Part shown: positions 1 to 44,987 of the stretch, one piece after another
Layout of the letters: each line of letters begins with the position of its first letter
Position numbering within the stretch: position 1 is the first letter of the stretch
DNA from: a virus
IMG/VR virus record: IMGVR_UViG_3300031521_000017
Strand: one strand, 5' to 3'
Length of the DNA stretch: 44,987 nt
The notes under the pieces: generated by a model
Databases searched by the model: none
Told to the model about the DNA's origin: nothing
The model's input: only the letters and a program-made list of their open reading frames with translations
Program-made: the position numbers and the translations under genes

Positions 1-32
1 AAGTAATCTCTTCTCCATTAATAACTACTGAC
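1..32 (-). CDS. 5' end of a leftward gene that runs out of the window (MSVVINGEEIT...)
   Basis: Minus-strand ATG at 32 preceded by an AAGGAGGA ribosome-binding site; the ORF continues past coordinate 1. Confidence 0.3.
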
Positions 33-99
33 ATAATATCCTCCTTGTGTCGCTTTTATTTCTACCCATAGTATAACACAATTTTTCTAGACAGTCAAA

Positions 100-1650
100 T
101 TAAATCATTAATGAAAATGTTAATTTCTGTCTATATAAACTCTGATAAATGTTTGTTTTTACCTCCATAGAACGACCCAAAGCTTCTCCTCTACTTTTAA
201 CAGCTGGATCGCCAGACCACTTGTTTAACTTTACAAACTGATCCCTGTCCATAGACTCTGGTTGCATTTGAAGAAGAGAAGTGTTTTGGTAAATTTTATC
301 TAGTAAAGTTTCCATGCCATAAACCTTATGGTTAACAACCATAAACAAAGCTCGATCTCCTGAAAATCCGCTTCCAGATAATGCGAATAAAGCTCCACTA
401 AGCTTAATTAATTCTTGTATGTCCTGCCAATCCTTAGTGATATTAGAGGCAGTCCCAGGCTTATCCTTGCCCGCCGCAGTATTTATCAAGGCATTCATAA
501 AAGCATTGTTCTCTATTAAACCACTCCGGCTTAGAATCATAATCAATGGAGATCCAGTTAGAATATTCACCGCATTAACGCCAAGATCTCCAGATCTATG
601 ACTTTTGATAGAGAATGGAATTGTCAAACGAAAAGTCTTATTATCAATAGTTAAAGAGACATCTTCCTTTGACCGTCTAGATTTGTATAAAGTTTTATTC
701 AAAGCTTTATAAGCTGCGATGGTCTCTGGAGAGTGTTTTATTTTAATATAAGAGGCTCCTTTCGAGAGAGCGGAGAAAGAAGCGTCGCTATCTAATTTAA
801 GATAATCTCCTAGAAATTCTCCCATTATCATAGGAACTCCTACCTCAACTGCGTATTTACTTAAGAATCCTTTGCACCCGCTAATCCATCCATATACTTT
901 TTCCGCAATAGATGAAAGGATCTCACTTCCACCCGGGATAGTCTTTATAGATGAAATAGCTTTAGGTTGTTTCAAAGCTTCATTCATTACGATAAGTTTT
1001 GCAAGAGCCGTAGTAATCCTTTTCCCTGCAACTGCAGATCCTTCTGGATAATAAAAGAATCCAGATTTCTTAGACTTTTCAGAAAATTTATTCAATACCT
1101 GAACGGCAATTTCATTATCATTTCCAGCTAAAAGATTGCCTTTTGCAATTTGATCTTCAATAATAAGCTGGGCAATACTGGAATAAGATTCTTTAATGAA
1201 ATTCTTTCCTGAATCATTCAATAACTTTTCAACACCTTTTTGGAAATCACCTAAATTATTAATAAAATTCTGAGCTTCTTGCTCATTCTCTTTAACTCTT
1301 GTAGCAATAGTCTGAAAAGAAATCTCTGGGCCTCCACCCATAGGGAAATAGCTTCCAACGCTCATAGGAGACTCATCTTTAATTGAGGAATCAGAGAGCA
1401 TTGCACTTAATTGCTTCTCTCCTCCGGGTGTGGTTAACGCTTTAAGCATTTTCAAACTTTCAGAGGTATCTCCGCCAGTTCTTGCTTGCGCACGTTGTCT
1501 CTTTGCCAATTCTGCCTTTTGTTGAGTCAAGAGCAGAGCTTTGTTCGTGTAAAATTTTCTATATCCGCCTTGAGCGACAAAATCTTCATAAAAGAAATGC
1601 AAATAAGAATTAGGTCTCCACCCATAATTTGTTAAGTTTGCCATTTTCAC
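100..1650 (-). CDS. late/structural protein of 516 aa, function unassigned; the position suggests a tail component (sheath or large tail protein possible)
   Basis: Long ORF in the leftward structural operon directly after a terminator and the tail-protein-like gene; AGGAGG-like ribosome-binding site (ctcctgactt on the plus strand). Confidence 0.5.
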   Translation of the reverse strand: MKMANLTNYGWRPNSYLHFFYEDFVAQGGYRKFYTNKALLLTQQKAELAKRQRAQARTGGDTSESLKMLKALTTPGGEKQLSAMLSDSSIKDESPMSVGSYFPMGGGPEISFQTIATRVKENEQEAQNFINNLGDFQKGVEKLLNDSGKNFIKESYSSIAQLIIEDQIAKGNLLAGNDNEIAVQVLNKFSEKSKKSGFFYYPEGSAVAGKRITTALAKLIVMNEALKQPKAISSIKTIPGGSEILSSIAEKVYGWISGCKGFLSKYAVEVGVPMIMGEFLGDYLKLDSDASFSALSKGASYIKIKHSPETIAAYKALNKTLYKSRRSKEDVSLTIDNKTFRLTIPFSIKSHRSGDLGVNAVNILTGSPLIMILSRSGLIENNAFMNALINTAAGKDKPGTASNITKDWQDIQELIKLSGALFALSGSGFSGDRALFMVVNHKVYGMETLLDKIYQNTSLLQMQPESMDRDQFVKLNKWSGDPAVKSRGEALGRSMEVKTNIYQSLYRQKLTFSLMI

Positions 1651-1667
1651 CTCCTGACTTAGAATAA

Positions 1668-1702
1668 AAAAAAAGAGAGAAGTATTTCTACTTCTCTCTT
1701 TT
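1668..1702 (-). terminator. rho-independent terminator after the putative major tail gene
   Basis: Minus-strand hairpin AAGAGAGAAGTA-GAAA-TACTTCTCTCTT followed by T9. Confidence 0.6.
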
Positions 1703-1710
1703 CTATTTCT

Positions 1711-2601
1711 TTAACCTGCTGGAGTAGGATCCAGAATCTGGATGGCACAAAGTACCTTCTCATTTGAGAATGTCGTTGGAGCTGGGAAAGCGTCCATGAC
1801 AAACTTGAAAGTAGAAGGATCTCCAGTTGACGCCATAGCGAAGGTGAAGTTAGATTGAATCTTAACCTTAGGCAGAACAATCTCTGCAGCCAAGTCTTCA
1901 CCACTAGACTGATCACGGAAGAGAGTTGAAGCTTCAACATAGTAGTATCCACCAAACTTACCTGGGTCAATCGTAAGCTCTGTAGCTCCAGTTTCCTTAG
2001 TCACATAGAAGTCAAGGCGAACCTTATCTCCCTCAGTAGGCGCTGGATCAAACGTAAGAGTAACTGCCGTAGGTGTAGTTGCTGCATTAGCAGTAATCGC
2101 ACCAGTAGCAACCCCTGGATCTCCAATTCCTAGGGTCGTGATAGCTGCGCCAGAGTCATCAATAGAAGTACCGAAAATCGGCACGTCATCATCGAGATAA
2201 ACCTGAGCAGTTTCAGTTCCTGTTAGTCCAAGAGCATCGCCGTCGATCTTAACAGCTCCACCCACGCCTGCAATAACCTCAACAGTATTGTGTACTTGGA
2301 GTGGCTTGCCTGCTGTAGCATCTAGAAGTCCAGCTCCCGTAAGAACTGAGAACCCTAGAGGAGATAGCATAGCATCCTCAACGGTAAAAGTAAGAGTCTT
2401 CTCACCCTCCCACGCAAGTAGTCGAGAGTTACCCTTTCCGCCTTGAGCGTAAACAGTTGTTGCCGCACTCTCAAGAGTAGAAGTCTTCGCAGTGTCAATA
2501 TAGAGTACTGGCTCTCCTTTAAAGAACTCAGTGTTACCAACCTTTGTATTAGCGGTGGCCTTGAAAACAACGTCGCAAATTTCGCGTACACCAAATTTCA
2601 T
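1711..2601 (-). CDS. putative major tail (tube) protein with a Thr/Gly-rich Ig-like C-terminal extension
   Basis: Start MKFGVREI with an AAAGGAGGAAC ribosome-binding site; the C-terminal two thirds are rich in T/G/A/V beta-strand repeats, as in Ig-like decorations; a strong terminator follows, as expected for a highly expressed structural gene; lies in the tail region after the head-tail connector genes. Confidence 0.4.
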   Translation of the reverse strand: MKFGVREICDVVFKATANTKVGNTEFFKGEPVLYIDTAKTSTLESAATTVYAQGGKGNSRLLAWEGEKTLTFTVEDAMLSPLGFSVLTGAGLLDATAGKPLQVHNTVEVIAGVGGAVKIDGDALGLTGTETAQVYLDDDVPIFGTSIDDSGAAITTLGIGDPGVATGAITANAATTPTAVTLTFDPAPTEGDKVRLDFYVTKETGATELTIDPGKFGGYYYVEASTLFRDQSSGEDLAAEIVLPKVKIQSNFTFAMASTGDPSTFKFVMDAFPAPTTFSNEKVLCAIQILDPTPAG

Positions 2602-2635
2602 ATGATGTTCCTCCTTTATTTTTTTGTTCATTTGA

Positions 2636-3364
2636 CTACTGATGAATGTCATCCATCCAGTTGTCGATTTCGTCTAAGTCAGTCGCGCCGGCCATTCGTG
2701 CTTGAAGGTCTATTCCGAAAGAATGATTTAATTGGAATCTTTTGAATTCATCATAAAGTTGATAAACAGTATGACTAAAAAGAACTTTCAGATCCATTTG
2801 TAAACCAATCGCTAAGATAGAAACATATCTACTAAAGACCGCAATCTTATTTGTATCGTGTCCCTTAGCCACCTCAGCTTTTTCTCGACCTTTTTTTAGT
2901 TTTTCAGCTATCCTTTTCGCGGCCTCATTTTTAGGCTTGTAATCATTTGATTTTGCTTCATTTAAACAAAATATTTGAACAAGTATATTTTGAAATTCCG
3001 GAAAAATCTCTTTCCCAATTACGATATGTTCTGTTTCATTATCTAAATGAATTCCATCTAATTCAAAAGATGGATTATGCAAAGGAAAAATCAAACTTAA
3101 AACCATAAGTGCACAAATCTGTTGAGAATTTTCATCCTCGCTACACACTATTGACATTAATATATCAAAATTATCTTTATCAGTTAAACTCATTTTGTCC
3201 TCTTCTTTAAGAAGTTCTTTTGATATATTCAAAAGTTGACATCCGATAAAGAAATTCTTTTCACCTATAAAAGCAATTTCATGAATTGTAGGCGGGTGGA
3301 CATTTATAGTCGCGGCTAAAAAAGGAATATCATTTCCAGACAATAAACATAGTTCTTCTAACAT
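2636..3364 (-). CDS. hypothetical structural-module protein (242 aa)
   Basis: ORF tightly packed in the late operon. Confidence 0.45.
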   Translation of the reverse strand: MLEELCLLSGNDIPFLAATINVHPPTIHEIAFIGEKNFFIGCQLLNISKELLKEEDKMSLTDKDNFDILMSIVCSEDENSQQICALMVLSLIFPLHNPSFELDGIHLDNETEHIVIGKEIFPEFQNILVQIFCLNEAKSNDYKPKNEAAKRIAEKLKKGREKAEVAKGHDTNKIAVFSRYVSILAIGLQMDLKVLFSHTVYQLYDEFKRFQLNHSFGIDLQARMAGATDLDEIDNWMDDIHQ

Positions 3365-3367
3365 GAT

Positions 3368-3946
3368 CTAATCCTTTATAGGAATAAGATCATCAGAACC
3401 ATGAATTGCAGCATACCTTAAAAGGTATCCAGATAAATTTTCATCTAATACAATTTCATTAGCATTCATAAATTGAAGAGTGCCAATACCTGAAAGTCTA
3501 GTTTTATTAAGTAAACCATCAATATATCCCATAATCTTTATAGGTCTTAATTGATAATCTCCTAAATCCCAATGTGCCGTATGACAAATAATATTAAAAT
3601 CAATTACACAATCTCTAAATTCAGGGTTTGTGTTATTCGGAGAGAAGTTGTTAAACTCAATCATAAGATAAGCTTTAACCTCTTCATGTTCACCAAACTC
3701 AATTTTAGGTTCAATTTTAATGTATCCCATATCCCGCAGCTCTGCGAGTCCGATACCAGAAATTTTTTGAGTATAGTTTTCATTAGTCGTGTCCAAACAA
3801 TCCTTGTTATTGATAACAAGCAGTCTTTTTAATACATCGCTGTATGGACGACTATCTACAAATAACTTTCTTAGGATCGCCTCCATATCTTTTTCGCAAG
3901 AAAGAAATGATGAATTAAGATTATTAAGTAATGTATGTTTTACCAT
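3368..3946 (-). CDS. hypothetical structural-module protein (start taken at MVKHTLL)
   Basis: AAAGGAGGA ribosome-binding site 6 nt upstream of the internal ATG; ORF packed in the late operon. Confidence 0.45.
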   Translation of the reverse strand: MVKHTLLNNLNSSFLSCEKDMEAILRKLFVDSRPYSDVLKRLLVINNKDCLDTTNENYTQKISGIGLAELRDMGYIKIEPKIEFGEHEEVKAYLMIEFNNFSPNNTNPEFRDCVIDFNIICHTAHWDLGDYQLRPIKIMGYIDGLLNKTRLSGIGTLQFMNANEIVLDENLSGYLLRYAAIHGSDDLIPIKD

Positions 3947-3968
3947 AGTCGATCCTCCTTTTGTCTCC

Positions 3969-4877
3969 TTATAATAATGATTCAATAGTAATTGTTAATG
4001 ATATATCCGCAAGATCAGGTCGTTGATAAATTAAGTTAAACTTACCACTTCGTCCTGAAGTAACCTCAATATCAACTGAAGTTGATGTTGATGCAATAAT
4101 TTTTGCTTTATCATTACTTACTATCCAAGTACCATTATTCGCTAATACTATTTGATACTTTTGAGTATCATAAGGCCGCACAAAAACTTCTCCAGTAATG
4201 TGCGGGACAAGAGTATTCACAGGTTCTAAAATTGGGGTTATCTGCAAATCTTGCATTGGGTTGTCAAAAGATTCACTTAGGTGAACTTCTATTAATCCCT
4301 CTATGCTTAAGCTATCAGTTGTCTCAACTTGCCAAGTGTGTCCTTCTAATTGTATTTCTTTGAATCTTTTTAAGTATTCTAAAGAATTATCAGTTTTGGC
4401 AATATACATAACAATAGACTCAGACATATTATTCCAACTGGTGCCTGTACTTCCTCCATTTTTCCAAGAGAGCTGTGACTCCGTAGGTCCTTGTATATAA
4501 ACATAATAATCTGAATTGTCAATTACTAATTTATAACGGCATCTGCGGATGAATCCTCTAAAATAAGCAGTTTCAGTTAATTCCGGCAAATAGACTAACC
4601 AATAAGTATCATTTGATATCCAATGGAATGTATCGCCGGGTTTGAATCCTGAACTACTTAAAATAGAAACTACTTTATTGTCATAATCTGGTTTTAATTG
4701 GTCTGGATTAATTAAACATTGGAATTCTTTATCGTCCCAAACTCTTTGAATGGTGACAGACTGATAAGAATCTTTAAGAGCTGCCTTAAGAGAATACTCT
4801 TTCATTTTATTCATCCGATCAATGGGCTTTGCTCCTAAAAAGTTTAATCTTGTGCGTAAGTTTTCTAATCCTGGCAT
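3969..4877 (-). CDS. hypothetical structural-module protein (302 aa)
   Basis: ORF in the late operon, overlapping its neighbours by a few nt. Confidence 0.5.
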   Translation of the reverse strand: MPGLENLRTRLNFLGAKPIDRMNKMKEYSLKAALKDSYQSVTIQRVWDDKEFQCLINPDQLKPDYDNKVVSILSSSGFKPGDTFHWISNDTYWLVYLPELTETAYFRGFIRRCRYKLVIDNSDYYVYIQGPTESQLSWKNGGSTGTSWNNMSESIVMYIAKTDNSLEYLKRFKEIQLEGHTWQVETTDSLSIEGLIEVHLSESFDNPMQDLQITPILEPVNTLVPHITGEVFVRPYDTQKYQIVLANNGTWIVSNDKAKIIASTSTSVDIEVTSGRSGKFNLIYQRPDLADISLTITIESLL

Positions 4878-5170
4878 TGTTTTTTAACTGTATCCATAAG
4901 ACCTAAACACTCAAAGATGGTCTTTCGAAAAAGCATAAAATCTTCTTCTGCCTCTAGAGTTTTTAAAGCCTCAAGTTTACACAATAAAGAGAACAGCTCT
5001 GTTTGATCGGAGAGCAGAGTGTTCATACCTTTTAACTCGATAATCAAAGTCTGTAATGGTTTTTTCCAATCCAAACCTTCTTCTCTATTTGGAAGAAGTT
5101 TGTATATTTGATTGGTTATTCTAAACAGGTTTTTTTGAATCGCATTATTGTTTATTCCGGAGGTGCTCAT
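4865..5170 (-). CDS. small head-tail-joining-sized protein (101 aa)
   Basis: Translationally coupled (ATGA overlap) small ORF between the capsid and tail genes. Confidence 0.45.
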   Translation of the reverse strand: MSTSGINNNAIQKNLFRITNQIYKLLPNREEGLDWKKPLQTLIIELKGMNTLLSDQTELFSLLCKLEALKTLEAEEDFMLFRKTIFECLGLMDTVKKQCQD

Positions 5171-5640
5171 TATCGCATCTCCATTAAACTATCAAAAGAA
5201 GAAACAATTTTACCTTCAGCATTTTTACGACGTCTATTGTAAAGTCGCTGTAAGTGAATACCTTCTTTTAAGTAAGTATCCCTAATACCACTAATAGCTT
5301 TCATATGAGCAGCTTGTGAAGTAAACTTAAAGTCTTGTCCACTGTACTTCATACGAATATTATCTACTGTAGCTAGTTGCTGGCTCATCCATCCTACCAG
5401 CATATAGGTAGCAAGAATGTTAATCTCTTCTTGGGACAAAACTGTATTGAATGTAGCCACGTCTATATTATATGAAGAAATATCTACTTTGGGAAATTCA
5501 AAGAAAGGAATCGCATTAATTAACAAATCCTTCAAAATATCTTGAACTTCTTCGGGAAACATTTCCATATACATGTCATCTGTGACTTTTGATAAAAAAC
5601 TATCATAGACTTCCGAGAAAGAGGTGTTGTTCGTTGTCAT
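5170..5640 (-). CDS. small head-tail-joining-sized protein (156 aa)
   Basis: ORF in the late operon. Confidence 0.45.
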   Translation of the reverse strand: MTTNNTSFSEVYDSFLSKVTDDMYMEMFPEEVQDILKDLLINAIPFFEFPKVDISSYNIDVATFNTVLSQEEINILATYMLVGWMSQQLATVDNIRMKYSGQDFKFTSQAAHMKAISGIRDTYLKEGIHLQRLYNRRRKNAEGKIVSSFDSLMEMR

Positions 5641-5656
5641 AAAACACCTCCAATAT

Positions 5657-6196
5657 TTACTTTGTATCAGTAGTTTCTCTACTGATTACGCGTCTAGATG
5701 GCTTTGCCTCTTTAGCCGCTGCTTCCGCAGCCTCTTCTTCTGGTGTAGTCTCATTAAGAGCAATAGCGTTGGTAATATTCAATCCTGTTGCTTCTTGAAT
5801 AGCGGTTCTCTTATTCATATCATTAAGTTTAAGCGTTACAGCCAAACTTTTAATCATATCAATAATCCCAGCTGGAGCAAAATCCAAAGCATCTTTCAAC
5901 TTATCTAAAGGTTGATTCTCAAGAAGGTCTTTTACATCGGCTTCAGTCCAATTATACTCCTCTTCTGGCTCTAAGCCAATTTCGTCAAGGAATTCCTGAT
6001 TCTTAACAGAGAGGTAGTCTCTAATGAGAACATCTCCACCAGGCAAATATTGTAAAGCACGAAGTTCTTTTACCGAAACCTTTTTAGTTTCTCCCTTTAG
6101 AAAATTTCGAGAAACATGTAATTCTGGAAGTTCATATCCAACAGAATGATCTGCAAGATTCATTACGTCTATCAGAGTAGTTTGATTCAATGTCAT
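5657..6196 (-). CDS. acidic 179-aa protein (possible head-tail connector or adaptor)
   Basis: First ORF after the capsid terminator; acidic composition. Confidence 0.45.
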   Translation of the reverse strand: MTLNQTTLIDVMNLADHSVGYELPELHVSRNFLKGETKKVSVKELRALQYLPGGDVLIRDYLSVKNQEFLDEIGLEPEEEYNWTEADVKDLLENQPLDKLKDALDFAPAGIIDMIKSLAVTLKLNDMNKRTAIQEATGLNITNAIALNETTPEEEAAEAAAKEAKPSRRVISRETTDTK

Positions 6197-6217
6197 GGTA
6201 ATCTCCTTTTATCTCTT

Positions 6218-6249
6218 GGAAAAAGAAGGGGAGCTTTTCAGCTCCCCTT
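6218..6249 (-). terminator. rho-independent terminator after the capsid-like gene
   Basis: Minus-strand hairpin AAGGGGAGC-TGAAAA-GCTCCCCTT followed by CTTTTTCC. Confidence 0.6.
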
Positions 6250-6260
6250 ATTCATTTTTA

Positions 6261-7301
6261 TTAGTAAGTGTGGCTAGTTGAAAGACTTGTATTCTGGAAA
6301 CTACAAATGTTATTTGTAATTAAAGTTCCAATACCAATCTTCTTGTAAATCTGAATCTCACGAGATCCATCACGATTTACAAACTCTTGAGTTACAGCTT
6401 GACCCTCAAAAGCAACCTTAACAGGCTTAGATCCACCAGTAGGAATAATCCAAGCGTATGATGGATTAATAACCTTTGTAGTGTTAGTGTCATCCACAAA
6501 TGATTGCGGAAGAACGATAACCTGGTGTCCCTTATAGTTCGCTAAGTAACCATTAGCCCACTTGGCATCCTGCATACTAGGTGAAACCCAGTTAGTAGCA
6601 TCTGCCGGCATAATAGTTGCCGCAAACTCGTATGTACAGTAAATTGCACTCTTGCCATAGGCATCGGCGATAGCAATCAACTGGTCCATCTTAGGCTCGC
6701 TGAAGCCCGCATTGGTAAGCTTGTTGTGTGCAGGAAGGTTCGCAATAGAAGCGATTAACGCCTTTGCGATCTCCTTATAAACAGCCTCGTCAAGAGCAAG
6801 CATAACAACGTCAAGCACATCTGCGAACGTAATGCGGCCATCAAGGAACTCTTCAAGGCCGATTGATGCAGCTCCACCATAAGCCATGCTTGTGATGTTG
6901 ACAGTCTTACCGTCTAGCTTGAAGGTCTCATAGACACCAGCAAGTCCGACCTTGGTAACAAACTGCTTTGCGCGCATCTTTGACGCATTAGTAATACGGA
7001 TTCTGAATACAGGCTTGTCACCCTGGGCGACAGTCTGAACATCCGCAAACTGACTGTACTTGTCATAAATCCATGCTGGAAGAACTTCATCAATCGTCTG
7101 CTCAATAAGCTCGAAGATTGTATTCTTATTCTCACGATACAGCGCGAATGTTCCACCAAGCTCCTGAAGCTCAGTATAAATTGCCGCGTCTACTTCCTGA
7201 GCCGTAAACTTCTCTTCACCGAAGGCGTAAGCAACCGGAGAGGTTCTATCTGCCGTAGCAGAAAGTTTCATAAGCTTAAGTAATTCTTTCTTATCTAACA
7301 T
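6261..7301 (-). CDS. putative major capsid protein (346 aa)
   Basis: Size and position (after a scaffold-like gene, before a strong terminator) are typical of HK97-fold major capsid proteins; no similarity search was run. Confidence 0.5.
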   Translation of the reverse strand: MLDKKELLKLMKLSATADRTSPVAYAFGEEKFTAQEVDAAIYTELQELGGTFALYRENKNTIFELIEQTIDEVLPAWIYDKYSQFADVQTVAQGDKPVFRIRITNASKMRAKQFVTKVGLAGVYETFKLDGKTVNITSMAYGGAASIGLEEFLDGRITFADVLDVVMLALDEAVYKEIAKALIASIANLPAHNKLTNAGFSEPKMDQLIAIADAYGKSAIYCTYEFAATIMPADATNWVSPSMQDAKWANGYLANYKGHQVIVLPQSFVDDTNTTKVINPSYAWIIPTGGSKPVKVAFEGQAVTQEFVNRDGSREIQIYKKIGIGTLITNNICSFQNTSLSTSHTY

Positions 7302-7314
7302 TTATTCCCCTCCC

Positions 7315-7833
7315 TTACTGAATTCTCTGTAGTTTAACGGCAGCCTGACCATCAGGCATTGTTGTTACTTTTACGACCTTCCAGGTCATAGCCCCAGCAA
7401 CAGGGGTGGCAGGTTCCTTCTCAAGGATTCCTGTAGTTCCTACAACAAGATTAACGTCTACAACCTTAAGACCGGCATCTGTAGTCTTCACCATGTTAGT
7501 AGTGTAAATATCTCCAATATTTGTCTTGAAAAGACGCGGTGTAATAACACCATCTGTAGCCTCAGTTGTCTTGAGAGCGAAATCCTTATAATTCTGATAC
7601 TGTTCATTATAAAGCTTAACCTCGTTAAGAACAAGCATCCACTCTCCGGCACCGGTAAAGTTTACCTTGCCTGCGGCCATATCATACTTTGCAAAAGTAC
7701 CATTTTCGAGCACTGTTACAGAGGTCGCACTATCATCCCATGGAAGTTGAGCGTAAATCTGTCCAGTTCTAGGAGCAGAAAGGTGGTTAGGTTCAACCTG
7801 ACCATATCCTGTTCGGGTAAGTTCATTAGCCAT
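7315..7833 (-). CDS. 172-aa head-module protein (decoration or scaffold-associated?)
   Basis: ORF between the scaffold-like and capsid-like genes. Confidence 0.45.
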   Translation of the reverse strand: MANELTRTGYGQVEPNHLSAPRTGQIYAQLPWDDSATSVTVLENGTFAKYDMAAGKVNFTGAGEWMLVLNEVKLYNEQYQNYKDFALKTTEATDGVITPRLFKTNIGDIYTTNMVKTTDAGLKVVDVNLVVGTTGILEKEPATPVAGAMTWKVVKVTTMPDGQAAVKLQRIQ

Positions 7834-7859
7834 ATTTATAATCCTCCTTTAATTTTTAT

Positions 7860-9191
7860 TTAGTTGCTTTTCTTCGCGTCGCGAAGAACTTGCACGTGTG
7901 GTGGGATATTTCCCGCATCTTCACTATCTAAAGAGAAGATCAATGAAGCATCTACCGGAGTATCAACCTCTTCTTCTTCTCTGTCTAGATCAAAACTAAC
8001 TTTCTTGCGAACGCAAATTATTGACAATTTACCTTCAATATCCTCAAGACTATAAGATGTTTTATTCTTGATCACATCTTCCTTATCTTCATCAGATAGC
8101 ATATAGAAACTGTCGATAAGAGCATCTTTCTGAGTATTCTCTGTCTCTAACTTAAACTTTCTAAGCTCAATGACTTCACTCTCCAATGACTCATAATCTC
8201 CTTGAAGTTTCTCGAAATCAGTCTGTAACTGCATTTTAGTCTTCTCATCGTCAGCACATGCGGCCTTTGTAGGCGGAGTTTCTTTTTCCTCCTCGGGCTT
8301 TTCATCTGCTGCCGCAGCCTCTTCTTCCTCTGCAGTTTTTGCTGCAAATTCTACTTCCGCAGCTTCCTGAGCCGCAGCCTGTTCAGCTGTGAGCATTACT
8401 CCAAGTTCATCATCTGTGAAAAGACTTCTTTCTTCTGCGGTAAACTGAGTTGTTACTTTACCAGAAGCAATAAGTTCCTCTTTGGTCATATTCAATCCTC
8501 CTTCTTTTGTTTCTATCGCAGTCCGCAAATCGTGCATCATGCTAGATAGTGTAGTCTTAAATTCTTCATCTAAACTGAATGAAGGTTTTATTGTAGGAGC
8601 TCCAACCGCAGCCCCTTCAAAACATGGTTCAACATCTTTTCCTAAAATCGTAAGTTTAGAAAAGATTGCGTCATTGATAATGAAAAATTCAACTCCTGTT
8701 TTGTTGTCCGTTGCCCAATTTCCTTGTAAAGTTTTCTCATCTAATTCCATTGACTGGTTATTTCCCTCTTCAATAACACGCATTGCTTCTTCATATTGTC
8801 CAGTCCATAGATAACCAGTAGTCATCATATATTCACGCTGAATAACATTCCCAAAAGCATCTGTATCATCAAAAATCTGGAACCAAACCTGGGCATCAGG
8901 AGCGACAAATCCATACGGCTTAGTTAAGCATTCAAACTTAACTCCATCTCCATCCATAGTAATTCTTTGTCCATGATCGGTAAAATCTTCTTTACCCTCA
9001 TTAAAATATCCTACAATAGGACACCCAGGAAGAGAATTAGCCATATCCATAGCAACTTCTTTAGAAATAAAACTTCTGTTCCGATTCTGTCCTACATATA
9101 AAACCTTAATTTCGCATTGTGAAATTAAGGGATTCATAGGTGTAATATTAATGAATTCTGGTTTATCAATTGTTGCAACACTCTTTGGCAT
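7860..9191 (-). CDS. putative scaffold or prohead-maturation protein with a long acidic coiled-coil C-terminal half
   Basis: 443 aa; the C-terminal region is E/A/K-rich (AAAQEAAEVEFAAKTAEEEEAAAADEKPEEEKE...), typical of scaffolding domains; lies directly downstream of the portal-sized gene. Confidence 0.45.
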   Translation of the reverse strand: MPKSVATIDKPEFINITPMNPLISQCEIKVLYVGQNRNRSFISKEVAMDMANSLPGCPIVGYFNEGKEDFTDHGQRITMDGDGVKFECLTKPYGFVAPDAQVWFQIFDDTDAFGNVIQREYMMTTGYLWTGQYEEAMRVIEEGNNQSMELDEKTLQGNWATDNKTGVEFFIINDAIFSKLTILGKDVEPCFEGAAVGAPTIKPSFSLDEEFKTTLSSMMHDLRTAIETKEGGLNMTKEELIASGKVTTQFTAEERSLFTDDELGVMLTAEQAAAQEAAEVEFAAKTAEEEEAAAADEKPEEEKETPPTKAACADDEKTKMQLQTDFEKLQGDYESLESEVIELRKFKLETENTQKDALIDSFYMLSDEDKEDVIKNKTSYSLEDIEGKLSIICVRKKVSFDLDREEEEVDTPVDASLIFSLDSEDAGNIPPHVQVLRDAKKSN

Positions 9192-9200
9192 CTATTCCTC

Positions 9201-10766
9201 CTAACTTGCTGCTTCTCTATTCTGTCTTGTCTTATCACTCTGCTGATCCTCAGGAAGAGGTGGTCTTCCTGTTTCTCCAGTAGTTGATTTTCCACCACCT
9301 GGAGTTGTATTACTAGAAGCTGGAGGGATAAACAACTCATTCAAATTCAAAACTTCATTCTCAAAATATGCCGTTGACATAATAGAACTTTGAGATTGTC
9401 CTAACGCAACTTGCGGCAAAATCTTAGAAAATCCAATTGACATTTGCTCTTTATATAGTTTTGAAAGATCTTTATAGTTATATATTGTTGTGCCTAAAAT
9501 TTGAACTGTATATTTTAATTTTTTTGGATTTCTATTAAATGGCTCTAACAAGTCATTTAAGAAAGCTTCGAATTGATAAATTAATCCAGACATTGAAGCC
9601 TCATCATTAGCCACTGATTTATCTAATGATAAGTTTCCGCCAGCATTGAATTGCTGTTGAGAGACACCAGCTTCATTGAAGACCGCACGTTCTACTTTGC
9701 TTGTCTCATCATACTGGCTAGTAGCGCTTCTGTCTGAGACGTCTTCAACATTAACATCCGCAAAGGTTGTTAATACATTAACACCAACTGCTTTTCCAAG
9801 CATTGCCACTACGTTATTATGTAATACTTTTGCCTCTTCAACATCAAAGACTAATTCGTTATTTTTATCTAATGGCAACTGTTGAATAATAATTTTCAAC
9901 AGCTGTTGCATCATTTTCTTTTTGTCTAATTCTTTTGCTTCTTCTAAGTCAATAATTGCAGGGATGACAGAAATAAGCATTGGAATGTTACTGCCATTAA
10001 TATTAAATTTAACTGTTTTAGTATAATCTAACATATGCCAACCCTGATTATCTCCCGCGAAATCAATAGGTAGTTTTCCTTGTTTGTAAAGGATATACCC
10101 TTTTCGGATTTCCGCAGGAAATACATTAAGAATCTTAATTCTTTGCATTGTATCTGGAAACATATTATCAAAGAATTGCATATTCATCTCTAAAACAGGT
10201 TTTCTTCCCATTGAGAAACGAGATCTACAATATTTAGGAGGAAGTTCTTGTAGAACTGTCGTCCCATTCTGAGTTATTTTATACCCATAATAAACGCCCT
10301 GTAATAAAACTTTAAGAGCAATTTCTCCGAACATCTGCTTAACGCCAAAAGAGTCTAGATAAGTAAGGGACTTGAAAAATCCTTCAAGAATTTTCTCTTT
10401 CTTGATTTTATCATCTAAAATGATTGGCGTTACTACCCAATCATATCTATAAAGATAAGCCATGTATCTGCAAAGTCGCGCATAGATTCCACTACTCTTA
10501 AAGAATAGGGCAGATATATCTCTCAAAAGAGGTTCATTCTCTGCTTTTATCGCTTTAATAATTTCTTCTTTTGTTGCTTTAGAATTGCCTTTCTGAAAGA
10601 AGTTAATATCTGTCAGTGGATCTGAAAGAGTTTTCAACCCTACTTTTAGATTTGCATATTCAAGAGCTTTGATTGGATCATATTCTTCATTTCGATCTTG
10701 ACCTACATGCATATCAAAACCCTTTTCTTTGATTTCTTCTATTGTTCTTGACAATATAAAGGACAC
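9201..10766 (-). CDS. putative portal protein (521 aa)
   Basis: Size and position immediately downstream of the terminase large subunit. Confidence 0.55.
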   Translation of the reverse strand: MSFILSRTIEEIKEKGFDMHVGQDRNEEYDPIKALEYANLKVGLKTLSDPLTDINFFQKGNSKATKEEIIKAIKAENEPLLRDISALFFKSSGIYARLCRYMAYLYRYDWVVTPIILDDKIKKEKILEGFFKSLTYLDSFGVKQMFGEIALKVLLQGVYYGYKITQNGTTVLQELPPKYCRSRFSMGRKPVLEMNMQFFDNMFPDTMQRIKILNVFPAEIRKGYILYKQGKLPIDFAGDNQGWHMLDYTKTVKFNINGSNIPMLISVIPAIIDLEEAKELDKKKMMQQLLKIIIQQLPLDKNNELVFDVEEAKVLHNNVVAMLGKAVGVNVLTTFADVNVEDVSDRSATSQYDETSKVERAVFNEAGVSQQQFNAGGNLSLDKSVANDEASMSGLIYQFEAFLNDLLEPFNRNPKKLKYTVQILGTTIYNYKDLSKLYKEQMSIGFSKILPQVALGQSQSSIMSTAYFENEVLNLNELFIPPASSNTTPGGGKSTTGETGRPPLPEDQQSDKTRQNREAAS

Positions 10767-10776
10767 CTCCTTTTAC

Positions 10777-11133
10777 TTAATATCCTGCTCGCTTCATAAT
10801 ATAGTCATAATTAACATGAGCTTCTTCCCAATAGGGAATAGCAATTAAGCGTATATTATTTCGATAGCAATATACTCTTTTACGAGTATCATTGTATGCC
10901 TGTTTCCCAAATCCTTTTTTCCCACCAAACTTTCCTTTCGGTTGATAATGTTGGATGCCTTGGAACTCAATAAGAAATTCCAAAGCACCCTCATCATCAA
11001 AGACCGCAAAATCAAATCTTAAGGCTCGTCCAGTAGAAGTTACAAGATCAGGGAAAGAATACTCTTCAACGAAATTTAACCCGTTGTCTTGTAATATTTC
11101 GGCTATCTTTATTTCACCTCTACTTGCTCTCAT
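10777..11133 (-). CDS. 118-aa hypothetical protein; FDFAVFDDEG...EFLIEFQ segment weakly suggestive of a PD-(D/E)xK-type nuclease core
   Basis: ORF between the terminase and portal genes; motif reading only. Confidence 0.35.
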   Translation of the reverse strand: MRASRGEIKIAEILQDNGLNFVEEYSFPDLVTSTGRALRFDFAVFDDEGALEFLIEFQGIQHYQPKGKFGGKKGFGKQAYNDTRKRVYCYRNNIRLIAIPYWEEAHVNYDYIMKRAGY

Positions 11134-11213
11134 AATAAATAAACTCCTTAATTTTCTGAACTAATAACTATTAAAAGTGAAAGATCTCTTTTAACTATGT
11201 TTGACCGCTTATT

Positions 11214-12950
11214 TTAAGCAGGAGTATAGAACATCATATCTGCAATATTTCTAGTCTTTCTCTTTCTATTTCGATCTTCTTCTTTCTTTATGTGATAAAG
11301 ACCATATTCAAAAGCAGAAAACTTGTCTTTCTTAATTCCTCGACTAGACTGTTTCAAAATAATATTAACTCCTTCATTTTCCTCAACTAAATTAAGCATC
11401 TGTTCCCGCAAAATAGTGGTAAGAGTGAAGGGCCGCAAATAATCTGCTCTTTTCTCAATAGACATAGCTTGTCCCATTTTAGTAGTCATTAATTTTAACT
11501 TAGCTTGGTTTTCATCAATCAAAAACCGCACTTTTCCACTTGAGAGTTGCGTCTGCGCGTAGGTATGAGCCTCTGTGTTAATTGGCGCATTAGCTTTAAT
11601 AATATACATAGCATCAATAATAGTGTCATTCGTTCTAAATTTGCGATATGTGTTATCATCATCATTCTCAACGCCCCAGTTTTCAAGTAGGTTTCCTTCT
11701 TCATCCTCTTGGTCCAAAACCAAAAAGTCAACAAGACCTACTCCAAGTCCGTTCGCGTCAACAACGCAGATTCGCGCATTATACTTCTTAAATAATTTCT
11801 TAATAGCAATAGCTTGAATCCCGAAGTGTTCTGCTTCAATAGTGAAAATGTTAACTAAAGTTTTGCGAGAACTTCCTTGTGCTTGCGGCGTAACCTTAAA
11901 TATCATAATTTCAGTGGTACACTTTAAGCGTCCAACGTCAACACTAAGTAAATAATAAGCATCTTTTCCTGATCGCTTACTATATTCATACTCAGGCTGA
12001 AGTAGCACTCTGTGCTTATCGAATTTCTCTGAAGAGAAGAAAGAGTTCTCCGCATCTCCAGACCATTCACTTTCATACTCTCGCGCGAAAGAAGCCTCGT
12101 TGAAAGTACCATCATTCTTCAAATCCCGCACGAAATTCTTATCCAGCAATTTTTCAAGAACTGGAACTCTCCAAGAACCACCAAGAATAAAAGCTTCTTT
12201 AGGATTGATAATTTGGTTTACAAGAATTTGAATTAATTTTTCATAAGAAAAAGTATTCTTATATCCCGCAGTAGTCACATAAATTTGGCTTTTGTTAAGT
12301 ACTTCTTCTGGTTTGAACTTTCCATTAACATATCTAGAAACGTTCATAAGAGGAATTAAAATCTCGTTCAAAATCTGCTGCGGAATTGTCACGCACTCTT
12401 CTAGAAGTCCACCATGGAAACGCAAACCTCTTGAGCGTTCATTTGCCGCAACGTTCTGCATAACAGAACCATTCTTAAAGGTATATCTAATTTGATCTTT
12501 AGCTGTGGTTGATTTACCTGGGGACCAGTCAATCTCATTGTGAAAACTAGGAATAAGACAACAGATCTCTTCAACCTTCGCGCGCACGATCGCCGCAGAT
12601 TGCTCTTTACCTCCGGTACTAATGAAGAGATGCGCGTTCGGGAAAAGGATGCATCTAATTATTAGGGCGAGAATGCTTAGAAACGACTTACTATACGCAC
12701 GAGGGAATACCGCATACACATATCGGCATCTCATAACAATTCTGAGGAAAATTCTCTGGTAAAAGAAGAGATTAAAAGTTGAATCCGGACCTTTCATAAA
12801 GTCTACGAATACATCAGGATACTCTCTCCAGTAGGATACCACTTTCCGCACATTAGGAATTTGTGCCGCAATTCTCTCCTCAGATAAACCTTGTTTCTTT
12901 GAAAGGTTATTTCCTAATTGCAATAAGTCTTTAAGCGCCATTTTCATCAT
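11214..12950 (-). CDS. terL: terminase large subunit
   Basis: 578 aa; deviant Walker-A-like FPRAYSKSF; a C-terminal RNase-H-like segment (LLSVDVG...); position upstream of the portal; the start overlaps the upstream ORF. Confidence 0.75.
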   Translation of the reverse strand: MMKMALKDLLQLGNNLSKKQGLSEERIAAQIPNVRKVVSYWREYPDVFVDFMKGPDSTFNLFFYQRIFLRIVMRCRYVYAVFPRAYSKSFLSILALIIRCILFPNAHLFISTGGKEQSAAIVRAKVEEICCLIPSFHNEIDWSPGKSTTAKDQIRYTFKNGSVMQNVAANERSRGLRFHGGLLEECVTIPQQILNEILIPLMNVSRYVNGKFKPEEVLNKSQIYVTTAGYKNTFSYEKLIQILVNQIINPKEAFILGGSWRVPVLEKLLDKNFVRDLKNDGTFNEASFAREYESEWSGDAENSFFSSEKFDKHRVLLQPEYEYSKRSGKDAYYLLSVDVGRLKCTTEIMIFKVTPQAQGSSRKTLVNIFTIEAEHFGIQAIAIKKLFKKYNARICVVDANGLGVGLVDFLVLDQEDEEGNLLENWGVENDDDNTYRKFRTNDTIIDAMYIIKANAPINTEAHTYAQTQLSSGKVRFLIDENQAKLKLMTTKMGQAMSIEKRADYLRPFTLTTILREQMLNLVEENEGVNIILKQSSRGIKKDKFSAFEYGLYHIKKEEDRNRKRKTRNIADMMFYTPA

Positions 12951-14100
12951 CTGCTTTTTGAGACTCTATTTCTTCATAGAAGTCTTGGAAATCAACATCA
13001 TCAAGAACAGATTGCTCTATATCTTCAATAGACAAATCTTCATTTAATTGCTCTTCTTCTGTTTCTTCCATTTGCGCTTGAAGTTCCATTTTCTTTAGAT
13101 GATTTTGAATTTGTTCATCAAGACCCATATCTTTAGTTACTAGATTGTAAGTATACTTATTCATATCCTGAATAGTTTTGTCTATAATATCTTGATCAAA
13201 TTCTGTTTCTAATCTAGGAATAAAGCCTCCTTCTTTTTCGCAAAGAGCAACTAGCTCTCCAACGGAATCTATTAAGTCTTTATTTCCTTCTTTATTCTGA
13301 GCTTCTGTGAACTTACCCGATTTCCGCAATGGCTCATAAACTCTAGATAGCTTTAAGTAAGTTTCTATATCGTTACAGTCAATTGCCTCATCCATCTTCA
13401 AAGAAGTTTTGCAAATCATTTTCAATGTAGACTCGCGGTCCGCACCTTGAACATCAAATGACTCAACATATTCAACATACATTTTTTCTAGCATAACCCA
13501 TTGAGTAGGAGTATATAATCTACCCCATTTCATTGCCAGTTCCATTTTATCTTCTGGTGTTAATTCTGCGGCAATATCTATAAAGTCAATTTCTTCAAAC
13601 CCTGGATTGTTAGTGGGATAGAAGCCACTGGCCGCAGGTGGTTTCGCATCTGACTCTTCTGACAAGGTAAGAAATTCTGCTTCTGTAATCTTGCCTTCCT
13701 CAAAGAGTCGCTTAAGTTCTCCCGCAGGAGTAATCTCACCTATGTCTTGCGCATGCTTCATCTTTAAATCTTTTTCTGCTTGAAGCTTTTCTGAATCTTC
13801 CCAAGTATAATCTTGCCATTGTTTTAATTTCATTTTGGAAAGATATTTACCAAAGACTGACATGCCATTCATAGTATGCGGATTTTTAGCATATGCCCGA
13901 TCACGCAAAGTGTTCCATTCTTCTTTAATAAAAGGAACATCCATTTTCTGTAAGAGCCAAAGATAGGTTTCTGGATCATAATTATCAATATGCATAGTCA
14001 TACATTTTTTGCATTGTTCAGTTTTAGTTTTATCTTTATATGTGTAGAAACCTCCTTCATCTAGAGTCTTTCTACATTTACTACAAAATTTAGTACTCAT
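12931..14100 (-). CDS. 389-aa protein with an N-terminal Cys4 zinc ribbon and an acidic C-terminus, in the position where a terminase small subunit would sit (unusually large for one)
   Basis: CSKCRK...CKKC motif; overlaps the terL start by 20 nt. Confidence 0.45.
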   Translation of the reverse strand: MSTKFCSKCRKTLDEGGFYTYKDKTKTEQCKKCMTMHIDNYDPETYLWLLQKMDVPFIKEEWNTLRDRAYAKNPHTMNGMSVFGKYLSKMKLKQWQDYTWEDSEKLQAEKDLKMKHAQDIGEITPAGELKRLFEEGKITEAEFLTLSEESDAKPPAASGFYPTNNPGFEEIDFIDIAAELTPEDKMELAMKWGRLYTPTQWVMLEKMYVEYVESFDVQGADRESTLKMICKTSLKMDEAIDCNDIETYLKLSRVYEPLRKSGKFTEAQNKEGNKDLIDSVGELVALCEKEGGFIPRLETEFDQDIIDKTIQDMNKYTYNLVTKDMGLDEQIQNHLKKMELQAQMEETEEEQLNEDLSIEDIEQSVLDDVDFQDFYEEIESQKADDENGA

Positions 14101-14287
14101 TTAGACCTCTTCTCCCACTGCGCTCAGGATACCTATGCTCAAGACTGTCAAAATCTCCAGCTTCTTGGAGAGTATACTTTAACTCTGTAAGAGAAGTAGT
14201 AGCTTTTTGCAACTGTGCAGTAAGTTTCTTTAACATAACTGTTACTTGACTGGTATCAAGAGTAACTTGTATAGTTTCAGTTTTCAT
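14090..14287 (-). CDS. 65-aa hypothetical protein
   Basis: Short ORF bridging two larger genes with small overlaps. Confidence 0.3.
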   Translation of the reverse strand: MKTETIQVTLDTSQVTVMLKKLTAQLQKATTSLTELKYTLQEAGDFDSLEHRYPERSGRRGLNEY

Positions 14288-14297
14288 TAAAATTCAC

Positions 14298-15371
14298 CTA
14301 CTTCTTTTTAGTATTGCGGCAACTTTTACATACTGAGTAGAAACCATCCTTGGAAGTCTTGTTTTTTGAGAAGAATGTGTTGTGAGCTAGTTTGATCTGG
14401 CCGCATCTACTACATTTCTTCCACTTAGCTTTTTCTTCCATTGTGAAATGATAAATTAACCATTCTTCCTGAGCTTTGTTTGCTATTAATTTAGGTATCT
14501 TATTGCGCCATAGAGAGGATAAATACTCAAGAGAGTGTTTAATACCAAAATCCGCATCTAACTTCTCTTGTATTTCTAAATTGGTATCTCCATCAATTTT
14601 ATATACCAAGAGATCAAACAAGAGAGGATGTTTTTCATATAGGGTCCGCATTATTAAATCATCTAAGTCCATTAATAAGAAATGCATATCGTACCCTAAG
14701 TCTTCCCATACCTCTTGCTTCAAAGCGGAGTAATGACACAATAGAGCTTCGACATGCGCGGGATTGTATAGATTTACATATCCTGTGCTGCGGACCTCTT
14801 GGTTATCATTAAGATAGACTGTTTCTGGTAACTCTGTCTTGGCCAAAGATTTAATTAAAGCATTCGCTTTAGCTGGTTCTTTTGCGCCATTACGGATTAC
14901 ATATTGATCCTGCCGCATTTGAATTAGGTGTTTCTTCAATAGGAAAGCTCTTTTGCCAGTCCCGATAGCCTTAGTTGCCATAGGGGCCATGATTGAGATA
15001 ACATCTACTAAAGATTTGAGTGCGGGAATAGTGTCAATTTCTTCTTGCGTGATTGGGGCTTTAGGGGAGAGAAGGGTGTTCTTATCTTCCCGCATAAGAT
15101 TATAAATTCCATCTTCTCCATTTTCTAACTTATCTACTAATGCTTCGTAGGACGTTTCCCTTTTATTCACAGTGACCATGCGGTCTTCAGTTAAAATTTT
15201 TCTTTGTCTGCGCTCTTTTTTGTCGGCTGTTAAAATGATATAGTTTGCTAATATTTCTTTATATTGCGAGGTCAAGTGTGAAGAAGGAGTATTTTCTACG
15301 ATTTGGTGTACGAGTAATGTCCGCTCTTCGGGGGATTCCAAAGAGTAATCGAGTTTGATCTGCTTTTGCAT
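14298..15371 (-). CDS. 357-aa first gene of the leftward operon, with a C-terminal Cys4 zinc ribbon (CSRCG...CKSC)
   Basis: GAAAGGAGAG ribosome-binding site; a consensus promoter lies immediately upstream. Confidence 0.5.
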   Translation of the reverse strand: MQKQIKLDYSLESPEERTLLVHQIVENTPSSHLTSQYKEILANYIILTADKKERRQRKILTEDRMVTVNKRETSYEALVDKLENGEDGIYNLMREDKNTLLSPKAPITQEEIDTIPALKSLVDVISIMAPMATKAIGTGKRAFLLKKHLIQMRQDQYVIRNGAKEPAKANALIKSLAKTELPETVYLNDNQEVRSTGYVNLYNPAHVEALLCHYSALKQEVWEDLGYDMHFLLMDLDDLIMRTLYEKHPLLFDLLVYKIDGDTNLEIQEKLDADFGIKHSLEYLSSLWRNKIPKLIANKAQEEWLIYHFTMEEKAKWKKCSRCGQIKLAHNTFFSKNKTSKDGFYSVCKSCRNTKKK

Positions 15372-15400
15372 TAAACTCTCCTTTCTTCTAGCTTAACCTA

Positions 15401-15429
15401 AGTATATCACAAAATTTTCCCAAAGTCAA
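15401..15429 (-). promoter_or_regulatory. sigma-A-type promoter for the leftward (structural) operon
   Basis: Minus strand reads TTGACT-N17-TATACT. Confidence 0.55.
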
Positions 15430-15462
15430 GGATTTCATAAAGGAAAGTTAAAAGTGAGATAA

Positions 15463-15491
15463 TTGACGGGGAATTTTTATTATAGTATAAT
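15463..15491 (+). promoter_or_regulatory. sigma-A-type promoter firing rightward into the GC-rich island
   Basis: TTGACG-N17-TATAAT. Confidence 0.55.
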
Positions 15492-15742
15492 AGAATTGTT
15501 GGGAAGGTTTTCGTTTTTAGAATTGGAAAATGCTCTGATGGACGGGAATGTCGTGAGGGAAACCAATTGTTAAATTTTTGTGAAATTTGCCCAAATGACG
15601 CCCCCCCCTCTACTCCATCGCAGTAGAGCGTTAGAGTTGTGGAGATTATGTGGAGATGAGAATTTCTCTTGTAAGTGTCAGACCAAAAGAGGAGAATGGA
15701 CCCATCGAAAGAAACCCGCACCACTGGCGAAGGGAAAAGACA

Positions 15743-15958
15743 ATGACAGACCAAGAGACACGCGAGATGCTGCAAGAGCAGAGCGATGCAACCGAGTGTA
15801 GCGGCAACTGCGAAAGCTGTCTTGTCTCTGGGAGCTACTTCCAAGCCGAGTGTAGAGTGTTCGCCGCATTCGCCGACCTAGACTACCAGCTTGACATCAT
15901 CGCGCGCGCCGACGAGCGCGCCGAGGAACTCGCTTATACAGAGGGGCGGTTGTCATAG
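15743..15958 (+). CDS. 71-aa acidic hypothetical protein (MTDQETREMLQEQ...)
   Basis: GC-rich ORF with a GAAGGG ribosome-binding site. Confidence 0.4.
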   Translation: MTDQETREMLQEQSDATECSGNCESCLVSGSYFQAECRVFAAFADLDYQLDIIARADERAEELAYTEGRLS

Positions 15959-16137
15959 TGACCAACATAGAGAACATCCGCGCGAATTGGAAGCTTTGCT
16001 CCACTTGCCCCTGCGACACTTGCTCAAACTGTATCGTTGCTCTTGACACCGGCGCGCTCATCGCGGCAGAAGTCGCGACCACGGGACAGGAACCCGCGCA
16101 AGTCATCAATCACGCCCACGCAGGATATCGCGCCTAG
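15958..16137 (+). CDS. about 59-aa Cys-rich peptide (CSTCPCDTCSNC), GTG start overlapping the upstream stop
   Basis: Open frame with a TAGTG overlap; the start codon is uncertain. Confidence 0.25.
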   Translation: MTNIENIRANWKLCSTCPCDTCSNCIVALDTGALIAAEVATTGQEPAQVINHAHAGYRA

Positions 16138-16185
16138 CAGACTCCAAGGGTGGGGAGCAATCCCCACCCAAAGAAGGGATAGACC

Positions 16186-16347
16186 ATGACCGGTATATAT
16201 ATCATCATCATCGAGCGTCAGGGACATATCATCATCAAGAAGTCCCATACCAAGAACTTCGATACCGCAGTCCGTCACGCAAACTGTATCATCAAGCGAG
16301 ATGGCGGCGAAGTCGTATCAGTGACCAAGGAAGGACGGCAATACTAA
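16186..16347 (+). CDS. 53-aa hypothetical protein (MTGIYIIIIERQGH...)
   Basis: GAAGGGATAG ribosome-binding site; ATG start. Confidence 0.4.
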   Translation: MTGIYIIIIERQGHIIIKKSHTKNFDTAVRHANCIIKRDGGEVVSVTKEGRQY

Positions 16348-16421
16348 TGGTAATGAGCATCGGTGTCTGTGTCGCTCTCTTCATTCTCATCTGTGGCGCA
16401 CCAAGCGCCCCTAAGCACTAG
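16347..16421 (+). CDS. 24-aa hydrophobic peptide (MVMSIGVCVALFILICGAPSAPKH)
   Basis: TAATG-coupled ORF with a single predicted transmembrane helix. Confidence 0.25.
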   Translation: MVMSIGVCVALFILICGAPSAPKH

Positions 16422-16433
16422 AAGGGACATACC

Positions 16434-16940
16434 ATGACTGCTACAGGACTTAGGAACATCGCGAAGGGTATCTGCTCGGTTCTTGCTTGTATCATCTACT
16501 GGACAGTGACGCACACCATCGCTTGGGAGGCTATCATCCCCGTTGTCCTCATCGCCGCAGTGCTCTACTACATGGGCGCACTCGTCCTCTACCTCGCCAC
16601 AATGGGGCAGTGCAAGAGAGAGGAGAAGGTGGAAACTTACACCGTCCCTCTCCTTGGATACCTCGGCGACCATACGTGGGCGACTCTCCGAGATGGTAAA
16701 GTAAGGGAGACACATATCTACCCCAACTCCATTACATACTCTCTCGGTGAAACAAGTGAACTCACCTACAAGAAAACACGCTATCGTCAAGTAGTAGAGG
16801 ATAACATCTTCGCACGTCTTGCACATGGAGACTCTGACCCAGAGTGGAAGGTATGGTACGAGCGCCCCACGCATATCACCTTGAGCGCCATCCCATACAA
16901 CAGAATCGTCAACAACTGCCAAGAGAGCGAGGTTAACTAA
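16434..16940 (+). CDS. 168-aa membrane protein (two N-terminal transmembrane helices plus a soluble domain)
   Basis: ORF with hydrophobic segments ICSVLACIIYWTV and IIPVVLIAAVLYYMGALVLYLA. Confidence 0.5.
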   Translation: MTATGLRNIAKGICSVLACIIYWTVTHTIAWEAIIPVVLIAAVLYYMGALVLYLATMGQCKREEKVETYTVPLLGYLGDHTWATLRDGKVRETHIYPNSITYSLGETSELTYKKTRYRQVVEDNIFARLAHGDSDPEWKVWYERPTHITLSAIPYNRIVNNCQESEVN

Positions 16941-16942
16941 TC

Positions 16943-17263
16943 ATGAGTGCTACCATAGCAGTCTCGCTAGAACATGGTGGAGGAGGAAAGCACCCAACCT
17001 TCGAGACTGCTATGGGAGCACTGCGCTCGCGCTTCAAGCGCTTGACCATATCACCTACACGCACATACACAGTGAATGGACAGCTTACTACTTGGTTCAT
17101 GCTCTACAATGGTAAAACTTGCGTAGGGTCGCTGTATGAGAAGTGTACGAATGACCATAGCGAAACACTTGCCTACCCTCAGTGTATCTTAGGAGAGCGC
17201 CTGTTTGAAGGAGGACCGTACAGAGAACAGAACCATGGGATGCTCGAATCAGGAGGTGTGTAA
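16943..17263 (+). CDS. 106-aa hypothetical protein
   Basis: ORF with a TAATCATGA junction to the upstream gene. Confidence 0.45.
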   Translation: MSATIAVSLEHGGGGKHPTFETAMGALRSRFKRLTISPTRTYTVNGQLTTWFMLYNGKTCVGSLYEKCTNDHSETLAYPQCILGERLFEGGPYREQNHGMLESGGV

Positions 17264-17341
17264 ATGTCAACCTTGCATCTTGGGATGATTTGTGTTACTG
17301 CAATCATCTGTTTCTGGATTCTGGTTCTTGGTTTGAACTGA
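17264..17341 (+). CDS. 25-aa hydrophobic peptide (MSTLHLGMICVTAIICFWILVLGLN)
   Basis: Strong AGGAGGT ribosome-binding site 7 nt upstream; single transmembrane helix. Confidence 0.35.
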   Translation: MSTLHLGMICVTAIICFWILVLGLN

Positions 17342-17389
17342 GCAAATAGTGTGACAACTCGCTTAGACAGAAGTTGGCACACTGCTTGC

Positions 17390-17405
17390 TGGCCGCGCGC
17401 GGCCA
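17390..17405. repeat. GC palindrome TGGCCGCGCGCGGCCA followed by AAGTTTTG (module 1)
   Basis: Member of a family of 7 GC hairpins, each followed by an A3-4T3-7 tract. Confidence 0.6.
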
Positions 17406-17412
17406 AGTTTTG

Positions 17413-17441
17413 ACTATACCACGAAGGCCACCATTTGTCAA
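17413..17441 (-). promoter_or_regulatory. predicted leftward promoter (minus strand TTGACA-N17-TATAGT) firing into the palindrome
   Basis: The reverse complement of the TTGTCAAGAGGA box is a perfect -35 box; TATAGT sits 17 nt away; the same arrangement recurs in modules 2, 4 and 5. Confidence 0.45.
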
Positions 17442-17486
17442 GAGGAAAACTCGAAAAAGATTTCTTTCTTTCTTTTCCCGAAACCC

Positions 17487-17515
17487 TTGCATCCTCCCAT
17501 CCAAGGTGCTAAGAT
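17487..17515 (+). promoter_or_regulatory. island-type rightward promoter CCCGAAACCC-TTGCAT-N17-TAAGAT
   Basis: Conserved upstream CCYGAAACCC context shared by 5 other island promoters. Confidence 0.5.
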
Positions 17516-17556
17516 GTATCTACGAGGTAAGAGGAACACGAACTTAGGAGCCAGAC

Positions 17557-17670
17557 ATGAGCAAGAACACCAGCCCCGCGCACGTTGTTCTCACTGCCGA
17601 GAAGGTCATGGAGATTGACCTTAAGAACCTTCAGACGAAGATGGCTTCGCGTAAGGTGCGTGTGAAGTAA
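17557..17670 (+). CDS. 37-aa basic peptide (MSKNTSPAHVVLTAEKVMEIDLKNLQTKMASRKVRVK)
   Basis: AGGAG ribosome-binding site; lies downstream of the island promoter. Confidence 0.35.
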   Translation: MSKNTSPAHVVLTAEKVMEIDLKNLQTKMASRKVRVK

Positions 17671-17951
17671 GGAATAAGTAAGGGCCGAGCCACCAAGTCC
17701 TAAGGGCTTGACTGCCGACGGGCGGTGAGGTACTATCGACGGATGGTACCTTGTGGGGCGTGATTAGTGACCTCGGGAGCGGGAGATATGGTACCCCGCA
17801 CATTGACAAGAGGATAGTAGGAGAGAAGAGTACACCCGCGGGAGAAAAAGCCTCTCCTGTTTAAACCATTCGCAGGATAGCTAACAGCGAAAGTGAAGGG
17901 TCTGACTTCAGTGAGTGGGATTGCAACCTAATCACCCCTTCTACTATCCCC

Positions 17952-17980
17952 TTGTCAGTGTCAAAGAACTATGCTACAAT
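17952..17980 (+). promoter_or_regulatory. promoter TTGTCA-N17-TACAAT
   Basis: Shares the TGCTACAATGAACTTACAGG -10 and start region with the promoter at 23949. Confidence 0.5.
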
Positions 17981-18027
17981 GAACTTACAGGAAACGCGGT
18001 GGGAGCCGCAGACAGAAGGAGCCTGAA

Positions 18028-18171
18028 ATGTCCACAGGTCGCAAGAACAATCTGGCTGCTCGTATCAAAGCTTTCGAGAACATGGGCAAGACCAAGATGG
18101 TCGGCGGACGCGTTGTATCTGGGACTACTGACAACGGCGCTTTCCACAAGCCCGGCTCGCAGAAGAAGTAG
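18028..18171 (+). CDS. 47-aa basic protein ending FHKPGSQKK (paralog of 35195..35374)
   Basis: GAAGGAG ribosome-binding site; the C-terminal FHKPGS(Q/N)KK is shared with a second gene 17 kb away. Confidence 0.45.
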   Translation: MSTGRKNNLAARIKAFENMGKTKMVGGRVVSGTTDNGAFHKPGSQKK

Positions 18172-18178
18172 GCGTAGC

Positions 18179-18418
18179 ATGGAGCACTACTCTCGCGGTT
18201 TTGCCGATGGGCGGTACGATCGTGGTTATTATGCCCCTCCGATTTGCGCTTCTGGATTCAGACCAAACCCTTACCACCGGGCCGAGTACATTGAAGGCTA
18301 CTGGGCGGGAATTCGCGCACGTCGCGCGGCTCAGTACCGCTCCTTCTACTCCGGGTATCGCGCAGGCTACGCTGCGGGGTACTGGGCAGGACGGAGGGAC
18401 TCGTACTACTACTACTAG
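18179..18418 (+). CDS. 79-aa Tyr/Gly/Arg-rich low-complexity protein (GYRAGYAAGYWAGRRDSYYYY)
   Basis: ORF with a repetitive G-Y-R/A composition. Confidence 0.4.
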   Translation: MEHYSRGFADGRYDRGYYAPPICASGFRPNPYHRAEYIEGYWAGIRARRAAQYRSFYSGYRAGYAAGYWAGRRDSYYYY

Positions 18419-18441
18419 TACATACTCCAAGAAAAGCACCC

Positions 18442-18475
18442 AAGAGACAATCTCAGAAAGTTGAGATTGTCTCTT
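18442..18475. terminator. 14-bp perfect hairpin AAGAGACAATCTCA-GAAAGT-TGAGATTGTCTCTT
   Basis: Hairpin only; flanked by a weak U-tract on the minus strand; could terminate transcripts from either direction. Confidence 0.45.
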
Positions 18476-18485
18476 GACATTTCGA

Positions 18486-18503
18486 CGCGCCGTGGGCGGC
18501 GCG
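18486..18503. repeat. GC palindrome CGCGCCG-TGGG-CGGCGCG followed by AAAATCT (module 2)
   Basis: Palindrome family member. Confidence 0.6.
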
Positions 18504-18511
18504 AAAATCTG

Positions 18512-18540
18512 ACAGTATCATACAATCGAGTATTTGTCAA
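18512..18540 (-). promoter_or_regulatory. predicted leftward promoter (minus strand TTGACA-N17-TACTGT)
   Basis: Same geometry as modules 1, 4 and 5. Confidence 0.4.
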
Positions 18541-18584
18541 GAGGAAAACTCAAAAATTATTTAGAATTAATTTTGCCTGAAACC

Positions 18585-18613
18585 TTGCTATCTTCTATCT
18601 GGTTTGCTATGCT
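18585..18613 (+). promoter_or_regulatory. island-type promoter CCTGAAACC-TTGCTA-N17-TATGCT
   Basis: Conserved context. Confidence 0.5.
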
Positions 18614-18648
18614 TAGCCTACGAAAAGCTACTAAGAAAGGAATTGGTC

Positions 18649-19326
18649 ATGGTTACTCCTCAGAATGTGATGAGTTACTTGGACAAGTTCTGTGACAGTT
18701 TCCAGAGCCTTACCTATTCGGACTTCGATACCGCTATTCAGCCCCTCAAAGATGCAATGGCAGCAGGGGAAGTTCCTCCCTTCGAGACTGCCTTTGGATG
18801 CACTAAAGGCGTCCTTATCTTTAAAGGTTGCGACTTCGTTGTGAAGATTCCTTTTGTTGGGGTTGCCAGTAGCTATTCGAGGTATTGCAAGTATACTGGC
18901 TCGAATAGCACAAATGGTTGGGACTACTGCCAGCGAGAGGTAGAAATCTACGAAGCTGCTAAAGAAGTAGGTGTAGCCAGTTTCCTCGCTGAGACCAAGT
19001 TGGTCGGATATGTCAAAGGGCATCCCATCTATACTCAGTCTCTTGTAGCGAATATCGGCAAAGCGGGATGTTATACTAGAGGTACAACCCCCAAGGTAGA
19101 GAGGCAAGCACGCCGTCTGCAAAGAGCAAGAACAACAGGTCAAGCGCATATGTGGGAGAATCTTCTTACTGCCATGATAGACACTTGTGGATTCCGCCTC
19201 ACCCAGCGATTCATGAACTTCTGTATCGCGCAAAAAACAGGGTCAGATTGGCATGATGGTAACTTCGGTCTTATCCCTCACACCACCGCTATCGTATTCT
19301 GCGATTACACTGGATATCGCAGATAA
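18649..19326 (+). CDS. 225-aa hypothetical protein
   Basis: ORF downstream of the island promoter; ATG with AGAAAGG upstream. Confidence 0.5.
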   Translation: MVTPQNVMSYLDKFCDSFQSLTYSDFDTAIQPLKDAMAAGEVPPFETAFGCTKGVLIFKGCDFVVKIPFVGVASSYSRYCKYTGSNSTNGWDYCQREVEIYEAAKEVGVASFLAETKLVGYVKGHPIYTQSLVANIGKAGCYTRGTTPKVERQARRLQRARTTGQAHMWENLLTAMIDTCGFRLTQRFMNFCIAQKTGSDWHDGNFGLIPHTTAIVFCDYTGYRR

Positions 19327-19363
19327 CAAAAACCAGTAAAATCCTATTGGCACGGATTTTGCT

Positions 19364-19379
19364 GGCCCGCACGCGGGCC
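19364..19379. repeat. GC palindrome GGCCCGC-AC-GCGGGCC followed by AAAATTTTTTT (module 3)
   Basis: Family member; preceded by a second small hairpin AAAATCC...GGATTTT (19338-19360). Confidence 0.6.
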
Positions 19380-19464
19380 AAAATTTTTTTGTCAATACTT
19401 TAGAGTTAGATTTTTGTGGAGATTTTGTTAACTCAAGATTAATTAGAATTATTCCTAAAATCCC

Positions 19465-19493
19465 TTGTGTTGGTCAGTCCTGCATGGTAAGAT
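19465..19493 (+). promoter_or_regulatory. island-type promoter CCTAAAATCCC-TTGTGT-N17-TAAGAT
   Basis: Conserved context; followed by about 480 nt with no convincing ORF. Confidence 0.45.
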
Positions 19494-19915
19494 GGTTTTG
19501 TTGAGAGGGAAGCATCAAGGAGTTGAGAGCAAGTCCTACTGGAAAATCGGGTCGCTCTCTGAAACAAAGAGACTCGCGAGTAGGGTACTTCTAAGGCGGA
19601 CTCCTTCTCCTCTCAACACATTGAAAAGAGAATGCTTGCCAATGTGAGAACCCACTCCACTACTAGGCCCAGGGCTGCAAAACTTCCTCCTCTGCTGTCC
19701 TCCCCGAACGACGAGAAAAGGCTCACTCAGAAAATACCTCTGGTGACTTGAGGAAGTCCAAGTATGCAAGCATTCTCTTTCTAATGTACATTGACAAGAG
19801 GATAGTGTAAGGGGACAGTCTTCCTAGGGCGCGGCCGTGAGTCCCTACCTAACATCACCTAGTTTCTGGAGTCATGCCCAGAGCGAAGTTGCAGCAGAAA
19901 AAATACACTATTCTC

Positions 19916-19944
19916 TTGTCAGTGTCACACCGATGTGATACAAT
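19916..19944 (+). promoter_or_regulatory. promoter TTGTCA-N17-TACAAT
   Basis: Same TCTTGTCAGTGTCA...TACAAT form as the promoter at 17952. Confidence 0.5.
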
Positions 19945-19991
19945 AAAGGCACAGTAAAAGGGCAGGGATGCCCACAAGAAAAGGAGTCAAA

Positions 19992-20366
19992 ATGGCCGAC
20001 ACTCGCATCACCAAGAAGGACCGTTTCGCCCAGATGAAGAACATCGTTCTGGATGGCGTGTTTGTTGACGCCGAGGCAGACCTGCGGGAAGAGCTGGTCG
20101 CGTTCATCGACCACGAGGTCGAGCTGCTTGACAAGCGCGCGGGTACGAGCGGAAAGCCCACGAAGGCTCAGATTGAAAACGAGAAAATCAAGGTCAACAT
20201 CCTTGCGGCTCTCACGGGGTCTGAGGACGGTCTGAGGGCCACGGACGTTGGAGTCCTGATGGACATTCCGGTTCAGAAGGCAACGGCCCTGCTCAAGCAG
20301 ATGGTGGACGATGGAACCATCACCCGCGAGATGATCAAAAAGGTGGCAATGTTCAAGGTCGCCTAA
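19992..20366 (+). CDS. paralog A of a small K/A-rich protein family with a winged-helix-like C-terminus
   Basis: AAAGGAG ribosome-binding site; alignable by eye to 23563, 24626 and 40975 (TKKDRF... / ...GLRATDVGVLMDIPVQKATALLKQMVDDGTITREMIKKVAMFKV). Confidence 0.55.
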   Translation: MADTRITKKDRFAQMKNIVLDGVFVDAEADLREELVAFIDHEVELLDKRAGTSGKPTKAQIENEKIKVNILAALTGSEDGLRATDVGVLMDIPVQKATALLKQMVDDGTITREMIKKVAMFKVA

Positions 20367-20487
20367 CCTCTACGGTACTCTACAACGGAAGGTAGATCCA
20401 AGTACCTGCTGACAGTACGGGCAGGAGCCAGAATTTCGATTTAAGGAGGTGAGTCCACGTTCTAGACAACAAATAGATTTTAGTGTA

Positions 20488-20540
20488 GGACTCCCCACTT
20501 GGTCAAGCCTTGTGGGGAGTTTTGTTTTATTTTTTTTTCT
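20488..20540 (+). terminator. strong rho-independent terminator
   Basis: GGACTCCCCAC...GTGGGGAGTTTTGTTTTATTTTTTTTT. Confidence 0.7.
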
Positions 20541-20565
20541 AGAAAGTTGGCATGAAATTTGCTGG

Positions 20566-20583
20566 CGCGCCGCCCACGGCGCG
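20566..20583. repeat. GC palindrome CGCGCCG-CCCA-CGGCGCG followed by AAATTTTT (module 4)
   Basis: Family member. Confidence 0.6.
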
Positions 20584-20591
20584 AAATTTTT

Positions 20592-20620
20592 ACTATAACA
20601 CACCAGGCCAACTTTGTCAA
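20592..20620 (-). promoter_or_regulatory. predicted leftward promoter (minus strand TTGACA-N17-TATAGT)
   Basis: Nearly identical to module 5 (TTGACAAAGTTGGCCTGGTGTGTTATAGTAAAAATTTCGC versus TTGACAAAAGTGGCTCAGTGTGTTACTGTAAAAATTTCGGC). Confidence 0.5.
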
Positions 20621-20665
20621 GAGAAAAACCAGAATTATTTTTCTTTTTTTCTTCTCCTGAAACCC

Positions 20666-20694
20666 TTGTCGCCTTGCCGCACCTGTGGTACAAT
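20666..20694 (+). promoter_or_regulatory. island-type promoter CCTGAAACCC-TTGTCG-N17-TACAAT
   Basis: Conserved context. Confidence 0.5.
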
Positions 20695-20728
20695 CAACAG
20701 ACAACAGACCACAACAGAAAGCGAAACA

Positions 20729-20998
20729 ATGGCAACCGGAACGAACAACATTACAGAACTGCCCATGTCCGAAGATTCCAAAATGTGGAACTTCGTTGGG
20801 TACACTGTCCTATTCTTCATCATGGCAGGCCAAGCACTTTCCGCAGTTAATGTCCTGTGGGGTTCGCTTGCGTATCTTGTGTGCAACGTGCTTGCTATTT
20901 GGCGCACATTCTCACTACGTCGCCCAATGGCAGACAAGGTGCGGGACGTTATGTGTTTTGGAGTAACGTCCACAATTCTCATTACGAAATTTCTCTAG
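20729..20998 (+). CDS. 89-aa small membrane protein (2 transmembrane helices)
   Basis: ATG downstream of the promoter; hydrophobic stretches FVGYTVLFFIMAGQALSAV and LAYLVCNVLAIW. Confidence 0.45.
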   Translation: MATGTNNITELPMSEDSKMWNFVGYTVLFFIMAGQALSAVNVLWGSLAYLVCNVLAIWRTFSLRRPMADKVRDVMCFGVTSTILITKFL

Positions 20999-21005
20999 AA
21001 TCTTC

Positions 21006-21034
21006 TTGACCTCCTCGCGCAAGCCTGTTACACT
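21006..21034 (+). promoter_or_regulatory. promoter TTGACC-N17-TACACT
   Basis: Shares its -10 and start context TACACTAGACC with the promoter at 21973. Confidence 0.45.
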
Positions 21035-21068
21035 AGACCAGTCAAAGAAACCAACCGAAAGGTCCATC

Positions 21069-21806
21069 ATGGCTCGCAAGTCTCCCGCTCTCGCACTTGT
21101 GGTAGATGTCGAAACCTGCGGAGGTTTTGGCTCTCCTCATGTGTACGACCTTGGATTTGCGGTGGTCAATCCTAAGACTGCCGAGATTGTCGAATCGCAT
21201 TCCCTCCTCATTCCTGAAGTGTTCTACGGAATGTCTAAGGAGATGAATACCTGCTACTATGTGGAGAAGCTGCCGCAGTATATCGCGGGTATCGAGGAGG
21301 GTTCTTGGACAGTCACGCCGTTCTGGACTGCTTGGAACCTCGTGCGAAACACGATGCGAAAGTATGGTATCCGCAAGGTGTATGCCTATAACTGTGGCTT
21401 CGACCGTGGCGCACTTGACAGTACCATTAAGGCGATGACGTGCAACAAGTGGTCGCACTTCTTCCCCAAGGGTACAGAGTATTGCGACATTTGGCATATG
21501 GCTTGCCAGACCATCATGAGCCAGCGAAACTTCGTTAAGTTTTGCAACCGTCATGGGTATGTCTCGGATGCGGGAAATATCCGAACGTCTGCGGAGGTGT
21601 GCTACGCTTACATTACCAGACAGCCACACTTCGAGGAGTCACATACGGGGCTGGAAGATGTTCTCATCGAAGCTGCCATTCTCGCGCATGTTCTTCGCAC
21701 CAAGCGCGGCAAGGTGGACGAAAGTCTGACCGCTATGCCGTGGAAGATTCCGCAAGTTGTGCGGAAGGAGATGCAGAGAGCGCAAGGAATGTCAACCCTG
21801 TTCTAA
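21069..21806 (+). CDS. DEDDh-family 3'-5' exonuclease (DnaQ / RNase T / oligoribonuclease-like fold)
   Basis: Exo I motif LVVDVETCG, Exo II motif YAYNCGFDRGAL, Exo III motif H-x4-D (SHTGLEDVLIEAAIL); about 245 aa. Confidence 0.6.
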   Translation: MARKSPALALVVDVETCGGFGSPHVYDLGFAVVNPKTAEIVESHSLLIPEVFYGMSKEMNTCYYVEKLPQYIAGIEEGSWTVTPFWTAWNLVRNTMRKYGIRKVYAYNCGFDRGALDSTIKAMTCNKWSHFFPKGTEYCDIWHMACQTIMSQRNFVKFCNRHGYVSDAGNIRTSAEVCYAYITRQPHFEESHTGLEDVLIEAAILAHVLRTKRGKVDESLTAMPWKIPQVVRKEMQRAQGMSTLF

Positions 21807-21812
21807 AAAAGG

Positions 21813-21837
21813 TCTCCCGAAAGGGAGATTTTTTTTC
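21813..21837. terminator. bidirectional rho-independent terminator AAAAAA-GGTCTCCC-GAAA-GGGAGA-TTTTTTTT
   Basis: Hairpin flanked by an A-run upstream and a T-run downstream. Confidence 0.7.
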
Positions 21838-21873
21838 TCAAAAAAACACTTGACAAATCTATGGGAAAATGCG

Positions 21874-21891
21874 CGGCGCGTGGACGCGCCG
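21874..21891. repeat. GC palindrome CGGCGCG-TGGA-CGCGCCG followed by AAATTTTT (module 5)
   Basis: Family member. Confidence 0.6.
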
Positions 21892-21899
21892 AAATTTTT

Positions 21900-21928
21900 A
21901 CAGTAACACACTGAGCCACTTTTGTCAA
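21900..21928 (-). promoter_or_regulatory. predicted leftward promoter (minus strand TTGACA-N17-TACTGT); its transcript would run through the palindrome into the bidirectional terminator (about 90-nt RNA)
   Basis: Geometry as in modules 1, 2 and 4; a terminator lies 60-90 nt downstream on the minus strand. Confidence 0.45.
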
Positions 21929-21972
21929 GCAAAATCCGCAGAAAAGAAATCTTTTTTTTTTGCCCAAAACCC

Positions 21973-22001
21973 TTGCTATTGTCAACTAGTCAGCGTACAC
22001 T
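21973..22001 (+). promoter_or_regulatory. island-type promoter CCCAAAACCC-TTGCTA-N17-TACACT
   Basis: Conserved context. Confidence 0.5.
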
Positions 22002-22041
22002 AGACCTACAAGAGAACAACCCGTCAACAACAGGAGTTAAC

Positions 22042-22491
22042 ATGCCGTGCAAGAAAATCTTCTTCGACCTCGATGGAACGGTCTATCCTCTGTATGACCA
22101 AGAGGGATGGTTGGACAAACTTCACGCTAGTGACCCTTCTGCTTATGCGGTCGAAGATACTATGGTCCCCTCGGAGGAACTTCTTGACGCTCTCTGCGAC
22201 CTCATGGGCGCGGGATATGAAATCGGCGTTATCTCTTGGCTCGCGCGCAACGCCTCCAAAGAATACGAGCAGGAGACACGCGAAGTCAAGAGAGCATGGA
22301 TAAAGAAGTTTCTTCCTATGGCTTCTGAAATCCATATCGTCCGATATGGCACACCCAAGCAAGGTGTTATCCGCAAGCAGCCACTGGCGATTCTCGTCGA
22401 TGACGATGCGAACGTGCGCGCGGCATGGTGTCATGGTCTTACAATCGACCCGACCAAGAATCTCATAAAGAGGTTGCGCTCGCTCATCTAG
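22042..22491 (+). CDS. HAD-superfamily phosphatase (149 aa)
   Basis: Motif I FFDLDGTV near the N-terminus; motif IV ILVDDDANV near the C-terminus; GGAG ribosome-binding site. Confidence 0.55.
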   Translation: MPCKKIFFDLDGTVYPLYDQEGWLDKLHASDPSAYAVEDTMVPSEELLDALCDLMGAGYEIGVISWLARNASKEYEQETREVKRAWIKKFLPMASEIHIVRYGTPKQGVIRKQPLAILVDDDANVRAAWCHGLTIDPTKNLIKRLRSLI

Positions 22492-22536
22492 TGTGCTATA
22501 CTCTATACAACGACAAACAAGAAAGAAGGTTCGACA

Positions 22537-22791
22537 GTGAAAACCAACGAAATCATATTCGCCGCCGATTGTTCAGAGAACATCATAAATGCTCTGGTGG
22601 CGGTGTACCAGAATTCAACATACCAAGGAGGTCAGCATGACCTCACCACTTGCCGCATATGCCATGCGGAGCAAAACTGGGGTGGTAATGGAAGGGGTTG
22701 GAACCTAACGCACAAACCTCTGTGGAATGGTCAGCCCTGCCCAGTCGGAACGCTGGAAACTCTTCTCCAAGAGTTTTACAAGGAGGGATAG
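22537..22791 (+). CDS. 84-aa hypothetical protein (GTG start)
   Basis: ORF; start uncertain. Confidence 0.3.
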   Translation: MKTNEIIFAADCSENIINALVAVYQNSTYQGGQHDLTTCRICHAEQNWGGNGRGWNLTHKPLWNGQPCPVGTLETLLQEFYKEG

Positions 22792-22793
22792 AG

Positions 22794-23051
22794 ATGGGCA
22801 ATCCCTGCCAACAATGCAGACTCGACAATGGTAAATGCTCCTACTGGGACGAAGACAACCCCGATAACAACTTCTCACTCTCCACCGGCTATGATGAAGA
22901 TGGGGATTGTATGGCAGAAGATGCTGACTTCCCCGGCGACATATGCGAGAATTACCAAGCTGACCTCGCGGGAGACTACTGCGACCGCTGCGGCAATTAT
23001 CTCGGGAGTGAAGATGACGACGAAGAAAGCGAGTGTATCTGCAATGATTGA
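22794..23051 (+). CDS. 85-aa highly acidic Cys-rich protein (MGNPCQQCRLDNGKCSYWDEDNPDNN...DDDEESECICND)
   Basis: AAGGAGGGATAGAG ribosome-binding site; about 30% D/E; CxxC pairs. Confidence 0.45.
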   Translation: MGNPCQQCRLDNGKCSYWDEDNPDNNFSLSTGYDEDGDCMAEDADFPGDICENYQADLAGDYCDRCGNYLGSEDDDEESECICND

Positions 23052-23319
23052 TGTCGCTTGCGCCAACTATAACGGGCGCCATCGTTCTTGTGAGTGTTTC
23101 GACCTCGCAAGTGAGGATGACATTTCCAAAATGCTCTGCGACCACTTGGGAACTTGTGATGGATGGGGGAGTGAAACCTCCTGCATTAACTTCAAAGAGG
23201 CCGAAAGTTACTTCGAAAAAGATGAAGATGATGAATGCGATGGGAACTGTCCTTGCATCGACCTTTGTGATGAGGGTTCTGGAATGGTTCGAGAGACAAA
23301 ATGGCCTAAGATCTTCTGA
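23044..23319 (+). CDS. 91-aa acidic Cys-rich protein 2 (MIDVACANY...DEDDECDGNCPCIDLCDEG...)
   Basis: ATGATTGATG overlap with the upstream gene; acidic and cysteine-rich. Confidence 0.45.
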   Translation: MIDVACANYNGRHRSCECFDLASEDDISKMLCDHLGTCDGWGSETSCINFKEAESYFEKDEDDECDGNCPCIDLCDEGSGMVRETKWPKIF

Positions 23320-23351
23320 AATGCATCAATTTCATGTAATTATGCATGAAA

Positions 23352-23371
23352 TTGGCCCGCGTGCGGGCCAA
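23352..23371. repeat. GC palindrome TTGGCCCGC-GT-GCGGGCCAA followed by AATTT (module 6)
   Basis: Family member. Confidence 0.6.
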
Positions 23372-23477
23372 AATTTCAAATATCGTGCCAAAACCACCTT
23401 TTTTCGCCCAAAACAGCGAAAAATCTTGATTAATCTTCATTTCCCGAAATTAATTTAAGTTTATTTGCTATTTGGGG

Positions 23478-23506
23478 TTGTTTCTGCCGCAGAATAATGC
23501 TACAAT
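23478..23506 (+). promoter_or_regulatory. promoter TTGTTT-N17-TACAAT with an upstream CCCGAAA element
   Basis: Conserved -10 TGCTACAATGG. Confidence 0.4.
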
Positions 23507-23562
23507 GGTTTTGTTGAGAAAGAAGGAAGTGAGGCGGGAGCCTCCAAACGAAAGGCGTGACC

Positions 23563-23916
23563 ATGAACAAGAAGATGACCAAGCGCGAGATGTTCACCGC
23601 TGCTATCGCAATTGTTGCGGCTGCGAATGTCCCCGGAACCCCTGCTGTGGTGGAGGGTTTGAAGCACGAGCTGGAGTTGCTCAACAAGAAGTCCGCAGAT
23701 GGCAAGGGCAGCGCCAAGCACGCTGCCGAGGTTCGTGCCAACATGGACAAGGTTGTGACTGTCCTGTCTGATGAGGGCATCCGCGCCGCAGATGTTGGAA
23801 CTCTCGCAGACTTCTCGATTCAGAGGACTACGGCCCTCCTGAAGAAGCTTGTGGACAGCGGCGAGGTTGTCAGGGACGAGGTTAAGAAGGTAGCCTACTT
23901 CTCTCTCGCGGAGTAA
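23563..23916 (+). CDS. paralog B of the K/A-rich winged-helix-like family
   Basis: Alignable to 19992 (MNKKMTKREMF... / ...GIRAADVGTLADFSIQRTTALLKKLVDSGEVVRDEVKKVAYFSL). Confidence 0.55.
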   Translation: MNKKMTKREMFTAAIAIVAAANVPGTPAVVEGLKHELELLNKKSADGKGSAKHAAEVRANMDKVVTVLSDEGIRAADVGTLADFSIQRTTALLKKLVDSGEVVRDEVKKVAYFSLAE

Positions 23917-23948
23917 GCAAAAAGGGGAGAGAAATCTCCCCCAATCGC

Positions 23949-23977
23949 TTGTCCTAGTCGTGCCAATGTGCTACAAT
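23949..23977 (+). promoter_or_regulatory. promoter TTGTCC-N17-TACAAT
   Basis: Shares 20 nt (TGCTACAATGAACTTACARG) with the promoter at 17952. Confidence 0.5.
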
Positions 23978-24027
23978 GAACTTACAAGAAACAACGAACG
24001 CCCTACGGGGCAAGAAGGAGAGTTAGC

Positions 24028-24273
24028 ATGGAGTTTACTGTTATTGACACTTATGACTGCGAAACATCGCGTTTCGACACGTTGGACGCCGCGAGAGCGT
24101 ATGCTAAATCAGTCGCAGAGTGGCTGGTCGAGAGAGAGTATTTCGGTGAAACAGTCACAATCTCTATGATTGTTCCTTTTGAGGCTTGTGAAACTATCAG
24201 GCCGACGCCGGCTCCACCGATTGAGTTCTGCACTTGTCAGACAGTAGTGGTTACCACGACTGTCTGCGGATAG
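24028..24273 (+). CDS. 81-aa hypothetical protein
   Basis: GAAGGAGAG ribosome-binding site. Confidence 0.4.
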   Translation: MEFTVIDTYDCETSRFDTLDAARAYAKSVAEWLVEREYFGETVTISMIVPFEACETIRPTPAPPIEFCTCQTVVVTTTVCG

Positions 24274-24383
24274 CGAGTCCTACCCTACATTTAAATAAAT
24301 GGTTAACAGGTAGCTGCTGTTATTAAATGTCAGTTGTAAAACTCAGCCCCGCAGTCTCACCCTGAGGTTGAGGGTGAGATTTG

Positions 24384-24403
24384 TTGGCTCGCAAGCGAGC
24401 CAA
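24384..24403. repeat. palindrome TTGGCTCGC-AA-GCGAGCCAA followed by AATTTGACAG (module 7); preceded by the hairpin TCTCACCCT-GAGGTTG-AGGGTGAGA (24355-24379)
   Basis: Family member. Confidence 0.55.
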
Positions 24404-24524
24404 AATTTGACAGAAAACATCCTATAGGCATTTTTTGCCTTACCTCGTGACCCTTCTATATAGACTATAAAATTCCCAATATAGACCCCATAAGCCTTAT
24501 ATCGCCTAGCTCAAAAGATTTCTA

Positions 24525-24553
24525 TTGACACTTTTTTTGAAATGTGTTATAAT
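24525..24553 (+). promoter_or_regulatory. consensus sigma-A promoter TTGACA-N17(TGTGT)-TATAAT with an AAAAGATTT UP-like element
   Basis: One of three near-identical promoters (24525, 25181, 25912). Confidence 0.6.
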
Positions 24554-24625
24554 GAGATATAAGGAAAAAGGGAATGCATAAAAGGTGTGTTCCACAGAAT
24601 AAACAGAGAGGTTCGGTGTATTAAG

Positions 24626-25000
24626 GTGACGAAGGTTACGAAGCGCAACCAGTTTGTTGCTGTCCAGGAGATCCTGACTGGTCTCGGCGAGACGGATCGA
24701 GCAGACTTCATCGGTGCTCAGATTGCTCTTATCGACAAGCGCAAGACTGCAGACCGCAAGCCCACGAAGGCTCAGGAGGCTAATGCTGAGATCAAGGAGA
24801 GTATTGTCGAGACTCTCATTGGCTTTGATGGTCTGACTGCGACTGAGGTTGCAGGTACCGAGGACATCTCAGTCCAGAAGGCCAGCCAGCTGCTTACGCA
24901 GCTTGTGGCTGCGGAGATTGTTATCCGCGTCGAGGGCAAGGGCAAGGAGAAGACTAAGTTCAGCCTCGCTAATCGTGCGGAGGTTGACGCCGCAGAGTAA
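24626..25000 (+). CDS. paralog C of the K/A-rich winged-helix-like family (GTG start; an alternative GTG lies at 24587)
   Basis: With GTG at 24626 the N-terminus MTKVTKRNQF aligns with paralogs A, B and D; C-terminal part ...GLTATEVAGTEDISVQKASQLLTQLVAAEIVIRVEGKGKEKTKFSL. Confidence 0.5.
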   Translation: MTKVTKRNQFVAVQEILTGLGETDRADFIGAQIALIDKRKTADRKPTKAQEANAEIKESIVETLIGFDGLTATEVAGTEDISVQKASQLLTQLVAAEIVIRVEGKGKEKTKFSLANRAEVDAAE

Positions 25001-25180
25001 GTTATCTTAACCGAGAGGTTCCTCCGAAGTCCGAGGATTAAATAGGCAGGCTCCAGGTCCAGCCTCTCCACAAAGATAAGTTAGTTTTTTGGCCCTTAGT
25101 TCTACAAGGGACAGGCCATCCCGCCACGAGTCGCGACTCAGTGGAACTAACGGCTAAAAAGCTAACTTAAAAGATTTTGT

Positions 25181-25209
25181 TTGACAAAAAATAAAAAATA
25201 TGTTATAAT
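25181..25209 (+). promoter_or_regulatory. consensus sigma-A promoter TTGACA-N17-TATAAT
   Basis: AACTTAAAAGATTTTGTTTGACA upstream context. Confidence 0.6.
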
Positions 25210-25250
25210 AGAGATAACGAAAAAAGAAAAATCTAAAAAGGAGCTGCCGC

Positions 25251-25646
25251 ATGCGCTACGATCTCGATGGTAAGAATATCAACATCCCTGACAACTTCAT
25301 TGACACCAGCATGCACAATCTCGGCATCACTCGTCAGGAAGCTATTGACCTCTACCTGTCAGACAATGACTTCATTACTAACGATGAGATTGTCGCCATG
25401 ACAGTTAAGGCTAAGGCCGCAGGCACTGGTGCTAAGGCAACGGGGGAGAAAGTTGCCCACAAGGCTCCAGAGCGCAAGCCCGATCTCGTTAAGCGTGCAG
25501 TTATTGCTGCCCTTTCTGAATTCATCACGGGCACTGAGCACGTTGAGAATGTCACTATTACCAATATCGAGCGAATGATTGCTTTCGAAATTGGTGGAGA
25601 TAAGTTCGAAGTCGTGCTTACCAAGAAGCGTAAGCCCAAGGAGTAA
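25251..25646 (+). CDS. 131-aa hypothetical protein
   Basis: AAAGGAG ribosome-binding site. Confidence 0.5.
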   Translation: MRYDLDGKNINIPDNFIDTSMHNLGITRQEAIDLYLSDNDFITNDEIVAMTVKAKAAGTGAKATGEKVAHKAPERKPDLVKRAVIAALSEFITGTEHVENVTITNIERMIAFEIGGDKFEVVLTKKRKPKE

Positions 25647-25911
25647 TTACAATATGGGCCGGATATGACACGAAGTCATAGAAGAGACTTTCCGGGAGTA
25701 GGAGATCGGTACCCTACAATTTAATTATACCAGCAGGTCCAGTTTGCGACAGAGTAATGGGGCGGAACGATCATCCGCACTCCTGCTGATATAAAATCTT
25801 TTAAGTTGGCTTCTCAGTGGTGACGCGTAACCCGCCGTTGTCTCAGCTCTGGATGGCCATTCAACTGAGCCTTTTCAAAAAAATTTGAGAAGTCAACTTA
25901 AAAGATTTTCA

Positions 25912-25940
25912 TTGACAACTTTTCAAAAATGTGTTATAAT
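25912..25940 (+). promoter_or_regulatory. consensus sigma-A promoter TTGACA-N17-TATAAT
   Basis: CAACTTAAAAGATTTTCATTGACA upstream context. Confidence 0.6.
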
Positions 25941-25980
25941 AAGATATAGAAAAAAACAAAAGAAAGAAATGAGGAATACC

Positions 25981-26187
25981 ATGCGCGAGGTCTTCTACGT
26001 AATGCCATGTCCTGGCTCATTCACTCCGATTAATCTTGAAGGTGATGATTTCGTTCGACTCCCTGATGGTGTTCATGCAGCCACAGGTATCGGCACAGTC
26101 TTTATCGCTATGACACTTACTGGTCGTGCATTCTACGCCATTGAGGGTTGCCTCGTAATTGTAGACTTGGATGAGGTACTCGACTAA
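25981..26187 (+). CDS. 68-aa hypothetical protein
   Basis: GAGGAATACC ribosome-binding site. Confidence 0.4.
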   Translation: MREVFYVMPCPGSFTPINLEGDDFVRLPDGVHAATGIGTVFIAMTLTGRAFYAIEGCLVIVDLDEVLD

Positions 26188-26372
26188 TGCATGAGTATAA
26201 AATCCTCGTCACAGAGTGGGATTTGTCTTGCGGAGACCCTAACTCTTGGGTGAAGTTCCGCATGACAAATATCTTCAATATTCCAGCAAAGACTCTCGGT
26301 GATGCTCTTGGTAGGCTCGCAAAGTCTATGGGTTATGGCATTATCGAGTATGAAGTTCTTGCAATATATTAA
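26187..26372 (+). CDS. 61-aa hypothetical protein
   Basis: TAATG-coupled ORF. Confidence 0.35.
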   Translation: MHEYKILVTEWDLSCGDPNSWVKFRMTNIFNIPAKTLGDALGRLAKSMGYGIIEYEVLAIY

Positions 26373-27357
26373 CCATCAACGTCCTCTCCTATAGACCTGA
26401 GACGAAAAGGGTTTAGATTATGGAGGTTAAGGAAAGCTGATGTTTCCCCGGGAAGGATCATCAAGAGTCCCAAGTAACTTGACAGGCTTGGCTTTGAAGT
26501 GCGGTCCTTGAATCCGCACACTCTTGAGAGAAAAGGTGCGCGAAGAGTAAACTGCGTTGAATGTGGCTCACAGTCTGGCTGCAGCCTATGGGCATGGTAG
26601 GGTAGCGCCTTCACCGGTTAAGAAAAAACGCATCCTGATCGCTGGCCAAATGGGAGGCCCGCAGGATATAGTATTAAAGGTGCGCGATAGGCTTTCAGCG
26701 TTAAATGTGGGAAGTCAGGTCCACCCGCAGCCTACGGACTGATCTACCCGTTAAAGTGGATCTTGTGAGTGAATCTCCATTATAAAGAGTTGGGATACTA
26801 ATTATGGACCCAGCAACCGCCAGTAAGCTTGGGATAGGGATGAAGAATCAGGCCCCAATGCGGTTTGGACGCGTGAGCAGCAGCGAATAGCCATATATTG
26901 AGCCTTGGCTGCCACCTATTAGTGCGAAAAGGGAACTCTAAGTGAGTCAATTAGCCTACGACTTTAAATGCGGCTCAGTTACTGCTTGAGGAATAGCTAC
27001 CTCAGGAAAGCACAGCTTCGTTCCCCTGACTTTTAGCTTAAGATAGAAGCCTAGCACAAACTCAGGTTCCGCAAAGAGTAGAAAAGGTCGGAAAACATAT
27101 CTTATTGGGTGCTTCCTTCGAGATCCTGATGATAAAAATGAAGGGATCGAAGGACTATATCCCGCAGCTTGGTAGTGGTAGTGGTGTATGGTGCATACTA
27201 TAAACGAGGTGTGAGGTTCGAATCGTCCCTATGACAACGACCACCTGTCTTCGAAGCAGGTGGTCTAGCTACGATTATACCACAAAACCTGCACAATGTC
27301 AAGTTTTTTCTTCGACTTTAGTTATTGAATCTTTTTTTCTAAAATTCCCGAAATAAC
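26373..27357 (+). ncRNA. candidate large structured non-coding RNA (about 1 kb ORF-free, GC-balanced, internally repetitive, ending at a strong terminator)
   Basis: No ORF of at least 60 aa in frame with any signal. Internal repeat AAGGTGCGCGA...GCGTTRAATGTGG...CYGCAGCCTAYGG occurs twice, with a third partial copy. Many local hairpins, for example GTGCGG-TCCTTGAAT-CCGCAC and GACCACCTGTCTTCGAAGCAGGTGGTC. A tRNA T-loop-like GGTTCGAATC is present at 27207. Strand is inferred from the downstream terminator. Confidence 0.3.
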
Positions 27358-27396
27358 AGAAAGCCCTAGTCTATAAAAGACTAGGGCTTATTTTTA
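27358..27396. terminator. bidirectional terminator AGCCCTAGTCT-ATAAA-AGACTAGGGCT followed by TATTTTTA
   Basis: 11-bp perfect stem with T-rich flanks. Confidence 0.65.
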
Positions 27397-27681
27397 TACT
27401 TTTGATTCTGTATCTTCAAGTTTAATTGGACTAGACTCAATAGTAAGATTATCTATATGATGTATGTTCCAAGTAGCAGGGTCATTATTATCTGAATCTA
27501 AAACCTCAGCTATGCGGACTTGGGGTATATATTTAGCATCCCCAGACATCTCCATCATAGCTTGTATATTCTTATAAGCATTAGGTCTACTGAAGAAGGC
27601 TCCGCAGAATATCTCCTGTTTAACCTTATTTTCATTGTCTAAAACAAGAGCATAGGCAATGTAAATCTTTTCCATTGTCAT
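27394..27681 (-). CDS. 95-aa hypothetical protein
   Basis: ORF ending at the bidirectional terminator. Confidence 0.4.
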   Translation of the reverse strand: MTMEKIYIAYALVLDNENKVKQEIFCGAFFSRPNAYKNIQAMMEMSGDAKYIPQVRIAEVLDSDNNDPATWNIHHIDNLTIESSPIKLEDTESKV

Positions 27682-27884
27682 AAAGCCTCCTAAATTTTAA
27701 TAAAATGTGCATCAGTATACCCAAGAGGTAGTTTACCTTAGAAATTGGAAATGAGATTAGAATTATCTATATTAGAGAGGAGAAAAGTATTTCAAAAAGG
27801 AGACGAATACGGTAAAAAATTAAAGTGAAAGTTGATAGGGACTAGTCCTCCACACCCTCCCTATTAGGGAGATTTGTTAACATT

Positions 27885-28163
27885 TTAGTCTCCAGGAGCC
27901 TTATACATTCCCCTACCACTATATTTTCTTACTCTATAACTTCCATTACCTAGTTTTACTACATTATCTAGACAAGAGTGAGTATTAATAGTAGTAGGAT
28001 TTTGCCCCCATTTATATAAACCATTAGGTTCTTTTATCTTAATCCTAGCTATAACATAGGGAACTCCATGATCATGTCTTATATCAGTAGCTTCCATACC
28101 TTCAGTACCATAGCATTTTCCATCTATAGTAATATAAATCTTACCTTCTAATTTAATCTCCAC
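27885..28163 (-). CDS. 92-aa hypothetical protein
   Basis: ORF in a leftward cluster of small genes. Confidence 0.4.
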   Translation of the reverse strand: MEIKLEGKIYITIDGKCYGTEGMEATDIRHDHGVPYVIARIKIKEPNGLYKWGQNPTTINTHSCLDNVVKLGNGSYRVRKYSGRGMYKAPGD

Positions 28164-28339
28164 TACTTTACCTGCTCAACAGAAATATCACTAACAGAAA
28201 GTCCCCATTCTTCTTCTTCAAGAGGAATAACTTCATCTCTAAAATATTCTTCAATTTGTTCTCTAATTAAATCTTTACCTATTCCAACAGGACTAAAAAA
28301 TTCTACAGTATATTTATACACATGTTTTGCTTCACTCAT
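28163..28339 (-). CDS. 58-aa hypothetical protein (start taken at MSEAKHVYKY, AGGAGA ribosome-binding site)
   Basis: The internal ATG with a ribosome-binding site avoids a 100-nt overlap with the upstream ORF. Confidence 0.35.
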   Translation of the reverse strand: MSEAKHVYKYTVEFFSPVGIGKDLIREQIEEYFRDEVIPLEEEEWGLSVSDISVEQVK

Positions 28340-28340
28340 T

Positions 28341-28574
28341 TTAATTCTCCTGTTCCACATTATCTGGCCCTGCAGTATGCGTTCCTTCATCTCTAGGATG
28401 TCTTTCATTTTCATCACTTCTATTAATATAATTAGGTTCATCAAGAGACCAAGCTAAATCTCTAAGTCTAATAACAAAATCAGTATTAGTATTTTCTTTA
28501 TATACATAAATTAATCTTTCAACTAACCATTTAAGAAAATCACTATCTGTCATGTCTGTATGAAGTTTTACCAT
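28341..28574 (-). CDS. 77-aa hypothetical protein
   Basis: ORF. Confidence 0.4.
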   Translation of the reverse strand: MVKLHTDMTDSDFLKWLVERLIYVYKENTNTDFVIRLRDLAWSLDEPNYINRSDENERHPRDEGTHTAGPDNVEQEN

Positions 28575-28799
28575 TTATCCCACCGCACTATTATCAGTAT
28601 ACACAAGAGTAGCTTTCCATCTATTAGTATCAAGATAAATCGGCTCTACAAAACCACAAGAGTAACCAAGATTAACAGGAATTCTCAATGATTCTACATC
28701 TAATATGTGCGGCATTATGTCCCCATCTTCAATTTGGTCAGTCATATTCCTCAAATATCTAACCAGTGTTGCTTTACCTAACTCTTCCATATTAGCCAT
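28575..28799 (-). CDS. 74-aa hypothetical protein
   Basis: ORF. Confidence 0.4.
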   Translation of the reverse strand: MANMEELGKATLVRYLRNMTDQIEDGDIMPHILDVESLRIPVNLGYSCGFVEPIYLDTNRWKATLVYTDNSAVG

Positions 28800-29056
28800 T
28801 AAAAATCTCCATTCTTATGAATATCAGTTCTATTTTGTAATAGAGCTTTATATACAATCTTTGCTATTCCTTTGTCTATAAATTCAATACTATAGTCACA
28901 TCCAGAGATAGGAGAGATAGCTAATCCATGATTCTTTAAGATACCCATGTCATCATCTATAGGAATAGGATCAGACCAAGTTTCTTTAGCAACACTTTCA
29001 CCTAAGCTAACTTCCCACATATTTTCTTTGGTTCTAGTGAATTTAATAATATCCAT
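28799..29056 (-). CDS. 85-aa hypothetical protein
   Basis: ORF. Confidence 0.4.
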   Translation of the reverse strand: MDIIKFTRTKENMWEVSLGESVAKETWSDPIPIDDDMGILKNHGLAISPISGCDYSIEFIDKGIAKIVYKALLQNRTDIHKNGDF

Positions 29057-29292
29057 AGTCTCCCTATTCTCTCAAAAGGAACAATTTATATAGTTACAAT
29101 CAATAAGATTGGTGATTCATTATAACTATATTATAACACAAATTTTCTATTCTGTCAATTAAATAAGATTAGAAATTACTTCCAAAGACTAGCCTAAAAT
29201 CATAAAAGTTAAATCGAGTCGGTAAGATATATTTCATCATGATGAACGAGCCCGAAGGGCGAAGTTCTGCAAATGATGAATTATATCGCCTC

Positions 29293-29395
29293 TATTATTA
29301 AATGAACTGTCTTTTTAACAGATTGACTTTTCTTAACAAACTACCTACATTTTTTTAACATTTTATCTACTTTTTTTTAACACTTTATCATAGGA
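29293..29395. repeat. iteron cluster A: four copies of a TTTTTTTAACA-containing unit at 18-22 bp spacing
   Basis: TAACA cores at 29316, 29334, 29356 and 29378. Confidence 0.6.
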
Positions 29396-30020
29396 TATTT
29401 GTTATGTCAGTCACATACTTCTTTGTTTTCCATACTCCTTTCTTTGTAACTCTCTCATCTCTATGCTTTAGTAAGCCTAAGTCTTGAAGTTCATCTAAAG
29501 CATCTATAAGAATATGAGAATTATTGCTTGTATTAGTAGAGATACCAATTTCTTCTTTGATTTTGCTAGTATGATACAATATTTGATTTTGTTTATAAGA
29601 TAGTTCACAAAATCTTACATACATACTAATAATATGCGGAGTATTTGTCTCTACTAATTTAACTAATACATCATTTGGAACTAAATAAGCAAACTCATTA
29701 CCAATTAATAGTAATTCAAATTTACTTAGCTTCTTCAATCCCACTAAATACAAATCTTGCAAATTCTTAAATCTCATACTTGCAGTTTGTCTAGATATGT
29801 TTAACGCGGAAGCTAATTTCACAAAACTCACATCACTAGCATTTACATATCTGCGTCCATCTCTCATTGGTAGACTGATAGATTGCAAATATCCATACAT
29901 TAAATCATTATAGAGTTTGTCTGAAGTATACTCAACACTACTAGGTATTTGCCTAGAATTTGGTCTAATAGATAATCCCATCAGTCTCCTTTCTACTATT
30001 ATCGTAATTCTATTATACAA
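29388..30020 (-). CDS. 210-aa helix-turn-helix DNA-binding protein flanked by iterons; candidate replication initiator (RepA_N / DnaD-like organisation) or autoregulated regulator
   Basis: Helix-turn-helix-like segment SFVKLASALNISRQTASMRFKNL; C-terminal FAYLVPNDVL...ILIDALDELQDLGLLK is reminiscent of firmicute plasmid/phage initiator N-domains; iteron clusters lie at both ends. Confidence 0.45.
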   Translation of the reverse strand: MYNRITIIVERRLMGLSIRPNSRQIPSSVEYTSDKLYNDLMYGYLQSISLPMRDGRRYVNASDVSFVKLASALNISRQTASMRFKNLQDLYLVGLKKLSKFELLLIGNEFAYLVPNDVLVKLVETNTPHIISMYVRFCELSYKQNQILYHTSKIKEEIGISTNTSNNSHILIDALDELQDLGLLKHRDERVTKKGVWKTKKYVTDITNIL

Positions 30021-30031
30021 TAATTTTTGAA

Positions 30032-30135
30032 AGGTGTCAAATTATCTACTTTTTCTTAACAAACTATCTACATTTTTTTAACAGATTATCTACATTTTTT
30101 TAACAGTTTGCTTACTTTTTCCTAACAGTTTGCCA
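30032..30135. repeat. iteron cluster B: four copies of ATCTACATTTTTTTAACAG at exactly 22-bp spacing
   Basis: TAACA cores at 30057, 30079, 30101 and 30123; overlaps the 3' end of ORF 30090..30383 and the promoter region of 29388..30020. Confidence 0.65.
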
Positions 30136-30383
30136 TAGTTAGTATAATCGAACTTATCTTGCGGCAATAGGTTCTTCCACTCATATTCGGTGAAACTATA
30201 ATTCTCTATCCAAGTATAAGGCTCTTCTCCAAAATCTATATAACTATGCGGAAAAAGCTCTTGAACACTATAGTAATAAACAGGAGTAAACATTTTTTCT
30301 TTCTCTACTATTTCTCCGCTAGACATAATTTTTCCTCTAAAAGTTGCTTTATACTTAATAACTCTTATATCTCCAATTTTCAT
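30090..30383 (-). CDS. 97-aa hypothetical protein
   Basis: ORF; the last 12 codons overlap the iterons. Confidence 0.35.
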   Translation of the reverse strand: MKIGDIRVIKYKATFRGKIMSSGEIVEKEKMFTPVYYYSVQELFPHSYIDFGEEPYTWIENYSFTEYEWKNLLPQDKFDYTNYGKLLGKSKQTVKKM

Positions 30384-30385
30384 AT

Positions 30386-30649
30386 TTATCTAAACCTTTC
30401 TCCTTTAGGTTGATTATCTATATACCATAAGAAATTTTCTAATTCCATCCATAAACCTTTGTCTGCGGCCCCACCTTGCTGGAGTAATTCTGGCCGCAAT
30501 TCAAACATATAATAGAAGTATTTATCTCCATCTATACCTGCAACTTCTCTTTCGCAGCCTTCATAATCAGTACACCAACTACCAATGGGGCGAGTAGGAC
30601 AATTCTCACTTCTACAATTCTTACATCTGGTTCTTATATACCGTAACAT
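30386..30649 (-). CDS. 87-aa Cys-rich hypothetical protein
   Basis: ORF with CKNC...C...C. Confidence 0.4.
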   Translation of the reverse strand: MLRYIRTRCKNCRSENCPTRPIGSWCTDYEGCEREVAGIDGDKYFYYMFELRPELLQQGGAADKGLWMELENFLWYIDNQPKGERFR

Positions 30650-30807
30650 TTACTCGCCTCCATTCTTTTCTTTAGTGTAACATAATTTTTCATTAGTGTC
30701 AAATCGAACTTCGACGAATTTACGAGAATTACGTGTCCTTATTCCGATTTTGGCTATTTTTTCTGTTTAGGATAATTGTTAAAAAAAAGTAGATAAAAAG
30801 ATTGTTA

Positions 30808-30836
30808 TTGACATCCTTTTCATTTTGTGTTATAAT
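30808..30836 (+). promoter_or_regulatory. consensus sigma-A promoter TTGACA-N17(TGTGT)-TATAAT
   Basis: Perfect boxes. Confidence 0.6.
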
Positions 30837-30874
30837 AAGGTAACGAATAAATAATAAAGAGAAAGAGGCATTCT

Positions 30875-31075
30875 GTGAGCAATTTGACCAAGCAGCTTAA
30901 GCAAGAAATAGATTCAATGTCTTATGAGCAACTGCTTAGTAAATGGAGATTTAGTCCAGTAGGAAGTCCAATCTTTCAGGGTGAAAGTGGTACTTACTTC
31001 TCACAAAAAATGACTAAGTTGCGGGAACAGGGTGCGGACCATGTTGGAATATCTAAAAGGCTAGGGTGGAAATAA
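30875..31075 (+). CDS. 66-aa hypothetical protein (GTG start)
   Basis: AAGAGAAAGAGG ribosome-binding site. Confidence 0.4.
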   Translation: MSNLTKQLKQEIDSMSYEQLLSKWRFSPVGSPIFQGESGTYFSQKMTKLREQGADHVGISKRLGWK

Positions 31076-31450
31076 TGGGTAAGCTCTTTTTGGATGATGT
31101 GCGGAAGCAGGACATTGCCGACCGCGAACTAATCGTAGATGTGCGTTGCTATTCTTCACGATGTTATTGAAGATTGCGGAGAGAAGTATGAAACAGAAAT
31201 TATTCGGGAGTTTTATGACTATCCTGAAATTACAGCAGCAATTTATGCTATTAGTAAGAAGTGGGGTGAGCCTCTTGGTGATTACTATGCTCGTGCTATG
31301 GAAAATCCTATGGCGCATAGAGTAAAGCTTGCGGACATGGAGCATAACATAAGCTATGATCGAATTATCTGTATTGCGGATCCAGCCACTCGTGCTCGAC
31401 TTACAGCAAAATACAATAAGGGCTATACGATTCTAACGAAGGTGGTATAA
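31075..31450 (+). pseudogene. RelA/SpoT-type HD-domain (alarmone hydrolase-like) gene split by a +1 frameshift near 31139-31168; N-terminal His-containing segment apparently missing
   Basis: Frame 1 encodes ...DIADRELIVDV; frame 2 continues AILHDVIEDCG...VKLADMEHN, matching the conserved SpoT/Rel HD motifs LLHDVIEDT and KLADRLHNM; the upstream H...HP part of the HD fold was not found. Confidence 0.35.
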
Positions 31451-31452
31451 AT

Positions 31453-31653
31453 ATGACGAATGTTACATGTCCGATGGATGCTACAGAAACACAAGAGAAA
31501 TATAACACAACAAAGAATAAGCTTGCGGCAATTCATAGTACAGCTCTTGAGCTTTTTGACGCTATGGTAAAGGCAGAAGATATCGAGGATATCTATAGTT
31601 TGATTGAGAGCACCCTTGACGATATCATACTTATTTCAGAGGAAGGCTACTAA
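31453..31653 (+). CDS. 66-aa hypothetical protein
   Basis: ORF. Confidence 0.4.
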   Translation: MTNVTCPMDATETQEKYNTTKNKLAAIHSTALELFDAMVKAEDIEDIYSLIESTLDDIILISEEGY

Positions 31654-31901
31654 TGGAATTTTTAAGTGATGGTACGGTAAAAGGTCTTAAAGAAGATGTC
31701 CTCGCTCAGGTTACTACAGAGTGCGGAGAAGAGCTAAGCAAGCAGCTCTCTAAAGCAATTGACGCTTGTATCAAGAATGAAAAGGGTTCAGTAGGAATGT
31801 ATGCTGAAGCCTATTGGCGTATATTTTGCAGGTTTGATACTACTTCAGAAGTTATTAGATCTTTTGAGTATCGTCTTGCTTATGTTAACCCAATTAAATA
31901 A
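31653..31901 (+). CDS. 82-aa hypothetical protein
   Basis: TAATG-coupled ORF. Confidence 0.4.
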   Translation: MEFLSDGTVKGLKEDVLAQVTTECGEELSKQLSKAIDACIKNEKGSVGMYAEAYWRIFCRFDTTSEVIRSFEYRLAYVNPIK

Positions 31902-32069
31902 GGAGAATTATGGTTAATAAATATTGTATTAGACTTAAAAGTTTTTGTCAATATAAAAATACCGAATATTGTCCACAGAAAATAACTGAAATTAGAAGAC
32001 TTCCTCCTCCTCCAAAGTGTAAAAAGATTGCACATGCTGAAGTCGAGAGAAGCTTAGAGAGAGGCTAAA

Positions 32070-32252
32070 ATGGTTATATGCCATGTTTGTAAGAGTGAAG
32101 ATGTTACTGAACATTGGTTTTATAATGGCGTGGGAGATAATCCTAGCCATATAACCATAGTTTGTCATAACTGCCATTGTGAGCGTACAATTCAAGTGAG
32201 ACTTTTTCAGTCACATAAATCTATACGTGCATTAATAGATGAGAAAGAATAG
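32070..32252 (+). CDS. 60-aa zinc-finger-like protein (CHVC...CHNCHC)
   Basis: ORF with a Cys/His cluster. Confidence 0.35.
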   Translation: MVICHVCKSEDVTEHWFYNGVGDNPSHITIVCHNCHCERTIQVRLFQSHKSIRALIDEKE

Positions 32253-32261
32253 GAGTTAAAA

Positions 32262-32552
32262 ATGAATTGGGAAGATAAGGCGGAGCGGCTACAAGAGCTT
32301 GGCATCCTTAATATTCATATGAGATATAAGGGGAATTGGTTTTGTTCAATTTCTAATGTGGATATTGCAGATGGCACTTTTCTAATTGGTAAATTCGGGA
32401 ATGGAGATTCACCTATTTCCGCGATTGAGGATTATTGGAAAGTACTCACCCAATTAGAGTCTGGCCAATACATTGTTATCAATGCCTTGAAGAGAGGTCG
32501 CACAGTTGCCTGTTGGGATGGCATGGGATGGATTTATGGAAAGGATCAATAA
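32262..32552 (+). CDS. 96-aa hypothetical protein
   Basis: ORF. Confidence 0.4.
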   Translation: MNWEDKAERLQELGILNIHMRYKGNWFCSISNVDIADGTFLIGKFGNGDSPISAIEDYWKVLTQLESGQYIVINALKRGRTVACWDGMGWIYGKDQ

Positions 32553-33118
32553 TGACTACTTGGTTCACAGGTGGCCATCATTTTGGTCATCAAAATATTG
32601 CTAAATACGAAAATCGCCCAGATGGCTGGCAAGACCTTGCTATTGACCGATGGAATGAAGTAGTTAAAGATGATGATACTGTAATCCATATTGGAGATTT
32701 TGTTTTTGGTCCTGTAGATTATGGCAAAATGATTCTTAATTGTCTCAAAGGGCAAAAGTATATCCTGCTTGGCAATCATGACAGGTCGCCGCAGAATATG
32801 CGGGACATGGGATTCCTCAATGTTTGGGGAAATCGCAGACAAGCTAAATATGGAGATTCTCAATTCTGGATGAAATATTATGTTCTTACAGCTGGTAGCC
32901 CAGGAGGATTCTCAATTAGCGCGCCTATCTGTCTTAGCCATGCTCCCCTTCCCGATCTAAAAGGTTTTGGTAGATTCAATATCCATGGTCACATCCATAG
33001 CAATGGGTACCCAGTTGATCTCATGGGAGGTCAGAAACCTTGGCATGTAAATGTCGAAGTTGATGTAACTGATTATTATCCAATTTCTATAGAGCAGATT
33101 TTAGGAGGATATAGATAA
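32552..33118 (+). CDS. calcineurin-like metallophosphoesterase 1 (188 aa)
   Basis: Motifs GGHHFGH, IHIGDFVFG (GDxxDxG), LLGNHD (GNHD/E) and IHGHIH (GHxH). Confidence 0.55.
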   Translation: MTTWFTGGHHFGHQNIAKYENRPDGWQDLAIDRWNEVVKDDDTVIHIGDFVFGPVDYGKMILNCLKGQKYILLGNHDRSPQNMRDMGFLNVWGNRRQAKYGDSQFWMKYYVLTAGSPGGFSISAPICLSHAPLPDLKGFGRFNIHGHIHSNGYPVDLMGGQKPWHVNVEVDVTDYYPISIEQILGGYR

Positions 33119-33327
33119 TGAGATGGACACCAAATAAATTTAGGAATATTTATCGAGGCTTTATTGAAAAATATTTTAAGCCAAGTATGAATGAATGGAA
33201 AGTAACTTTTGCTTGGCACCCTATTACGGTAGAGGGACAAAAAGTTTGGCTCGAATTCGTAGAATGGCGAACTATTTCTGGATACTATAAAAATTATACT
33301 AAATATCGTTTTATTAACAAGATTTAA
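33118..33327 (+). CDS. 69-aa hypothetical protein
   Basis: TAATG-coupled ORF. Confidence 0.35.
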   Translation: MRWTPNKFRNIYRGFIEKYFKPSMNEWKVTFAWHPITVEGQKVWLEFVEWRTISGYYKNYTKYRFINKI

Positions 33328-33331
33328 TAAA

Positions 33332-33371
33332 GTCGAGAGAAGTCATAAAGATTTCTCTTGACTTTTTTTTC
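33332..33371 (+). terminator. terminator hairpin whose 3' arm carries the next -35 (promoter TTGACT-N17-TATAAT at 33358-33386)
   Basis: GTCGAGAGAA...TTCTCTTGAC followed by a T-run. Confidence 0.55.
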
Positions 33372-33420
33372 GATTTGTGATATAATAAAAGAAAAAGAGA
33401 ATTAAGAGAGGGTGAAAACA

Positions 33421-34365
33421 ATGACAGTATATATTACTGGCGACCGGCATGGAGCCTACAGTGGAATTATCGCTTGGGGCAAGATGATGAATCTTACTTC
33501 TGAGGATACCGTTATTGTTCTTGGTGATAATGGTGTTAACTTTATTATGGGCTGGGTTGATTATAAGCTGCGGAAAAAGCTTGGTAAATGTGCATGGAAT
33601 TGGTTCCTCATCCGGGGCAACCATGATATGCGGCCAGAGGATGCTTTCAACCGCACTCCCGCAGATGCATACCAGGGGGAGTGTTCGAATCCTCGGGCGC
33701 ACACTGAGGTTTGGTTCGATAATGAGGTTCTTGTTGAGAACGAGATGAATTCTAATATCAAATATGCTATTGATGGAAATATCTATACCATTAATGGTGA
33801 GAAGTGTCTTGTTATTGGAGGCGGATATTCAACCGACAAATGGTATCGGTTGGAGAATAGCATACCTTGGTTTCTGAATGAGCAACTTTCTTCAGAGGAA
33901 ATGGATGCTATTTATCAAATCTACTGCGCCAATCATGTTGATGTAATTCTTTCTCATGTGGCTCCTGTTTCTTATGAGACTGACATTCGGCATCTCTGGA
34001 TGGATTCTGGTGGAATCAAGAATGGCGCAGAGAATATCGACAAGACCATGGAGATTTGGATGAACAAGTTTCTGTGGGATGAGGTTAATGTTATTAAAAG
34101 ATGGTACTTCGGTCACTGTCATGCCAATATTAATTGTGCCGATGGGTCTGGAGTAATGCTTTATGATGTTGCTATCCCATTTGGAGATAAAGCTCCAGAT
34201 CTCTATACACTAGAGAATGATGTGCGGACTGAGAAGCAAAAGAAAAAGGTCCAGAGTATCTTCGTTACTGAAGTGAAGCTCTGCTCCGAGTGTGGACGCA
34301 TTAAAGATAAACCTGGAGTACCTTATCGGTGTCAGGCTTATCTTGCAGGCATATGTCCTGACTGA
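33421..34365 (+). CDS. calcineurin-like metallophosphoesterase 2 with a C-terminal zinc ribbon (314 aa)
   Basis: Motifs ITGDRHG, VLGDNG, RGNHD, SHVAP and FGHCH; C-terminal CSECG...CQAYLAGIC. Confidence 0.55.
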   Translation: MTVYITGDRHGAYSGIIAWGKMMNLTSEDTVIVLGDNGVNFIMGWVDYKLRKKLGKCAWNWFLIRGNHDMRPEDAFNRTPADAYQGECSNPRAHTEVWFDNEVLVENEMNSNIKYAIDGNIYTINGEKCLVIGGGYSTDKWYRLENSIPWFLNEQLSSEEMDAIYQIYCANHVDVILSHVAPVSYETDIRHLWMDSGGIKNGAENIDKTMEIWMNKFLWDEVNVIKRWYFGHCHANINCADGSGVMLYDVAIPFGDKAPDLYTLENDVRTEKQKKKVQSIFVTEVKLCSECGRIKDKPGVPYRCQAYLAGICPD

Positions 34366-34458
34366 GAAAATCCTGTAGAAAATTGTAATAATTGTGGAAT
34401 GGCCAACGATAATGATGATGTCTGTGACTCAGACTTTCATGAATAACTAAATAAAAAT

Positions 34459-34500
34459 GTCAAGAGGAAGCATAAAGATTCCTCTTGACATTTCTTTTTA
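34459..34500 (+). terminator. terminator hairpin GTCAAGAGGAA-GCATAAAGA-TTCCTCTTGAC followed by a T-run, fused to promoter TTGACA-N16-TATAAT (34485-34512)
   Basis: Same hairpin family as the one at 33332. Confidence 0.55.
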
Positions 34501-34546
34501 TTTGTGATATAATAAGTTATTGAAAGATATGAAAGGGGAAAAATTC

Positions 34547-34786
34547 ATGGAGATTCTCGCTACAATCCGAGAAAATGATACAAGAGAAGGAGAGTCAAGA
34601 CCAATCTTTCTAGGTTATGAGAAATGTCCGGGAACAGATTTTCCCATTATGTATCTAGGTATCGTTGATAACATGGGTGTTAATCAAGACGATAGGATTT
34701 TTTGCTTTGTCAGAACTCCAGATGAAGTTCTCTCAGAAATTGAAAAGCGCTGGTCACATTTTGTAACTTTTGAATATTACACTTAA
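34547..34786 (+). CDS. 79-aa hypothetical protein
   Basis: AAAGGGGAAAA ribosome-binding site. Confidence 0.4.
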   Translation: MEILATIRENDTREGESRPIFLGYEKCPGTDFPIMYLGIVDNMGVNQDDRIFCFVRTPDEVLSEIEKRWSHFVTFEYYT

Positions 34787-34799
34787 GAGGGAGAAAACA

Positions 34800-34979
34800 A
34801 TGGCTACTATTGAAGAGCTTGCCAAGCTAGCTCTCGAATATAATTATATGGATTGGGATGCAAACAGAGAACTCGCTATTGCAGTCCATGATGCCTTCGC
34901 TAATGGGACTCTCCATGAAGGACTGACAAATATTCAAAAAGCTGTTAATGCATGTTCTCAGAACGGAGAAGATAAGTAA
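34800..34979 (+). CDS. 59-aa hypothetical protein
   Basis: AGAGGGAG ribosome-binding site. Confidence 0.35.
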   Translation: MATIEELAKLALEYNYMDWDANRELAIAVHDAFANGTLHEGLTNIQKAVNACSQNGEDK

Positions 34980-35182
34980 TGGATACTACAGTATCAATTC
35001 CTCTAGCAACTGTCGCCGCAGAAAGTGGAATAGAAGAGGATGCTAGGCTGGACCTTGGTGAGATCATTCAAGAGATGAAAGACAATCCAACTCCTGGGAT
35101 TTCCCGCCAACAGAGGCGCGCTACACTTCGACAGCTTGAAGCTGCATATAAGAGACAAAAGAAAACTAATAAAAACAAGTAA
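34979..35182 (+). CDS. 67-aa hypothetical protein
   Basis: TAATG-coupled ORF. Confidence 0.35.
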   Translation: MDTTVSIPLATVAAESGIEEDARLDLGEIIQEMKDNPTPGISRQQRRATLRQLEAAYKRQKKTNKNK

Positions 35183-35194
35183 AGGGGAATAAAA

Positions 35195-35374
35195 ATGGCA
35201 AGAACTCGTGGTGGACATAAGAACGGAGATCGTGCGGCAGACAGGTGCGGCAATGATGGGGTTGGGACTCCATCTGGACGACTTGCTCGGAGACTTAAGG
35301 CTTATGCGGAAATGAGCAAGGGTCGAAGTTTTGATGGGATGGCCTTCCATAAACCAGGTTCAAATAAGAAGTAA
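35195..35374 (+). CDS. 59-aa basic protein ending FHKPGSNKK (paralog of 18028..18171)
   Basis: AAAGGGGAAT ribosome-binding site; shared C-terminal motif. Confidence 0.45.
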   Translation: MARTRGGHKNGDRAADRCGNDGVGTPSGRLARRLKAYAEMSKGRSFDGMAFHKPGSNKK

Positions 35375-35574
35375 ATAAACTACTTTTATTGAGTATGCTA
35401 GTCGGGGAGAGCCCGATTCGGAAATGGACAGATAAAGCCGTCGCTTCACAGGCAGGGGCATACTTGATTAATGGGTGATAGACACCGGAGAAAGTGAAAA
35501 CTGGAAATAACCGGAAGTGTGCGGGCATAGGAGAGAAATCCTTGTAAGAGACCTACACAGCCCATTTATTTATA

Positions 35575-35615
35575 GGGATGTTAAGTAGAAATACTTGACA
35601 TCCCTTTATTTTTAT
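35575..35615 (+). terminator. terminator fused to promoter TTGACA-N17-TATAAT (35595-35623)
   Basis: GGGATGT...ACATCCC followed by TTTATTTTTAT. Confidence 0.5.
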
Positions 35616-35674
35616 GTTATAATGTAATAACACTAACAAAAGAATAGAGAAAATTGAAAGGAGGATAAAACTGA

Positions 35675-36205
35675 ATGGATACAAAAGGCGTGTATATTGG
35701 GAGATTTAATCCAATACACGTTGGACACGGGCGGGTAGTCCGGACCATGCTCAATGAGTGTGGGTTAAAAAATTCAGTGATTGTAATAGGTTCGAGTAAC
35801 GCAGAGTTTTCTGCTCGAAACATTTTCAATTACTTGGACCGGACCTCTTTTATTAAAAAGCTATTCCCAAATTCCAACGTGATAGGATTGCCTGATTTCC
35901 CAGACTCGAACGAAGCCTGGCTCGCTAATCTGGATTCTATTTTGGAGTTTGGGAATTTTCATATTCAAGACACTATGCTATATACTGGAGACGCCAATGA
36001 TCTTCAAGCGCAACTATTCACACAGGCAAATCGCCCCATTAGGATAGTAGAGAGAGAAGAAATGCCAGGAGTTTCTGGGACAAACGTCCGCGAAGCATTG
36101 CTGAATAAACAATGGGATTTAGCAGCTTCTATGCTTGACCCCATAGTCGCAAATGATATTATTAAGGAGAGTAAATGCAATCTGAATATAAACGGACTCT
36201 GTTAA
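35675..36205 (+). CDS. nicotinamide/nicotinate mononucleotide adenylyltransferase (NadM-type NMNAT)
   Basis: (H/T)xGH nucleotidyltransferase motif GRFNPIHVGH at the N-terminus; about 176 aa; adjacent to the NAMPT and Nudix genes. Confidence 0.6.
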   Translation: MDTKGVYIGRFNPIHVGHGRVVRTMLNECGLKNSVIVIGSSNAEFSARNIFNYLDRTSFIKKLFPNSNVIGLPDFPDSNEAWLANLDSILEFGNFHIQDTMLYTGDANDLQAQLFTQANRPIRIVEREEMPGVSGTNVREALLNKQWDLAASMLDPIVANDIIKESKCNLNINGLC

Positions 36206-36750
36206 AAGAAACTCCTTTTCTGCACTTAAATGAGGTTGAATACTTCGACCATGAGGGTGTATTAAAGAAATGGTACGGAGTTAGTAGAAAAAACAGCACT
36301 CCTGCAGTGCAAGTGGCAGCGATCACAGAAGAGAACGAACTTGTTCTTGTCACTCAGTATCGTCCCTATATTGATAGTATGACTATTGAATTGCCTGCGG
36401 GATTAATGGATGTGCCGGGTGAGTCTGTAATTGATTGTGCGGAGCGCGAATTGCTCGAAGAGACTGGATTCCAAGGAGATGGTAATACATTACATGCTCT
36501 TGGAGGCGAGCGTGGACTTACAGTTTCAGCCGGACTTACAGATGAGCGTATTCATCTTGTTATTGTTACTGGGTGTGTAAAAGTTGCAGATCCATATACA
36601 AATGAAGGAACCCATCCTTTTCTTGTCCCTTTACGGGATGCAGAGGAAATTCTGTATCCTTTCACTTCAACAGGGAAGAAATTCAATATCAGTTTTGGCC
36701 TATTTGGCACCTTGTATATAATTCGAAACTACCTTAATGGAGGGCTATAA
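36175..36750 (+). CDS. Nudix hydrolase (ADP-ribose pyrophosphatase-like)
   Basis: Nudix box GLMDVPGESVIDCAERELLEETG; overlaps the NMNAT gene by 31 nt. Confidence 0.6.
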   Translation: MQSEYKRTLLKETPFLHLNEVEYFDHEGVLKKWYGVSRKNSTPAVQVAAITEENELVLVTQYRPYIDSMTIELPAGLMDVPGESVIDCAERELLEETGFQGDGNTLHALGGERGLTVSAGLTDERIHLVIVTGCVKVADPYTNEGTHPFLVPLRDAEEILYPFTSTGKKFNISFGLFGTLYIIRNYLNGGL

Positions 36751-38150
36751 TGAATCCTATTTTGAGCACGGATAGCTATAAGGCATCTCACTTTTTGCAA
36801 TTCCCACCTAATATGACGGGTATGTTTAGCTATCTTTCTTCAAGAGGTGGAAGATACGACCACACTCTTTGGTTTGGACTAAAGCCAATTATTCAAAAGT
36901 ATCTCCAGGTTCGTATTACAAAGGAAATGGTCTTGGAAGCACAAGAGTTCTTCTTGGCTCATGGCGAGCCATTCCCTTATGATGGTTGGATGAAGGTTGT
37001 CAACTATTATAATGGCCTTGTTCCTCTAAAGATTAAGGCAGCCCCAGAGGGGGCTGTAGTCCCAGTTCACAATGCTCTTATGACTGTTTCTTGTACCGAT
37101 CCAGATCTGTTTTGGCTTGTCTCTTGGTTTGAGACTCTTCTTGTACGAGTTTGGTATCCTACGACAGTAGCAACGTCTTCAATGTATGCGAAGAAAACTA
37201 TCTTGGAGGCTTTGATTAAGACTGCGGACGATCCCGAAGGAGAAATTCCTTTCAAGCTTCACGACTTTGGGGCGAGAGGAGTTTCCTCAGGAGAGTCTGC
37301 GGCAATCGGTGGCGCCGCTCACCTTGTAAACTTCATGGGTTCTGACACTGTAGAAGGTGTCGTTTTCGCCAACAAGGTTTATGGAGTCGAAGGAGGTATG
37401 GCCGCATTCTCAATACCTGCGGCGGAACACTCTACTATTACCTCTTGGGGCAAGGAGAATGAGGTAGAAGCATATCGAAACATGGTAAAGCAGTTTGCTA
37501 AGCCAGGATCAATTCTTGCAGTCGTGTCTGACTCTTACAATCTTTGGGATGTGCTGGAGAATATGTGGGGCGATGAGCTGAAGCAGATGGTAATTGACTC
37601 AGGCGCTACAGTCGTTATTCGTCCAGACTCTGGAATCCCAAGAGATGTCGTTCTTCAAGCTCTTCAGGTGCTCGACCAGAAGTTTGGGCACACTATCAAT
37701 AGTAAGGGGTATAAAGTTCTAAATAATGTAAGAATCATACAGGGAGATGGAATTACCGCAGATTCTATCCCAGAGATTATTGATAACTTTGTGAATGCGG
37801 GATATTCTGCAACGAATGTTGGCTTTGGTATGGGAGGCGGCCTTCTTCAACAAGTTAATAGAGACACTCAACGATTTGCCTATAAATGTTCTGCGGCTCT
37901 TATTAATGGGGAATGGACCCCAGTATATAAGGATCCAATTACTGATCCTGGAAAGGCTTCTAAGAAGGGAGTTTTTACTCTTTGGAGAGATAAGGATGGA
38001 TTCCGCACTGGCCCTATTAATGAGCCTTGGGAAGACACAAAAGTATCTGCTCTACACACGGTATACAATGAAGGAAGAGTTGCCTTTGATGGTAACTTCG
38101 ATGATATTAGGAATCGTGCGGCTCAAGGGCTAAAGGCCATAATGAACTAG
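36750..38150 (+). CDS. nadV: nicotinamide phosphoribosyltransferase (NAMPT / NadV)
   Basis: 466 aa; the N-terminus NPILSTDSYKASHF is characteristic of NAMPT. Confidence 0.7.
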   Translation: MNPILSTDSYKASHFLQFPPNMTGMFSYLSSRGGRYDHTLWFGLKPIIQKYLQVRITKEMVLEAQEFFLAHGEPFPYDGWMKVVNYYNGLVPLKIKAAPEGAVVPVHNALMTVSCTDPDLFWLVSWFETLLVRVWYPTTVATSSMYAKKTILEALIKTADDPEGEIPFKLHDFGARGVSSGESAAIGGAAHLVNFMGSDTVEGVVFANKVYGVEGGMAAFSIPAAEHSTITSWGKENEVEAYRNMVKQFAKPGSILAVVSDSYNLWDVLENMWGDELKQMVIDSGATVVIRPDSGIPRDVVLQALQVLDQKFGHTINSKGYKVLNNVRIIQGDGITADSIPEIIDNFVNAGYSATNVGFGMGGGLLQQVNRDTQRFAYKCSAALINGEWTPVYKDPITDPGKASKKGVFTLWRDKDGFRTGPINEPWEDTKVSALHTVYNEGRVAFDGNFDDIRNRAAQGLKAIMN

Positions 38151-38162
38151 AATAATAGAAAA

Positions 38163-38202
38163 GTCAACAGCTAGAGTAAAAACTAGCCGTTGACTTTTTT
38201 CT
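38163..38202 (+). terminator. terminator fused to promoter TTGACT-N17-TACAAT (38190-38218)
   Basis: GTCAACAGCTAG...CTAGCCGTTGAC followed by a T-run. Confidence 0.55.
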
Positions 38203-38237
38203 TATTTTATGATACAATAAAAAAGAAAGGGGAAAAT

Positions 38238-38612
38238 ATGACCTTCAAAGATTATCTAGATGTATATGTTCCTTATCTCTTAGGAGAAAAGACTTCTCAT
38301 GTCCCTAGGATGGTTTCTCTTTTAGTTGACAATCCTAGAGCGGTAGAGCCTTTCCTTTTATGGGCGCTTTATCATAATGACTATGCTTATACAAGACGCT
38401 CTATTGAGAGTGATTCTTCTTATTATGATAAGTGGGGAAGAGATTTAATAAAGGAGTTTGCGCTTCTCCATTCCTTGTATGCTATAGGAATATTAGAAGA
38501 ATGCTTAGAAAAAAACCTTGATATGGAATCTCCTTATTATGGATATTCAAAATGTTGGTTTAGTTTCAAGATTCGAAGAGACTATCCCGAGAACTTCGCA
38601 GAAAGGGACTAG
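38238..38612 (+). CDS. 124-aa hypothetical protein
   Basis: ATG downstream of the promoter, with an AAAGGGGAAAA ribosome-binding site. Confidence 0.45.
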   Translation: MTFKDYLDVYVPYLLGEKTSHVPRMVSLLVDNPRAVEPFLLWALYHNDYAYTRRSIESDSSYYDKWGRDLIKEFALLHSLYAIGILEECLEKNLDMESPYYGYSKCWFSFKIRRDYPENFAERD

Positions 38613-38613
38613 A

Positions 38614-38823
38614 ATGATTGAAATAAATAAGAAAAATGCTAGATATATTTTAGGTACGATGATTTCTGTCGGAGCTATTATACTAGGGGCAGCCGCAATT
38701 GTTCAAGTAATTTTGGGAAATGATTATAATGTGATTTGGAATACTGGGGCGGGACATATCTTAGTATTCTACATCGGCGGACTCGTTGGCTACTTAATGG
38801 CAAAGGCTTTTGACAGCAAATAA
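38614..38823 (+). CDS. 69-aa membrane protein (2 transmembrane helices)
   Basis: Hydrophobic ORF; a promoter TTGACA-N17-TATAAT (38810-38838) is embedded at its 3' end. Confidence 0.4.
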   Translation: MIEINKKNARYILGTMISVGAIILGAAAIVQVILGNDYNVIWNTGAGHILVFYIGGLVGYLMAKAFDSK

Positions 38824-38872
38824 AAAAAGTGATATAATAAGATATTAAAGAAAATCAGAAAAGGAGCTTGTT

Positions 38873-39145
38873 ATGGGTTTTGGAGGAGATAAGATTTTTG
38901 GTTCTAATCTTTCTCTTGGCCAGTTTGAATTTATGGCTGAGGCTGAGAGCCAGGATAATCTGGTAGATACACCAGATTCTCGTTTTAATGCGGCTCTTAT
39001 TGAAATTCAAAATGAATTGGGTTGGGCTAAAGGTCTAGACACAGACATAACAGAAAGAGTAGATGGAATCCTTCAGTGTCATGGGATTAATCCTGCTTTT
39101 CTGTCTCCAGAACAAGTTCTAAATATTCAACTTATTGTTTTTTAA
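38873..39145 (+). CDS. 90-aa hypothetical protein
   Basis: AAGGAG ribosome-binding site. Confidence 0.45.
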   Translation: MGFGGDKIFGSNLSLGQFEFMAEAESQDNLVDTPDSRFNAALIEIQNELGWAKGLDTDITERVDGILQCHGINPAFLSPEQVLNIQLIVF

Positions 39146-39158
39146 GGAGGTATCTACT

Positions 39159-40892
39159 TTGAGCAAGAAGCAACTGTTGGAAGCCGTAAGTCCAGATTTT
39201 GAAGTTATTAATAGATACATCCTTGCTCACAGCAGATGTGATGGACGTCAAGGAATTGAAAATATATTGGCTCCTTGGGCGAAAAACAAACAAATGCTTT
39301 TCAATCTTCTTGGTCAGCAGCTAGTGCGTAGAGTAGATATTGATTTGGAGCAATCTAAAGATACTATCTATGATAGTCTTTCTCGCCTTTATTCTTTCTA
39401 TAGAGAGTGCGGAGAGCCTAACTTTGGCAATCAAAAAAGTCCTTTTGTAAAAGAGTATTTGGCTTTCATAGACAAAAATGTAGGTTCATATTCAGATGCG
39501 GCCTATGCTTTGTCGTATTCTCTGTTGAATGCAAATGCAATAGCAAAAGATGAAATTACTCTAGATACTCCTAAGAAAATAACTATTCAAAGTGATAATA
39601 ATCCCCGCAAATTGATTTTGCAAAATGGAATGAAGCCAATGCGGGCTTTGAACAAAGTTGTTAATTACTTTGGCAAGGAAAACTTTCCTCATTTTGAAGA
39701 GTTCCGATTGGCGCATTCGAATATTTTCACTTCCAAAGTAATTAAAGGCACTCTAGTCTTTTCCATCCATCCTCTTGACTATATGACTATGTCTGATAAT
39801 GATAATAATTGGACCACTTGTATGAGTTGGGTTGATGATGGTGAGTATAGGCTAGGGACTCTTGAAATGCTCAATTCCAATAACTCTCTTATGGTTTATT
39901 TGGAGTCTGAAACTCCATACGAATTTTCACCTGGGCATTTTTGGAATAATAAGAGTTGGAGACAAATTGTTGTTGTTGATAAGAATATTATCCTAGGTGG
40001 AAAATCCTACCCTTATACCTCCAAGCAGTTGTCTGTAAAGATTCTTGAAATACTGCAAGGATTTGCAAAAGAGAATCTAAATTGGAAATATAAGTATGGG
40101 CCGCAAGAATATCATGACATGTCTCAGATGTATGGAGAACATGTCCATTCAACGCATAAAAATTCTTCAAAGAAGAGTATCCTTTTTGATACTGGTTTTA
40201 TGTATAATGATATTTTGGAGAATCATACCTCAACATATTATTGCATTCGGAATCGAGTTTCTAAACAAAAGGTAATCTCATACTCAGGGAAAGCTTTTTG
40301 TCTTGATTGCGGGGAGCCTTTTGAGAGAAGGGCTTCTTCTGAAAATTTGTTTTGTAATGAATGTTTGTCTGCGCATGAGTGTAATCATTGCGGTCGTTAT
40401 ATTCACAAAAATGAAACGACCTATATAGTTAATAACCAAAAGCATTGCGAAGATTGTTTCACTAGGCTTAGGAAATGTCCAGATTGTGGGAAACTAGTTA
40501 GCTCTTATAGCTCTTATTTTGTTTTTTGCGACCAGGAAGCTCTAGATAAAGCTCTCACTAACGAATGGAGAACTTGTTATTGGAGTGAGATTTACTGGGC
40601 GCTCTTGGATACCAAGCAAGCCAGAGAAGTTAATACTTGCAATGAATGTTATAGTAAGCTTGAAAAGAATGGAATGTTTAAGATGGTACGCATGAGTTAC
40701 ATGCAGAAACGATATCTGGATAAGATTATTCCTTTTTATCACACCAAAATTTTTGAAAGAGATTGGGATAATTGGATTCAGAATCCTATATTAATACAAA
40801 CTTCTACTCTAGACGATTTTACTATAACGATTCCGCAAAATCAAGACAGTTTTAACTCAGATAAAGTTTTAACCTGGTTTTTATCTCTTTAG
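39159..40892 (+). CDS. 577-aa protein with a C-terminal array of CxxC zinc-ribbon motifs (TTG start after AAGGAGG)
   Basis: Long ORF; at least 6 CxxC pairs between residues about 370 and 500. Confidence 0.5.
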   Translation: MSKKQLLEAVSPDFEVINRYILAHSRCDGRQGIENILAPWAKNKQMLFNLLGQQLVRRVDIDLEQSKDTIYDSLSRLYSFYRECGEPNFGNQKSPFVKEYLAFIDKNVGSYSDAAYALSYSLLNANAIAKDEITLDTPKKITIQSDNNPRKLILQNGMKPMRALNKVVNYFGKENFPHFEEFRLAHSNIFTSKVIKGTLVFSIHPLDYMTMSDNDNNWTTCMSWVDDGEYRLGTLEMLNSNNSLMVYLESETPYEFSPGHFWNNKSWRQIVVVDKNIILGGKSYPYTSKQLSVKILEILQGFAKENLNWKYKYGPQEYHDMSQMYGEHVHSTHKNSSKKSILFDTGFMYNDILENHTSTYYCIRNRVSKQKVISYSGKAFCLDCGEPFERRASSENLFCNECLSAHECNHCGRYIHKNETTYIVNNQKHCEDCFTRLRKCPDCGKLVSSYSSYFVFCDQEALDKALTNEWRTCYWSEIYWALLDTKQAREVNTCNECYSKLEKNGMFKMVRMSYMQKRYLDKIIPFYHTKIFERDWDNWIQNPILIQTSTLDDFTITIPQNQDSFNSDKVLTWFLSL

Positions 40893-40921
40893 TTGATAAA
40901 ACTAAAAATTTATGATATAAT
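40893..40921 (+). promoter_or_regulatory. promoter TTGATA-N17-TATAAT
   Basis: Good boxes. Confidence 0.5.
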
Positions 40922-40974
40922 GAATTATCAAAGAAAAGGAACAAAAGTTCCTTTAAGATGAAAAGGAGAACAAA

Positions 40975-41382
40975 ATGAGTGAGCACAAGGCAACGAAGTC
41001 AGAGCTTTTCACCGAGATTCAGACGATTCTCGCAGATGCAGGCCATGTCGATCTTGCAGATGTTATGGGTAAGGAAGTAGCTAGTCTTGCGGCTAAGGCT
41101 GCGAAGGCTAAGGAGGCTGCGGCTAAGAAGGCTGCTACAGTCGATGAGTTTAAGGCGATTGTCGCAGGCGCTCTTACAGACGAGTTCCAGTCTGGTGCCG
41201 ATGTCTTTGCGGCTGTCGGTTATGTGGATGACGAGGATGCTAATAAGTCTCTGACTCTTGGTAAGGTTCGCGCTCGACTTACCGCTCTTGTCAAGGAGGG
41301 TTCTGTGGTTAAGGACTCTATCAAGGCGACAGATGCTGAGGACAAGACACATACGGTCATGGGATATAAGCTTGCAGAGTAA
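40975..41382 (+). CDS. paralog D of the K/A-rich winged-helix-like family (GC-rich gene inside AT-rich DNA)
   Basis: MSEHKATKSELF...AAKAAKAKEAAAKKAA...LTLGKVRARLTALVKEGSVVKDSIKATDAEDKTHTVMGYKL; GGAGAA ribosome-binding site. Confidence 0.55.
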   Translation: MSEHKATKSELFTEIQTILADAGHVDLADVMGKEVASLAAKAAKAKEAAAKKAATVDEFKAIVAGALTDEFQSGADVFAAVGYVDDEDANKSLTLGKVRARLTALVKEGSVVKDSIKATDAEDKTHTVMGYKLAE

Positions 41383-41394
41383 GCAATAGCTGTG

Positions 41395-41436
41395 AATAGG
41401 AGAGATGAAGAAATTCATCTCTCCTATTTTTTTTTG
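41395..41436 (+). terminator. strong terminator fused to promoter TTGACA-N17-TATACT (41437-41465)
   Basis: AATAGGAGAGATGAA-GAAA-TTCATCTCTCCTATT followed by T10. Confidence 0.7.
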
Positions 41437-41490
41437 TTGACAAGTTGTTTATTTTATGGTATACTATAAATAATAGAAAGGGGTATATTT

Positions 41491-42312
41491 ATGTCTGAAA
41501 CAATAAGATTTTCAATTCCATATTTCAAGACTTTTACTTACAATGATGAAATTCAAGAGTTTGATATTAAATATGATCGGAATAAAGATAGTTTGCAGGA
41601 TTTGTTTGATTTTATTTCTCAATATCCTGGCAAACGAATTAATATTGAACTGATGGATCCCTATGGAGATTTTGGAAGTCTATCCACTTTAGATAAACTA
41701 CACGCTCAGATATACTTCAAACTATCCGCTGAACATCTTCCTCTTTTAGAAGAATTTTCAAATAGATTACTAAGGTATTATTTTACGATTCCCGCGACAA
41801 GCTGGGATGTCTTAGATTCATTGATTAATTCTGGAACTACAGATATTTATATTAGTGGAGAGTTAGGATTTAATATCCCGAAAGTAACTAGTATTTTAGA
41901 AAGGGAAGGAATTAATTCTAGAGTTATCGTAGATTTAAAGCAAAGTCTTGACCCTATGGAAAATTCTAATGATATTACATCTTTCTTTATTCGACCAGAA
42001 GATATTGAAGGATACGCTCAATTCATTAATGTATTCGAATTTTGTAATGAATTTGTCGATCAAACTAGGTTTGAAGTCTTGTATCGAATCTATGTTAAAG
42101 AACAAAGATGGCCAGGCCCATTAGCAGCTTTAATCACTAACTTTCAAAAAGAAGTGAATAATAAGAATCTATTGCCAGAATTTGCTTCTTTCCGTTTAGA
42201 CTGCGGCAAAAGATGCTATCAAGGTTCGGGATGTGCTATTTGCTATAGGTTAGACACACTATCCGATATCTTAGAAAACCAAAAATTGGAGATAATTAAG
42301 CGTGAATCTTAA
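41491..42312 (+). CDS. 273-aa hypothetical protein with a C-terminal Cys cluster
   Basis: ORF. Confidence 0.5.
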   Translation: MSETIRFSIPYFKTFTYNDEIQEFDIKYDRNKDSLQDLFDFISQYPGKRINIELMDPYGDFGSLSTLDKLHAQIYFKLSAEHLPLLEEFSNRLLRYYFTIPATSWDVLDSLINSGTTDIYISGELGFNIPKVTSILEREGINSRVIVDLKQSLDPMENSNDITSFFIRPEDIEGYAQFINVFEFCNEFVDQTRFEVLYRIYVKEQRWPGPLAALITNFQKEVNNKNLLPEFASFRLDCGKRCYQGSGCAICYRLDTLSDILENQKLEIIKRES

Positions 42313-43114
42313 TAAGTTTATATCAATCGCGAGGATGACTACTGTAGAATTATTTGATTCTTTATATGAATACTTGCTAAAGGAGTATCCTTTTGTCTAT
42401 AAAGATGATAAGAGAAACTATATCTTTGTGCAAGGACAATCTTCAGTTTGTCTAGTAGCTCATTTAGATACAGTTCTAAAAGTTCCTCCTCAGAAGTTTT
42501 ACAAATCTAGACTTCATAAGAAAGTAATAGTGGGAGCGTATGGATTGGGAGCAGATGATCGAGCAGGAGTTTACGCAATTATGAGTCTTATAGATTCTGG
42601 ATTGCGGCCTTCGGTTATCTTTACAACTGGAGAAGAAGAAGGAGGAGTTGGTGCTTTTGAATTGATCCAAAAGTATCCTACTTGTCCTCTTAAAACTAGT
42701 TGTTTGATTGAGCTTGACAGGTGTGGGAAAAATGATAGTGTTTATTATAATTCCGCAAACAAAGAATTTGAACAATTCATTAACTCTTTTGGGTTTAGGA
42801 CTAAGACTGGTATTTTTTCTGATATTAGTATTCTAGCCCCAGCCTGGGATATTGCGGCAGTAAACCTGTCTGTTGGATATTTTGACGAACATACGCACCG
42901 AGAGAAGTTAAATCAAGATTTTCTTGATTTGACAATTGCTAAAGTAAATGATATAATTGTTTCTGAACCGAAATATTATGATTATCAAGAAGATACAGAC
43001 TTTACTCTTTTCAAAGCCTGTTTCGTTTGTCAAACAGGTGACTGCGAGAATTGCACTATATCTAATGATTTCTTTACAAAAGGAGGAAAGAGATGGCCGC
43101 CAAGGGATCTGTAG
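42302..43114 (+). CDS. M28/M20/M42-like co-catalytic zinc peptidase fold protein
   Basis: Ordered motifs HLDTV, GADDRAG, TGEEEGG, IELD and DEHTH. Confidence 0.45.
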   Translation: MNLNKFISIARMTTVELFDSLYEYLLKEYPFVYKDDKRNYIFVQGQSSVCLVAHLDTVLKVPPQKFYKSRLHKKVIVGAYGLGADDRAGVYAIMSLIDSGLRPSVIFTTGEEEGGVGAFELIQKYPTCPLKTSCLIELDRCGKNDSVYYNSANKEFEQFINSFGFRTKTGIFSDISILAPAWDIAAVNLSVGYFDEHTHREKLNQDFLDLTIAKVNDIIVSEPKYYDYQEDTDFTLFKACFVCQTGDCENCTISNDFFTKGGKRWPPRDL

Positions 43115-43362
43115 TAAAAGAGGAGATAATCACTAAAATCTTAGAGATTTTTCCAACTGCTTTCTTAAATGAAAAAGAAATTCGAATAGACTTAATTGAA
43201 AATGGGAATCCTATTCAAATTAAAGTTGCCTTAACAGCGGTCAAAAGTCCTATATTAAACACTCCTGAAAGTCAAATAATTAATGAGACCCAATTTGAAA
43301 TTTCCCCTGAAGAGGAGAAGGGTCTTGAGATAACTCTAAAGGAGTTAGGAGTAACCTTCTAA
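43093..43362 (+). CDS. 89-aa hypothetical protein
   Basis: ORF. Confidence 0.4.
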   Translation: MAAKGSVVKEEIITKILEIFPTAFLNEKEIRIDLIENGNPIQIKVALTAVKSPILNTPESQIINETQFEISPEEEKGLEITLKELGVTF

Positions 43363-43640
43363 TGATTTATGAAGAGACAGAACAAGAAATGGGTGTTTAT
43401 TACTATTCGTTTTGTGCAAAAATCCTTGGAAAGAAGTACCCGCAATGGATGATACCTTGCCGCATCCTTGAGATAACCCCCGCAGAGTATGTTAAACTTC
43501 TTGTTGAAGAGTATAACTGTACAGTTCATTGGTACCCACCAACTCATTTCTTAGAAAGGAAATGGAGCAGCAGGACATATGAATCTCGTTGGAGATTATT
43601 CATTAACAAAAAGGCAAGAGAAAAGGGTTTCCGCGTATAA
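43362..43640 (+). CDS. 92-aa hypothetical protein
   Basis: TAATG-coupled ORF. Confidence 0.4.
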   Translation: MIYEETEQEMGVYYYSFCAKILGKKYPQWMIPCRILEITPAEYVKLLVEEYNCTVHWYPPTHFLERKWSSRTYESRWRLFINKKAREKGFRV

Positions 43641-43653
43641 GAAAGGGGCTTGA

Positions 43654-43947
43654 ATGTCAAGATCCTATAAGAAGAATCCTACTATTATTGGTCGGCTGAA
43701 AGCTGCTCATCATAAAAGACTGGCTAATAAAAAGATTCGGAAAGAAGAAGAAATCCCTGATGGGATGTTTTATCGTAAATACTATAATAGTAAAAACCTA
43801 AAAGATTTCATCTCTAGATTAACTTTAGATAGTCTCTTGAAAGCGTATCCAACAGACTTGCATCTTCAAGATAGATTCAAGTCTAAAGAAGAACTTATAA
43901 CTTATTGGAAACTCAATTATGTAGGGGAAGTGAGTAAAGAGATCTAG
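43654..43947 (+). CDS. 97-aa basic hypothetical protein
   Basis: ORF. Confidence 0.4.
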   Translation: MSRSYKKNPTIIGRLKAAHHKRLANKKIRKEEEIPDGMFYRKYYNSKNLKDFISRLTLDSLLKAYPTDLHLQDRFKSKEELITYWKLNYVGEVSKEI

Positions 43948-43968
43948 TGAGATGAAGATTGGAGACAA

Positions 43969-44442
43969 ATGAAGGTAAGTAAAAAGATCTTATCAATAAT
44001 CTCAACAACCATTATGGCGGTAACTATTTTCGGTGGGAGTCTTTCTCCTTCCGTTGCTAGTGCCTCACCTCATTGGAGTAAGACTCGATTGAAAGCAGAG
44101 GTTAGAGAAGCAGCTCATTATTTAGGAATGTCTAAGACAAGTAGTAAGAAGCTACAGGCCTATGCAGTAGACATTGTTTTTATTATGCCTGGCAAACCTG
44201 CTCATGAGTCTGGTGGGTCATGGTATGCGGGAAATGGTGGATGTCGAGGAATTTTCCAGTTCAATGGAGGCTGGCATCTTCCTAAATCTATCAAAGCGAA
44301 AGCTAAGAAACATCATTGGCATTATCACAATGGAGACTGGCGATTAAACGCACATGCGGCAACTCACCGATTCGTTTGGACATACAAGCATGGTGGAATG
44401 AGATCTTTACATGGAGCTTGGGCCGCCACTCTTAATAGATAA
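43969..44442 (+). CDS. secreted protein with an Rpf-type transglycosylase-like domain
   Basis: N-terminal signal peptide; HESGGSWYAGNGGCRGIFQFNGGWH matches the ESGGnW...GLFQF core of the transglycosylase-like (Rpf) domain. Confidence 0.45.
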   Translation: MKVSKKILSIISTTIMAVTIFGGSLSPSVASASPHWSKTRLKAEVREAAHYLGMSKTSSKKLQAYAVDIVFIMPGKPAHESGGSWYAGNGGCRGIFQFNGGWHLPKSIKAKAKKHHWHYHNGDWRLNAHAATHRFVWTYKHGGMRSLHGAWAATLNR

Positions 44443-44469
44443 TATTACACACAAAAACTGATTTATCAA

Positions 44470-44506
44470 AGAGTAAGAGATAATACTATCTCTTACTCTT
44501 TTTTTA
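44470..44506 (+). terminator. rho-independent terminator
   Basis: AGAGTAAGAGATA-ATACT-ATCTCTTACTCT followed by T8. Confidence 0.65.
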
Positions 44507-44523
44507 TTAGGAAGGGAGGATTA

Positions 44524-44928
44524 ATGTTAGTTTATTTTATTATAAGAGTTTGCTATCAAAATGGTTCTAAAAAACTCGGACCATCTATTGCATTATTTTT
44601 TACCCAAGAAAAGGCTCAAAAGGAGCTAAGAAGATGGAAGGGGGAACACTCCTGGGATAAAACTCATTACACAGTAAAATCAATGGAGACTATGGATAAC
44701 ACTATTGAAGTTAATCCTCCTATTATTTTTGTTGTAACTAGAATCTGTGAGCAACTAGATGAAGCCAGAAATGGATCTTTATGCGGATTTCCTATTTGTG
44801 CTTTTTGCAATAGAGAGAAAGCAAAAGAGAAGATAAGAGAATATAAAGAGAATTATTCTTGGGAGAATAATAACTTTATTATTAGACCAATGAGAGTATG
44901 CGGCAATCGAAGAAAAAATTCTCGCTAA
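44524..44928 (+). CDS. 134-aa hypothetical protein
   Basis: GGAAGGGAGG ribosome-binding site. Confidence 0.45.
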   Translation: MLVYFIIRVCYQNGSKKLGPSIALFFTQEKAQKELRRWKGEHSWDKTHYTVKSMETMDNTIEVNPPIIFVVTRICEQLDEARNGSLCGFPICAFCNREKAKEKIREYKENYSWENNNFIIRPMRVCGNRRKNSR

Positions 44929-44943
44929 ACTTAAAATTCTTGG

Positions 44944-44972
44944 TTGACTTATGAAAATTAATATGATATAAT
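44944..44972 (+). promoter_or_regulatory. consensus promoter TTGACT-N17-TATAAT
   Basis: Perfect spacing. Confidence 0.5.
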
Positions 44973-44987
44973 ATGTATATTGAGTAA

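Follow-up and report, generated by a model that had tools for sequence, protein, structure and literature searches.

We examined a 44,987-nt stretch of viral DNA (IMG/VR record IMGVR_UViG_3300031521_000017, here called the window) and found that a GC-rich island of 11.7 kb within it is probably the phage family's own module of accessory genes, likely concerned with early takeover of the host, with a GC content that would derive from a long-standing regional pressure. Here we describe the anatomy, conservation, synteny and composition of this module, of which we consider the regional GC enrichment to be the interesting part.

Base composition and boundaries of the island

A two-change-point maximum-likelihood fit (log-likelihood gain 254) delimited the block at 15589..27273, with a GC content of 0.489 in the island versus 0.370 outside, so that the switches placed at ∼15.55 and ∼27.3 kb in the first-pass annotation were accurate. 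In 200-nt windows GC rises from 0.32-0.34 to 0.51-0.57 over ∼300 nt at the left boundary and falls from 0.46 to 0.29 at the right. The block is also real by codon usage, its GC3 being 0.59 versus 0.25-0.33 in the flanks: GC1/2/3 is 0.535/0.415/0.587 for 23 island genes and 0.472/0.340/0.306 for the structural genes, and GC3 in the right flank is 0.247 for minus-strand and 0.332 for plus-strand genes. The island prefers the codons AAG, GAG, CAG, CTC and CGC and has a single TTA codon, versus 154 in the structural genes. In dinucleotide composition the island lies at a distance of 68-100 from the flanks, only moderately more than the 54 that separates the flanks from each other, and the CpG ratio is 0.90 in the island compared with 0.64-0.72 in the flanks. 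GATC sites are fewer than expected in both, with 17 against an expected 42.6 in the island and 83 against an expected 123 in the flanks.

We rejected an assembly chimera, since independent assemblies are 100% identical over both boundaries and single contigs run over both, namely one Logan contig and a locus from an 85-kb ENA contig. Contig ends also bear on an explanation that we regard as improbable, namely that the island forms all or part of a long direct terminal repeat, or of the genome end that is injected first, as in SPO1 or T5, where a special replication and recombination history would account for the composition. Its size and content are like those of the SPO1 terminal region, it is next to the packaging genes, two independent assemblies have contigs beginning at 15492 and 15555 (<100 nt from the left boundary), a 12.4-kb contig spans little more than the island, and the 121.8-kb contig of one relative, L072 (L marks the loci of relatives), begins inside its own island. 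However, those contigs end on the right at scattered positions (25857, 27933 and 28182), other contigs pass straight through both boundaries, and GC-dependent coverage would give the same contig breaks.

Gene content

About 23 small genes, grouped into at least 12 short transcription units, make up the coding part of the island. Its features and those of its edges are:

14298..15371, minus: conserved sigma-like gene, heading the structural and packaging block and divergent from the island
15401..15491, no single strand: divergent promoter region at the left island edge
15429 to 15401, minus: promoter of the sigma-like gene, TTGACT-17-TGaTATACT
15463-15491, plus: promoter into the island, TTGACG-17-TATAAT
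15669..15697, plus: island-type promoter with degenerate -10, TTGTAA-17-GAGAAT
15743..17341, plus: first operon, small ORFs with ribosome-binding sites and independent gene calls (15743-15958, 15958-16137, 16186-16347, 16434-16940, 16943-17263, 17264-17341)
17376..17529, plus: cassette 1, with hairpin terminator 17390-17405, T-rich tract, antisense promoter TTGACA-17-TGgTATAGT (17441 to 17413) and sense promoter TTGCAT-17-TGcTAAGAT (17487-17515)
17557..17670, plus: 37-aa gene with a homologue in L070
17671..17951, plus: ORF-free stretch with folding, a conserved block and a 20-nt repeat
17952..18418, plus: promoter TTGTCA-17-TGcTACAAT (17952-17980) upstream of genes 18028-18171 (47 aa) and 18179-18418 (79 aa, Tyr/Arg/Gly-rich)
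18476..18626, plus: cassette 2, containing AAATTATTTAGAATTAAT, with hairpin 18486-18503, antisense promoter TTGACA-17-TGaTACTGT (18540 to 18512) and sense promoter TTGCTA-17-TGcTATGCT (18585-18613)
18649..19326, plus: 225-aa gene, function not assigned, homologue in L070; then terminator 19363-19380
19361..19494, plus: weaker cassette copy, sense promoter TTGTGT-17-TGgTAAGAT (19465-19493)
19497..19915, plus: ORF-free stretch 3' of a promoter
19992-20366, plus: winged-helix paralogue 1, promoter TTGTCA-17-TGaTACAAT at 19916-19944
20554..20708, plus: cassette 3, with hairpin 20566-20583, antisense promoter TTGACA-17-TGtTATAGT (20620 to 20592) and sense promoter TTGTCG-17-TGgTACAAT (20666-20694)
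20729-20998, plus: small membrane-like gene
21069-21806, plus: 245-aa gene, matching only phrog_20187 (a PHROG family without known function)
21863..22015, plus: cassette 4, with hairpin 21874-21891, antisense promoter TTGACA-17-TGtTACTGT (21928 to 21900) and sense promoter TTGCTA-17-TACACT (21973-22001)
22042-22491, plus: 5'-3' deoxyribonucleotidase-like gene, start of operon 22042..23319
22537-22791, 22794-23051 and 23044-23319, plus: three Cys-rich genes, the last two very acidic
23354-23369, plus: terminator after this operon
23478-23506, plus: promoter TTGTTT-17-TGcTACAAT, before winged-helix paralogue 2 (23563-23916)
23923-23942: hairpin, called by the terminator scan on the minus strand only
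23949-23977, plus: promoter TTGTCC-17-TGcTACAAT, then gene 24028-24273 and terminator 24386-24401
24525..26372, plus: right third of the island, driven by three textbook promoters (24525-24553, 25181-25209, 25912-25940), with winged-helix paralogue 3 (24626-25000) and genes 25251-25646, 25981-26187 and 26187-26372
26373..27273, no strand assigned: ORF-free island end of 900 nt, with an internal 35-nt repeat at 26532 and 26676
27215..27302, no strand assigned: conserved right-boundary block
27302 to 27274, minus: boundary promoter TTGACA-17-TGgTATAAT
27361..27389, both strands: bidirectional terminator closing the island against convergent minus-strand genes

This map upholds the earlier description of the island as small genes, mostly of no known function, with many promoters of their own. 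Function-bearing family matches were obtained for only two island proteins, both weak (5'-3' deoxyribonucleotidase-like and winged-helix fold), and family searches with the genes of the first operon gave no match; within that operon, 16434-16940 is membrane-like and 17264-17341 encodes a 25-aa hydrophobic peptide. From its motifs, we would guess that the product of 21069-21806 is a candidate DnaQ-like exonuclease.

The winged-helix genes form a family of four, with 26-38% identity to the first member. The fourth copy had been described as a GC-rich islet in AT-rich DNA, and this proved correct:

40893..41429, plus: GC-rich islet of moron-like anatomy
40893-40921, plus: islet promoter TTGATA-17-TATAAT
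40975-41382, plus: winged-helix paralogue 4, GC 0.51 in AT-rich DNA
41394-41429, plus: islet terminator, 3' of paralogue 4

Non-coding DNA makes up ∼4.7 kb, or ∼40%, of the island (GC 0.45). This is more than the terminator-promoter cassettes need, and the island may therefore contain RNA genes that lie beyond our account of the module. The plus strand of 17671..17951 folds better than its shuffles (z -3.2; minus strand z -0.1) and includes a 40-nt block (17762-17801) that is conserved in L072 with one compensatory pair, GCGGG/CCCGC versus GCGAG/CTCGC. It also contains one copy of the 20-nt repeat ACATTGACAAGAGGATAGT; the second copy, at 19788, lies in 19497..19915, a stretch for which no homologue was found. 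The island end, 26373..27273, has no ORF even with any stop-codon reassignment, and its ends, though not its middle, are conserved in L002, L069 and L070; L070 and L072 likewise have stretches of roughly 1-1.7 kb in which no gene was called. The right-boundary block carries a T-loop-like GGTTCGAATC at 27215-27224, the homologous L070 site being a tRNA (44 bits in Rfam), and a covarying hairpin, GACCnnnnG-TCTTCGAAG-CnnnnGGTC, at 27239-27265.

Promoters and terminator-promoter cassettes

The repeated promoter form reported for the island was borne out and is also conserved in other phages. It reads CCYGAAACCCTTGYNN-N17-TAnnnT and occurs at 17480, 18580, 20659 and 21966, within repeated 150-nt cassettes that bound most transcription units of the island. 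A second form, TTGTCA/TTGTNN-N17-TGnTACAAT or TGnTAAGAT, is found at 17952, 19465, 19916, 23478 and 23949. The cassettes consist of a GC-rich hairpin terminator, often a perfect back-facing promoter, TTGACA-N17-TGnTAnnnT, an A/T-rich tract and the forward promoter, and in five aligned copies the invariant columns are exactly the promoter determinants, on both strands. An HMM built from those five copies, which is biased toward the window's own clade, matched 53 times, with 6 of the matches in the window and the other 47 in the loci of 19 relatives; all are co-oriented with the island genes except for three (one each in L001, L054 and L062). On the sense strand, 19 of 27 aligned cassettes have TTGnnn-16/17/18-TGnTAnnnT (spacer 17 in 16), and a perfect TTGACA promoter is present on the antisense strand in 11/27. 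The cassettes resemble the PeSL terminator/promoter cassettes that mediate modular shuffling in T4-type phages (PMC2839356, PMC4122927), and gene order is shuffled among our relatives also. Upstream of the 15669 promoter lies a conserved ACTCCAYC..TGGAG..GAGTTGTGGAG, shared with L072 (two copies) and L070.

The contrast that had been drawn between island and flanking promoters held only in part. The island form is real, but the island also has perfect textbook promoters at 24525, 25181 and 25912; the right flank does use textbook promoters (seven 12/12 matches), whereas the left flank has no site of at least 11/12 within the structural module, where the best minus-strand sites are 10/12. The sole 11/12 site of the left-flank scan is the plus-strand island-edge promoter at 15463.

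The island promoters retain the sigma-A determinants (TTG, spacer 17, TGn, TAnnnT), with less critical positions shifted to G/C. Since TTG at -35, the 17-nt spacer, TG at -15/-14 and TAnnnT are kept, the host polymerase should read them, and we infer from these positions that host sigma-A/sigma-70 polymerase would read the forward promoters with no need of a special sigma factor. A modified or phage-specific sigma factor, suggested in the first-pass annotation, is unlikely, and we think it highly improbable that the island promoters are a separate class for such a factor, for example the product of 14298-15371. The conserved cassette extras GAAACCC, 5' of the -35, and TGTCA, in the spacer, are foreign to the sigma-A consensus, and 14298-15371 matches phrog_5767 (E 2e-47), which PHROGs label 'sigma factor'. 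However, the invariant positions coincide with those of an extended -10 sigma-70/sigma-A promoter, the AT-rich relative L010 has the near-consensus TTGACT-17-TGGTATACT in the same cassette position, the paralogous genes of the right island third are driven by textbook promoters, and the sigma-like protein has no Pfam sigma domain, no other Pfam match and no PDB relative.

Conservation in relatives and origin of the module

TerL and the sigma-like gene place the phage with large siphoviruses (120-190 kb), among them Enterococcus phages EF1, H1 and VRE9. With the sigma-like gene as anchor we identified about 60 large siphovirus relatives, Enterococcus phage EF1 being distantly related. A divergent module upstream of the sigma-like gene is present in 41 IMG/VR loci and 9 MAG contigs, with orthologues of 21069-21806 (in most relatives, GC 0.25-0.55), 22042-22491, 20729-20998, 25251-25646 and the winged-helix family. 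Module GC in the relatives is 0.25-0.55 (0.25-0.51 over 8 kb) versus 0.29-0.39 on the structural side; most lineages of the sigma tree have an excess of +0.05 or more, and it is about zero or slightly negative in EF1, L007-L010, L029/L041 and L034. L069, L070 and L072 show 58-75% identity for 21069-21806 and a module GC of 0.45-0.56, and the sharp GC drop at the right edge recurs in L070 and L072, the L069 contig ending before that edge. The window and these three loci differ in how the membrane gene, 21069-21806, the nucleotidase, the Cys-rich genes and the winged-helix genes are ordered.

No uniformly GC-rich phage was seen among the about 60 relatives. Recent lateral acquisition of the island is therefore unlikely, and neither are the AT-rich parts the acquired ones, as the first-pass annotation had reasoned such a relative would imply. 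That the island was recently taken from a GC-richer donor and has yet to drift toward its AT-rich recipient, close to the original proposal of a laterally acquired module, strikes us as very doubtful. The sharp boundaries, a composition that at every codon position resembles a 50%-GC genome, the higher CpG ratio and the lack of any megablast match among cultured phages would fit a donor, but orthologous genes occupy the same locus in the relatives, AT-rich versions included, the nearest relatives by sigma gene are also the nearest by island genes, and GATC is avoided in island and flanks equally. The closest relatives are all GC-rich at only about 50-75% protein identity, so this state is old. 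GC richness that is module-wide, and found in many lineages beside AT-rich structural genes, argues for a long-standing pressure on the family's own module rather than recent transfer. GC-rich modules occur at scattered places on the sigma tree, and related phages may nevertheless exchange whole modules.

Possible causes of the GC excess

The enrichment reaches all three codon positions, intergenic DNA and non-critical promoter positions. Reading by host polymerase cannot explain a GC richness confined to the island, since the AT-rich right flank has many perfect sigma-A promoters. One tentative, though rather unlikely, explanation is recombination-driven GC-biased gene conversion, in which the many direct repeats of the cassettes would turn the module into a hot spot of recombination, both inside one genome and between relatives that co-infect, and biased heteroduplex repair would then lift GC regionally. 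The island has at least five cassettes and many relatives have cassettes too, gene order is shuffled, the excess in non-coding DNA and non-critical promoter positions would fit a function-blind process, and GC3 is lower in the winged-helix paralogue outside the island (0.48) than in the three inside (0.64-0.77). On the other hand, some cassette-bearing relatives, such as L019 and L055 (0.32-0.38), have little GC excess, and the distant GC-rich clade L033/L040 has no cassette match with the clade-biased HMM. GC-biased gene conversion is not known from phages, and neither are the PeSL-rich regions of T4-type phages known to be GC-rich.

A cause that we also regard as rather unlikely is selection acting on the first-expressed genes, at the level of their DNA or RNA; such genes might in this way escape host proteins or nucleases directed against foreign DNA that is AT-rich or RNA that is AU-rich, or their translation might be controlled through codons and tRNAs. 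At least 19 phage tRNAs lie just right of the window, including Lys-CUU, Glu-CUC and Gln-CUG, which read G-ending codons, L070 has nine tRNAs in its island (including Lys-CUU, Glu-CUC, Gln-CUG and Arg-ACG), and the codon preference of the island given above is in keeping with such control. We also count in favour that in the related phAss-1 group suppressor tRNAs serve to control the late genes (PMC10607447). However, the MAG bins of the relatives disagree with one another as to the host, and strong host-type promoters are also present in the AT-rich right flank. Non-coding DNA is GC-enriched as well, and selection on codons alone is therefore insufficient.

Proposed role of the module

The module lies between the structural and packaging block and the remaining genome, and its repeated cassettes supply homology for recombination. 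An analogue is the SPO1 host-takeover module, with 12.4 kb, 26 small early genes and strong promoters (PMC6873191), and it is a general finding that the early genes of phages differ from the late ones in codon usage (PMC5683454). From their sequence the island promoters would probably be active, with early expression of the genes they drive, and the module would most likely serve host takeover; we therefore find an early or anti-host function the most plausible one for this module in the phage family.

Composition and boundaries of the GC-rich island

The abrupt change in base composition that the first-pass annotation placed at 15.55 and 27.3 kb is borne out by two measures. In a sliding profile GC content is 0.44-0.54 from about 15.5 to 27.3 kb and 0.29-0.39 in the adjoining DNA, and a two-change-point likelihood fit sets the boundaries of the island at 15589 and 27273, with GC of 0.489 inside and 0.370 outside (log-likelihood gain 254). 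The transition is about 300 nt wide at either edge. Our island gene list comprises 23 plus-strand ORFs with ribosome-binding sites, and it is matched by the gene calls in independent public assemblies of the same phage. The codon-usage comparison proposed as a check in the first pass also separates the compartments, most of the leucine codon TTA, for instance, lying in the structural genes (154 occurrences vs 1 in the island). Codons preferred in the island are AAG, GAG, CTC, ATC and CGC. The non-genic DNA of the island (4.7 kb) has a GC content of 0.45.

Table. GC content by codon position in groups of genes of the window
Island genes: GC1 0.535, GC2 0.415, GC3 0.587
Structural genes, left flank: GC1 0.472, GC2 0.340, GC3 0.306
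Right-flank genes, minus strand: GC3 0.247
Right-flank genes, plus strand: GC3 0.332

The window is matched at 100% identity by ten contigs of ENA, JGI and Logan assemblies, and both boundaries are crossed by one Logan contig as well as by a locus from an 85-kb ENA contig. Because independent assemblies are identical over both boundaries, we rejected the idea that the island is an assembly chimera. Two contigs, from independent assemblies, start less than 100 nt from the left boundary, at 15492 (JGI 3300030943) and 15555 (ENA ERZ27248698), and one 12.4-kb contig covers essentially the island alone; the breaks near the left boundary could mark a coverage step, caused by a terminal repeat or by GC bias.

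The tetranucleotide GATC is rarer than expected in both compartments, to the same degree (17 vs 42.6 expected in the island, 83 vs 123 in the flanks), which suggests long exposure to a GATC-specific restriction system. The dinucleotide distance between island and flanks is 68-100 and that between the two flanks 54, so that the island stands only moderately apart.

Distribution of the module among related phages

The phage belongs to a group of large siphoviruses, with contigs of 85 to 190 kb, as judged by TerL, the portal protein and the PHROG 'sigma factor' family. Its cultured relatives are distant (TerL identity 44-47%) and include the Enterococcus phages EF1, H1 and VRE9, Geobacillus phage E3 and phAss-1; a megablast search of the island and left flank against 50,697 phage records gave no match. 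As an anchor for finding relatives we used the sigma-like gene (14298-15371, minus strand), which lies back-to-back with the island, and obtained 41 IMG/VR loci and 9 MAG-binned contigs. The counterpart of the island in these loci is the 10 kb upstream of the anchor, where we found orthologs of 21069-21806 (phrog_20187), 22042-22491 (nucleotidase-like), 20729-20998, 25251-25646 and the winged-helix family. Three closer relatives, the contigs L069, L070 and L072, were found through protein 25251-25646; their orthologs of 21069-21806 are 58-75% identical to that of the window (74% in L070), and their modules have a GC content of 0.45-0.56. The GC drop at the right edge is sharp in L070 and L072, while the L069 contig stops short of this edge. 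A metagenome scan with protein 25251-25646 yielded no confirmed locus. The hosts suggested by the MAG bins are contradictory (Agathobacter, Erysipelotrichaceae, Acutalibacteraceae, Bacteroidales and Alphaproteobacteria).

When arranged on a tree of the anchor protein, all lineages have a structural-side GC content of 0.29-0.39, and in most of them the module is richer in GC than the structural side, the difference reaching +0.15. In EF1, L007-L010, L029/L041 and L034 it is close to zero or a little below. The ortholog of 21069-21806 alone spans a GC content of 0.25 (L009/L010), 0.32 (EF1 and L029/L041), 0.40-0.45 and 0.52-0.55 (the window, L001, L002 and L028). Homologous phages with uniformly GC-rich genomes, which the first-pass annotation held would make the AT-rich parts the acquired ones, were not seen among the relatives found. 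We considered phAss-1 (44.5% GC overall) as such a relative and rejected it, as it is a mosaic and its first 100 kb contain no homologs of island genes. In that part of its genome (L074/L075; OQ749652.1, 1-100000) a 32-kb block that includes TerL has a GC content of 0.31-0.41, and values elsewhere are mostly 0.42-0.54. This phage is known for TAG recoding of its late genes.

The syntenic orthologs, the shared avoidance of GATC and the moderate dinucleotide distance argue against recent acquisition, and the lateral origin first proposed for the island is thus not upheld: relatives carry an orthologous module at the same locus, and the flanks avoid GATC as the island does. We conclude that the island has long been a syntenic component of the family's genome plan and that its composition has diverged from that of its neighbors.

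Genes of the island, the islet and the flanks

The island genes were described in the first pass as small and mostly without assigned function, and indeed the 23 products have lengths of 25-245 amino acids and only three have a family match of any kind. The 245-amino acid protein (21069-21806) matches only a PHROG family of unknown function; from our own reading of its motifs we would guess at a candidate DnaQ-like exonuclease. The product of 22042-22491 is 5'-3' deoxyribonucleotidase-like. The winged-helix family has three members in the island and a fourth outside it, and its C-terminal half is an ArsR/MarR-type winged helix (profile match to PDB 9z71_A, E 1.2e-4). The AlphaFold model has a pLDDT of 71, rising to 81-87 over the C-terminal domain, and an H-H-H-E-E topology; Foldseek comparison of this model with ArsR/MarR regulators gave a probability of 1.0, yet TM scores of only 0.4-0.5. 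The fourth copy indeed lies in a GC-rich islet, as first noted, with a GC content of 0.51 between neighbors at 0.32-0.35. The islet (40893-41429) consists of:

40893-40921, promoter
40975-41382, single gene, fourth member of the winged-helix family
41394-41429, terminator

Two neighboring small proteins of the island (22794-23051 and 23044-23319) are Cys-rich, strongly acidic and without family match, a composition reminiscent of DNA-mimic anti-restriction proteins. Counted by eye, the product of 22794-23051 has roughly 27 Asp/Glu vs 4 Lys/Arg residues in 85 amino acids.

Despite its PHROG label, the sigma-like gene encodes no Pfam sigma-70 domain. The C-terminus of its product is a Cys4 zinc-ribbon-like motif with a weak match to HNH/endonuclease VII families; possible roles of the protein are in late activation or in packaging. 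Sequence searches detected no PDB relatives of this protein or of the 245-amino acid protein, and a look-up of protein 1711-2652 returned nothing on record. The AT-rich right flank carries an NAD-salvage cluster (35675-38150) of a CTP_transf_like nucleotidyltransferase, a NUDIX hydrolase and a nicotinamide phosphoribosyltransferase.

Promoters

A repeated promoter form had been reported for the island, and it is present: CCYGAAACCC-TTGYNN-N17-TAnnnT occurs four times (17480, 18580, 20659 and 21966), each time within a repeated unit of about 150 nt, hereafter the cassette, and is conserved in other phages. A second form, TTGTCA/TTGTNN-N17-TGnTACAAT or TGnTAAGAT, occurs at 17952, 19465, 19916, 23478 and 23949. 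The accompanying statement that the flanks use textbook promoters holds for the right flank, with seven 12/12 matches, and fails for the left, where the structural block contains no site of at least 11/12 and the best minus-strand sites reach 10/12. The island itself has textbook promoters, three perfect ones in its right third (24525, 25181 and 25912) and another at its left edge (15463). A search for late promoters revealed no upstream motif common to the structural genes, the block of which is nearly gap-free.

Nine island promoters have the full set of TTG, a spacer of 17±1, TG at -15/-14 and TAnnnT (17487, 17952, 18585, 19465, 19916, 20666, 21006, 23478 and 23949), while that at 21973 lacks the TG. 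The positions that lean to G/C are tolerant ones: in the -35 element bases 4-6, and in the -10 element bases 3-4. Judged by its sequence, the island 'dialect' is a sigma-A-type promoter with an extended -10, since the critical positions are kept and the tolerant ones are shifted to G/C. The modified or phage-specific sigma factor suggested in the first pass finds no support in promoters that retain the sigma-A determinants.

The cassette promoters have two further conserved elements, GAAACCC and, in the spacer, TGTCA, at which a regulator, for instance one of the module's own winged-helix proteins, may bind. Candidate target motifs for the four paralogs may include TTGWCAAGAG, the spacer TGTCA and TTAATTAGAATTAAT; five copies of the first of these lie on the island's plus strand, against 0.24 expected in the whole window.

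The terminator-promoter cassette

When the four repeats of the window are aligned with the copy in L001, the invariant columns fall exactly on the promoter determinants of both strands. In this alignment a GC hairpin followed by AAATTTT precedes a back-facing TTGACA-N17-TGnTAnnnT promoter and a forward promoter. The island contains four full cassettes and one weaker copy. Of the 53 matches to a cassette profile HMM, 6 lie in the window and 47 in the loci of 19 relatives, all in the orientation of the module genes with three exceptions (one each in L001, L054 and L062). There are nine copies in L070, seven in L055, six in L069, five in L019 and four in L072, and single copies are found even in the AT-rich L008-L010.

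The consensus of 27 aligned copies reads hairpin, often TTTTGTCAAGAGGAAAA, often AAAATTAATTAGAATTAAT, then CCnGAAAnCCTTGY-nnn-TGTCA-N8-TGGTA(A/C/T)(G/A)AT. A complete forward promoter with extended -10 is present in 19 of the 27 copies, from several phages, and a back-facing promoter in 11 copies across phages, with a perfect TTGACA every time. The same cassette in the AT-rich L010 has TTGACT-17-TGGTATACT as its forward promoter. Within the cassettes of the window, the back-facing promoters with perfect TTGACA and extended -10 are:

17413-17441, minus strand, back-facing promoter
18512-18540, minus strand, back-facing promoter
20592-20620, minus strand, back-facing promoter
21900-21928, minus strand, back-facing promoter

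Each of them is directed into the terminator and into the 3' end of the gene before the cassette. A transcript from 18540 to the minus-strand terminator at 18477-18440 is predicted to yield an RNA of about 70 nt. The order of shared genes differs among the window, L069, L070 and L072, a pattern consistent with shuffling.

Non-coding DNA and the right boundary element

About 40% of the island lies outside protein-coding calls, and relatives are similar, L070 for example being roughly 57% coding by the sum over public gene calls. The cassettes account for part of this DNA. Long ORF-free stretches are found at 17671-17951, 19497-19915 and 26373-27273; reassignment of TGA, TAG or TAA opens no long ORF in them, and tblastx against relatives revealed no decayed genes. 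Rfam 15, in which we expect the large phage-associated RNAs GOLLD and ROOL to be covered, gave no family at gathering thresholds in the window and the loci of 8 relatives, and relaxed scans (E up to 5-10) returned just terminator look-alikes and a few scattered matches at chance level.

Compared with shuffled sequences, folding is markedly stronger only for 17671-17951 on the plus strand alone (z -3.2), for 24274-24500 on both strands (z about -3) and for 25001-25170 (z -5.6); the 900-nt stretch 26373-27273 does not stand out on either strand (z -1.6). The first of these shares a 40-nt block with L072 that includes one compensatory pair. Two ORF-free stretches carry the exact 20-nt repeat ACATTGACAAGAGGATAGT (17800-17819 and 19788-19807), each copy about 130-150 nt upstream of a TTGTCA-type promoter.

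Conservation of 26373-27273 is confined to its ends. The motif GGTGCGCGA-N8-CWGCGTTRAATGYGG occurs twice, 144 nt apart (26532-26566 and 26676-26710), and once at the homologous place in L002 (about 1041-1075); a scan of IMG/VR for GGTGCGCGA-N8-CWGCGTTRAATG returned only L002/L005 contigs and one unrelated coding match. The right end is a block conserved in five lineages. Part of it is the T-loop-like GGTTCGAATC, and the homologous site is a 44-bit tRNA match in L070 and an odd tRNA-like call in L069. The block also includes a hairpin (within 27239-27302) in which the loop, TCTTCGAAG, is fixed and the stem covaries over four phages (ACCACCTG, ACCGTGAG, ACCGTCAG and CCCGTAGG). Immediately upstream of this hairpin, at the exact right edge of the island, is a perfect minus-strand promoter that five lineages share and that is aimed into the island.

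Comparison with known systems

The host-takeover module of the Bacillus phage SPO1 is a 12.4-kb terminal region containing genes 37-60 (PMC6873191). Like it, the island measures some 12 kb and is organized in short operons, with roughly two dozen small genes, most of them without assigned function, many close-set strong promoters and good ribosome-binding sites (PMC6873191). With 23 genes and at least 13 promoters in 11.7 kb, it falls within the range of about 20-26 small genes of an SPO1-type cluster. We found no sequence homology between the two modules. By analogy we infer that the island genes may be expressed early and act against the host as in SPO1, and an early, anti-host-like module with a conserved promoter form would be a plausible description. 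To our knowledge, no strong difference in GC content between this module and the remaining genome has been described for SPO1.

Promoter-early stem-loop (PeSL) elements are units of a terminator and an early promoter in the hyperplastic regions of T4-type phages, where they mediate modular shuffling (PMC2839356, PMC4122927). Like these, the cassettes are small, conserved units of terminator and sigma-70-type promoter repeated between small non-essential genes, the order of which is shuffled; a stem-loop terminator is followed directly by an early-type promoter, repeatedly among small accessory genes. They differ in belonging to another lineage (large siphoviruses, probably of Firmicutes), presumably in sequence, in their greater length (about 150 nt) and in the additional, perfect back-facing promoter of 11 of the 27 cassettes. 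We regard them as analogs of the PeSL elements, not as homologs.

Morons, as defined by Hendrix and co-workers, are units of promoter, gene and terminator that stand on their own within phage genomes and have an atypical composition; they are usually single, lineage-specific insertions. The islet matches this layout exactly and the units of the island each resemble a moron, but the island units form a conserved syntenic module common to the whole family. Similarly, sharp compositional boundaries and atypical codon usage recall a horizontally acquired island, whereas the module is orthologous and syntenic across the family at the same locus. As to signatures of mobility, we found no integrase among the island ORFs of the window, direct repeats do not flank the island, and its edge lacks a bona fide tRNA.

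Gene groups within one phage genome, early and late, can differ in synonymous codon usage (Mioduser et al. 2017, PMC5683454). The island shares this property, but its contrast is large (GC3 0.59 vs 0.31), has sharp physical boundaries, includes non-coding DNA and is absent from the other promoter-rich region, the right flank. By its anatomy the island belongs with known kinds, as a putative host-takeover module that contains PeSL-like cassettes; its unusual feature is a GC compartment that extends across the family and varies in size.

Possible causes of the GC excess

Every codon position shows the excess of GC, as do the spacers and the tolerant promoter positions, so that selection on codons is not sufficient by itself and a regional, largely function-blind pressure is needed. 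One candidate is GC-biased conversion tied to recombination at the cassettes, in favor of which the winged-helix paralog outside the island has a GC3 of 0.48 vs 0.64-0.77 for the three inside. A special replication history of the island as a terminal repeat is another candidate, at which the contig ends at 15492 and 15555 weakly hint; the L072 contig likewise starts inside its island.

A third candidate is selection on early DNA or RNA, which may be coupled to phage tRNAs. A scan of the window gave no tRNA, and at the right edge of its island there is only a degenerate, T-arm-like tRNA remnant. L063, a contig of the same phage, has at least 19 tRNA genes at 10484-19760, that is, from about 20 nt to 9.3 kb past the right end of the window, as well as a predicted tmRNA with the tag peptide GNAKTVAI. 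In the two-codon boxes of this array Glu and Gln have only the anticodons specific for G-ending codons (CUC and CUG), and Lys has both UUU and CUU. L070 (8518-9303 and 12089-12157) has nine tRNA genes within its GC-rich island (Lys-CUU, Glu-CUC, Val-UAC, Arg-ACG, Phe, Ala, Asn, Gln-CUG and Leu-UAG), plus one more at the right edge. The Lys-CUU, Glu-CUC and Gln-CUG tRNAs of both sets favor this candidate. That early genes are GC-rich is no complete rule, because the AT-rich right flank has strong host-type promoters.

A joint reading, which we offer tentatively and consider rather unlikely as a whole, is that the entire family keeps two compartments, an early hyperplastic module driven to about 50% GC and a remainder at about 35%. 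The driver would be regional, either GC-biased conversion through recombination at the cassettes or selection for evading host factors directed against AT-rich DNA or RNA, with support from phage tRNAs for G-ending codons, and some of the module's non-coding DNA, which is unusually plentiful, would encode new RNAs, such as the boundary element with its tRNA-like remnant and covarying hairpin, or antisense transcripts from the back-facing promoters.

It has long been asked whether mutation bias, biased gene conversion or selection sets GC content. Here, adjacent parts of one small genome, presumably served by the same replication machinery in the same cell, differ in GC3 (0.59 vs 0.31), and the contrast ranges from none to +0.15 over dozens of related phages, which provides a natural comparative series. 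The competing causes predict different polymorphism spectra, recombination maps, and relations to host GC and tRNA sets. Our results also caution that sharp GC islands in phage genomes should not be taken as foreign DNA, and they would extend the range of PeSL-like cassettes for shuffling to large siphoviruses, a lineage for which metagenomes are the main source.

What the first reader, a model, noticed from the sequence alone, without database searches (positions are those of the whole stretch)
17384..24410. Tandem array of divergent-promoter modules: GC palindrome + AAATTT + opposing TTGACA promoters
Seven GC-rich palindromes (17390, 18486, 19364, 20566, 21874, 23352, 24384) share the form YGGCNCGC-loop-GCGNGCCR but differ in sequence, showing stem covariation. 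Each is followed by an A3-4T3-7 tract. In modules 1, 2, 4 and 5 the downstream TTGTCAAGAG box is the reverse complement of a perfect TTGACA -35. Exactly 17 nt away on the minus strand sits TATAGT or TACTGT. This predicts a leftward promoter whose transcript starts in the AAATTT tract and begins with the GC hairpin. About 55 nt to the right lies the rightward island promoter. Modules 4 and 5 are 36 of 40 identical across the leftward promoter. A bidirectional terminator 60-90 nt downstream of the leftward start (21813-21837; a weaker one at 18442-18475) would give hairpin-headed small RNAs of 65-100 nt.
Basis: partly seen in the sequence, partly recalled or inferred. Interest (0 to 1): 0.8.

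Follow-up and report, generated by a model that had tools for sequence, protein, structure and literature searches.

The report
Repeated hairpin-plus-promoter cassettes in a phage
Seven intergenic cassettes (GC hairpin, AAATTT, promoters) separate independently transcribed genes in a GC-rich island of a large uncultured phage of Firmicutes type. In four of them a conserved backward-facing promoter fires straight into the hairpin, a layout also found in many related phages but with no assigned function.

Summary
Seven GC hairpins sit at the stated coordinates, all with the A/T tail on the + strand (6 by a strict rule against 0.003 expected). Modules 1, 2, 4 and 5 carry a leftward TTGACA-17-TA..GT promoter with an extended -10, 7-8 nt from the hairpin and 51-52 nt from the rightward -35.

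The leftward -35, -10 and spacing are conserved in relatives while the spacer varies. Across 97 related loci, a GC hairpin lies at the start site of 27/113 leftward consensus promoters against 7/709 rightward ones.

- The cassettes resemble the composite terminator/promoter motifs (PeSLs) of T4-type phages, and recombination breakpoints fall at their edges.
- The stretch between AAATTT and the rightward promoter is a swappable slot. It holds either the leftward promoter or a sigma-54-type -24/-12 box (39 found, 0.5 expected). Perfect boxes also precede hairpins 1, 3 and 4 in the window.
- Only modules 2 and 5 have a leftward terminator giving RNAs of about 75-90 nt. Modules 1 and 4 would make antisense RNA.

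No transcript data exist, so function remains inferred. Verdict: a new variant of a known kind.

The parts
17375..17390 (+). M1 sigma-54-type -24/-12 box TGGCACACTGCTTGCT, abutting the hairpin
   Evidence: one of only three intergenic matches in the window
17390..17405 (.). M1 GC hairpin TGGCCGCGCGCGGCCA, tail AGTTTT
   Evidence: -9.5 kcal/mol
17413..17441 (-). M1 leftward promoter TTGACA-17-TATAGT with TGn
   Evidence: (11/12)
17487..17515 (+). M1 rightward promoter TTGCAT-17-TAAGAT, before the 37-aa gene at 17557
18440..18476 (.). M2 long hairpin (16 bp). The U-tract is better on the - strand, so it is the likely terminator of the leftward RNA
18486..18503 (.). M2 GC hairpin CGCGCCGTGGGCGGCGCG, tail AAAATCT
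18512..18540 (-). M2 leftward promoter TTGACA-17-TACTGT
18585..18613 (+). M2 rightward promoter TTGCTA-17-TATGCT, before the 225-aa gene
19348..19363 (+). M3 sigma-54-type box TGGCACGGATTTTGCT
19363..19380 (.). M3 GC hairpin plus A4T7. It is the only terminator candidate for gene 18649-19326
19465..19493 (+). M3 rightward promoter TTGTGT-17-TAAGAT. It leads into a 430-nt structured leader
20491..20519 (+). M4 canonical terminator hairpin followed by a T-run
20548..20563 (+). M4 sigma-54-type box TGGCATGAAATTTGCT
20566..20583 (.). M4 GC hairpin CGCGCCGCCCACGGCGCG plus A3T5
20592..20620 (-). M4 leftward promoter TTGACA-17-TATAGT with TGn
   Evidence: (11/12)
20666..20694 (+). M4 rightward promoter TTGTCG-17-TACAAT
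21813..21828 (.). M5 bidirectional terminator TCTCCCGAAAGGGAGA (T8 to the right, T6 to the left)
21874..21891 (.). M5 GC hairpin CGGCGCGTGGACGCGCCG plus A3T5
21900..21928 (-). M5 leftward promoter TTGACA-17-TACTGT
21973..22001 (+). M5 rightward promoter TTGCTA-17-TACACT
23352..23371 (.). M6 GC hairpin plus AATTT. It has no leftward sigma-A promoter. Degenerate sigma-54-like boxes lie on both sides (23380-23391 reversed)
23478..23506 (+). M6 rightward promoter TTGTTT-17-TACAAT, before winged-helix paralog 2
24355..24379 (+). M7 canonical terminator TCTCACCCT..AGGGTGAGA plus TTTGTT. It is the same type as the AACCCTC..GAGGGTT terminators of relatives
24384..24403 (.). M7 GC hairpin plus AATTT
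24525..24553 (+). M7 rightward consensus promoter TTGACA-17-TATAAT, before winged-helix paralog 3
   Evidence: 12/12
27239..27302 (-). Same design outside the finding: a perfect leftward TTGACA-17-TATAAT (27302-27274) firing into hairpin 27265-27239 at the right end of the island. It is conserved in L010

Best explanation
The seven elements are composite regulatory cassettes. They separate self-contained transcription units in the GC-rich island (about 15.4-27.4 kb, 48-52% GC) of a large, 36%-GC, SPbeta-like phage of Firmicutes type.

Each cassette contains, in order:
- often a canonical terminator;
- a 7-8 bp GC hairpin followed by AAATTT;
- a swappable slot of about 70-110 nt;
- a rightward sigma-A-type promoter with a weak -35 and an extended -10.

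Shown from sequence and comparison:
- the architecture itself;
- maintenance of the hairpin by compensatory changes;
- conservation of the leftward promoter elements and their geometry;
- exchange of the slot between near-identical phages;
- recombination breakpoints at cassette edges.

Inferred:
- The hairpin closes the upstream transcript, as terminator, attenuator or 3' protection. It is the only candidate terminator in M1, M3 and M6.
- Because the hairpin is a palindrome, it also forms the 5'-terminal hairpin of the RNA made by the leftward promoter in M1, M2, M4 and M5.
- That RNA starts 2-4 nt before the hairpin. A 5'-terminal stem-loop is a known RNA stabiliser, so the RNA should be long-lived.
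- The RNA is short (about 75-90 nt) where the upstream terminator works leftward (M2, M5). Otherwise it is antisense to the 3' part of the upstream gene (M1, M4).
- Its most likely job is local: to insulate neighbouring cassettes and damp the upstream gene through convergent transcription and antisense pairing. Divergent firing from a fixed 51-52 nt back-to-back geometry may also help the weak rightward promoter.
- The conserved cassette ends also act as linkers for homologous recombination that shuffles genes and promoter units, as PeSLs do in T4-type phages.
For: Reality of the array:
- 6 hairpins with the A/T tail on the + strand, 0 on the - strand, 0.003 expected.
- Promoter-like and terminator-like sites are about twice the shuffle expectation in the island.

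Hairpin maintained:
- 98.6% of cells paired, 5/7 pairs with changes on both sides, and slid controls at 23-45%.

Leftward promoter under selection:
- Invariant TTTGTCAAG and A..TA.CA with a free spacer in nine modules of the window, L001, L011, L014 and L016.
- Spacer of 17-18 and 5-9 nt to the hairpin.
- 51-53 nt to the rightward -35 in 9/11 modules.

Coupling of leftward promoters with a hairpin at +1 across the wider phage group:
- 27/113 against 7/709.
- Examples with unrelated hairpins in L003, L004, L051, L071, L076 and L094.
- The same slot holds a leftward sigma-54-type box in L014 (two copies) and in one module found in both L018 and L020.

5' hairpin:
- Folds of the predicted leftward RNAs.
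- 5' stem-loops as stabilisers in E. coli and B. subtilis (review PMC3997798, refs 95 and 109).

End-of-unit position:
- Every hairpin follows a stop codon or a terminator and precedes a promoter.

Cassette exchange:
- L001 against L015 and L013 have at least 98% identical flanks but a replaced slot.
- Identity steps 92% to 77% to 95% at module edges, with a 260-nt gene indel ending at a module.
- Gene order is shuffled among the window, L001, L010, L011, L014, L016 and L020.

PeSL definition and function: PMC2839356 and PMC4122927.
Against: - No transcript data of any kind. Promoter and terminator calls are consensus matches.
- The hairpin is followed by A3-4 before the T run, so it is not a canonical intrinsic terminator. 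In M2, M4, M5 and M7 a canonical terminator already precedes it, which leaves its own role unclear.
- 20 of 34 modules in the close clade have no promoter firing into the hairpin. The 5'-cap role therefore cannot be its general function.
- At orthologous positions the leftward promoter is replaced by an unrelated unit, so it is dispensable.
- Leftward RNA bodies share no sequence, and only 2 of 8 tested have a terminator.
- M1 and M4 would have a sigma-54-type promoter and the leftward promoter head to head over about 45 bp, which is hard to reconcile with both being active.
- Hairpins for the covariation count were selected as palindromes.
Confidence: 0.55

Rival explanations
1. The hairpins are only rightward terminators or attenuators. 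The leftward promoter boxes are inert relics of consensus early promoters that were inserted backwards by recombination at palindromic cassette ends.
For: - Hairpins always lie at the 3' ends of units.
- Four are scored terminator-like on the + strand.
- The family is full of consensus TTGACA-17-TATAAT early promoters that could be flipped.
- Relic half-promoters (CTTGACAAAT without a -10) do exist to the left of hairpins M2, M5, L016 and L004.
- The leftward unit is replaceable.
Against: - Perfect TTGACA, the TG motif, TA...T and the 17-18 spacing are kept in every copy while the spacers diverge. A relic would decay.
- The geometry to both neighbours is fixed.
- The enrichment is about 24-fold: 24% of leftward against 1% of rightward promoters have a hairpin at +1.
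- A leftward sigma-54-type box occupies the same slot elsewhere.
Confidence: 0.15
2. The leftward promoters make a family of discrete, hairpin-headed, trans-acting small RNAs of 65-100 nt.
For: M2 and M5 have the layout promoter, 5' hairpin, linker, terminator hairpin plus U-run on the - strand. This predicts RNAs of about 75-90 nt.
Against: - There is no leftward terminator in M1, M4, L001 D, L011, L014 or L016.
- The linker sequences of M2 and M5 are unrelated. The M5 homologue in L016 lacks the terminator.
- There are no Rfam matches.
Confidence: 0.1
3. The palindromes act as double-stranded DNA sites for a dimeric protein. Candidates are the island's winged-helix paralogs or an enhancer-binding protein serving the sigma-54-type promoters.
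For: - The palindromes are perfect, and 16 of 34 share CGCGCCG.
- They lie next to sigma-54-type boxes on either side, as position-independent enhancers can.
- The paralogs have an ArsR/MarR/AspA-like winged helix.
- In the window the TGGCYCGC class (M3, M6, M7) precedes the three paralog genes.
Against: - There are 17 different stem sequences and free loops, so no common half-site exists.
- The distance to the sigma-54-type box varies from 0 to 47 nt, too close for typical enhancers.
- The association with paralog genes fails in L001 and L010.
- Distant relatives keep the hairpin with unrelated sequence.
Confidence: 0.08
4. The hairpin plus AAATTT is mainly a DNA-level recombination or cruciform site that marks cassette junctions. 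The neighbouring promoters are passengers.
For: - The left breakpoint of the slot swap is exactly after hairpin plus AAAATT.
- Identity steps and an indel occur at module edges.
- Units occur in both orientations next to the palindrome.
- PeSL crossovers map in or next to the stem-loop (PMC2839356).
Against: - The right breakpoint is the conserved rightward promoter, not a palindrome. Ordinary homologous recombination between any conserved stretches explains the data.
- No recombinase or nuclease is linked to the sites.
- This model does not explain the specific coupling with leftward start sites.
Confidence: 0.12

Closest known systems
PeSLs (promoter-early stem-loops) of T4-type phages (PMC2839356, PMC4122927)
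   Same: - Both are short repeated intergenic cassettes that combine a GC-rich stem-loop, an AT-rich stretch and a sigma-70-type early promoter.
- Both flank small genes of unknown function in a plastic genome region.
- Both coincide with recombination breakpoints, indels and gene shuffling.
   Different: - The host and phage group differ: an SPbeta-like phage of Firmicutes type, not a T4-like myovirus.
- There is no sequence relationship.
- A second, backward-facing promoter fires into the stem-loop.
- An exchangeable slot can hold a sigma-54-type box.
- The hairpin is followed by AAATTT rather than a U-run.
- Mini-circles were not tested.
Host-takeover early gene arrays with a strong promoter and terminator per small operon, such as the SPO1 terminal redundancy (own knowledge, not checked here)
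   Same: Both are dense one-directional arrays of small genes, each with its own strong sigma-A promoter and terminator. This is seen most clearly in the distant relative L004.
   Different: This array has regular backward promoters coupled to GC hairpins, a 14-point GC excess over the rest of the genome, and sigma-54-type boxes.
Short phage antisense RNAs made from a promoter convergent with an early gene: lambda oop, P22 sar (own knowledge)
   Same: In M2 and M5 a leftward promoter downstream of a rightward gene gives a predicted 75-90 nt RNA. It ends at a terminator and overlaps the 3' end of the upstream transcript.
   Different: This design is repeated several times per genome. Most copies lack a terminator, the RNA is headed by a GC hairpin, and no target or effect is known.
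Back-to-back early/late promoters of phage phi29 (A2b/A2c and A3) switched by protein p4 (own knowledge)
   Same: A consensus promoter sits back to back with a promoter that has a poor -35, at a fixed short distance, with an A/T-tract region between them.
   Different: No regulator site is identified. Both promoters here lie in an early-type island. The leftward one has no gene to express.
Sigma-54 (-24/-12) promoters
   Same: The box TTGGCAY-R-N4-TTGCT matches the published consensus at every conserved position. It is intergenic and mostly on the gene strand.
   Different: The boxes lie in a phage, in tandem with a sigma-A promoter about 55-110 nt downstream. Some lie directly against or inside a GC palindrome. 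No activator gene or upstream activator site was found.
REP/BIME extragenic palindromes of enterobacteria (own knowledge)
   Same: Both are GC-rich palindromes repeated after genes. They are maintained as structure rather than sequence and are thought to protect 3' ends.
   Different: These are much shorter, phage-borne, tied to promoters, and have no conserved tetranucleotide head or associated transposase.

Membership tests
PeSL composite terminator/promoter cassettes | Repeated intergenic motif joining a stable GC-rich stem-loop, an AT-rich stretch and a sigma-70-type promoter before the next gene | tested here: met
   Seven copies in the window and 34 unique copies in the close clade.
PeSL composite terminator/promoter cassettes | Cassette edges coincide with insertions, deletions and replacements between close relatives | tested here: met
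   Slot swap with at least 98% identical flanks. Identity steps and a 260-nt indel at module edges. Shuffled gene order.
PeSL composite terminator/promoter cassettes | Located in hyperplastic regions of T4-like myoviruses and homologous to the PeSL consensus | tested here: not met
   The large terminase is closest to SPbeta-like phages of Firmicutes. A YonG_N domain is present. There is no DNA match to any deposited phage. This element works like a PeSL but is not a member of that family.
PeSL composite terminator/promoter cassettes | Excised mini-circles formed by recombination between neighbouring cassettes | not testable with these tools
   This needs inverse PCR or read-level data.
Sigma-A (sigma-70-type) promoter, for the leftward element | -35 TTGACA, spacer 17 +/- 1, -10 TAnnnT | tested here: met
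   TTGACA-17-TATAGT or TACTGT in M1, M2, M4 and M5.
Sigma-A (sigma-70-type) promoter, for the leftward element | Extended -10 (TGn / TRTG) typical of Gram-positive promoters | tested here: met
   GTGTGnTA..T is conserved.
Sigma-A (sigma-70-type) promoter, for the leftward element | Hexamers conserved in relatives while the spacer drifts | tested here: met
   Alignment A3. 27 further cases in the wider group.
Sigma-A (sigma-70-type) promoter, for the leftward element | A transcript starting 6-8 nt after the -10 | not testable with these tools
   No RNA data.
Intrinsic (rho-independent) terminator, for the GC hairpin | Stable GC-rich stem-loop at the end of a transcription unit | tested here: met
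Intrinsic (rho-independent) terminator, for the GC hairpin | U-run starting directly after the stem | tested here: inconclusive
   A2-4 comes first and the T run follows (profile: positions 1-2 are A, positions 4-6 are T). M1 (AGTTTT) and M3 (A4T7, with AUUUU/AAAAU able to extend the stem) are the best cases. M2 and M6 are poor.
Sigma-54 promoter, for the TGGCAY-N5-TTGC boxes | GG and GC doublets 10 nt apart within TGGCAC-N5-TTGCW | tested here: met
   38 unique instances. T at -26 in 35/38, a purine after TGGCAY in 36/38, and T after TTGC in 29/38. 39 observed against 0.5 expected.
Sigma-54 promoter, for the TGGCAY-N5-TTGC boxes | Intergenic and oriented towards a gene | tested here: met
   31/38 on the gene strand. 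All counted ones are intergenic, with the coding IWHMAC hit removed.
Sigma-54 promoter, for the TGGCAY-N5-TTGC boxes | Host sigma-54 and an enhancer-binding ATPase are available | not testable with these tools
   The host is unknown. No such gene lies in the window or in the 10 kb beyond it. Distant relatives are binned with Clostridia genomes.
Bacterial small RNA gene | Promoter and terminator bounding 50-300 nt | tested here: inconclusive
   Met in M2 and M5. Not met in M1, M4 and six relatives.
Bacterial small RNA gene | Conserved RNA body or structure beyond the ends | tested here: not met
   The bodies are unrelated between modules and relatives. No Rfam hit.

The most novel reading that the evidence does not exclude
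The GC palindrome is a shared two-way 5' cap. It is a single DNA element placed at the start site of promoters that fire into it from either side, giving both transcripts the same protective hairpin.

These promoters are sigma-A to the left, and sigma-A or sigma-54-type to the right or left. The adjacent slot is a plug-in position where phages swap regulatory units of different sigma classes. That would wire early accessory genes of a phage to host sigma-54 signalling and to antisense control.

Under this reading the convergent pair of promoters around the hairpin, seen intact in L051 and L094, is a new kind of phage regulatory device rather than a terminator with neighbours.
Probability: 0.25. 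Interest if true: 0.8.

Novelty: new variant of a known kind. Interest (0 to 1): 0.6.

Why it matters
- It would extend composite promoter/terminator cassettes that both regulate and shuffle genes from T4-type phages of Gram-negative hosts to large phages of Firmicutes. That suggests a general route to plastic accessory regions.
- The tight coupling of backward promoters with a hairpin at +1 (27/113 against 7/709) is a clear, testable signature of deliberate non-coding or antisense transcription inside early gene arrays.
- The sigma-54-type boxes, enriched about 80-fold and interchangeable with the backward promoter, would be an unusual case of a phage using the host's enhancer-dependent sigma factor. 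I know of no described example, and two literature searches found none. One search was malformed and not rerun.
- The natural allele pair, L001 against L015/L013, gives a ready-made experiment.

Tried and rejected
- Rfam at gathering and at permissive thresholds: nothing relevant.
- tRNA/tmRNA scan of the window: none.
- DNA searches of the deposited-phage collection, near and distant: no match.
- Exact-pattern scan of viral contigs for the CGCGCCG hairpin plus AAAWTT: only L001's contig and one unrelated GC-rich phage.
- Microdiversity: the four other contigs carrying the island are 100% identical, so there are no polymorphisms to read.
- Walking the 85-kb contig to look for a sigma-54 activator: the next 10 kb hold NAD-salvage genes, small genes and a tRNA array, with no further boxes.
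- Operator hypothesis for the TTGTCAAGAG box and for the palindromes: no common half-site. The association with the winged-helix genes holds in the window but fails in L001 and L010.
- Reading the leftward box as a decayed sigma-54 box (AGGCCA..TTTGTC): the spacing is inconsistent between modules, so it was dropped.
- N4-type hairpin promoters for a phage RNA polymerase: no large polymerase gene in the window, and the loops and flanks are not conserved.
- Integron attC sites: each cassette has its own promoter and there are no R/L core sites.
- The 884-nt ORF-poor stretch 26385-27268 as a structured RNA: z-scores of -0.5 (- strand) and -1.1 (+ strand), inconclusive.

Full report
**Setting**

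The window is part of a large phage of Firmicutes type.
- The large terminase is 46% identical to those of Enterococcus phage H1 and other SPbeta-like phages.
- A YonG_N domain protein, a phage sigma factor (phrog_5767, 14298-15371 on the - strand), a portal protein and NAD-salvage genes are present.
- A tRNA array follows beyond the window.
- The genome body is 30-43% GC. The stretch from about 15.4 to 27.4 kb is 44-53% GC, with all genes on the + strand.
- The same phage occurs 100% identical in several public assemblies, the longest an 85-kb contig.
- There is no DNA match to any deposited phage. Distant relatives are binned with Clostridia genomes.

**Check of the observation**

RNA hairpin energies are -9.5 to -13.8 kcal/mol.
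- By a strict rule, six hairpins with an A/T tail lie on the + strand and none on the - strand. Simulated island sequence gives 0.003.
- In M1, M2, M4 and M5 the box TTGTCAAG is the reverse of TTGACA. Exactly 17 nt away on the - strand sits TATAGT or TACTGT, preceded by TGn.
- The rightward -35 starts 51-52 nt to the right of the leftward box.
- The leftward terminator-like hairpins at 21828-21813 and 18477-18440 are there.

Small corrections:
- The stems fall into three sequence classes rather than one form.
- M1 and M2 lack a clean A3-4T3-7 tail.
- M4 and M5 share 33 of 40 positions, not 36.

**Relatives**

The 245-aa island protein and the winged-helix paralogs retrieved 97 related loci. 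A close clade has the same GC-rich island and the same cassettes. It comprises L001, L010-L021 and L090, mostly from wetland and sediment-type metagenomes.

In this clade the full cassette reads as follows:
- a canonical terminator (typically AACCCTC-loop-GAGGGTT plus T's);
- a GC hairpin;
- AAATTT;
- a slot;
- a rightward promoter of the form CCCTTGnnn-17-TAnnAT with TGG before the -10.

On 30 hairpins, 98.6% of stem cells pair and five of seven pairs show changes on both sides. Slid controls pair at 23-45%. There are 17 different stem sequences and the loops are free. What is maintained is the hairpin, not a sequence. The hairpins were selected as palindromes, which inflates the percentage paired but not the diversity.

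**The leftward promoter**

- In nine modules from five phages the only invariant blocks after the hairpin are TTTGTCAAG and A..TA.CA. These are the -35, the -10 and the TG motif read backwards. The 17-18 nt spacer differs freely.
- The -10 is 5-9 nt from the hairpin.
- The leftward -35 is 51-53 nt from the rightward -35 in 9 of 11 modules.
- The region between them is an A-run followed by a T-run.
- This is the pattern expected of a working promoter in a fixed back-to-back pair.

The same design appears in much more distant, AT-rich relatives: L003, L004, L051, L071, L076 and L094.
- There, nearly every small gene has a perfect TTGACA-17-TATAAT promoter.
- After a canonical terminator comes a GC-rich hairpin of unrelated sequence with a perfect leftward promoter firing into it. 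In L051 and L094 a perfect rightward promoter also fires into it from the other side.
- Over all loci a GC hairpin lies within 14 nt of the -10 for 27 of 113 leftward consensus promoters. The figure for rightward ones is 7 of 709.

**What the leftward RNA would be**

With a start 6-7 nt after the -10, the RNA begins 2-4 nt before the hairpin. 5'-terminal stem-loops are established RNA stabilisers (review PMC3997798).
- In M2 the next element leftward is a 16-bp hairpin whose U-run is better on the - strand.
- In M5 the next element is a truly bidirectional terminator.
- These two give RNAs of about 75-90 nt.
- In M1, M4 and the six relatives tested there is no leftward terminator, so the RNA would be antisense to the upstream gene.
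- The RNA bodies share no sequence. A family of trans-acting small RNAs is therefore not supported. Local antisense or insulating transcription fits better.

Directly before hairpins M1, M3 and M4 lie TGGCACACTGCTTGCT, TGGCACGGATTTTGCT and TGGCATGAAATTTGCT. These are the only intergenic matches to TGGYAY-N5-YTGCW in the whole window on either strand.

In the close clade the box is the commonest content of the slot.
- 20 of 34 modules read hairpin, AAATTT, then a rightward box. Eight have the leftward sigma-A promoter. A few have a leftward box in the same place.
- There are 38 unique instances, 31 on the gene strand.
- T precedes TGG in 35/38, a purine follows TGGCAY in 36/38, and the five-base spacer is free.
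- 39 were observed against 0.5 expected.
- This matches the sigma-54 consensus at every conserved position.
- Whether the host has sigma-54 and an activator cannot be tested here. No activator gene was found in the window or in the next 10 kb.

**The slot is exchangeable**

L001, L013 and L015 were compared at the same locus.
- They are at least 98% identical from the terminator through hairpin plus AAAATT, and again from the rightward -35 CCTTGTGCG into the winged-helix gene.
- Between these points L001 has the 72-nt leftward-promoter unit. L013 and L015 have a 110-nt unit with a sigma-54-type box.
- Between L015 and L013 identity steps 92% to 77% to 95% at module edges, and a 260-nt gene indel ends at a module.
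- Gene order differs among the window, L001, L010, L011, L014, L016 and L020.

This is the behaviour described for PeSLs of T4-type phages. PeSLs are composite stem-loop plus AT-rich plus early-promoter motifs that act as terminators and promoters and as recombination linkers (PMC2839356, PMC4122927).

**Role of the hairpin**

The hairpin always lies at the end of a transcription unit. It is the only terminator candidate in M1, M3 and M6. Elsewhere a canonical terminator precedes it, and A's come before the T run, so it is not a textbook terminator.

It is placed at the start site of inward-firing promoters in about a third of close-clade modules and in the distant relatives. In most close-clade modules the neighbouring promoter fires away from it.

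My reading is a dual-use RNA hairpin: 3' end of the upstream unit and 5' cap of inward-started RNAs. Its conserved flanks double as recombination linkers. A pure DNA-site role for a protein is unlikely given the many stem sequences.

**Verdict**

This is a real, conserved and unusually elaborate regulatory cassette. The divergent-promoter reading is supported for four of the seven modules. The small-RNA reading holds for two at most.

It works like a PeSL but is not a member of that family. The backward promoter coupled to a hairpin, and the swappable slot with sigma-54-type boxes, are new variations. Everything about transcription is inferred from sequence.

Noticed in passing
window 17375-17390, 19348-19363, 20548-20563; L010 (12 copies); L001 8461, 8956, 9868: Sigma-54-type -24/-12 boxes (TTGGCAY-R-N4-TTGCT) occur only in the GC-rich island and its relatives: 39 found against 0.5 expected. 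In the window they abut the hairpin on its left. In relatives they mostly follow hairpin plus AAATTT.
   Followed up: yes
window 19500-19940 (+), also 17743-17975 (+): Long non-coding leaders lie between an upstream promoter and a second promoter (TTGTCA-17-TACAAT at 19916 and 17952). They fold into one to three domains, each closed by a 15-22 bp stem such as CATTGACAAGAGGATAGT / ACTATTCTCTTGTCAGTG. The z-scores are -4.2 and -2.7. There is no Rfam match.
   Followed up: partly
window 26385-27302: An ORF-poor stretch of about 850 nt lies at the right end of the island. A perfect leftward TTGACA-17-TATAAT promoter (27302-27274) enters it through a hairpin (27265-27239). Promoter and hairpin are conserved in L010 around 16650-16720. 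Folding z-scores are not significant on either strand.
   Followed up: partly
window 14298-15371 (-): A phage-encoded sigma factor (phrog_5767, E 2e-47) with a C-terminal zinc-ribbon/HNH-like tail lies directly left of the island. It is the first gene of the leftward structural block. Its promoter specificity is unknown.
   Followed up: no
window 18555-18575, 19437-19455; L010 many modules: A recurrent box ATTAATTAGAATTAAT (two palindromic ATTAAT units) lies about 45-60 nt upstream of the rightward promoter start. It could be an UP element or a regulator site.
   Followed up: no
window 19496-19515, 23509-23530; L001 10850-10870; L014: Rightward transcripts start with a conserved purine-rich leader (GGTTTTGTTGAGAGGGAAG). 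Several have a small covarying hairpin (GAGGCGGGAGCCTC / GCGGCGGGAGCCGC) before the ribosome site. This may be a 5' stabiliser for the mRNAs.
   Followed up: no
L051 8800-8900 and 10400-10500; L094 9550-9650: In distant relatives two perfect consensus promoters face each other across about 45 bp, with a GC hairpin exactly between them. Relic left-hand -35 boxes (CTTGACAAAT without a -10) remain at window M2 and M5, at L016 and at L004 6530.
   Followed up: partly
window 19992-20366, 23563-23916, 24626-25000: Three paralogous genes of about 120 aa have a C-terminal winged helix that is weakly ArsR/MarR/AspA-like (E 2e-4). One to three copies occur in every related island.
   Followed up: partly
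window 35675-38150; L102 15500-18000: There is an NAD-salvage gene set (cytidylyltransferase-like, NUDIX, NAMPT). Beyond the window lies a 2.4-kb tRNA gene array.
   Followed up: no
window 21492-21507: One match to the sigma-54 pattern lies inside the 245-aa gene, where it encodes IWHMAC. It is conserved as protein sequence in all relatives and is a coding coincidence, not a promoter.
   Followed up: yes

Follow-up and report, generated by a model that had tools for sequence, protein, structure and literature searches.

Diverged copies of an unnamed phage family of small winged-helix proteins at one viral locus

Introduction

The virus record IMGVR_UViG_3300031521_000017 is a stretch of 44,987 nucleotides, referred to here as the window. 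Four small genes, A to D, lie within 21 kb of it. A reading of the sequence alone had described them as paralogs that align along their whole length and encode linker-histone-like proteins. Are the four genes related, and what might such proteins do in several copies in one phage?

Results and discussion

Homology of the four genes

BLASTP bore out the relatedness of A, B and C that had been proposed by eye. A shares 40% identity with B (E=2e-19) and 42% with C (E=2e-18), and B and C share 30% (E=3e-8). D is marginal in pairwise comparison: B-D gave E=0.006, and A-D and C-D were not significant. However, a profile HMM trained on A, B and C together with 32 metagenome homologues, with D excluded, matched D at positions 2-110 of the profile (E=1.3e-12, 46.6 bits), and we therefore count it as a true member. 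In a profile-profile comparison with hhalign, the canonical set aligned with 44 D-type homologues over 123 columns (99.6% probability, E=1e-23). These comparisons indicate that A-D are homologous despite the marginal pairwise scores of D. The N-terminal motif noted earlier is found in all four, as TK(K/R/S)xxF.

A six-frame HMM scan of the window returned A-D and no further member. A, B and C scored 141, 116 and 109 bits, respectively, against the family profile. The canonical type, which is defined by a full-length match to this profile together with the canonical motifs, is represented: all motifs are present in A, most in C and fewer in B. Alignment with 43 homologues assigned D to the D type. 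Independent metagenome gene callers predicted the same products for A (P0001) and D (P0218). D has 50% GC in surroundings of 34-38% GC. Each of the four has a closer relative in some other phage than among its siblings. A-D are thus products of ancient duplication and belong to a large phage-specific family, still unnamed, whose proteins have 115-135 aa.

Table 1. Positions of the paralogs, their transcription signals and conserved neighboring genes in the window
Feature	Position	Strand	Description
Paralog A	19992-20366	+	124 aa; canonical family member; all family signature residues kept
Promoter of A	19916-19944	+	TTGTCA-17-TACAAT with TG (extended -10), 10/12
5' UTR GC hairpin of A	19960-19973	+	GGGCAGGGATGCCC; scores also as minus-strand terminator
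Intrinsic terminator downstream of A	20566-20583	+	7 GC pairs and T run
Antisense promoter pointing into A	20592-20620	-	TTGACA-17-TATAGT, 11/12 with TG
Paralog B	23563-23916	+	117 aa; recognition-helix Q-R kept; F38, T57, Q60, N63 lost
Promoter of B	23478-23507	+	TTGTTT-17-TACAAT with TG; weaker -35, extended -10
5' UTR hairpin of B	23531-23544	+	GAGGCGGGAGCCTC
Paralog C	24626-25000	+	124 aa; GTG start
Promoter of C	24525-24553	+	Perfect TTGACA-17-TATAAT, 12/12 with TG
Paralog D	40975-41382	+	135 aa; diverged 'KAAKAKE' subfamily
Promoter of D	40893-40921	+	TTGATA-17-TATAAT, 11/12 with TG
5' UTR hairpin of D	40935-40954	+	
Intrinsic terminator of D	41394-41429	+	16-pair stem and T run
Conserved neighbor	21069-21806	+	phrog_20187; in 45/50 loci
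HAD-type 5'(3')-deoxyribonucleotidase-like neighbor	22042-22491	+	phrog_2643; in 38/50 loci
131-aa gene	25251-25646	+	Family without known function; own perfect promoter 25181-25209
273-aa gene	41491-42312	+	Its family (family 21) follows the D-type paralog in 8 loci

Family size and distribution

The family is large, with 3,525 clusters (50% identity) reaching E<1e-10 against it. Nearly all of its members come from large uncultivated phages of the Firmicutes type that are related to SPbeta-like phages. Two divergent members occur in cultured Enterococcus phages, in H1 and, by inference, in the EF1/VRE9 group. The H1 genes concerned are H1_103 and H1_91. Two to five copies are found within 20 kb in 44 of 50 distinct related loci. 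Four copies are unusual for a phage in general, as had been remarked, but not for this clade.

Neither Pfam nor NCBIfam holds a model of the family, and no named homologues were found in these libraries or in PHROGs. Cluster look-up returned 'hypothetical protein' only, together with two automatic names, Fur and H-NS, carried by cluster members or homologues. A single library family was matched significantly more than once. This is phrog_19455, a small PHROG (PHROGs v4, function unannotated), which is matched by 14 of 35 members (best E=1.6e-9); protein A itself fails to match it at E<=0.001. When GenBank phages were searched by tblastn with three members and the profile consensus, only one unannotated faecal contig, MT835855, was matched. 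Family queries found no match in plasmids by tblastn. Bacterial genomes contain 6 loci among 185,579 species, all on MAG contigs, and the family is therefore neither host-derived nor typical of prophages. Keyword searches of the literature and the phAss-1 paper yielded nothing on it. The family deserves at minimum a profile model, with which thousands of 'hypothetical proteins' in viromes could be annotated.

Architecture of the proteins

Two structure models and fold searches agree that the C-terminal part is a canonical winged helix-turn-helix of the Pfam HTH clan, with a three-helix bundle followed by a beta-hairpin wing. This fold had been suspected from the letters. An N-terminal two-helix hairpin carries the signature TK[RK][ED]xF ... 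FIDHEVELL, in which T7 and K8 are 97-99% conserved. It is connected through a Lys-rich helix, with KPTKxQxEN in canonical members and KAAKAKExAAxKK in the D type. The canonical signature thus comprises the T-K N-terminus, the FIDHEVELL helix, the KPTKxQxEN linker and an [ST]NQ[KR] recognition helix. The D type is marked by an ALTDE motif, by K97 and R101 in the recognition helix, and by a location upstream of the 273-aa gene family. No structural match was found for the hairpin, which may be a dimerization or partner-binding module.

Conserved polar and basic residues are located where winged helices contact nucleic acid. These are T57/K58 and [ST]93-N94-Q95-[KR]96 at the starts of alpha-1 and the recognition helix, respectively, T82 in alpha-2, and R/K112 and K116-K118 in the wing. 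They are conserved at 60-100% among 221 aligned members.

The sequence-only reading had likened the proteins to linker histones, in which a winged-helix globular domain and a basic Lys/Ala tail compact DNA. D has the winged helix and a K/A-rich run, AAKAAKAKEAAAKKAA. This run is the hallmark of the D-type subfamily, where KAAKAKExAAxKK is invariant, and one D-type homologue was automatically named 'H-NS' by JGI. The K/A/E-rich central part that had been described for all four is limited to D; A-C contain 10-11% lysine and 11-15% alanine and are not notably K/A-rich. In the structure model, the run (residues 39-54) lies inside a helix of residues 25-66. This segment is charge-balanced and N-terminal to the winged helix, so that the domain order is reversed compared to H1/H5. 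Net charge is -5 in D and -2 to +2 in A-C, and the winged-helix half contributes only about +1. The median pI is 7.8 for the family and 5.2 for the D type, versus about 11 for linker histones. The long disordered basic C-terminal tail is absent: the proteins end 0-10 residues past the wing, and no segment in the models has a pLDDT below 50. In Pfam, Linker_histone (PF00538) did not match A-D at E<=10, and it is absent from the 25 most often matched of the 57 Pfam families found with 35 relatives. We rejected the linker-histone reading because of the charge, the order of the domains, the helical nature of the K/A segment and the Pfam result, and consider its probability negligible. The winged-helix part of the earlier proposal stands, and the proteins are still candidates for binding DNA.

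Among winged-helix proteins, repressors of the ArsR, MarR, IclR and Rrf2 families come nearest in fold. This would suit sequence-specific transcription regulators, whether repressors, activators or autoregulators, that time early and middle genes through their own operators near the repeated promoters of the island. Weak sub-threshold Pfam matches to MarR_2, TrmB and HTH_20 are in line with this, and the different recognition helix of the D type would give at least two specificities. However, the dimerization elements that define MarR or ArsR proteins are all absent. Compared to CzrA (1r1u), ArsR (6j05), MJ223 (1ku9) and MepR, the phage family lacks the interface helices alpha-1/alpha-5 of ArsR/SmtB repressors and alpha-1/alpha-5/alpha-6 of MarR-type repressors. 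No helices follow the wing in either model, and the N-terminal hairpin with its own motifs is present instead. MarR_2 reached 18.8 bits against a cutoff of 27. HTH_20 reached 14.8 bits against 27 (E=0.029) in C only, and NCBIfam HTH_metalloreg matched 2 of 35 members, with no value better than 1.2e-3. In addition, N94-Q95-[KR]96 is nearly invariant across the canonical family, including A, B and C, whereas the specificity of phage repressors normally diversifies.

Other winged-helix proteins were compared. The Zalpha domains of ADAR1, ZBP1, PKZ, poxvirus E3L and CyHV-3 ORF112 carry a Z-DNA signature, N173, Y177 and W195 with the wing prolines, in which the Asn and Tyr of the recognition helix and a Pro-Pro-x-Trp in the wing touch the zigzag backbone. 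This signature is absent from the phage family in a hand alignment of its consensus to the ADAR1 Zalpha sequence. The equivalent positions are S/T, K/T and a KKKAYF wing, and the consensus [ST]NQ[KR]x[ST]ALLxQL offers no Tyr and no Pro-Pro-x-Trp. AspA (pNOB8) and TubR, which are among the PDB matches, are also small winged-helix proteins, and they polymerize along DNA as they bind centromeres and spread. Their match is one of generic fold only, and no partition ATPase or TubZ gene is found beside the paralogs.

The neutral to acidic overall charge would fit abundant host-takeover or anti-defense factors that bind protein, with the winged helix and hairpin gripping a conserved host protein such as RNA polymerase or a nucleoid protein. 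C-terminal tails that are acidic occur in several relatives. The top conserved polar residues include T7-K8 and H41-E42-x-E44, which are outside the winged helix, and the protein-binding winged helices of ScpB and ESCRT-II are among the fold matches. An early, strongly expressed, multi-copy setting is also typical of takeover genes. Against this, a nucleic-acid interface would suit both the wing, which is basic and conserved, and the recognition helix with its polar start, and no anti-defense family in PHROGs, Pfam or NCBIfam was matched. We regard this role as improbable.

Transcription units

Each gene forms a separate transcription unit under a near-consensus extended -10 promoter of the host sigma-A type, and a small 5'-UTR hairpin and a terminator are often found as well. 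Across the family, nearly every copy is preceded by a consensus sigma-A promoter of its own. In the window, the separate promoters that had been proposed are found upstream of all four genes (Table 1), and that of B aligns with that of A. Promoter matches within 150 nt upstream were scored for 129 distinct family genes. The median of the best matches is a perfect TTGACA-N16-18-TATAAT with TG, and 85% of the genes reach 11 or more out of 12.5, versus 8-10 in late-type neighboring families.

The 5'-UTR GC hairpins raise the idea that the proteins bind RNA and regulate translation or mRNA stability, recognizing these hairpins in their own and neighboring early mRNAs. The hairpins differ in sequence, C has no clear one, and a function as 5' stabilizers is a simpler explanation. 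This makes RNA recognition very unlikely.

The genes sit amid two classes of repeated promoters, as sequence-specific regulators might. The repeated palindromes and boxes of the island at 15.4-27 kb, previously put forward as recognition sites, resolve into terminators and the -35 hexamers of minus-strand promoters. The antisense promoter pointing into A, for example, includes a TTGWCAAGAGGA-type box. We rejected the palindromes and TTGWCAAGAGGA boxes as operators on these grounds, and no enriched candidate binding motif was identified. A downstream antisense promoter is present in only 20% of family members and was rejected as a family-wide feature.

Codon usage

Codon usage sets the family apart from other conserved genes of the same locus. 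Its GC3 is 0.53 versus 0.33, its AAG fraction among Lys codons 0.78 versus 0.32, and its GAG fraction among Glu codons 0.57 versus 0.23. GC3 and AAG are higher in the family than in its neighbors in 55 of 55 loci (p=1e-10). In the window, an AAG fraction of at least 0.85 is found in A-D, the major capsid homologue (6261-7301), a virion protein (1711-2601), NAMPT, and the conserved neighbors at 21069-21806 and 25251-25646. Avoidance of poly-A runs fails to explain the bias, because a neighboring family richer in Lys (15% K) does not show it across loci. The bias of A-C is partly regional, since the whole island is GC-rich. The gene-specific argument is carried by D and the other 54 loci.

The family thus has codon usage like that of the phage's most highly expressed genes, which together with the promoters suggests strong early expression and abundant products. 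Capsid-like codon bias and consensus promoters are unexpected for low-copy regulators. Together with the missing dimerization elements, the nearly invariant recognition-helix residues and the nature of the repeats, this leaves operator-specific regulation of early and middle genes a possible but rather doubtful role.

Possible role as architectural proteins

Our preferred reading, held tentatively and at a little under even chances, is that these are dimeric DNA-binding proteins, made early and in abundance, whose role is architectural or global. Host RNA polymerase would transcribe the genes straight after infection, and the proteins would pile up to high levels. Their ligand would be a double-stranded nucleic acid, most likely DNA, gripped by the recognition helix ([ST]-N-Q-[KR]) and by R/K112 and K116-K118 of the basic wing. 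On the phage or host genome they would serve as abundant architectural or global factors, not as repressors present in few copies and dedicated to single operators, and the paralogs may have subfunctionalized while keeping their genomic positions. The putative contact residues are nearly invariant in thousands of clusters, as they are among A, B and C, and this favors a shared target that evolves slowly over co-evolving operators. Several points count against an architectural role. Neutral to acidic proteins are unusual for coating DNA, the winged-helix half has little net charge, and promoters and codon bias of this strength would be expected just as much of an abundant factor that binds protein.

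phi29 p6 and SPO1 TF1 are small, hugely abundant Firmicutes-phage proteins. Both coat the phage DNA and thereby influence how it is replicated and transcribed. The overall charge of p6 is acidic and its fold is its own, and TF1 is HU-type. Their folds are unrelated to that of the phage family, and no sequence similarity to either was found. The likeness is a functional analogy, in which abundance and coating are presumed for the family.

A more speculative and unlikely version of the architectural reading is viral chromatin of an unrecognized kind. Two to five anciently diverged paralogs would be made in capsid-like amounts within minutes of infection. They would line the incoming phage genome or the host nucleoid as homo- or heterodimers, shield or organize it, and set the programme of transcription and replication. 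Such chromatin would be shared by a large clade of uncultivated Firmicutes phages from gut, rumen and environmental sources, and the 131-aa partner gene may take part in it. Should the proteins indeed bind DNA early and in abundance, they would form a widespread and unstudied part of the takeover of the cell in this clade. The conserved paralog set, each member with a consensus promoter, is a clear experimental target, and the cultured Enterococcus members make it testable.

Neighboring genes

Some parts of the island are poor in ORFs. Stop-codon recoding, an idea prompted by the code-15 relative phAss-1, was rejected for them: read-through translations gave no convincing genes, and the late genes are intact under code 11. 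No tRNA was found in the island, and Rfam gave no match at gathering thresholds or E<=0.1, save one at chance level.

The C-type and D-type copies retain their downstream neighbors across phages. In 37 of 50 distinct loci, the gene immediately downstream of a winged-helix paralog belongs to the 131-aa family, and C is the positional orthologue of the copy that precedes this family in other phages. The 131-aa family has no match in Pfam or PDB and no homology to the winged-helix family (hhalign 0.5%). D is likewise a positional orthologue, as indicated by the 273-aa gene family downstream of D-type paralogs. The counterpart of the conserved neighbor at 21069-21806 is annotated as an exodeoxyribonuclease in Enterococcus phage H1.

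Four paralogous genes belong to a large, ancient family

The sequence-only reading had proposed four homologous genes, A to D. All four are present as + strand open reading frames where it placed them (table), encoding 124, 117, 124 and 135 residues, respectively. Independent metagenome gene-caller predictions agreed exactly with the products of A (P0001) and D (P0218). The earlier alignment had been made by eye. In BLASTP, A matched B (E=2e-19) and C (E=2e-18), B matched C (E=3e-8), and the pairwise matches of D were marginal (B-D, E=0.006). D was nevertheless matched by a profile HMM that left it out and combined A, B and C with 32 relatives from metagenomes (E=1.3e-12, profile positions 2-110). 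A profile-profile comparison of the canonical set (A, B, C and their kin) with 44 D-type homologues gave 99.6% probability over 123 columns. The computed alignment is thus significant for all four genes. A six-frame scan with the D-free profile found exactly four members in the window.

We searched 1.84 billion cluster representatives exhaustively with the profile; 6,331 clusters matched at E<=1e-3, of which 3,525 also reached E<=1e-10. The best 150 of the 6,331 matches are all 110-190 residues long. In Pfam and NCBIfam, no model matched at cutoff, and there were weak matches to generic winged-helix models only. The sole recurrent PHROG, phrog_19455, carries no annotated function, and cluster members, where named, are nearly always ‘hypothetical protein’. 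The four genes belong to a real, ancient, multi-copy family, which stands out for its scale, its conserved paralog sets and its expression signature.

Coordinates of the features in the window and in Enterococcus phage H1
Feature	Position	Strand	Description
Gene A	19992-20366	+	
Gene B	23563-23916	+	
Gene C	24626-25000	+	
Gene D	40975-41382	+	
Late genes	100-15371		
Sigma-factor-like gene	14298-15371		phrog_5767
Promoter of sigma-factor-like gene	15429-15401		
Exonuclease-like gene	21069-21806		
131-aa gene	25251-25646		
NAD+ salvage trio	35675-38150		
GC-rich island	15400-27000		
ORF-poor stretches	15.4-18.6 kb, 26.4-27.4 kb		
GC-rich 5' hairpins	17995-18010, 19960-19973, 23531-23544, 23999-24012, 40935-40954		between -10 and ribosome-binding site
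67-nt element, copy 1	17397-17463		
67-nt element, copy 2	18496-18562		
67-nt element, copy 3	20576-20642		
67-nt element, copy 4	21884-21950		
Terminator-like hairpin	19973-19960	-	
-10 and leader of B	23497-23525		
Copy of -10 and leader of B	19484-19512		83% identical
22-nt inverted repeat	19618-19639, 19766-19787		
Family members in phage H1	8516-8905, 2303-2716		record L062

Predicted structure and conserved residues

AlphaFold2 with family alignments produced confident models of A (pLDDT 82) and D (pLDDT 86). Both models show a classical winged helix at the C-terminus, preceded by a new N-terminal module, a two-helix hairpin. In A, the hairpin comprises residues 8-20 and 29-50, and the winged helix comprises helices 58-75, 83-90 and 94-107 and strands 110-115 and 118-123. 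D has a single 42-residue helix (25-66) that runs from the second hairpin helix through the K/A-rich run into the first helix of the winged helix. Because AAKAAKAKEAAAKKAA lies inside this helix, it is predicted to be a helical connector, not a tail.

Conservation was analyzed in 221 members taken from the best-scoring matches, so it is somewhat inflated. Strong conservation is seen in the N-terminus (T7, K8), in helix 2 (F38, H41, E42, E44, L45, L46), where the winged helix begins (T57, K58, Q60, N63), where the recognition helix begins ([ST]93, N94, Q95, [KR]96) and in the wing (R/K112, K116-K118, F121). The full set is retained in A, most of it in C and less of it in B. In the distinct subfamily that includes D, KAAKAKExAAxKK is invariant and the recognition helix differs (K97, R101). 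Members intermediate toward this D-type still contain HEIELLDKK. In one relative, the winged helix is duplicated in tandem; several relatives carry long acidic C-terminal tails.

The net charges of A, B, C and D are -2, +2, -2 and -5, and their pI ranges from 5.2 to 8.9. The median pI is 7.8 in the family and 5.2 in the D-type. The family had been likened to linker histones, on the basis of a lysine/alanine tail plus a winged helix. The winged helix is borne out by the models. However, the domains stand in the wrong order for a linker histone, the K/A segment forms a charge-balanced helix, the pI is acidic and a Pfam match is absent. Compaction of DNA in the manner of linker histones is therefore hardly credible. 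This is a new family inside the known winged-helix kind, with a putative DNA-binding function.

Distribution and the conserved early module

The family was found at 48 loci in IMG/VR, on viral contigs of 15-400 kb. Only six loci were found in GTDB genomes, all on MAG contigs (Bacilli, Eubacteriales, Erysipelotrichaceae and similar labels). One unannotated faecal contig matched among GenBank phages, and no member was found in plasmids. The window is a section of a phage contig (85-127 kb). Its portal, terminase, YonG-like, sigma-like and capsid genes resemble the SPbeta-like assemblage, with kin in phAss-1, Enterococcus phages EF1/H1/VRE9, phiCD211, Sundance and large Bacillus siphoviruses.

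Clustering of all locus ORFs revealed one conserved early module. Its members include several winged-helix genes, a sigma-like gene that is transcribed divergently, and one gene each resembling a HAD-type deoxyribonucleotidase (phrog_2643) and an exonuclease (phrog_20187). The module also has a 131-aa gene of unknown family; of 50 distinct loci, 37 have it directly 3' of a winged-helix gene. Within <=20 kb, six loci have one winged-helix copy, 13 have two, 23 have three, six have four and two have five. For each window paralog, a copy from another phage is nearer than any of its siblings, and C-type and D-type copies have kept their downstream neighbors. The duplications are therefore old and the copies retained, which indicates that the paralogs have been subfunctionalised.

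The 131-aa family was found in 51 loci; where it follows a winged-helix gene, it is often a duplicated pair. The window protein is Lys-rich in the middle and has a basic RKPK tail at its C-terminus; it is unrelated to the winged-helix family and has no Pfam or PDB match. The sigma-factor-like gene has a C-terminal zinc-ribbon or HNH-like stretch and its own promoter, and is divergent from the early island. Its position is conserved in 15 loci, and it probably drives middle or late transcription.

Expression signals, codon usage and proposed function

The genes have early host-type promoters and a codon bias like that of highly expressed genes. The promoters of A, C and D match TTGACA-17-TATAAT with a TG extension (10-12 of 12 positions), and that of B has a weaker -35 and an extended -10. 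Across 129 distinct family genes, the best upstream match has a perfect median and scores at least 11 of 12.5 in 85%; late-type families score 8-10. Clear intrinsic terminators lie 3' of A and D.

The most conspicuous property of the genes is their codon usage. Family genes differ from other conserved genes at the same locus in GC3 (0.53 versus 0.33), AAG/Lys (0.78 versus 0.32) and GAG/Glu (0.57 versus 0.23). All 55 loci, some of them near-duplicates, show higher GC3 and AAG in the family genes, and 50 of the 55 show higher GAG. In the window, the AAG fraction is at least 0.85 in A-D, the major capsid homologue and one virion protein, and also in the NAMPT, exonuclease-like and 131-aa genes. 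D is 50% GC in surrounding DNA of 34-38%, so the codon effect is gene-specific. Avoidance of poly-A runs was ruled out as its cause, since the 131-aa family is Lys-richer than the winged-helix family yet lacks the bias across loci.

A small GC hairpin is present in each of the 5' UTRs of A, B and D. That the proteins themselves are RNA-hairpin binders is very unlikely. GC-rich hairpins of this kind precede several early units, and may be mRNA stabilisers or regulatory sites.

We propose that the proteins would reach high levels soon after infection and dimerise via the N-terminal hairpin; their conserved recognition helix and wing would bind double-stranded nucleic acid. Putative base- and backbone-contact residues are near-invariant in the canonical family and among A, B and C. 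This argues against fast-evolving operator specificity; classical regulators are a less likely reading. It favors a common target, which together with the proxies of abundance tentatively points to an architectural or global DNA-binding role. Phi29 p6 and SPO1 TF1, architectural or global DNA-binding analogues, are functionally comparable to the proposed role but have no homology to the family. Nucleic-acid binding by the family is probable, and a nucleoid-type role possible; takeover or anti-defence factors that act by binding proteins are an improbable reading.

GC-rich island and repeated elements

Palindromes and TTGWCAAGAGGA boxes in the island had been suggested as recognition sites. Our analysis accounts for them otherwise. 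The palindromes score as intrinsic terminators. The box, with eight matches in the window versus 0.7 expected (five of the eight in the island), corresponds in reverse complement to the -35 of promoters on the minus strand. In four copies of a 67-nt composite element, a + strand GC-rich terminator hairpin is joined to a minus-strand TTGACA-17-TA(T/C)(A/T)GT promoter. Copy 3 is predicted to direct antisense transcription across A, toward a minus-strand terminator-like hairpin, and copy 4 is a predicted antisense promoter into the exonuclease-like gene. Antisense-oriented promoters of a similar kind lie 3' of about 20% of family genes elsewhere.

The island spans ~12 kb at about 50% GC, the rest of the phage being about 36%, and its coding and non-coding stretches are equally GC-rich. 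The nearest relative (L007/L008) has a similar GC-rich early region. Two stretches with few credible ORFs contain no tRNA, no Rfam match and no nucleotide similarity to this relative. A copy of the -10 and leader of B (ATGGTAAGATGGTTTTGTTGAGAGGGAAG) lies ~500 nt upstream of A, where no convincing ORF is present, and is followed by a 22-nt inverted repeat. It may represent the start of a gene that has decayed, or a short non-coding transcript.

Cultured and named relatives

A synteny-guided search identified two divergent members in Enterococcus phage H1 (OP534061), which infects Enterococcus faecium. H1_103 (36.8 bits) lies between a HAD hydrolase and an exonuclease, the same arrangement as in the window module; H1_91 scores 27.3 bits. 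ITK, ELLNK, Q-K and KKVAYK motifs are recognisable in both. Being cultured, H1 is a possible experimental system for the family.

By portal and capsid, the nearest named relative of the window is phAss-1 (OQ749652), classified as ‘Caudoviricetes code 15 clade’ (TAG recoded). No significant family member was found within the 48 kb of phAss-1 examined. The late genes of the window are intact under the standard code and several terminate in TAG, so the window phage does not appear to be recoded.

Elsewhere, the window carries an NAD+ salvage trio of cytidylyltransferase-like (NMNAT-type), NUDIX and NAMPT genes. The trio is similar to phage pathways for NAD reconstitution that have been reported as counter-defence.

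What the first reader, a model, noticed from the sequence alone, without database searches (positions are those of the whole stretch)
22794..23319. Two translationally coupled, highly acidic, Cys-rich small proteins: candidate DNA mimics or Zn-binding anti-defence factors
The 85-aa and 91-aa products are about 25-30% Asp/Glu and carry multiple CxxC/CxC pairs (CQQCRLDNGKC...CDRCGNY...ECICND; CECFD...CDGNCPCIDLCDEG). Phage anti-restriction DNA mimics (Ocr, ArdA) are similarly acidic. The pair sits in the early island downstream of the nuclease and phosphatase genes.
Basis: inference. Interest (0 to 1): 0.55.

Follow-up and report, generated by a model that had tools for sequence, protein, structure and literature searches.

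The report
Acidic four-cysteine phage protein pair
Two adjacent small phage genes encode extremely acidic, cysteine-rich proteins that belong to a tiny, previously undescribed family found only in a few uncultured phages; they are real and probably metal-binding, but their supposed role as DNA mimics or anti-defence factors remains untested.

Summary
ORF A (22794-23051, 85 aa, 29% Asp/Glu, 9 Cys, pI about 3.2) and ORF B (23044-23319, 91 aa, 24% Asp/Glu, 10 Cys, pI about 3.9) overlap by 8 nt (ATGATTGA) and are compositional outliers in the window.

New points:
- A has clear homologues in related uncultured phages. BLASTP to L012 gives 1e-11, and a leave-out HMM gives 21.6 bits against 0 of 1000 shuffles.
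- An A-type then B-type gene pair recurs in three other phages (L012, L016, L092), with the start and stop overlapping or 1 nt apart.
- A-type and B-type proteins share one acidic mini-domain of about 50 residues with four conserved Cys, so they look like paralogues. Membership of the window's own B is weak (p about 0.01) and rests on synteny and motif spacing.
- The family is tiny: 14 clusters among 5.8 billion proteins, no Pfam, PHROG, NCBIfam or PDB match, and none in 50,697 GenBank phages.
- It is dispensable: one copy is decaying in L017 and cleanly deleted in L011.
- AlphaFold models are unusable (pLDDT about 50).

Best reading: metal-stabilised polyanionic accessory proteins made about 1:1 from an early operon, plausibly decoys for a basic host surface. 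Function is inferred, not shown.

The parts
21858..22010 (+). Conserved intergenic regulatory cassette upstream of the operon: GC hairpin 21874-21891, a TTTGTCAAG box, a T-rich tract, then sigma-70-like -35 (CCTTGC) and -10 (TACACT) elements.
   Evidence: Four copies lie in the early region, at 17397, 18496, 20576 and 21884. They are aligned. The hairpin is listed.
22042..22491 (+). First gene of the operon: HAD-superfamily phosphatase / 5'-nucleotidase-like protein (149 aa, FDLDGTV motif).
   Evidence: phrog_2643 5'-3' deoxyribonucleotidase at 4.4e-5. TIGR01681 HAD-IIIC at 1.2e-3, below its cut-off. Orthologues are present in all related loci.
22537..22791 (+). ORF U: 84-aa small protein with a conserved Cys/His pattern (QHD..CRICHxEQNW..THK..CPVG). 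Probably metal-binding. Its stop lies 2 nt before the A start.
   Evidence: Homologues at L012 7127-7402 (4.6e-23) and L013/L095 (8.5e-21). No Pfam, PHROG or NCBIfam hit. It is not always linked to A/B.
22794..23051 (+). ORF A: 85 aa, pI about 3.2, 9 Cys. It has an N-terminal acidic four-Cys mini-domain (C5, C15, C39, C51, plus W18, D34, G37) and a C-terminal CDRCG...ECIC knuckle.
   Evidence: Homologues are in L012, L016, L017, L022 and L092. BLASTP to the L012 copy gives 1e-11. The leave-out HMM gives 21.6 bits against 0 of 1000 shuffles.
23044..23319 (+). ORF B: 91 aa, pI about 3.9, 10 Cys. A diverged B-type member (C6..Y9.G11..C16xC18FD..C32D..G36xC38) with a 26-residue insertion and an atypical C-terminus (CDGNCPCIDLC). 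Its start overlaps the A stop by 8 nt. The alternative start is at 23014.
   Evidence: Same position and coupling as the B-type genes of L012, L016 and L092. Sequence support is weak: hhalign E 0.0097, and HMM 2.8 bits with 10 of 1000 shuffles at or above it.
23352..23371 (+). GC-rich hairpin (TTGGCCCG cgtg CGGGCCAA) 33 nt after the B stop. It is one copy of a repeated intergenic element that probably marks the end of the transcription unit. It is not a canonical T-tailed terminator.
   Evidence: Repeat family D6, with copies at 19358, 23348 and 24380. Sequence. It is not listed among the terminator-like sites.
23557..23916 (+). Next transcription unit: a winged-helix-like 'K(H)TKRE(L/M)F' protein with its own sigma-70-like promoter (23478-23507). 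This conserved downstream neighbour of the A/B pair is context, not part of the pair.
   Evidence: 39% identical (5e-23) to the gene that follows the pair in L012. The same arrangement occurs in L016, L092 and L095. Promoter family D4. Weak HTH hits.

Best explanation
A and B are two diverged copies of a previously undescribed mini-domain of about 50 residues. The domain is extremely acidic and has four conserved cysteines. It occurs only in a small clade of uncultured phages whose terminase resembles that of large Bacillota siphoviruses (Enterococcus phage H1, Geobacillus E3, YonF type).

Shown:
- Both are the last genes of a four-gene early-type operon (HAD phosphatase, U, A, B).
- B starts inside the A stop region.
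- The A-type then B-type order and the tight start/stop junction recur in three other divergent phages. Roughly equimolar synthesis of the two proteins is therefore likely, though that step is inferred.
- The family is dispensable.

Inferred mechanism:
- The polypeptides have too little hydrophobic core and too much charge to fold unaided.
- They probably fold around metal ions, most likely Zn2+. The ligands would be the four conserved Cys plus the extra CxxCG...CxC knuckle carried by at least one partner.
- The result would be compact polyanionic proteins, possibly an A-B heterodimer.
- These would act early in infection as accessory host-interference factors by occupying a basic, nucleic-acid-binding surface of a target protein, in the manner of a DNA-mimic decoy.
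- The target is unknown.
For: Real genes and family:
- A matches L012 at 1e-11.
- The leave-window-out A-type HMM gives 21.6 bits against a shuffle maximum of 2.1.
- In the joint alignment C5, C15, D34, G37 and C39 are invariant and C51 is near-invariant. P0007 has only these four Cys.
- A-type and B-type are related. The B-type HMM scores A_win at 0.5 bits, reached by 1 of 1000 shuffles. The B HMM hits A_L012 at 4.8e-6.

Conserved pair and coupling:
- Junctions are ATGATTGA in the window, TAAcATG in L012, ATGA in L016 and an 11-nt overlap in L092.

Operon and early context:
- Repeated promoter cassettes and hairpins flank the unit.

Disorder without metal:
- All ten members tested fall on the disordered side of the charge-hydropathy boundary.
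- AF2 gives pLDDT of about 50.

Accessory nature:
- The L017 copy has ATA in place of ATG and a TAG at the conserved Trp codon.
- The gene is precisely absent from L011, whose flanking sequence is about 76-90% identical to L017.
- Position and copy number vary among relatives.

Charge density:
- A has 25 negative and 3 positive residues in 85 aa. Ocr has 34 negative and 6 positive in 116 aa (PMC3439906).
Against: - There is no experimental or structural evidence for metal binding, dimerisation or any target.
- The conserved Cys spacing (Cx9-10C ... Cx8-11C) is not a classic CxxC zinc knuckle. Disulfides or an Fe-S cluster are not excluded.
- No homology to any known DNA mimic or anti-defence protein was found.
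- Small acidic ORFs are numerous in the fetched loci of relatives (39 distinct), so acidity is not specific.
- Family membership of the window's B is statistically weak.
- A competing basic ORF (23051-23458) also abuts the A stop.
- All public copies of this locus are 100% identical, so no population-level selection signal is available.
Confidence: 0.35

Rival explanations
1. The proteins act on the phage itself. A and B would be acidic antirepressor- or anti-regulator-type proteins that bind the DNA-recognition surface of the phage's own winged-helix 'KTKREMF' paralogues, which are always encoded directly downstream. They would time the early-to-middle switch rather than counter host defence.
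For: The A/B pair or a B-type gene lies immediately upstream of a wHTH paralogue in the window, L012, L016 and L095, and about 1.5 kb upstream of one in L092. Several wHTH paralogues and conserved operator-like boxes (TTTGTCAAGAGGAAAAC) occur in the early cassettes. A precedent for an acidic antirepressor that mimics operator DNA is CarS (PMC2926617, listed; abstract only).
Against: L011 and L022 keep the wHTH genes without an adjacent A/B pair. A dedicated regulator of essential timing would not be expected to be lost or pseudogenised. The wHTH genes are separate transcription units.
Confidence: 0.15
2. A and B are small redox or metal-handling proteins: rubredoxin- or ferredoxin-like Fe or Fe-S carriers, or metal buffers. 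They would serve phage metabolism in an anaerobic host and would not be protein-binding decoys.
For: Four conserved Cys and low pI are also typical of rubredoxins and ferredoxins (general knowledge). A rubredoxin-type CxxCG knuckle occurs in the C-terminal module. The phage carries other auxiliary metabolic genes (NMNAT, Nudix and NAMPT). U, directly upstream, is also a Cys/His protein.
Against: No Pfam or NCBIfam hit to rubredoxin, ferredoxin or any Fe-S family, even at E<=1, for any of 13 members. The Cys spacing is unlike CxxC...CxxC or CxxCxxC...C. There is no partner oxidoreductase in the operon. The gene is readily lost.
Confidence: 0.12
3. Only A is a gene. The B frame would be a by-product of GA-rich sequence, and the real downstream gene would be the +1-frame ORF 23051-23458 (135 aa, basic) or none at all.
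For: Gene callers chose the 135-aa frame on two identical contigs, L001 and L010. Its ATG overlaps the A stop (TGATG). B_win is not significantly similar to B-type homologues by phmmer and is only marginal by HMM and hhalign. Codon-usage scoring discriminates poorly.
Against: The alternative frame has no homologue in any related locus. It reads through the hairpin and cassettes that are repeated in other intergenic regions. B keeps the CxCFD-16-CDxxGxC spacing, the composition, the position and the coupling of the B-type genes in three other phages. The B frame scores better than the alternative frame (0.158 against -0.078).
Confidence: 0.1
4. A and B are precursors of modified or secreted Cys-rich peptides: RiPPs such as SCIFF or sactipeptide-like products, or disulfide-rich exported peptides.
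For: They are small and have many Cys.
Against: No signal peptide or leader-like region is visible. There is no radical-SAM, Lan-type or other maturase and no transporter in the operon or neighbourhood. No NCBIfam hit at E<=0.01, so the curated RiPP-precursor models did not match. The extreme acidity is atypical.
Confidence: 0.03

Closest known systems
T7 Ocr (gp0.3) and ArdA, the classic DNA-mimic anti-restriction proteins
   Same: Small early phage or mobile-element proteins with comparable negative charge density. Ocr has 34 acidic and 6 basic residues in 116 aa (PMC3439906); A has 25 and 3 in 85 aa. They are accessory genes expressed at the start of infection.
   Different: No sequence similarity was found in Pfam or PHROGs. 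Ocr and ArdA fold without metal and have no Cys clusters. A and B have about 11% Cys with four conserved positions, are much poorer in hydrophobic residues, and are predicted to be disordered without a cofactor. DNA-like charge geometry could not be tested because the models are poor.
Small Cys4 zinc-ribbon or zinc-knuckle phage proteins (for example Lar/Ral-type restriction-alleviation proteins, phrog_5558) and rubredoxin-type knuckles
   Same: Small size, several Cys pairs, and a CxxCG knuckle followed by a second Cys pair at the C-terminus of A and of several relatives.
   Different: No family reaches significance. The best hits are zf-FPG_IleRS at E 0.098 and Zn_clus at 0.035, both below their cut-offs. 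The conserved core uses widely spaced single Cys (Cx9-10C ... Cx8-11C), not two knuckles. The extreme acidity is unusual for zinc ribbons.
Acidic Cys-rich Ca2+-binding modules of extracellular proteins (LDL-receptor class A, thrombospondin type 3 repeats, cbEGF)
   Same: Short Asp/Glu-rich modules with conserved Cys and a D-x-x-G-x-C-like motif (DExGxC here).
   Different: No Pfam hit at E<=1 for any of 13 members. There is no signal peptide, and the genes are cytoplasmic early phage genes. The Cys count (4) and spacing also differ.
CarS antirepressor of Myxococcus (operator-DNA mimic)
   Same: A small acidic protein that blocks a DNA-recognition helix. This is a conceptual analogue for the rival reading that A and B target the adjacent wHTH proteins.
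   Different: CarS has an SH3-like fold without Cys clusters (PMC2926617, abstract only). No homology was tested or expected.

Membership tests
Ocr (T7 gp0.3) DNA mimic | Detectable sequence homology to the Ocr family | tested here: not met
   No Pfam or PHROG hit for A or B at E<=1. No hit for any of 13 family members. tblastn against 50,697 phage records found no match.
Ocr (T7 gp0.3) DNA mimic | Extreme excess of acidic over basic residues | tested here: met
   A has 25 acidic and 3 basic residues in 85 aa; B has 22 and 8 in 91 aa. Ocr has 34 and 6 in 116 aa (PMC3439906).
Ocr (T7 gp0.3) DNA mimic | Folded structure that displays carboxylates in a B-DNA-like array | tested here: inconclusive
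   AF2 models have pLDDT 50.3 and 48.2. Foldseek against the PDB gave no match at E<=0.001.
Ocr (T7 gp0.3) DNA mimic | Inhibition of type I restriction-modification or BREX | not testable with these tools
   This needs plaque or restriction-alleviation assays.
ArdA anti-restriction | Sequence homology to ArdA | tested here: not met
   No Pfam, PHROG or NCBIfam hit.
Zinc-ribbon / rubredoxin-type Cys4 proteins | Two CxxC(G) knuckles that match a curated zinc-finger or rubredoxin model | tested here: not met
   Only sub-threshold hits: Zn_clus at 14.6 bits against a cut-off of 21, and zf-FPG_IleRS at 13 bits against 21.3. The conserved core Cys are single and widely spaced. The C-terminal CxxCG...CxC of A is knuckle-like but is not conserved family-wide.
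Zinc-ribbon / rubredoxin-type Cys4 proteins | Stoichiometric metal bound by four Cys | not testable with these tools
   Four conserved Cys are compatible with this. ICP-MS or a PAR assay is needed.
Metallothionein | Very high Cys content (about 15-30%) in CxC/CxxC clusters, with few aromatic residues | tested here: not met
   Cys is 6-16% across members and 11% in A and B. Conserved aromatic residues (W18 or F, Y/F after C51) and a dominant Asp/Glu content are present.
SCIFF / RiPP precursor peptides | An adjacent maturase (radical SAM or similar) and a match to a precursor model | tested here: not met
   No NCBIfam hit. No maturase-like gene was seen: none of the called genes in the ten identical loci carries such a Pfam family, and no such hit appeared among the neighbours scanned.
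New 'acidic four-Cys mini-domain' family defined here (P0001, P0002, P0005-P0016 plus the locus copies) | C-x9-10-C ... D-x-x-G-x-C ... C-x-x-[YF] core in a protein of 50-90 aa with at least 24% Asp+Glu | tested here: met
   A: met with statistics. B: the motif and its spacing are present, but support is marginal (hhalign E 0.0097; 10 of 1000 shuffles at or above its score). B's membership therefore rests largely on conserved synteny and coupling.

The most novel reading that the evidence does not exclude
A and B define a new class of anti-defence or host-takeover effector: a translationally coupled heterodimer of metal-clustered, otherwise disordered polyanionic mini-domains. Metal ions would replace a hydrophobic core to build a rigid DNA-like charge array. 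This would be a structural solution to DNA mimicry unrelated to Ocr, ArdA or the acidic anti-CRISPRs.
Probability: 0.15. Interest if true: 0.7.

Novelty: new variant of a known kind. Interest (0 to 1): 0.42.

Why it matters
Small acidic early phage proteins are a rich source of inhibitors of restriction, BREX, CRISPR and host DNA or RNA enzymes. The known ones are metal-free folds. A conserved four-Cys, metal-dependent polyanionic domain made as a coupled pair would be a new architecture for such inhibitors.

It would also be a compact (50-90 aa) candidate for screening against defence systems of Bacillota. Even without a known function, the work defines a new orphan family, with its motif, its gene-pair rule and its accessory behaviour. 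The family can now be searched for and tested.

Tried and rejected
Searches that found nothing:
- Single-sequence searches of 5.8 billion proteins with A and with B returned only themselves.
- An exhaustive phmmer of B against 1.84 billion representatives gave only itself plus two compositional repeat-protein hits, P0003 and P0004, rejected after reading them.
- Megablast of the locus and tblastn of A and B against GenBank phages gave no match.
- IMG/VR scans with A and with sub-family alignments found no relatives. The full-family alignment was too divergent for the tool.
- The genome-contig scan found only the already known MAG contig, so it gave no host clue.
- Pfam, PHROGs, NCBIfam and PDB sequence profiles gave nothing significant. 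The weak PDB hit to the Cx9C protein NDUFA8 (E 1.7) was rejected as a match on composition and Cys spacing.
- Two literature searches found no described acidic Cys-rich phage family.

Analyses that were uninformative:
- AF2 with a 13-sequence alignment gave pLDDT of about 50 for both proteins. The Foldseek results are therefore meaningless, and no match reached E<=0.001.
- Population variation could not be used, because ten public contigs are 100% identical over the locus.
- Codon-usage frame scoring barely discriminates between frames.

Considered and set aside:
- The 101-aa start for B (23014), because homologues begin M-x(1-6)-C.
- The 163-aa ORF from 22828, because the extension is not open in L012.
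- The antisense 146-aa ORF, which has no homologues.

Full report
**1. What is in the sequence**

ORF A (22794-23051, + strand) encodes 85 aa behind a strong Shine-Dalgarno sequence (aaGGAGGgatagagATG).
- It has 25 Asp/Glu (29.4%), 3 Lys/Arg and 9 Cys.
- Calculated pI is 3.20 and net charge is about -22.

ORF B (23044-23319) encodes 91 aa.
- It has 22 Asp/Glu (24.2%) and 10 Cys; pI is 3.94.
- Its ATG lies inside ATGATTGA, so it overlaps the A stop by 8 nt.

Across 74 non-overlapping ATG-initiated ORFs picked greedily in the window, median Cys is 1.6% (maximum 7.2%) and median Asp+Glu is 13.4% (maximum 21.6%). Both proteins are therefore clear outliers.

**2. Are they genes, and in which frame?**

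Ten public contigs carry this locus, but all are 100% identical over 22401-23500. Population variation therefore gives no help.

Gene callers on those contigs agree on A and disagree on B.
- Some call a 101-aa version starting at 23014.
- Some call the +1 frame 23051-23458, a basic 135-aa ORF.

I anchored a metagenome scan on the neighbouring exonuclease-like gene and searched the six-frame ORFs of 80 related loci.

A has unambiguous homologues.
- They are at L012 11286-11510, in L016 (P0007), at L092 3187-3429, at L022 1333-1512 and at L017 1550-1690.
- BLASTP of A against the L012 copy gives 50% identity over 44 residues, E 1e-11.
- An HMM built without the window sequences scores A at 21.6 bits. 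The maximum over 1000 composition-preserving shuffles is 2.1.

B is much more diverged.
- Against the long B-type proteins (P0005, P0006, P0013), hhalign gives E 0.0097 over residues 14-38.
- The HMM score is 2.8 bits, reached by 10 of 1000 shuffles.

What supports B is the combination of several features.
- It has the same position, the same composition and the same coupling to an A-type gene as in the relatives.
- The spacing of CxCFD-16-CDxxGxC is identical.
- The N-terminal C-x-x-Y-x-G motif is shared.

The evidence against the competing frames is as follows.
- The alternative +1 frame and the antisense 146-aa ORF have no homologues.
- The +1 frame reads through intergenic elements that are repeated elsewhere.
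- Homologues start M-x(1-6)-C, which favours 23044 over 23014.

I treat B as a probable gene and give about 10% to the rival that it is not.

**3. A new family, and A and B as probable paralogues**

A joint alignment of A-type and B-type proteins shows one shared core: C-x9-10-C-x-x-[WF]-[DE]-E-[DE] ... P-x-[GS]-x-D-[ED]-x-G-x-C-x-x-[DE][DE] ... C-x-x-[YF].
- C5, C15, D34, G37 and C39 are invariant, and C51 is nearly so (A numbering).
- P0007 contains exactly these four Cys.
- The B-type HMM, built without window sequences, scores A above all but 1 of 1000 shuffles. An earlier B HMM hit A_L012 at 4.8e-6.

A second, movable module is CxxCG-x(5-17)-C-x(1-3)-C.
- It ends A_win, A_L012, A_L092, B_L012, B_L016 and P0013.
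- In every A-B pair at least one partner carries it.

A profile search of 5.8 billion proteins found only 14 clusters. All are metagenomic, unnamed and without Pfam domains. Nothing matched in Pfam, PHROGs, NCBIfam, PDB sequences, IMG/VR or 50,697 GenBank phages.

**4. Conserved gene-pair rule**

An A-type gene is immediately followed by a B-type gene in the window, L012, L016 and L092. The exonuclease-like proteins of these phages are only 52-74% identical to the window's in L012 and L016.

The junction is always tight.
- Window: ATGATTGA.
- L012: TAAcATG.
- L016: ATGA.
- L092: an 11-nt overlap.

In the window, L012 and L016 the pair is the last coding unit before an intergenic region. It is then followed by an orthologous winged-helix-like 'KTKREMF' gene, 39% identical between the window and L012 at 5e-23. 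L092 has the same order, but with a gap of about 1.5 kb without called genes. In L022 the two types are unlinked, and L095 has only a B-type gene.

**5. Context**

The window comes from a phage with a YonF-type large terminase.
- The terminase is 46% identical to that of Enterococcus phage H1 and 45% to that of Geobacillus virus E3.
- Most cultured hits infect Bacillota, so a Bacillota host is likely by inference.

The + strand region from about 16 to 27 kb is a series of short operons. They are separated by repeated cassettes made of a GC hairpin, conserved boxes and sigma-70-like promoters. One cassette (21858-22010) precedes the HAD gene, and a repeated hairpin (23352-23371) follows B. The unit is therefore HAD (22042-22491), U (22537-22791), A and B.

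U is itself a conserved Cys/His small protein. The exonuclease-like gene (21069-21806) lies in the preceding unit.

**6. Accessory behaviour**

- In L017 the A-type gene has ATA in place of ATG and a TAG at the conserved Trp codon.
- In L011 the 260-nt gene is precisely absent. The flank on one side is about 90% identical to L017 and the other about 76%.
- More distant gut and rumen relatives (exonuclease 40-47% identical) have no detectable member.

**7. Mechanism**

All ten members tested lie far on the disordered side of the charge-hydropathy boundary. AlphaFold2 with the 13-sequence alignment gives pLDDT 50 and 48, and Foldseek finds nothing.

A short domain with four conserved Cys, a few conserved aromatic residues and almost no hydrophobic core is most simply explained as a metal-stabilised fold. 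This step is inferred. Zn2+ is the most likely metal in a cytoplasmic protein, but Fe or Fe-S and disulfides are not excluded.

Translational coupling of two paralogues suggests a 1:1 complex (inferred).

Extreme negative charge, early expression and dispensability fit a decoy for a basic, nucleic-acid-binding surface. That is a DNA-mimic-like mode of action, with charge density equal to that of Ocr (PMC3439906). No homology or structural evidence links the family to Ocr or ArdA.

Acidity is also not specific here. A scan of the related loci for small, strongly acidic ORFs returned 39 distinct ones. Some may be chance ORFs, since they were not checked as genes.

I put 0.35 on the metal-stabilised polyanionic host-interference decoy. 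The rivals are:
- antirepressor-like action on the phage's own wHTH proteins (0.15);
- redox or metal carrier (0.12);
- B not being a gene (0.10);
- RiPP or secreted peptide (0.03).

**8. Verdict**

This is a previously undescribed orphan family with a definable motif and a conserved gene-pair arrangement. I class it as a new variant of the known kind 'small acidic accessory early phage proteins'. Interest is moderate.

Noticed in passing
window 35675-38150 (+): Three adjacent genes resemble an NAD+ salvage or reconstitution cassette of the kind reported in phages that counter NAD+-depleting defence systems (recalled from the literature, not checked here). They are an NMN adenylyltransferase-like gene (35675-36205), a Nudix/NudE-like hydrolase (36175-36750) and nicotinamide phosphoribosyltransferase (36750-38150, phrog_448 at 1.7e-148).
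   Followed up: partly
window 17370-17530, 18470-18630, 20550-20710, 21858-22045: A conserved intergenic cassette of about 150 nt precedes four early operons. It consists of a GC hairpin, AAATTTTGAC..TAACAC, an invariant TTTGTCAAG box, a T-rich tract, CCGAAACCCTTGC (-35-like) and a TGnTAnnAT -10-like element. The invariant box could be an operator for the phage's wHTH paralogues.
   Followed up: partly
window 23949-23978, 24510-24569, 25166-25225, 25897-25956: Near-consensus sigma-70 promoters recur in front of successive small genes. They include TTGACA-17-TGTTATAAT and the TTGTCA...TGCTACAAT family, whose other copies start at 17952, 19916 and 23478. This marks the region as host-RNAP-dependent and early.
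   Followed up: no
L017 1555-1814 versus L011 about 9775: The A-type gene in L017 carries ATA in place of ATG and an in-frame TAG at the conserved Trp codon. The whole gene is cleanly missing from L011, where one flank is about 90% identical to L017 and the other about 76%. This looks like gene decay and loss caught in progress.
   Followed up: yes
window 23557-23916 and 24587-25000 (possibly also 25251-25646); L012 7560-7976 and 11938-12294; L016 5248-5598 and 6032-6382: An array of paralogous proteins of about 117 aa starts with K(H)TKRE(L/M)F and ends with a winged-helix-like motif (weak HTH_20/TrmB and Ren-like hits). Each has its own promoter, and the array is conserved across the clade.
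   Followed up: partly
window 14298-15371 (-): A phage sigma-factor-like protein (phrog_5767 at 1.9e-47) has a C-terminal stretch of about 45 aa that also matches endonuclease VII, HNH and Lar-like models. The stretch looks like a fused zinc ribbon.
   Followed up: no
L012 10746-11276 (C-terminal about 75 aa); L022 53-196; L062 3262-3498; L091 11969-12325; L087 and L060 C-termini: Related and more distant phages encode other small Cys-rich acidic proteins. Examples are MPRVQMSDQCLKCLESDNF... directly upstream of the L012 pair, 'CPYWKEDGSC...ECDDA' proteins, and a recurring C-terminal FNPYMGCYDYDC motif. These may be further distant branches or independent families. None is significant with the present HMMs.
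   Followed up: no
L012, L016, L022, L095 (ends of several small genes): Many small proteins end in ...PQPEG or ...PQVEG. The terminal GAGGGnTAG doubles as the Shine-Dalgarno sequence of the next gene; window ORF U ends ...KEG* in the same way. This suggests pervasive coupling of the small early genes.
   Followed up: no
window 24028-24273 (+): An 81-aa acidic protein with 5 Cys (C-terminal FCTCQTVVVTTTVCG) has an orthologue in L012 (within ORF 12167-12649, C-terminal part). It is another conserved Cys-containing small early protein of unknown function.
   Followed up: no

Follow-up and report, generated by a model that had tools for sequence, protein, structure and literature searches.

Does a stretch of about 1 kb that holds no gene for a protein encode a structured RNA of the phage that carries it, and if so, of what kind? 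The question is raised by positions 26373-27357 of a 44,987-nucleotide stretch of viral DNA (IMG/VR record IMGVR_UViG_3300031521_000017, the whole of which is called the window here). The window contains terminase, portal and related genes, and its source is an uncultured large phage. Taken as a whole, positions 26373-27265 of the plus strand are most probably a modular non-coding RNA gene of about 0.9 kb, a reading drawn from sequence comparison. This core of the initial annotation, a phage gene for a non-coding RNA, is upheld by the promoters and terminators of related phages, the covariation of a repeated module and a strand bias in G·U pairs. Overall, its observations were confirmed in part and its interpretation was supported in part, as detailed below.

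The locus and its relatives

The segment 26373-27265 is non-coding. All six frames between 26300 and 27420 contain 17-25 stop codons each, and no ORF was found across 26373-27357, as had been claimed. TAA, TAG and TGA are mixed in every frame (6 of 6), so that reassignment of one stop codon cannot restore an ORF and is ruled out as an explanation. A decayed coding sequence is ruled out as well, as the three-base periodicity of the region is 0.3, compared with 3.2-12.9 in most neighboring ORFs, and no meaningful tblastx match was found elsewhere in the window. The body of the RNA extends over about 890 nt of the plus strand, beginning at the orf61 stop codon and finishing with the 3' stem-loop (26373..27265). 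Its GC content (46.7% over the whole length, 49.6% in the first half) is above the figure of about 35% that holds for most of the window. The reported contrast with AT-rich surroundings is correct in this sense, but the whole of 15.5-27.3 kb, coding and non-coding, has about 50% GC. Two small overlapping plus-strand ORFs, orf68 (25981-26187) and orf61 (26187-26372), lie 5' of the RNA and serve as context only. Their periodicity is weak (1.7), neither was found in the related loci, and orf61 had no homologue except itself among 5.8 billion proteins. Sixteen contigs of the same phage are 100% identical across the region and thus provide zero variation.

Relatives were located by means of two conserved flanking proteins together with motif scans, revealing a family of eleven related metagenomic phages in which this position holds a non-coding RNA locus. 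In all of them the locus is flanked by an ScpB-like protein (29388-30020, minus strand, in the window) and by orf131 (25251-25646). The window has the same arrangement, with the RNA 3' of the orf131 homologue, on the same strand, and converging on the operon of the ScpB-like gene. Searches by blastn and megablast against 50,697 phage records yielded no match, and a motif scan of viral contigs using the exact flanks of the window found nothing. The nearest cultured relatives, Phass-1 and the Enterococcus phages EF1 and VRE9, have only distant proteins in common with the source phage and no module; the more distant ScpB-like relatives (L053 and L058-L065) also have no module. The 14 loci (L036-L049) retrieved with the motif of the hairpin/promoter junction were unrelated and were discarded.

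The module and the 3' end

The initial annotation had described an internal module of about 70 nt present in duplicate. A 35-nt direct repeat is indeed found at 26532 and 26676, and R1, a covariance model built from homologues of the module, identifies two copies of about 65 nt on the plus strand, copy 1 at 26529..26592 (50.6 bits, E = 6e-15), whose three helices appear in the MFE fold, and copy 2 at 26673..26738 (62.9 bits, E = 6e-19). Both exceed the value of 40 bits above which a match was counted as a module, chance matches to the invariant letters reaching 19-27 bits. Nine loci (L021, L022, L025, L027 and L031-L035) that came up in motif scans of metagenome and genome contigs were rejected as high-GC chance matches in this range that show none of the family's other features. 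The partial third copy suggested near 26960 has lost ground. The corresponding segment, AAGUGAG..CUUUAAAUGCG..CACAGCUU at 26935..27023 of the plus strand, scores 7.3 bits (E = 0.66), which is below threshold and the joint best in 12 kb, tied with minus-strand 24256-24313, and it is at best a degenerate remnant.

The module forms a three-way junction with about 25 invariant core nucleotides (GGU|GCGC...GCGU-UAAAU-GYGG...CCGC-A-GCC), from which outer stems extend that vary freely. Sixteen copies were found across ten phages: R1 identifies 15 copies in nine phages, 14 of them scoring 41-67 bits and the weak third copy of L050 scoring 20.5 bits, and one further copy in L066 (48.4 bits). Every copy is on the same strand. 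The number per phage ranges from 0 to 3, as the R1 search found no canonical module in L013/L070, with 80-300 nt of unrelated sequence between neighboring copies.

Covariation supports both the junction and the 3' stem-loop. In the alignment of modules, 87.5% of the cells are paired, compared with 29-49% when the partners are slid, and both sides have changed in seven pairs (26 cells). The covariation score is 0.255 versus 0.130 and was reached in 0 of 500 shuffles, a significance inflated by the small size of the family and the relatedness of its sequences. The compensatory differences between the two copies in the window, previously judged by eye, are located in the P3 stem, and the homologues covary in the same way. 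In addition, the module cells include 43 G·U against 9 A·C pairs, and 87.5% are paired on the plus strand versus 75.1% on the reverse strand. The excess of G·U over A·C identifies the plus strand as the RNA strand, and the tRNA-like matches described below are on the strand of the modules. The P1 stems are short (3-6 bp), with outer pairs often broken, and the intrinsic stability of the modules is weak (z = +1.6 and -0.5), which would fit a junction that folds only with a partner. The idea that the module is an armless tRNA was rejected, as the invariant part is the junction, the loops differ in both length and sequence, and the tRNA model gives no match to the module. The core sequences had no match in the literature searched, outside of which falls a survey covering 10,006 candidate RNAs of viruses (PMC10690425).

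Apart from the modules, conserved pairing is limited to a 5' motif and the 3' hairpin. The 5' motif (26385..26426, plus strand) consists of a helix UCUCC/GGAGG, an asymmetric internal loop UAU / AGAUUAU and a variable inner hairpin AGACCU/GGGUUU. It has 74% identity over 76 nt to L014, and in L018 it is located immediately 3' of a consensus promoter. Pairing of the inner hairpin is kept in three phages (AGACCU/GGGUUU, AGUCCC/GGGAUU and CGGGCU/AGUCUG), consistent with the MFE fold; this was read from the aligned sequences, the three-phage MAFFT alignment being too small and slightly misaligned for pair counts. Two conserved blocks follow on the plus strand. GAATAGCCATATATTGAGCCTTGGCTGCC at 26884..26912 has 93% identity over 29 nt to L018 10385-10413, just 5' of the L018 module, and ACTCAGGTTCCGCAAAGAGTAGAAAAGGTCGG at 27060..27091 has 94% identity over 32 nt to L029 5109-5140 (coordinates of the reverse-complemented locus). 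The interior is poorly conserved even among the closest relatives, and the remainder is too diverged for alignment. The RNAs of the family measure about 0.4-1.4 kb and have in common the module, a few blocks of 25-75 nt and the 3' hairpin cassette, in changing combinations; outside the modules they are mosaics of short shared blocks with ordinary folding energies. The numerous strong local hairpins noted initially were not recovered. On the plus strand, 150-nt windows across 26325-27149 give folding z values of about -0.1 to +1.7, values near -2 being confined to the 3' end (27075-27300). One large ornate fold is thus unsupported, and the RNA looks like a chain of modules. A long-range inverted repeat (26661-26672 / 27154-27165) was estimated to be at about chance level and was set aside.

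The 3' stem-loop (27239..27265, plus strand; z = -5.5 on its own) has a 9-bp stem and a 9-nt loop, UC-UUCGAA-G, containing a self-complementary hexamer. In seven aligned phages its cells are 100% paired, and six of the nine pairs are changed on both sides. The hexamer is UUCGAA in five of these seven and in L066, CUCGAG in L030 and AUCGAG in L013, and in L050 and L052 an ordinary terminator takes the place of the stem-loop. The hairpins through which HIV-1 (DIS) and phi29 pRNA dimerize do so by kissing loops. Similar to these, the phage loop has 9 nt in a 2+6+1 layout with a self-complementary hexamer, and the change from UUCGAA to CUCGAG keeps self-complementarity. Unlike HIV-1 DIS, it offers a single double change only, the hexamer of L013 is imperfect, and two relatives have the ordinary terminator. 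Complementary loops would likewise be a property of any sense/antisense pair.

Directly 5' of the stem-loop lies a remnant of a tRNA-like 3' domain (27206..27238, plus strand). The T-loop-like sequence GGTTCGAATC noted initially is present, at 27215-27224 rather than at 27207. The remnant aligns with a tRNA-like element in L029 (44.3 bits with the Rfam tRNA model) and with another in L066 (30.2 bits with that model; 'tRNA-???' by ARAGORN, with an abnormal anticodon loop). Both occupy the same place just 5' of the hairpin, and the RNAs of these two relatives end in a tRNA-like element. At the remnant itself no tRNA was called by ARAGORN, nor by Rfam at E <= 10, and ARAGORN found no tRNA gene in the window. 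In L052 the RNA begins 20 nt past an array of 14 tRNAs, and L017 and L029 have arrays of nine tRNAs upstream on the same strand. The locus is therefore associated with tRNA arrays and tRNA-like elements, and the tie to tRNA-like elements drawn at the outset is borne out through the relatives.

Transcription signals

A consensus sigma-70 promoter, TTGACA-17-TGnTATAAT, is located at 25912..25940 of the plus strand, matching at 12 of 12 positions with an extended -10. No terminator-like site was found on the plus strand between this promoter and 27361, and by sequence a single transcript starting here most likely covers orf68, orf61 and the RNA in the source phage. Since the window has no separate promoter for the RNA, reading it as a long 3' UTR is formally possible. 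The strong 3' terminator reported previously is located at 27361..27389 and, judged from its sequence, functions in both directions: it has a 12-bp stem with T-runs on both strands and closes both the plus-strand unit and the converging minus-strand operon (orf95 onward). Equivalent terminators are found in the relatives.

Several relatives carry what their sequences show as an autonomous promoter-RNA-terminator unit. In three of them the gene is self-contained, with a consensus sigma-70 promoter, an RNA of 0.84-1.2 kb and an intrinsic terminator or stem-loop. L050 has a 12/12 promoter with TG, an RNA of about 1175 nt and a terminator, and L052 has a 12/12 promoter with TG, an RNA of about 840 nt and a terminator followed by T9. 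In L018 there are two plus-strand promoters, and in L066 a promoter is visible in the sequence.

The first reading of the window had overlooked a perfect promoter on the minus strand. This antisense promoter, TTGACA-17-TGGTATAAT at 27274..27302, also matches at 12 of 12 positions with an extended -10 and points into the RNA gene, with a predicted start near 27267 at the foot of the 3' stem-loop. It is kept in L013, L014, L017, L029, L030 and L050, with close variants in L018 and L066 and a variable spacer sequence; among the nine relatives in which the position is covered it is present in eight and absent from L052. In L018 it faces one of the plus-strand promoters across only about 300 nt. 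The cassette of hairpin and antisense promoter is also found behind other early units of the window (17390-17441 and 20566-20620). Neither a terminator nor an ORF was found on the minus strand after this promoter.

Known RNAs, rival explanations and a possible mechanism

The initial annotation had pointed to the large ornate RNAs GOLLD and ROOL, which are borne by phages and prophages, measure several hundred to more than 1000 nt, are often beside or co-transcribed with tRNAs, and have no adjoining gene that they could regulate (PMC5737381). The locus resembles them in being encoded by a phage, in its comparable length, in the lack of a neighboring gene to regulate and in the tRNA arrays or tRNA-like elements of its relatives, the window itself having no tRNA gene. 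However, this kinship found no support. All 4227 models of Rfam 15 gave zero matches in the window at the gathering score, and none on 26000-27700 at E <= 10, GOLLD and ROOL included; these two models also gave no match on the RNAs of L050 and L066 at E <= 10, nor on six further relative loci and window positions 15300-26400 at E <= 1. In addition, the family varies two- to three-fold in length and content, which is not what a conserved multi-junction fold would show, and its members share little beyond a repeated unit of about 65 nt, present in 0-3 copies. Membership in GOLLD or ROOL, even in a diverged form, is thus hardly tenable and already largely refuted, and the RNA belongs to a small family matching no described RNA family in Rfam 15.

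Three further explanations were weighed against a plus-strand non-coding RNA gene. The functional product might be the minus-strand transcript from the promoter at 27302..27274, or a sense/antisense regulatory pair in the style of plasmid copy control or type I toxin-antitoxin systems. The perfection of that promoter, its retention with a variable spacer, the short opposing arrangement in L018 and the fact that the 3' stem-loop would form the 5' end of such a transcript all speak for it. We consider it quite improbable, since the G·U pairs, tRNA-like elements and intrinsic terminators indicate the plus strand, L052 has the RNA without the antisense promoter, the recurrence of the cassette marks it as a general feature of the early region, and the minus strand lacks a terminator or ORF downstream. 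Somewhat less improbable, and still unlikely, is that the transcript is a precursor from which an enzyme such as RNase P or RNase Z excises the junctions and the tRNA-like element, to act as small RNAs in their own right. The modularity of the units, their varying number and order, the poorly conserved spacers, the tRNA-like elements inside the RNA and the co-linearity with tRNA arrays, which require processing, would suit such a precursor, whereas conserved cleavage motifs were not seen at the module borders and the P1 stems are short and often broken.

The locus might also not be an RNA gene at all and instead have a role as DNA, for instance as an origin at which the minus-strand promoter primes replication, or be a decayed tRNA array or junk. 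It lies 2 kb from the ScpB-like/replication-initiator-like gene, a strong promoter is directed into a GC-rich stretch, and nearby arrays of the relatives are similar in size and GC, with a T-loop remnant left in the window. This is very improbable, as covariation with G·U pairs points to selection on RNA pairing and the relatives have dedicated promoters and terminators. Furthermore, iterons and an AT-rich unwinding element are both missing from the region: neither tandem repeats nor repeats of the iteron type were found in 26000-27500 (GC 47%), and an iteron-like region near 27840-27870 lies outside the RNA locus, as in the relatives. The tRNA model does not match the modules either, and what they conserve is the junction rather than the loops. 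Against a plus-strand non-coding RNA gene itself stand the folding energies, which over most of the region are no better than those of shuffled sequence, the poorly conserved interior and the absence of the canonical module from L013/L070.

On the favored reading, the plus-strand RNA would be made early in infection by the host RNA polymerase, a timing suggested by the series of perfect consensus promoters in this block, and in the source phage it would probably be the tail of the transcript from the 25912 promoter. Small structured units make up the chain: a 5' helix with internal loop, two intact junctions with possibly a third that has decayed, several short blocks of conserved sequence, the tRNA-like remnant and the very stable 3' stem-loop. 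By analogy, each junction may recognize one partner independently, the partner being a protein or possibly another RNA or a small ligand. The RNA would then be a multivalent decoy or scaffold that acts on tRNA-related machinery of the host or phage as infection begins. An invariant core whose peripheral stems are free, weak intrinsic stability and the 1-3 copies among phages suggest this decoy or scaffold, which we put forward tentatively as a possibility; the neighborhood holds no identifiable candidate for a partner protein. The tRNA-like element and the stem-loop may define and protect the 3' end, and the conserved antisense promoter may modulate it through head-on polymerase collision or antisense RNA.

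Decoy or sponge RNAs built of repeated units include CsrB/RsmZ, ToxI with the phage pseudo-ToxI, and phage RNA anti-CRISPRs. Similar to these, the phage RNAs would carry several copies of a recognition unit, in varying number, behind a strong promoter. Unlike in CsrB/RsmZ and ToxI, the unit is neither a short hairpin nor a pseudoknot of 34-45 nt repeated in tandem but a 65-nt three-way junction, and its copies are set far apart in unrelated sequence. Mammalian MALAT1/mascRNA and viral tRNA-like structures are cases in which a long RNA acquires its 3' end at a tRNA-like element. L029 and L066 likewise have a non-decoding tRNA-like element at the 3' end, with a remnant in the window; unlike MALAT1/mascRNA, a stable stem-loop follows this element, and the copy in the window has decayed so far that it no longer scores as a tRNA.

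Bacteria and phages have only a small number of large non-coding RNAs (OLE, GOLLD, ROOL, raiA and several others), and each is unusual in biochemistry or structure; RNAs of the GOLLD/ROOL kind reportedly assemble into homo-oligomers, as seen by cryo-EM. The present locus would add an independent family with the genomic habit of GOLLD and ROOL and a different, modular build. The recurring terminator hairpin with an antisense consensus promoter in the early region is a regulatory design that also deserves attention. More speculatively, and rather unlikely in our estimate, the junction of about 65 nt is a new functional RNA core that binds a host protein or metabolite as an aptamer or else acts in catalysis or assembly, and that large environmental phages carry in 1-3 copies on an early tRNA-linked transcript that disarms or hijacks a host system. 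If so, that system could be, for example, a tRNA-targeting defense, the DIS-like self-complementary 3' loop would permit dimerization, and the family would stand next to GOLLD and ROOL as a third lineage of large phage RNAs, with a mechanism of its own. The repeated unit is small, with a sharply defined invariant core, and would be simple to synthesize and probe; the function of tRNA-linked phage RNAs may therefore become approachable by pull-down, in-line probing and cryo-EM.

Genomic setting of the ORF-free region

The source phage is uncultured and at least 126 kb long; genes for a large terminase, a portal, a sigma-like factor and a nicotinamide phosphoribosyltransferase lie in the window, which covers one part of it. 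The phage is distantly related to Phass-1, the 'code 15' gut phage, to EF1 and VRE9 of Enterococcus, to phiCD211 and to other large Bacillota phages of this kind. Over a block of about 12 kb (15.5-27.3 kb) the GC content is about 50%, against about 35% for the genome, and the small plus-strand genes of the block are served by repeated perfect TTGACA-17-TGnTATAAT promoters, which suggests that 15500-27300 is a putative early region. The RNA locus forms the right end of this block, converging on a minus-strand operon with an ScpB-like or winged-helix gene. Elsewhere in the window, the nicotinamide phosphoribosyltransferase gene (36750-38150) is preceded by two ORFs, and L002, an identical contig, shows CTP_transf_like and NUDIX domains in them; 35675-38150 as a whole looks like a phage NAD+ salvage cluster. 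The ScpB-like homologues of more distant phages (contigs L001, 1563-2138, and L053/L054, 7001-7645) are not open under the standard code, which fits stop-codon reassignment; Phass-1, one relative, is classed in the 'code 15 clade'.

The region 26373-27357 has no credible ORF, as the initial annotation had stated. All six frames are closed by 17-25 stops each, and every frame contains all three stop types, so stop-codon recoding does not account for the missing ORF. Its three-base periodicity is 0.3, compared to 3.2-12.9 in most neighbouring genes. The GC content, proposed as about 50% and distinctive, is 46.7%, which is normal across the whole GC-rich block. The duplicated module was recovered at 26532 and 26676 and the 3' terminator at 27361-27389, where it is bidirectional, whereas the supposed third module copy yields just 7.3 bits with R1, the covariance model of the module. 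The T-loop-like GGTTCGAATC is present at 27215-27224 rather than 27207, with no tRNA called. Of the strong local hairpins claimed, only the 3' end shows a clearly negative folding energy, the rest being ordinary (z about -0.1 to +1.7 over 26325-27149, plus strand). A minus-strand promoter of perfect consensus (27302..27274), which points into the region, had been overlooked.

Identity with the large phage-borne RNAs GOLLD or ROOL had also been considered, and no such match was found in window or region by an Rfam 15 scan (4227 models). The scan gave zero matches at gathering score in the window, only terminator look-alikes at E <= 10 in 26000-27700, and no match in the remainder of the GC-rich block. 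The DNA of the region had no match among 50,697 phage records. Neither Rfam nor the literature that could be searched contained a matching family or paper; the family may be hidden in PMC10690425, among its 10,006 viral candidates without names.

A family of eleven phages and its covarying three-way junction

The same phage occurs in 16 metagenome contigs, with the region 100% identical in all. Homologues of the ScpB-like gene (29388-30020, minus strand; 42-59% identity) led to contigs keeping the window layout: the ScpB-like operon, a terminator, an ORF-free gap of 0.5-1.9 kb and then converging small genes. The window's module repeat, its 3' hairpin and its minus-strand promoter recur in the gaps, and its 5' motif in some of them. 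Scans with a motif from the gap alignments added L018, L023/L030, L028 and L029, together with high-GC chance matches scoring 19-27 bits with R1 versus 41-67 bits for the family. A search with orf131 (25251-25646; 44-68% identity), the upstream gene in all relatives, added L066 and L070. Eleven distinct phages are thus represented by the window, L013/L070, L014, L017, L018, L028, L029, L030, L050, L052 and L066. R1 did not find the module in the more distant relatives L053, L058-L065, Phass-1 and VRE9_4.

Fourteen module copies were aligned, a three-way junction was assigned and R1 was built from this alignment. P1 (NNNGGU/GCCNNN) encloses P2 (GCGC plus a variable extension, paired with the extension, one bulged base and GCGU) and P3 (GYGGS/SCYGC), with UAAAU joining P2 to P3 and a single A after P3. 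R1 matched 15 copies in the loci then gathered, on one strand throughout, and one more in L066; the window copies (26529..26592 and 26673..26738) scored 50.6 and 62.9 bits, respectively. Covariation among homologues, suggested earlier as a check, was found: in the model-based alignment 87.5% of cells are paired versus 29-49% with partners slid by 1-3 columns, a large contrast, both-sided changes occur in seven pairs (26 cells), and the covariation score is 0.255 versus 0.130 for shuffles (equalled in 0/500), although these figures overstate independence, given the kinship of the sequences and the use of the structure in fitting the alignment. The 43 G·U cells versus 9 A·C cells indicate that the RNA is the plus strand. 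The window modules are thermodynamically not strong (z = +1.6 and -0.5), which fits a junction that needs tertiary contacts or a partner.

Outside the modules, the 5' motif, the 3' cassette and a few 25-75-nt blocks common to phage pairs, the RNAs are not alignable, even between the window and its closest relatives. The shortest, in L014 and L013, measure about 0.4 kb and the longest, in L017, about 1.4 kb; R1 found no canonical module in L013/L070. GOLLD and ROOL resemble the family in kind and differ from it in build: ROOL is a single ornate fold with six junctions and three pseudoknots (PMC5737381), whereas the present family, as read from the alignments, is apparently a mosaic of small units.

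Predicted transcription units, 3' cassette and tRNA-like elements

L050 has a 12/12 promoter with extended -10, then about 1175 nt free of credible ORFs and, at the end, an intrinsic terminator. L052 has the same order with about 840 nt, its unit beginning 20 nt past the last of 14 tRNA genes. L018 has two consensus promoters with extended -10, the second directly before the 5' motif; in the window this motif (26385..26426) follows the stop codon of orf61, an orphan in the homologue search. In L066, a promoter and a small ORF precede about 900 nt of RNA. L029 and L066 carry a tRNA-like element on the RNA strand, immediately 5' of the 3' hairpin (Rfam tRNA model scores of 44.3 and 30.2 bits), with which the window GGTTCGAATC aligns; ARAGORN reports an aberrant anticodon loop in L066.

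Several further features were observed around these units. The tRNA array of L052 (native 3597-5356), directly upstream of the RNA gene, is broken by an ORF that is A/T-rich and contains an HNH-like CxxC..H motif. Several relatives (L029 4371-4553, L030 2857-3039 and L066 6969-7140, RNA orientation) have, immediately 5' of the RNA, an ORF of about 60 aa that is rich in tryptophan and ends ..W(F/W)ERGWEC..; it is apparently frameshifted in L066, and the window has the orphans orf68 and orf61 instead. L066 has about 500 nt of additional GC-rich, ORF-free DNA (6397-6905) separating its orf131 homologue from the RNA unit's promoter; within this DNA, 6403-6461 is 75% identical to L050 3970-4027, within the L050 RNA. 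The short contigs L009 and L010, independent assemblies, start one base apart (window 26186/26187, the orf61 start codon), and L009 ends at 27273, just past the 3' hairpin; these ends could mark breaks between strain variants or, should the source samples be metatranscriptomes, the ends of transcripts.

The 3' hairpin (27239-27265, z-score -5.5) keeps all pairs in seven phages, with both sides changed in 6/9 pairs. Its 9-nt loop contains a self-complementary hexamer, which reads CUCGAG in L030, an imperfect AUCGAG in L013, and UUCGAA in the other five of these seven phages as well as in L066. The layout recalls dimerisation loops, on the basis of one double change. The minus-strand promoter lies 8 nt beyond the hairpin, and its consensus is kept in 8/9 relatives covering the position, with a varying spacer; L052 alone lacks it. 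The window has this cassette at 17390-17441, 20566-20620 and 27239-27302, in the order plus-strand terminator-like hairpin, 8-9 nt, and minus-strand consensus promoter directed back towards the unit that has just ended; at 17390-17441 an A/T-rich stretch and the following plus-strand promoter come next. Since the cassette of hairpin, antisense promoter and A/T-rich stretch also lies 3' of other early units and is missing in L052, we regard it as a feature of early-region architecture. Antisense control or a polymerase roadblock are possible roles; on our reading, it acts on the 3' end of plus-strand transcripts and does not drive the functional RNA.

Two more GC-rich stretches, 17264-17914 and 19327-19967, lack coding periodicity (1.0 and 0.5) and are probably further non-coding RNAs. 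Their promoters are of the types TTGCAT/TTGTGT-17-TGnTAAGAT and TTGTCA-17-TGnTACAAT, and they share boxes such as ACATTGACAAGAGGATAGT at 17803 and 19789. Apparent long closed helices occur at 19500-19617 and 19625-19780, and 17720-17800 is 77% identical to part of L050.

Possible roles of the RNA

Given the covariation with G·U pairs and the promoters and terminators that relatives have for the RNA, the locus is unlikely to be a replication origin or a decayed tRNA array. A conserved box, GACTAG(T/G)(C/G)C..CCAC, lies between orf95 and orf92 (27838-27872) and recurs in L014 (~660-700), L050 (5440-5520) and L052 (5860-5990), all reverse-complemented, and in L018 (12530-12600). In relatives it is followed by short direct repeats, e.g. 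CAAGGATTCT x3 or GAGAGTTTTA x5, and as a putative replication origin or regulatory iteron site it is more plausible than the RNA locus. Processing into separate small RNAs, self-assembly and catalysis are alternative roles for the RNA. A junction core that stays invariant while its peripheral stems vary freely, low intrinsic stability and a copy number that differs between phages are typical of an autonomous recognition site, and we therefore tentatively favour a multivalent decoy or scaffold.

The evidence well supports a modular structured RNA of a new family, phage-encoded, early-expressed and found in association with tRNA-like elements or tRNA genes. By a mechanism we infer only tentatively, the RNA might serve as a multivalent decoy or scaffold whose target, engaged early, would be a factor of the host or the phage, possibly one of tRNA metabolism or defence.
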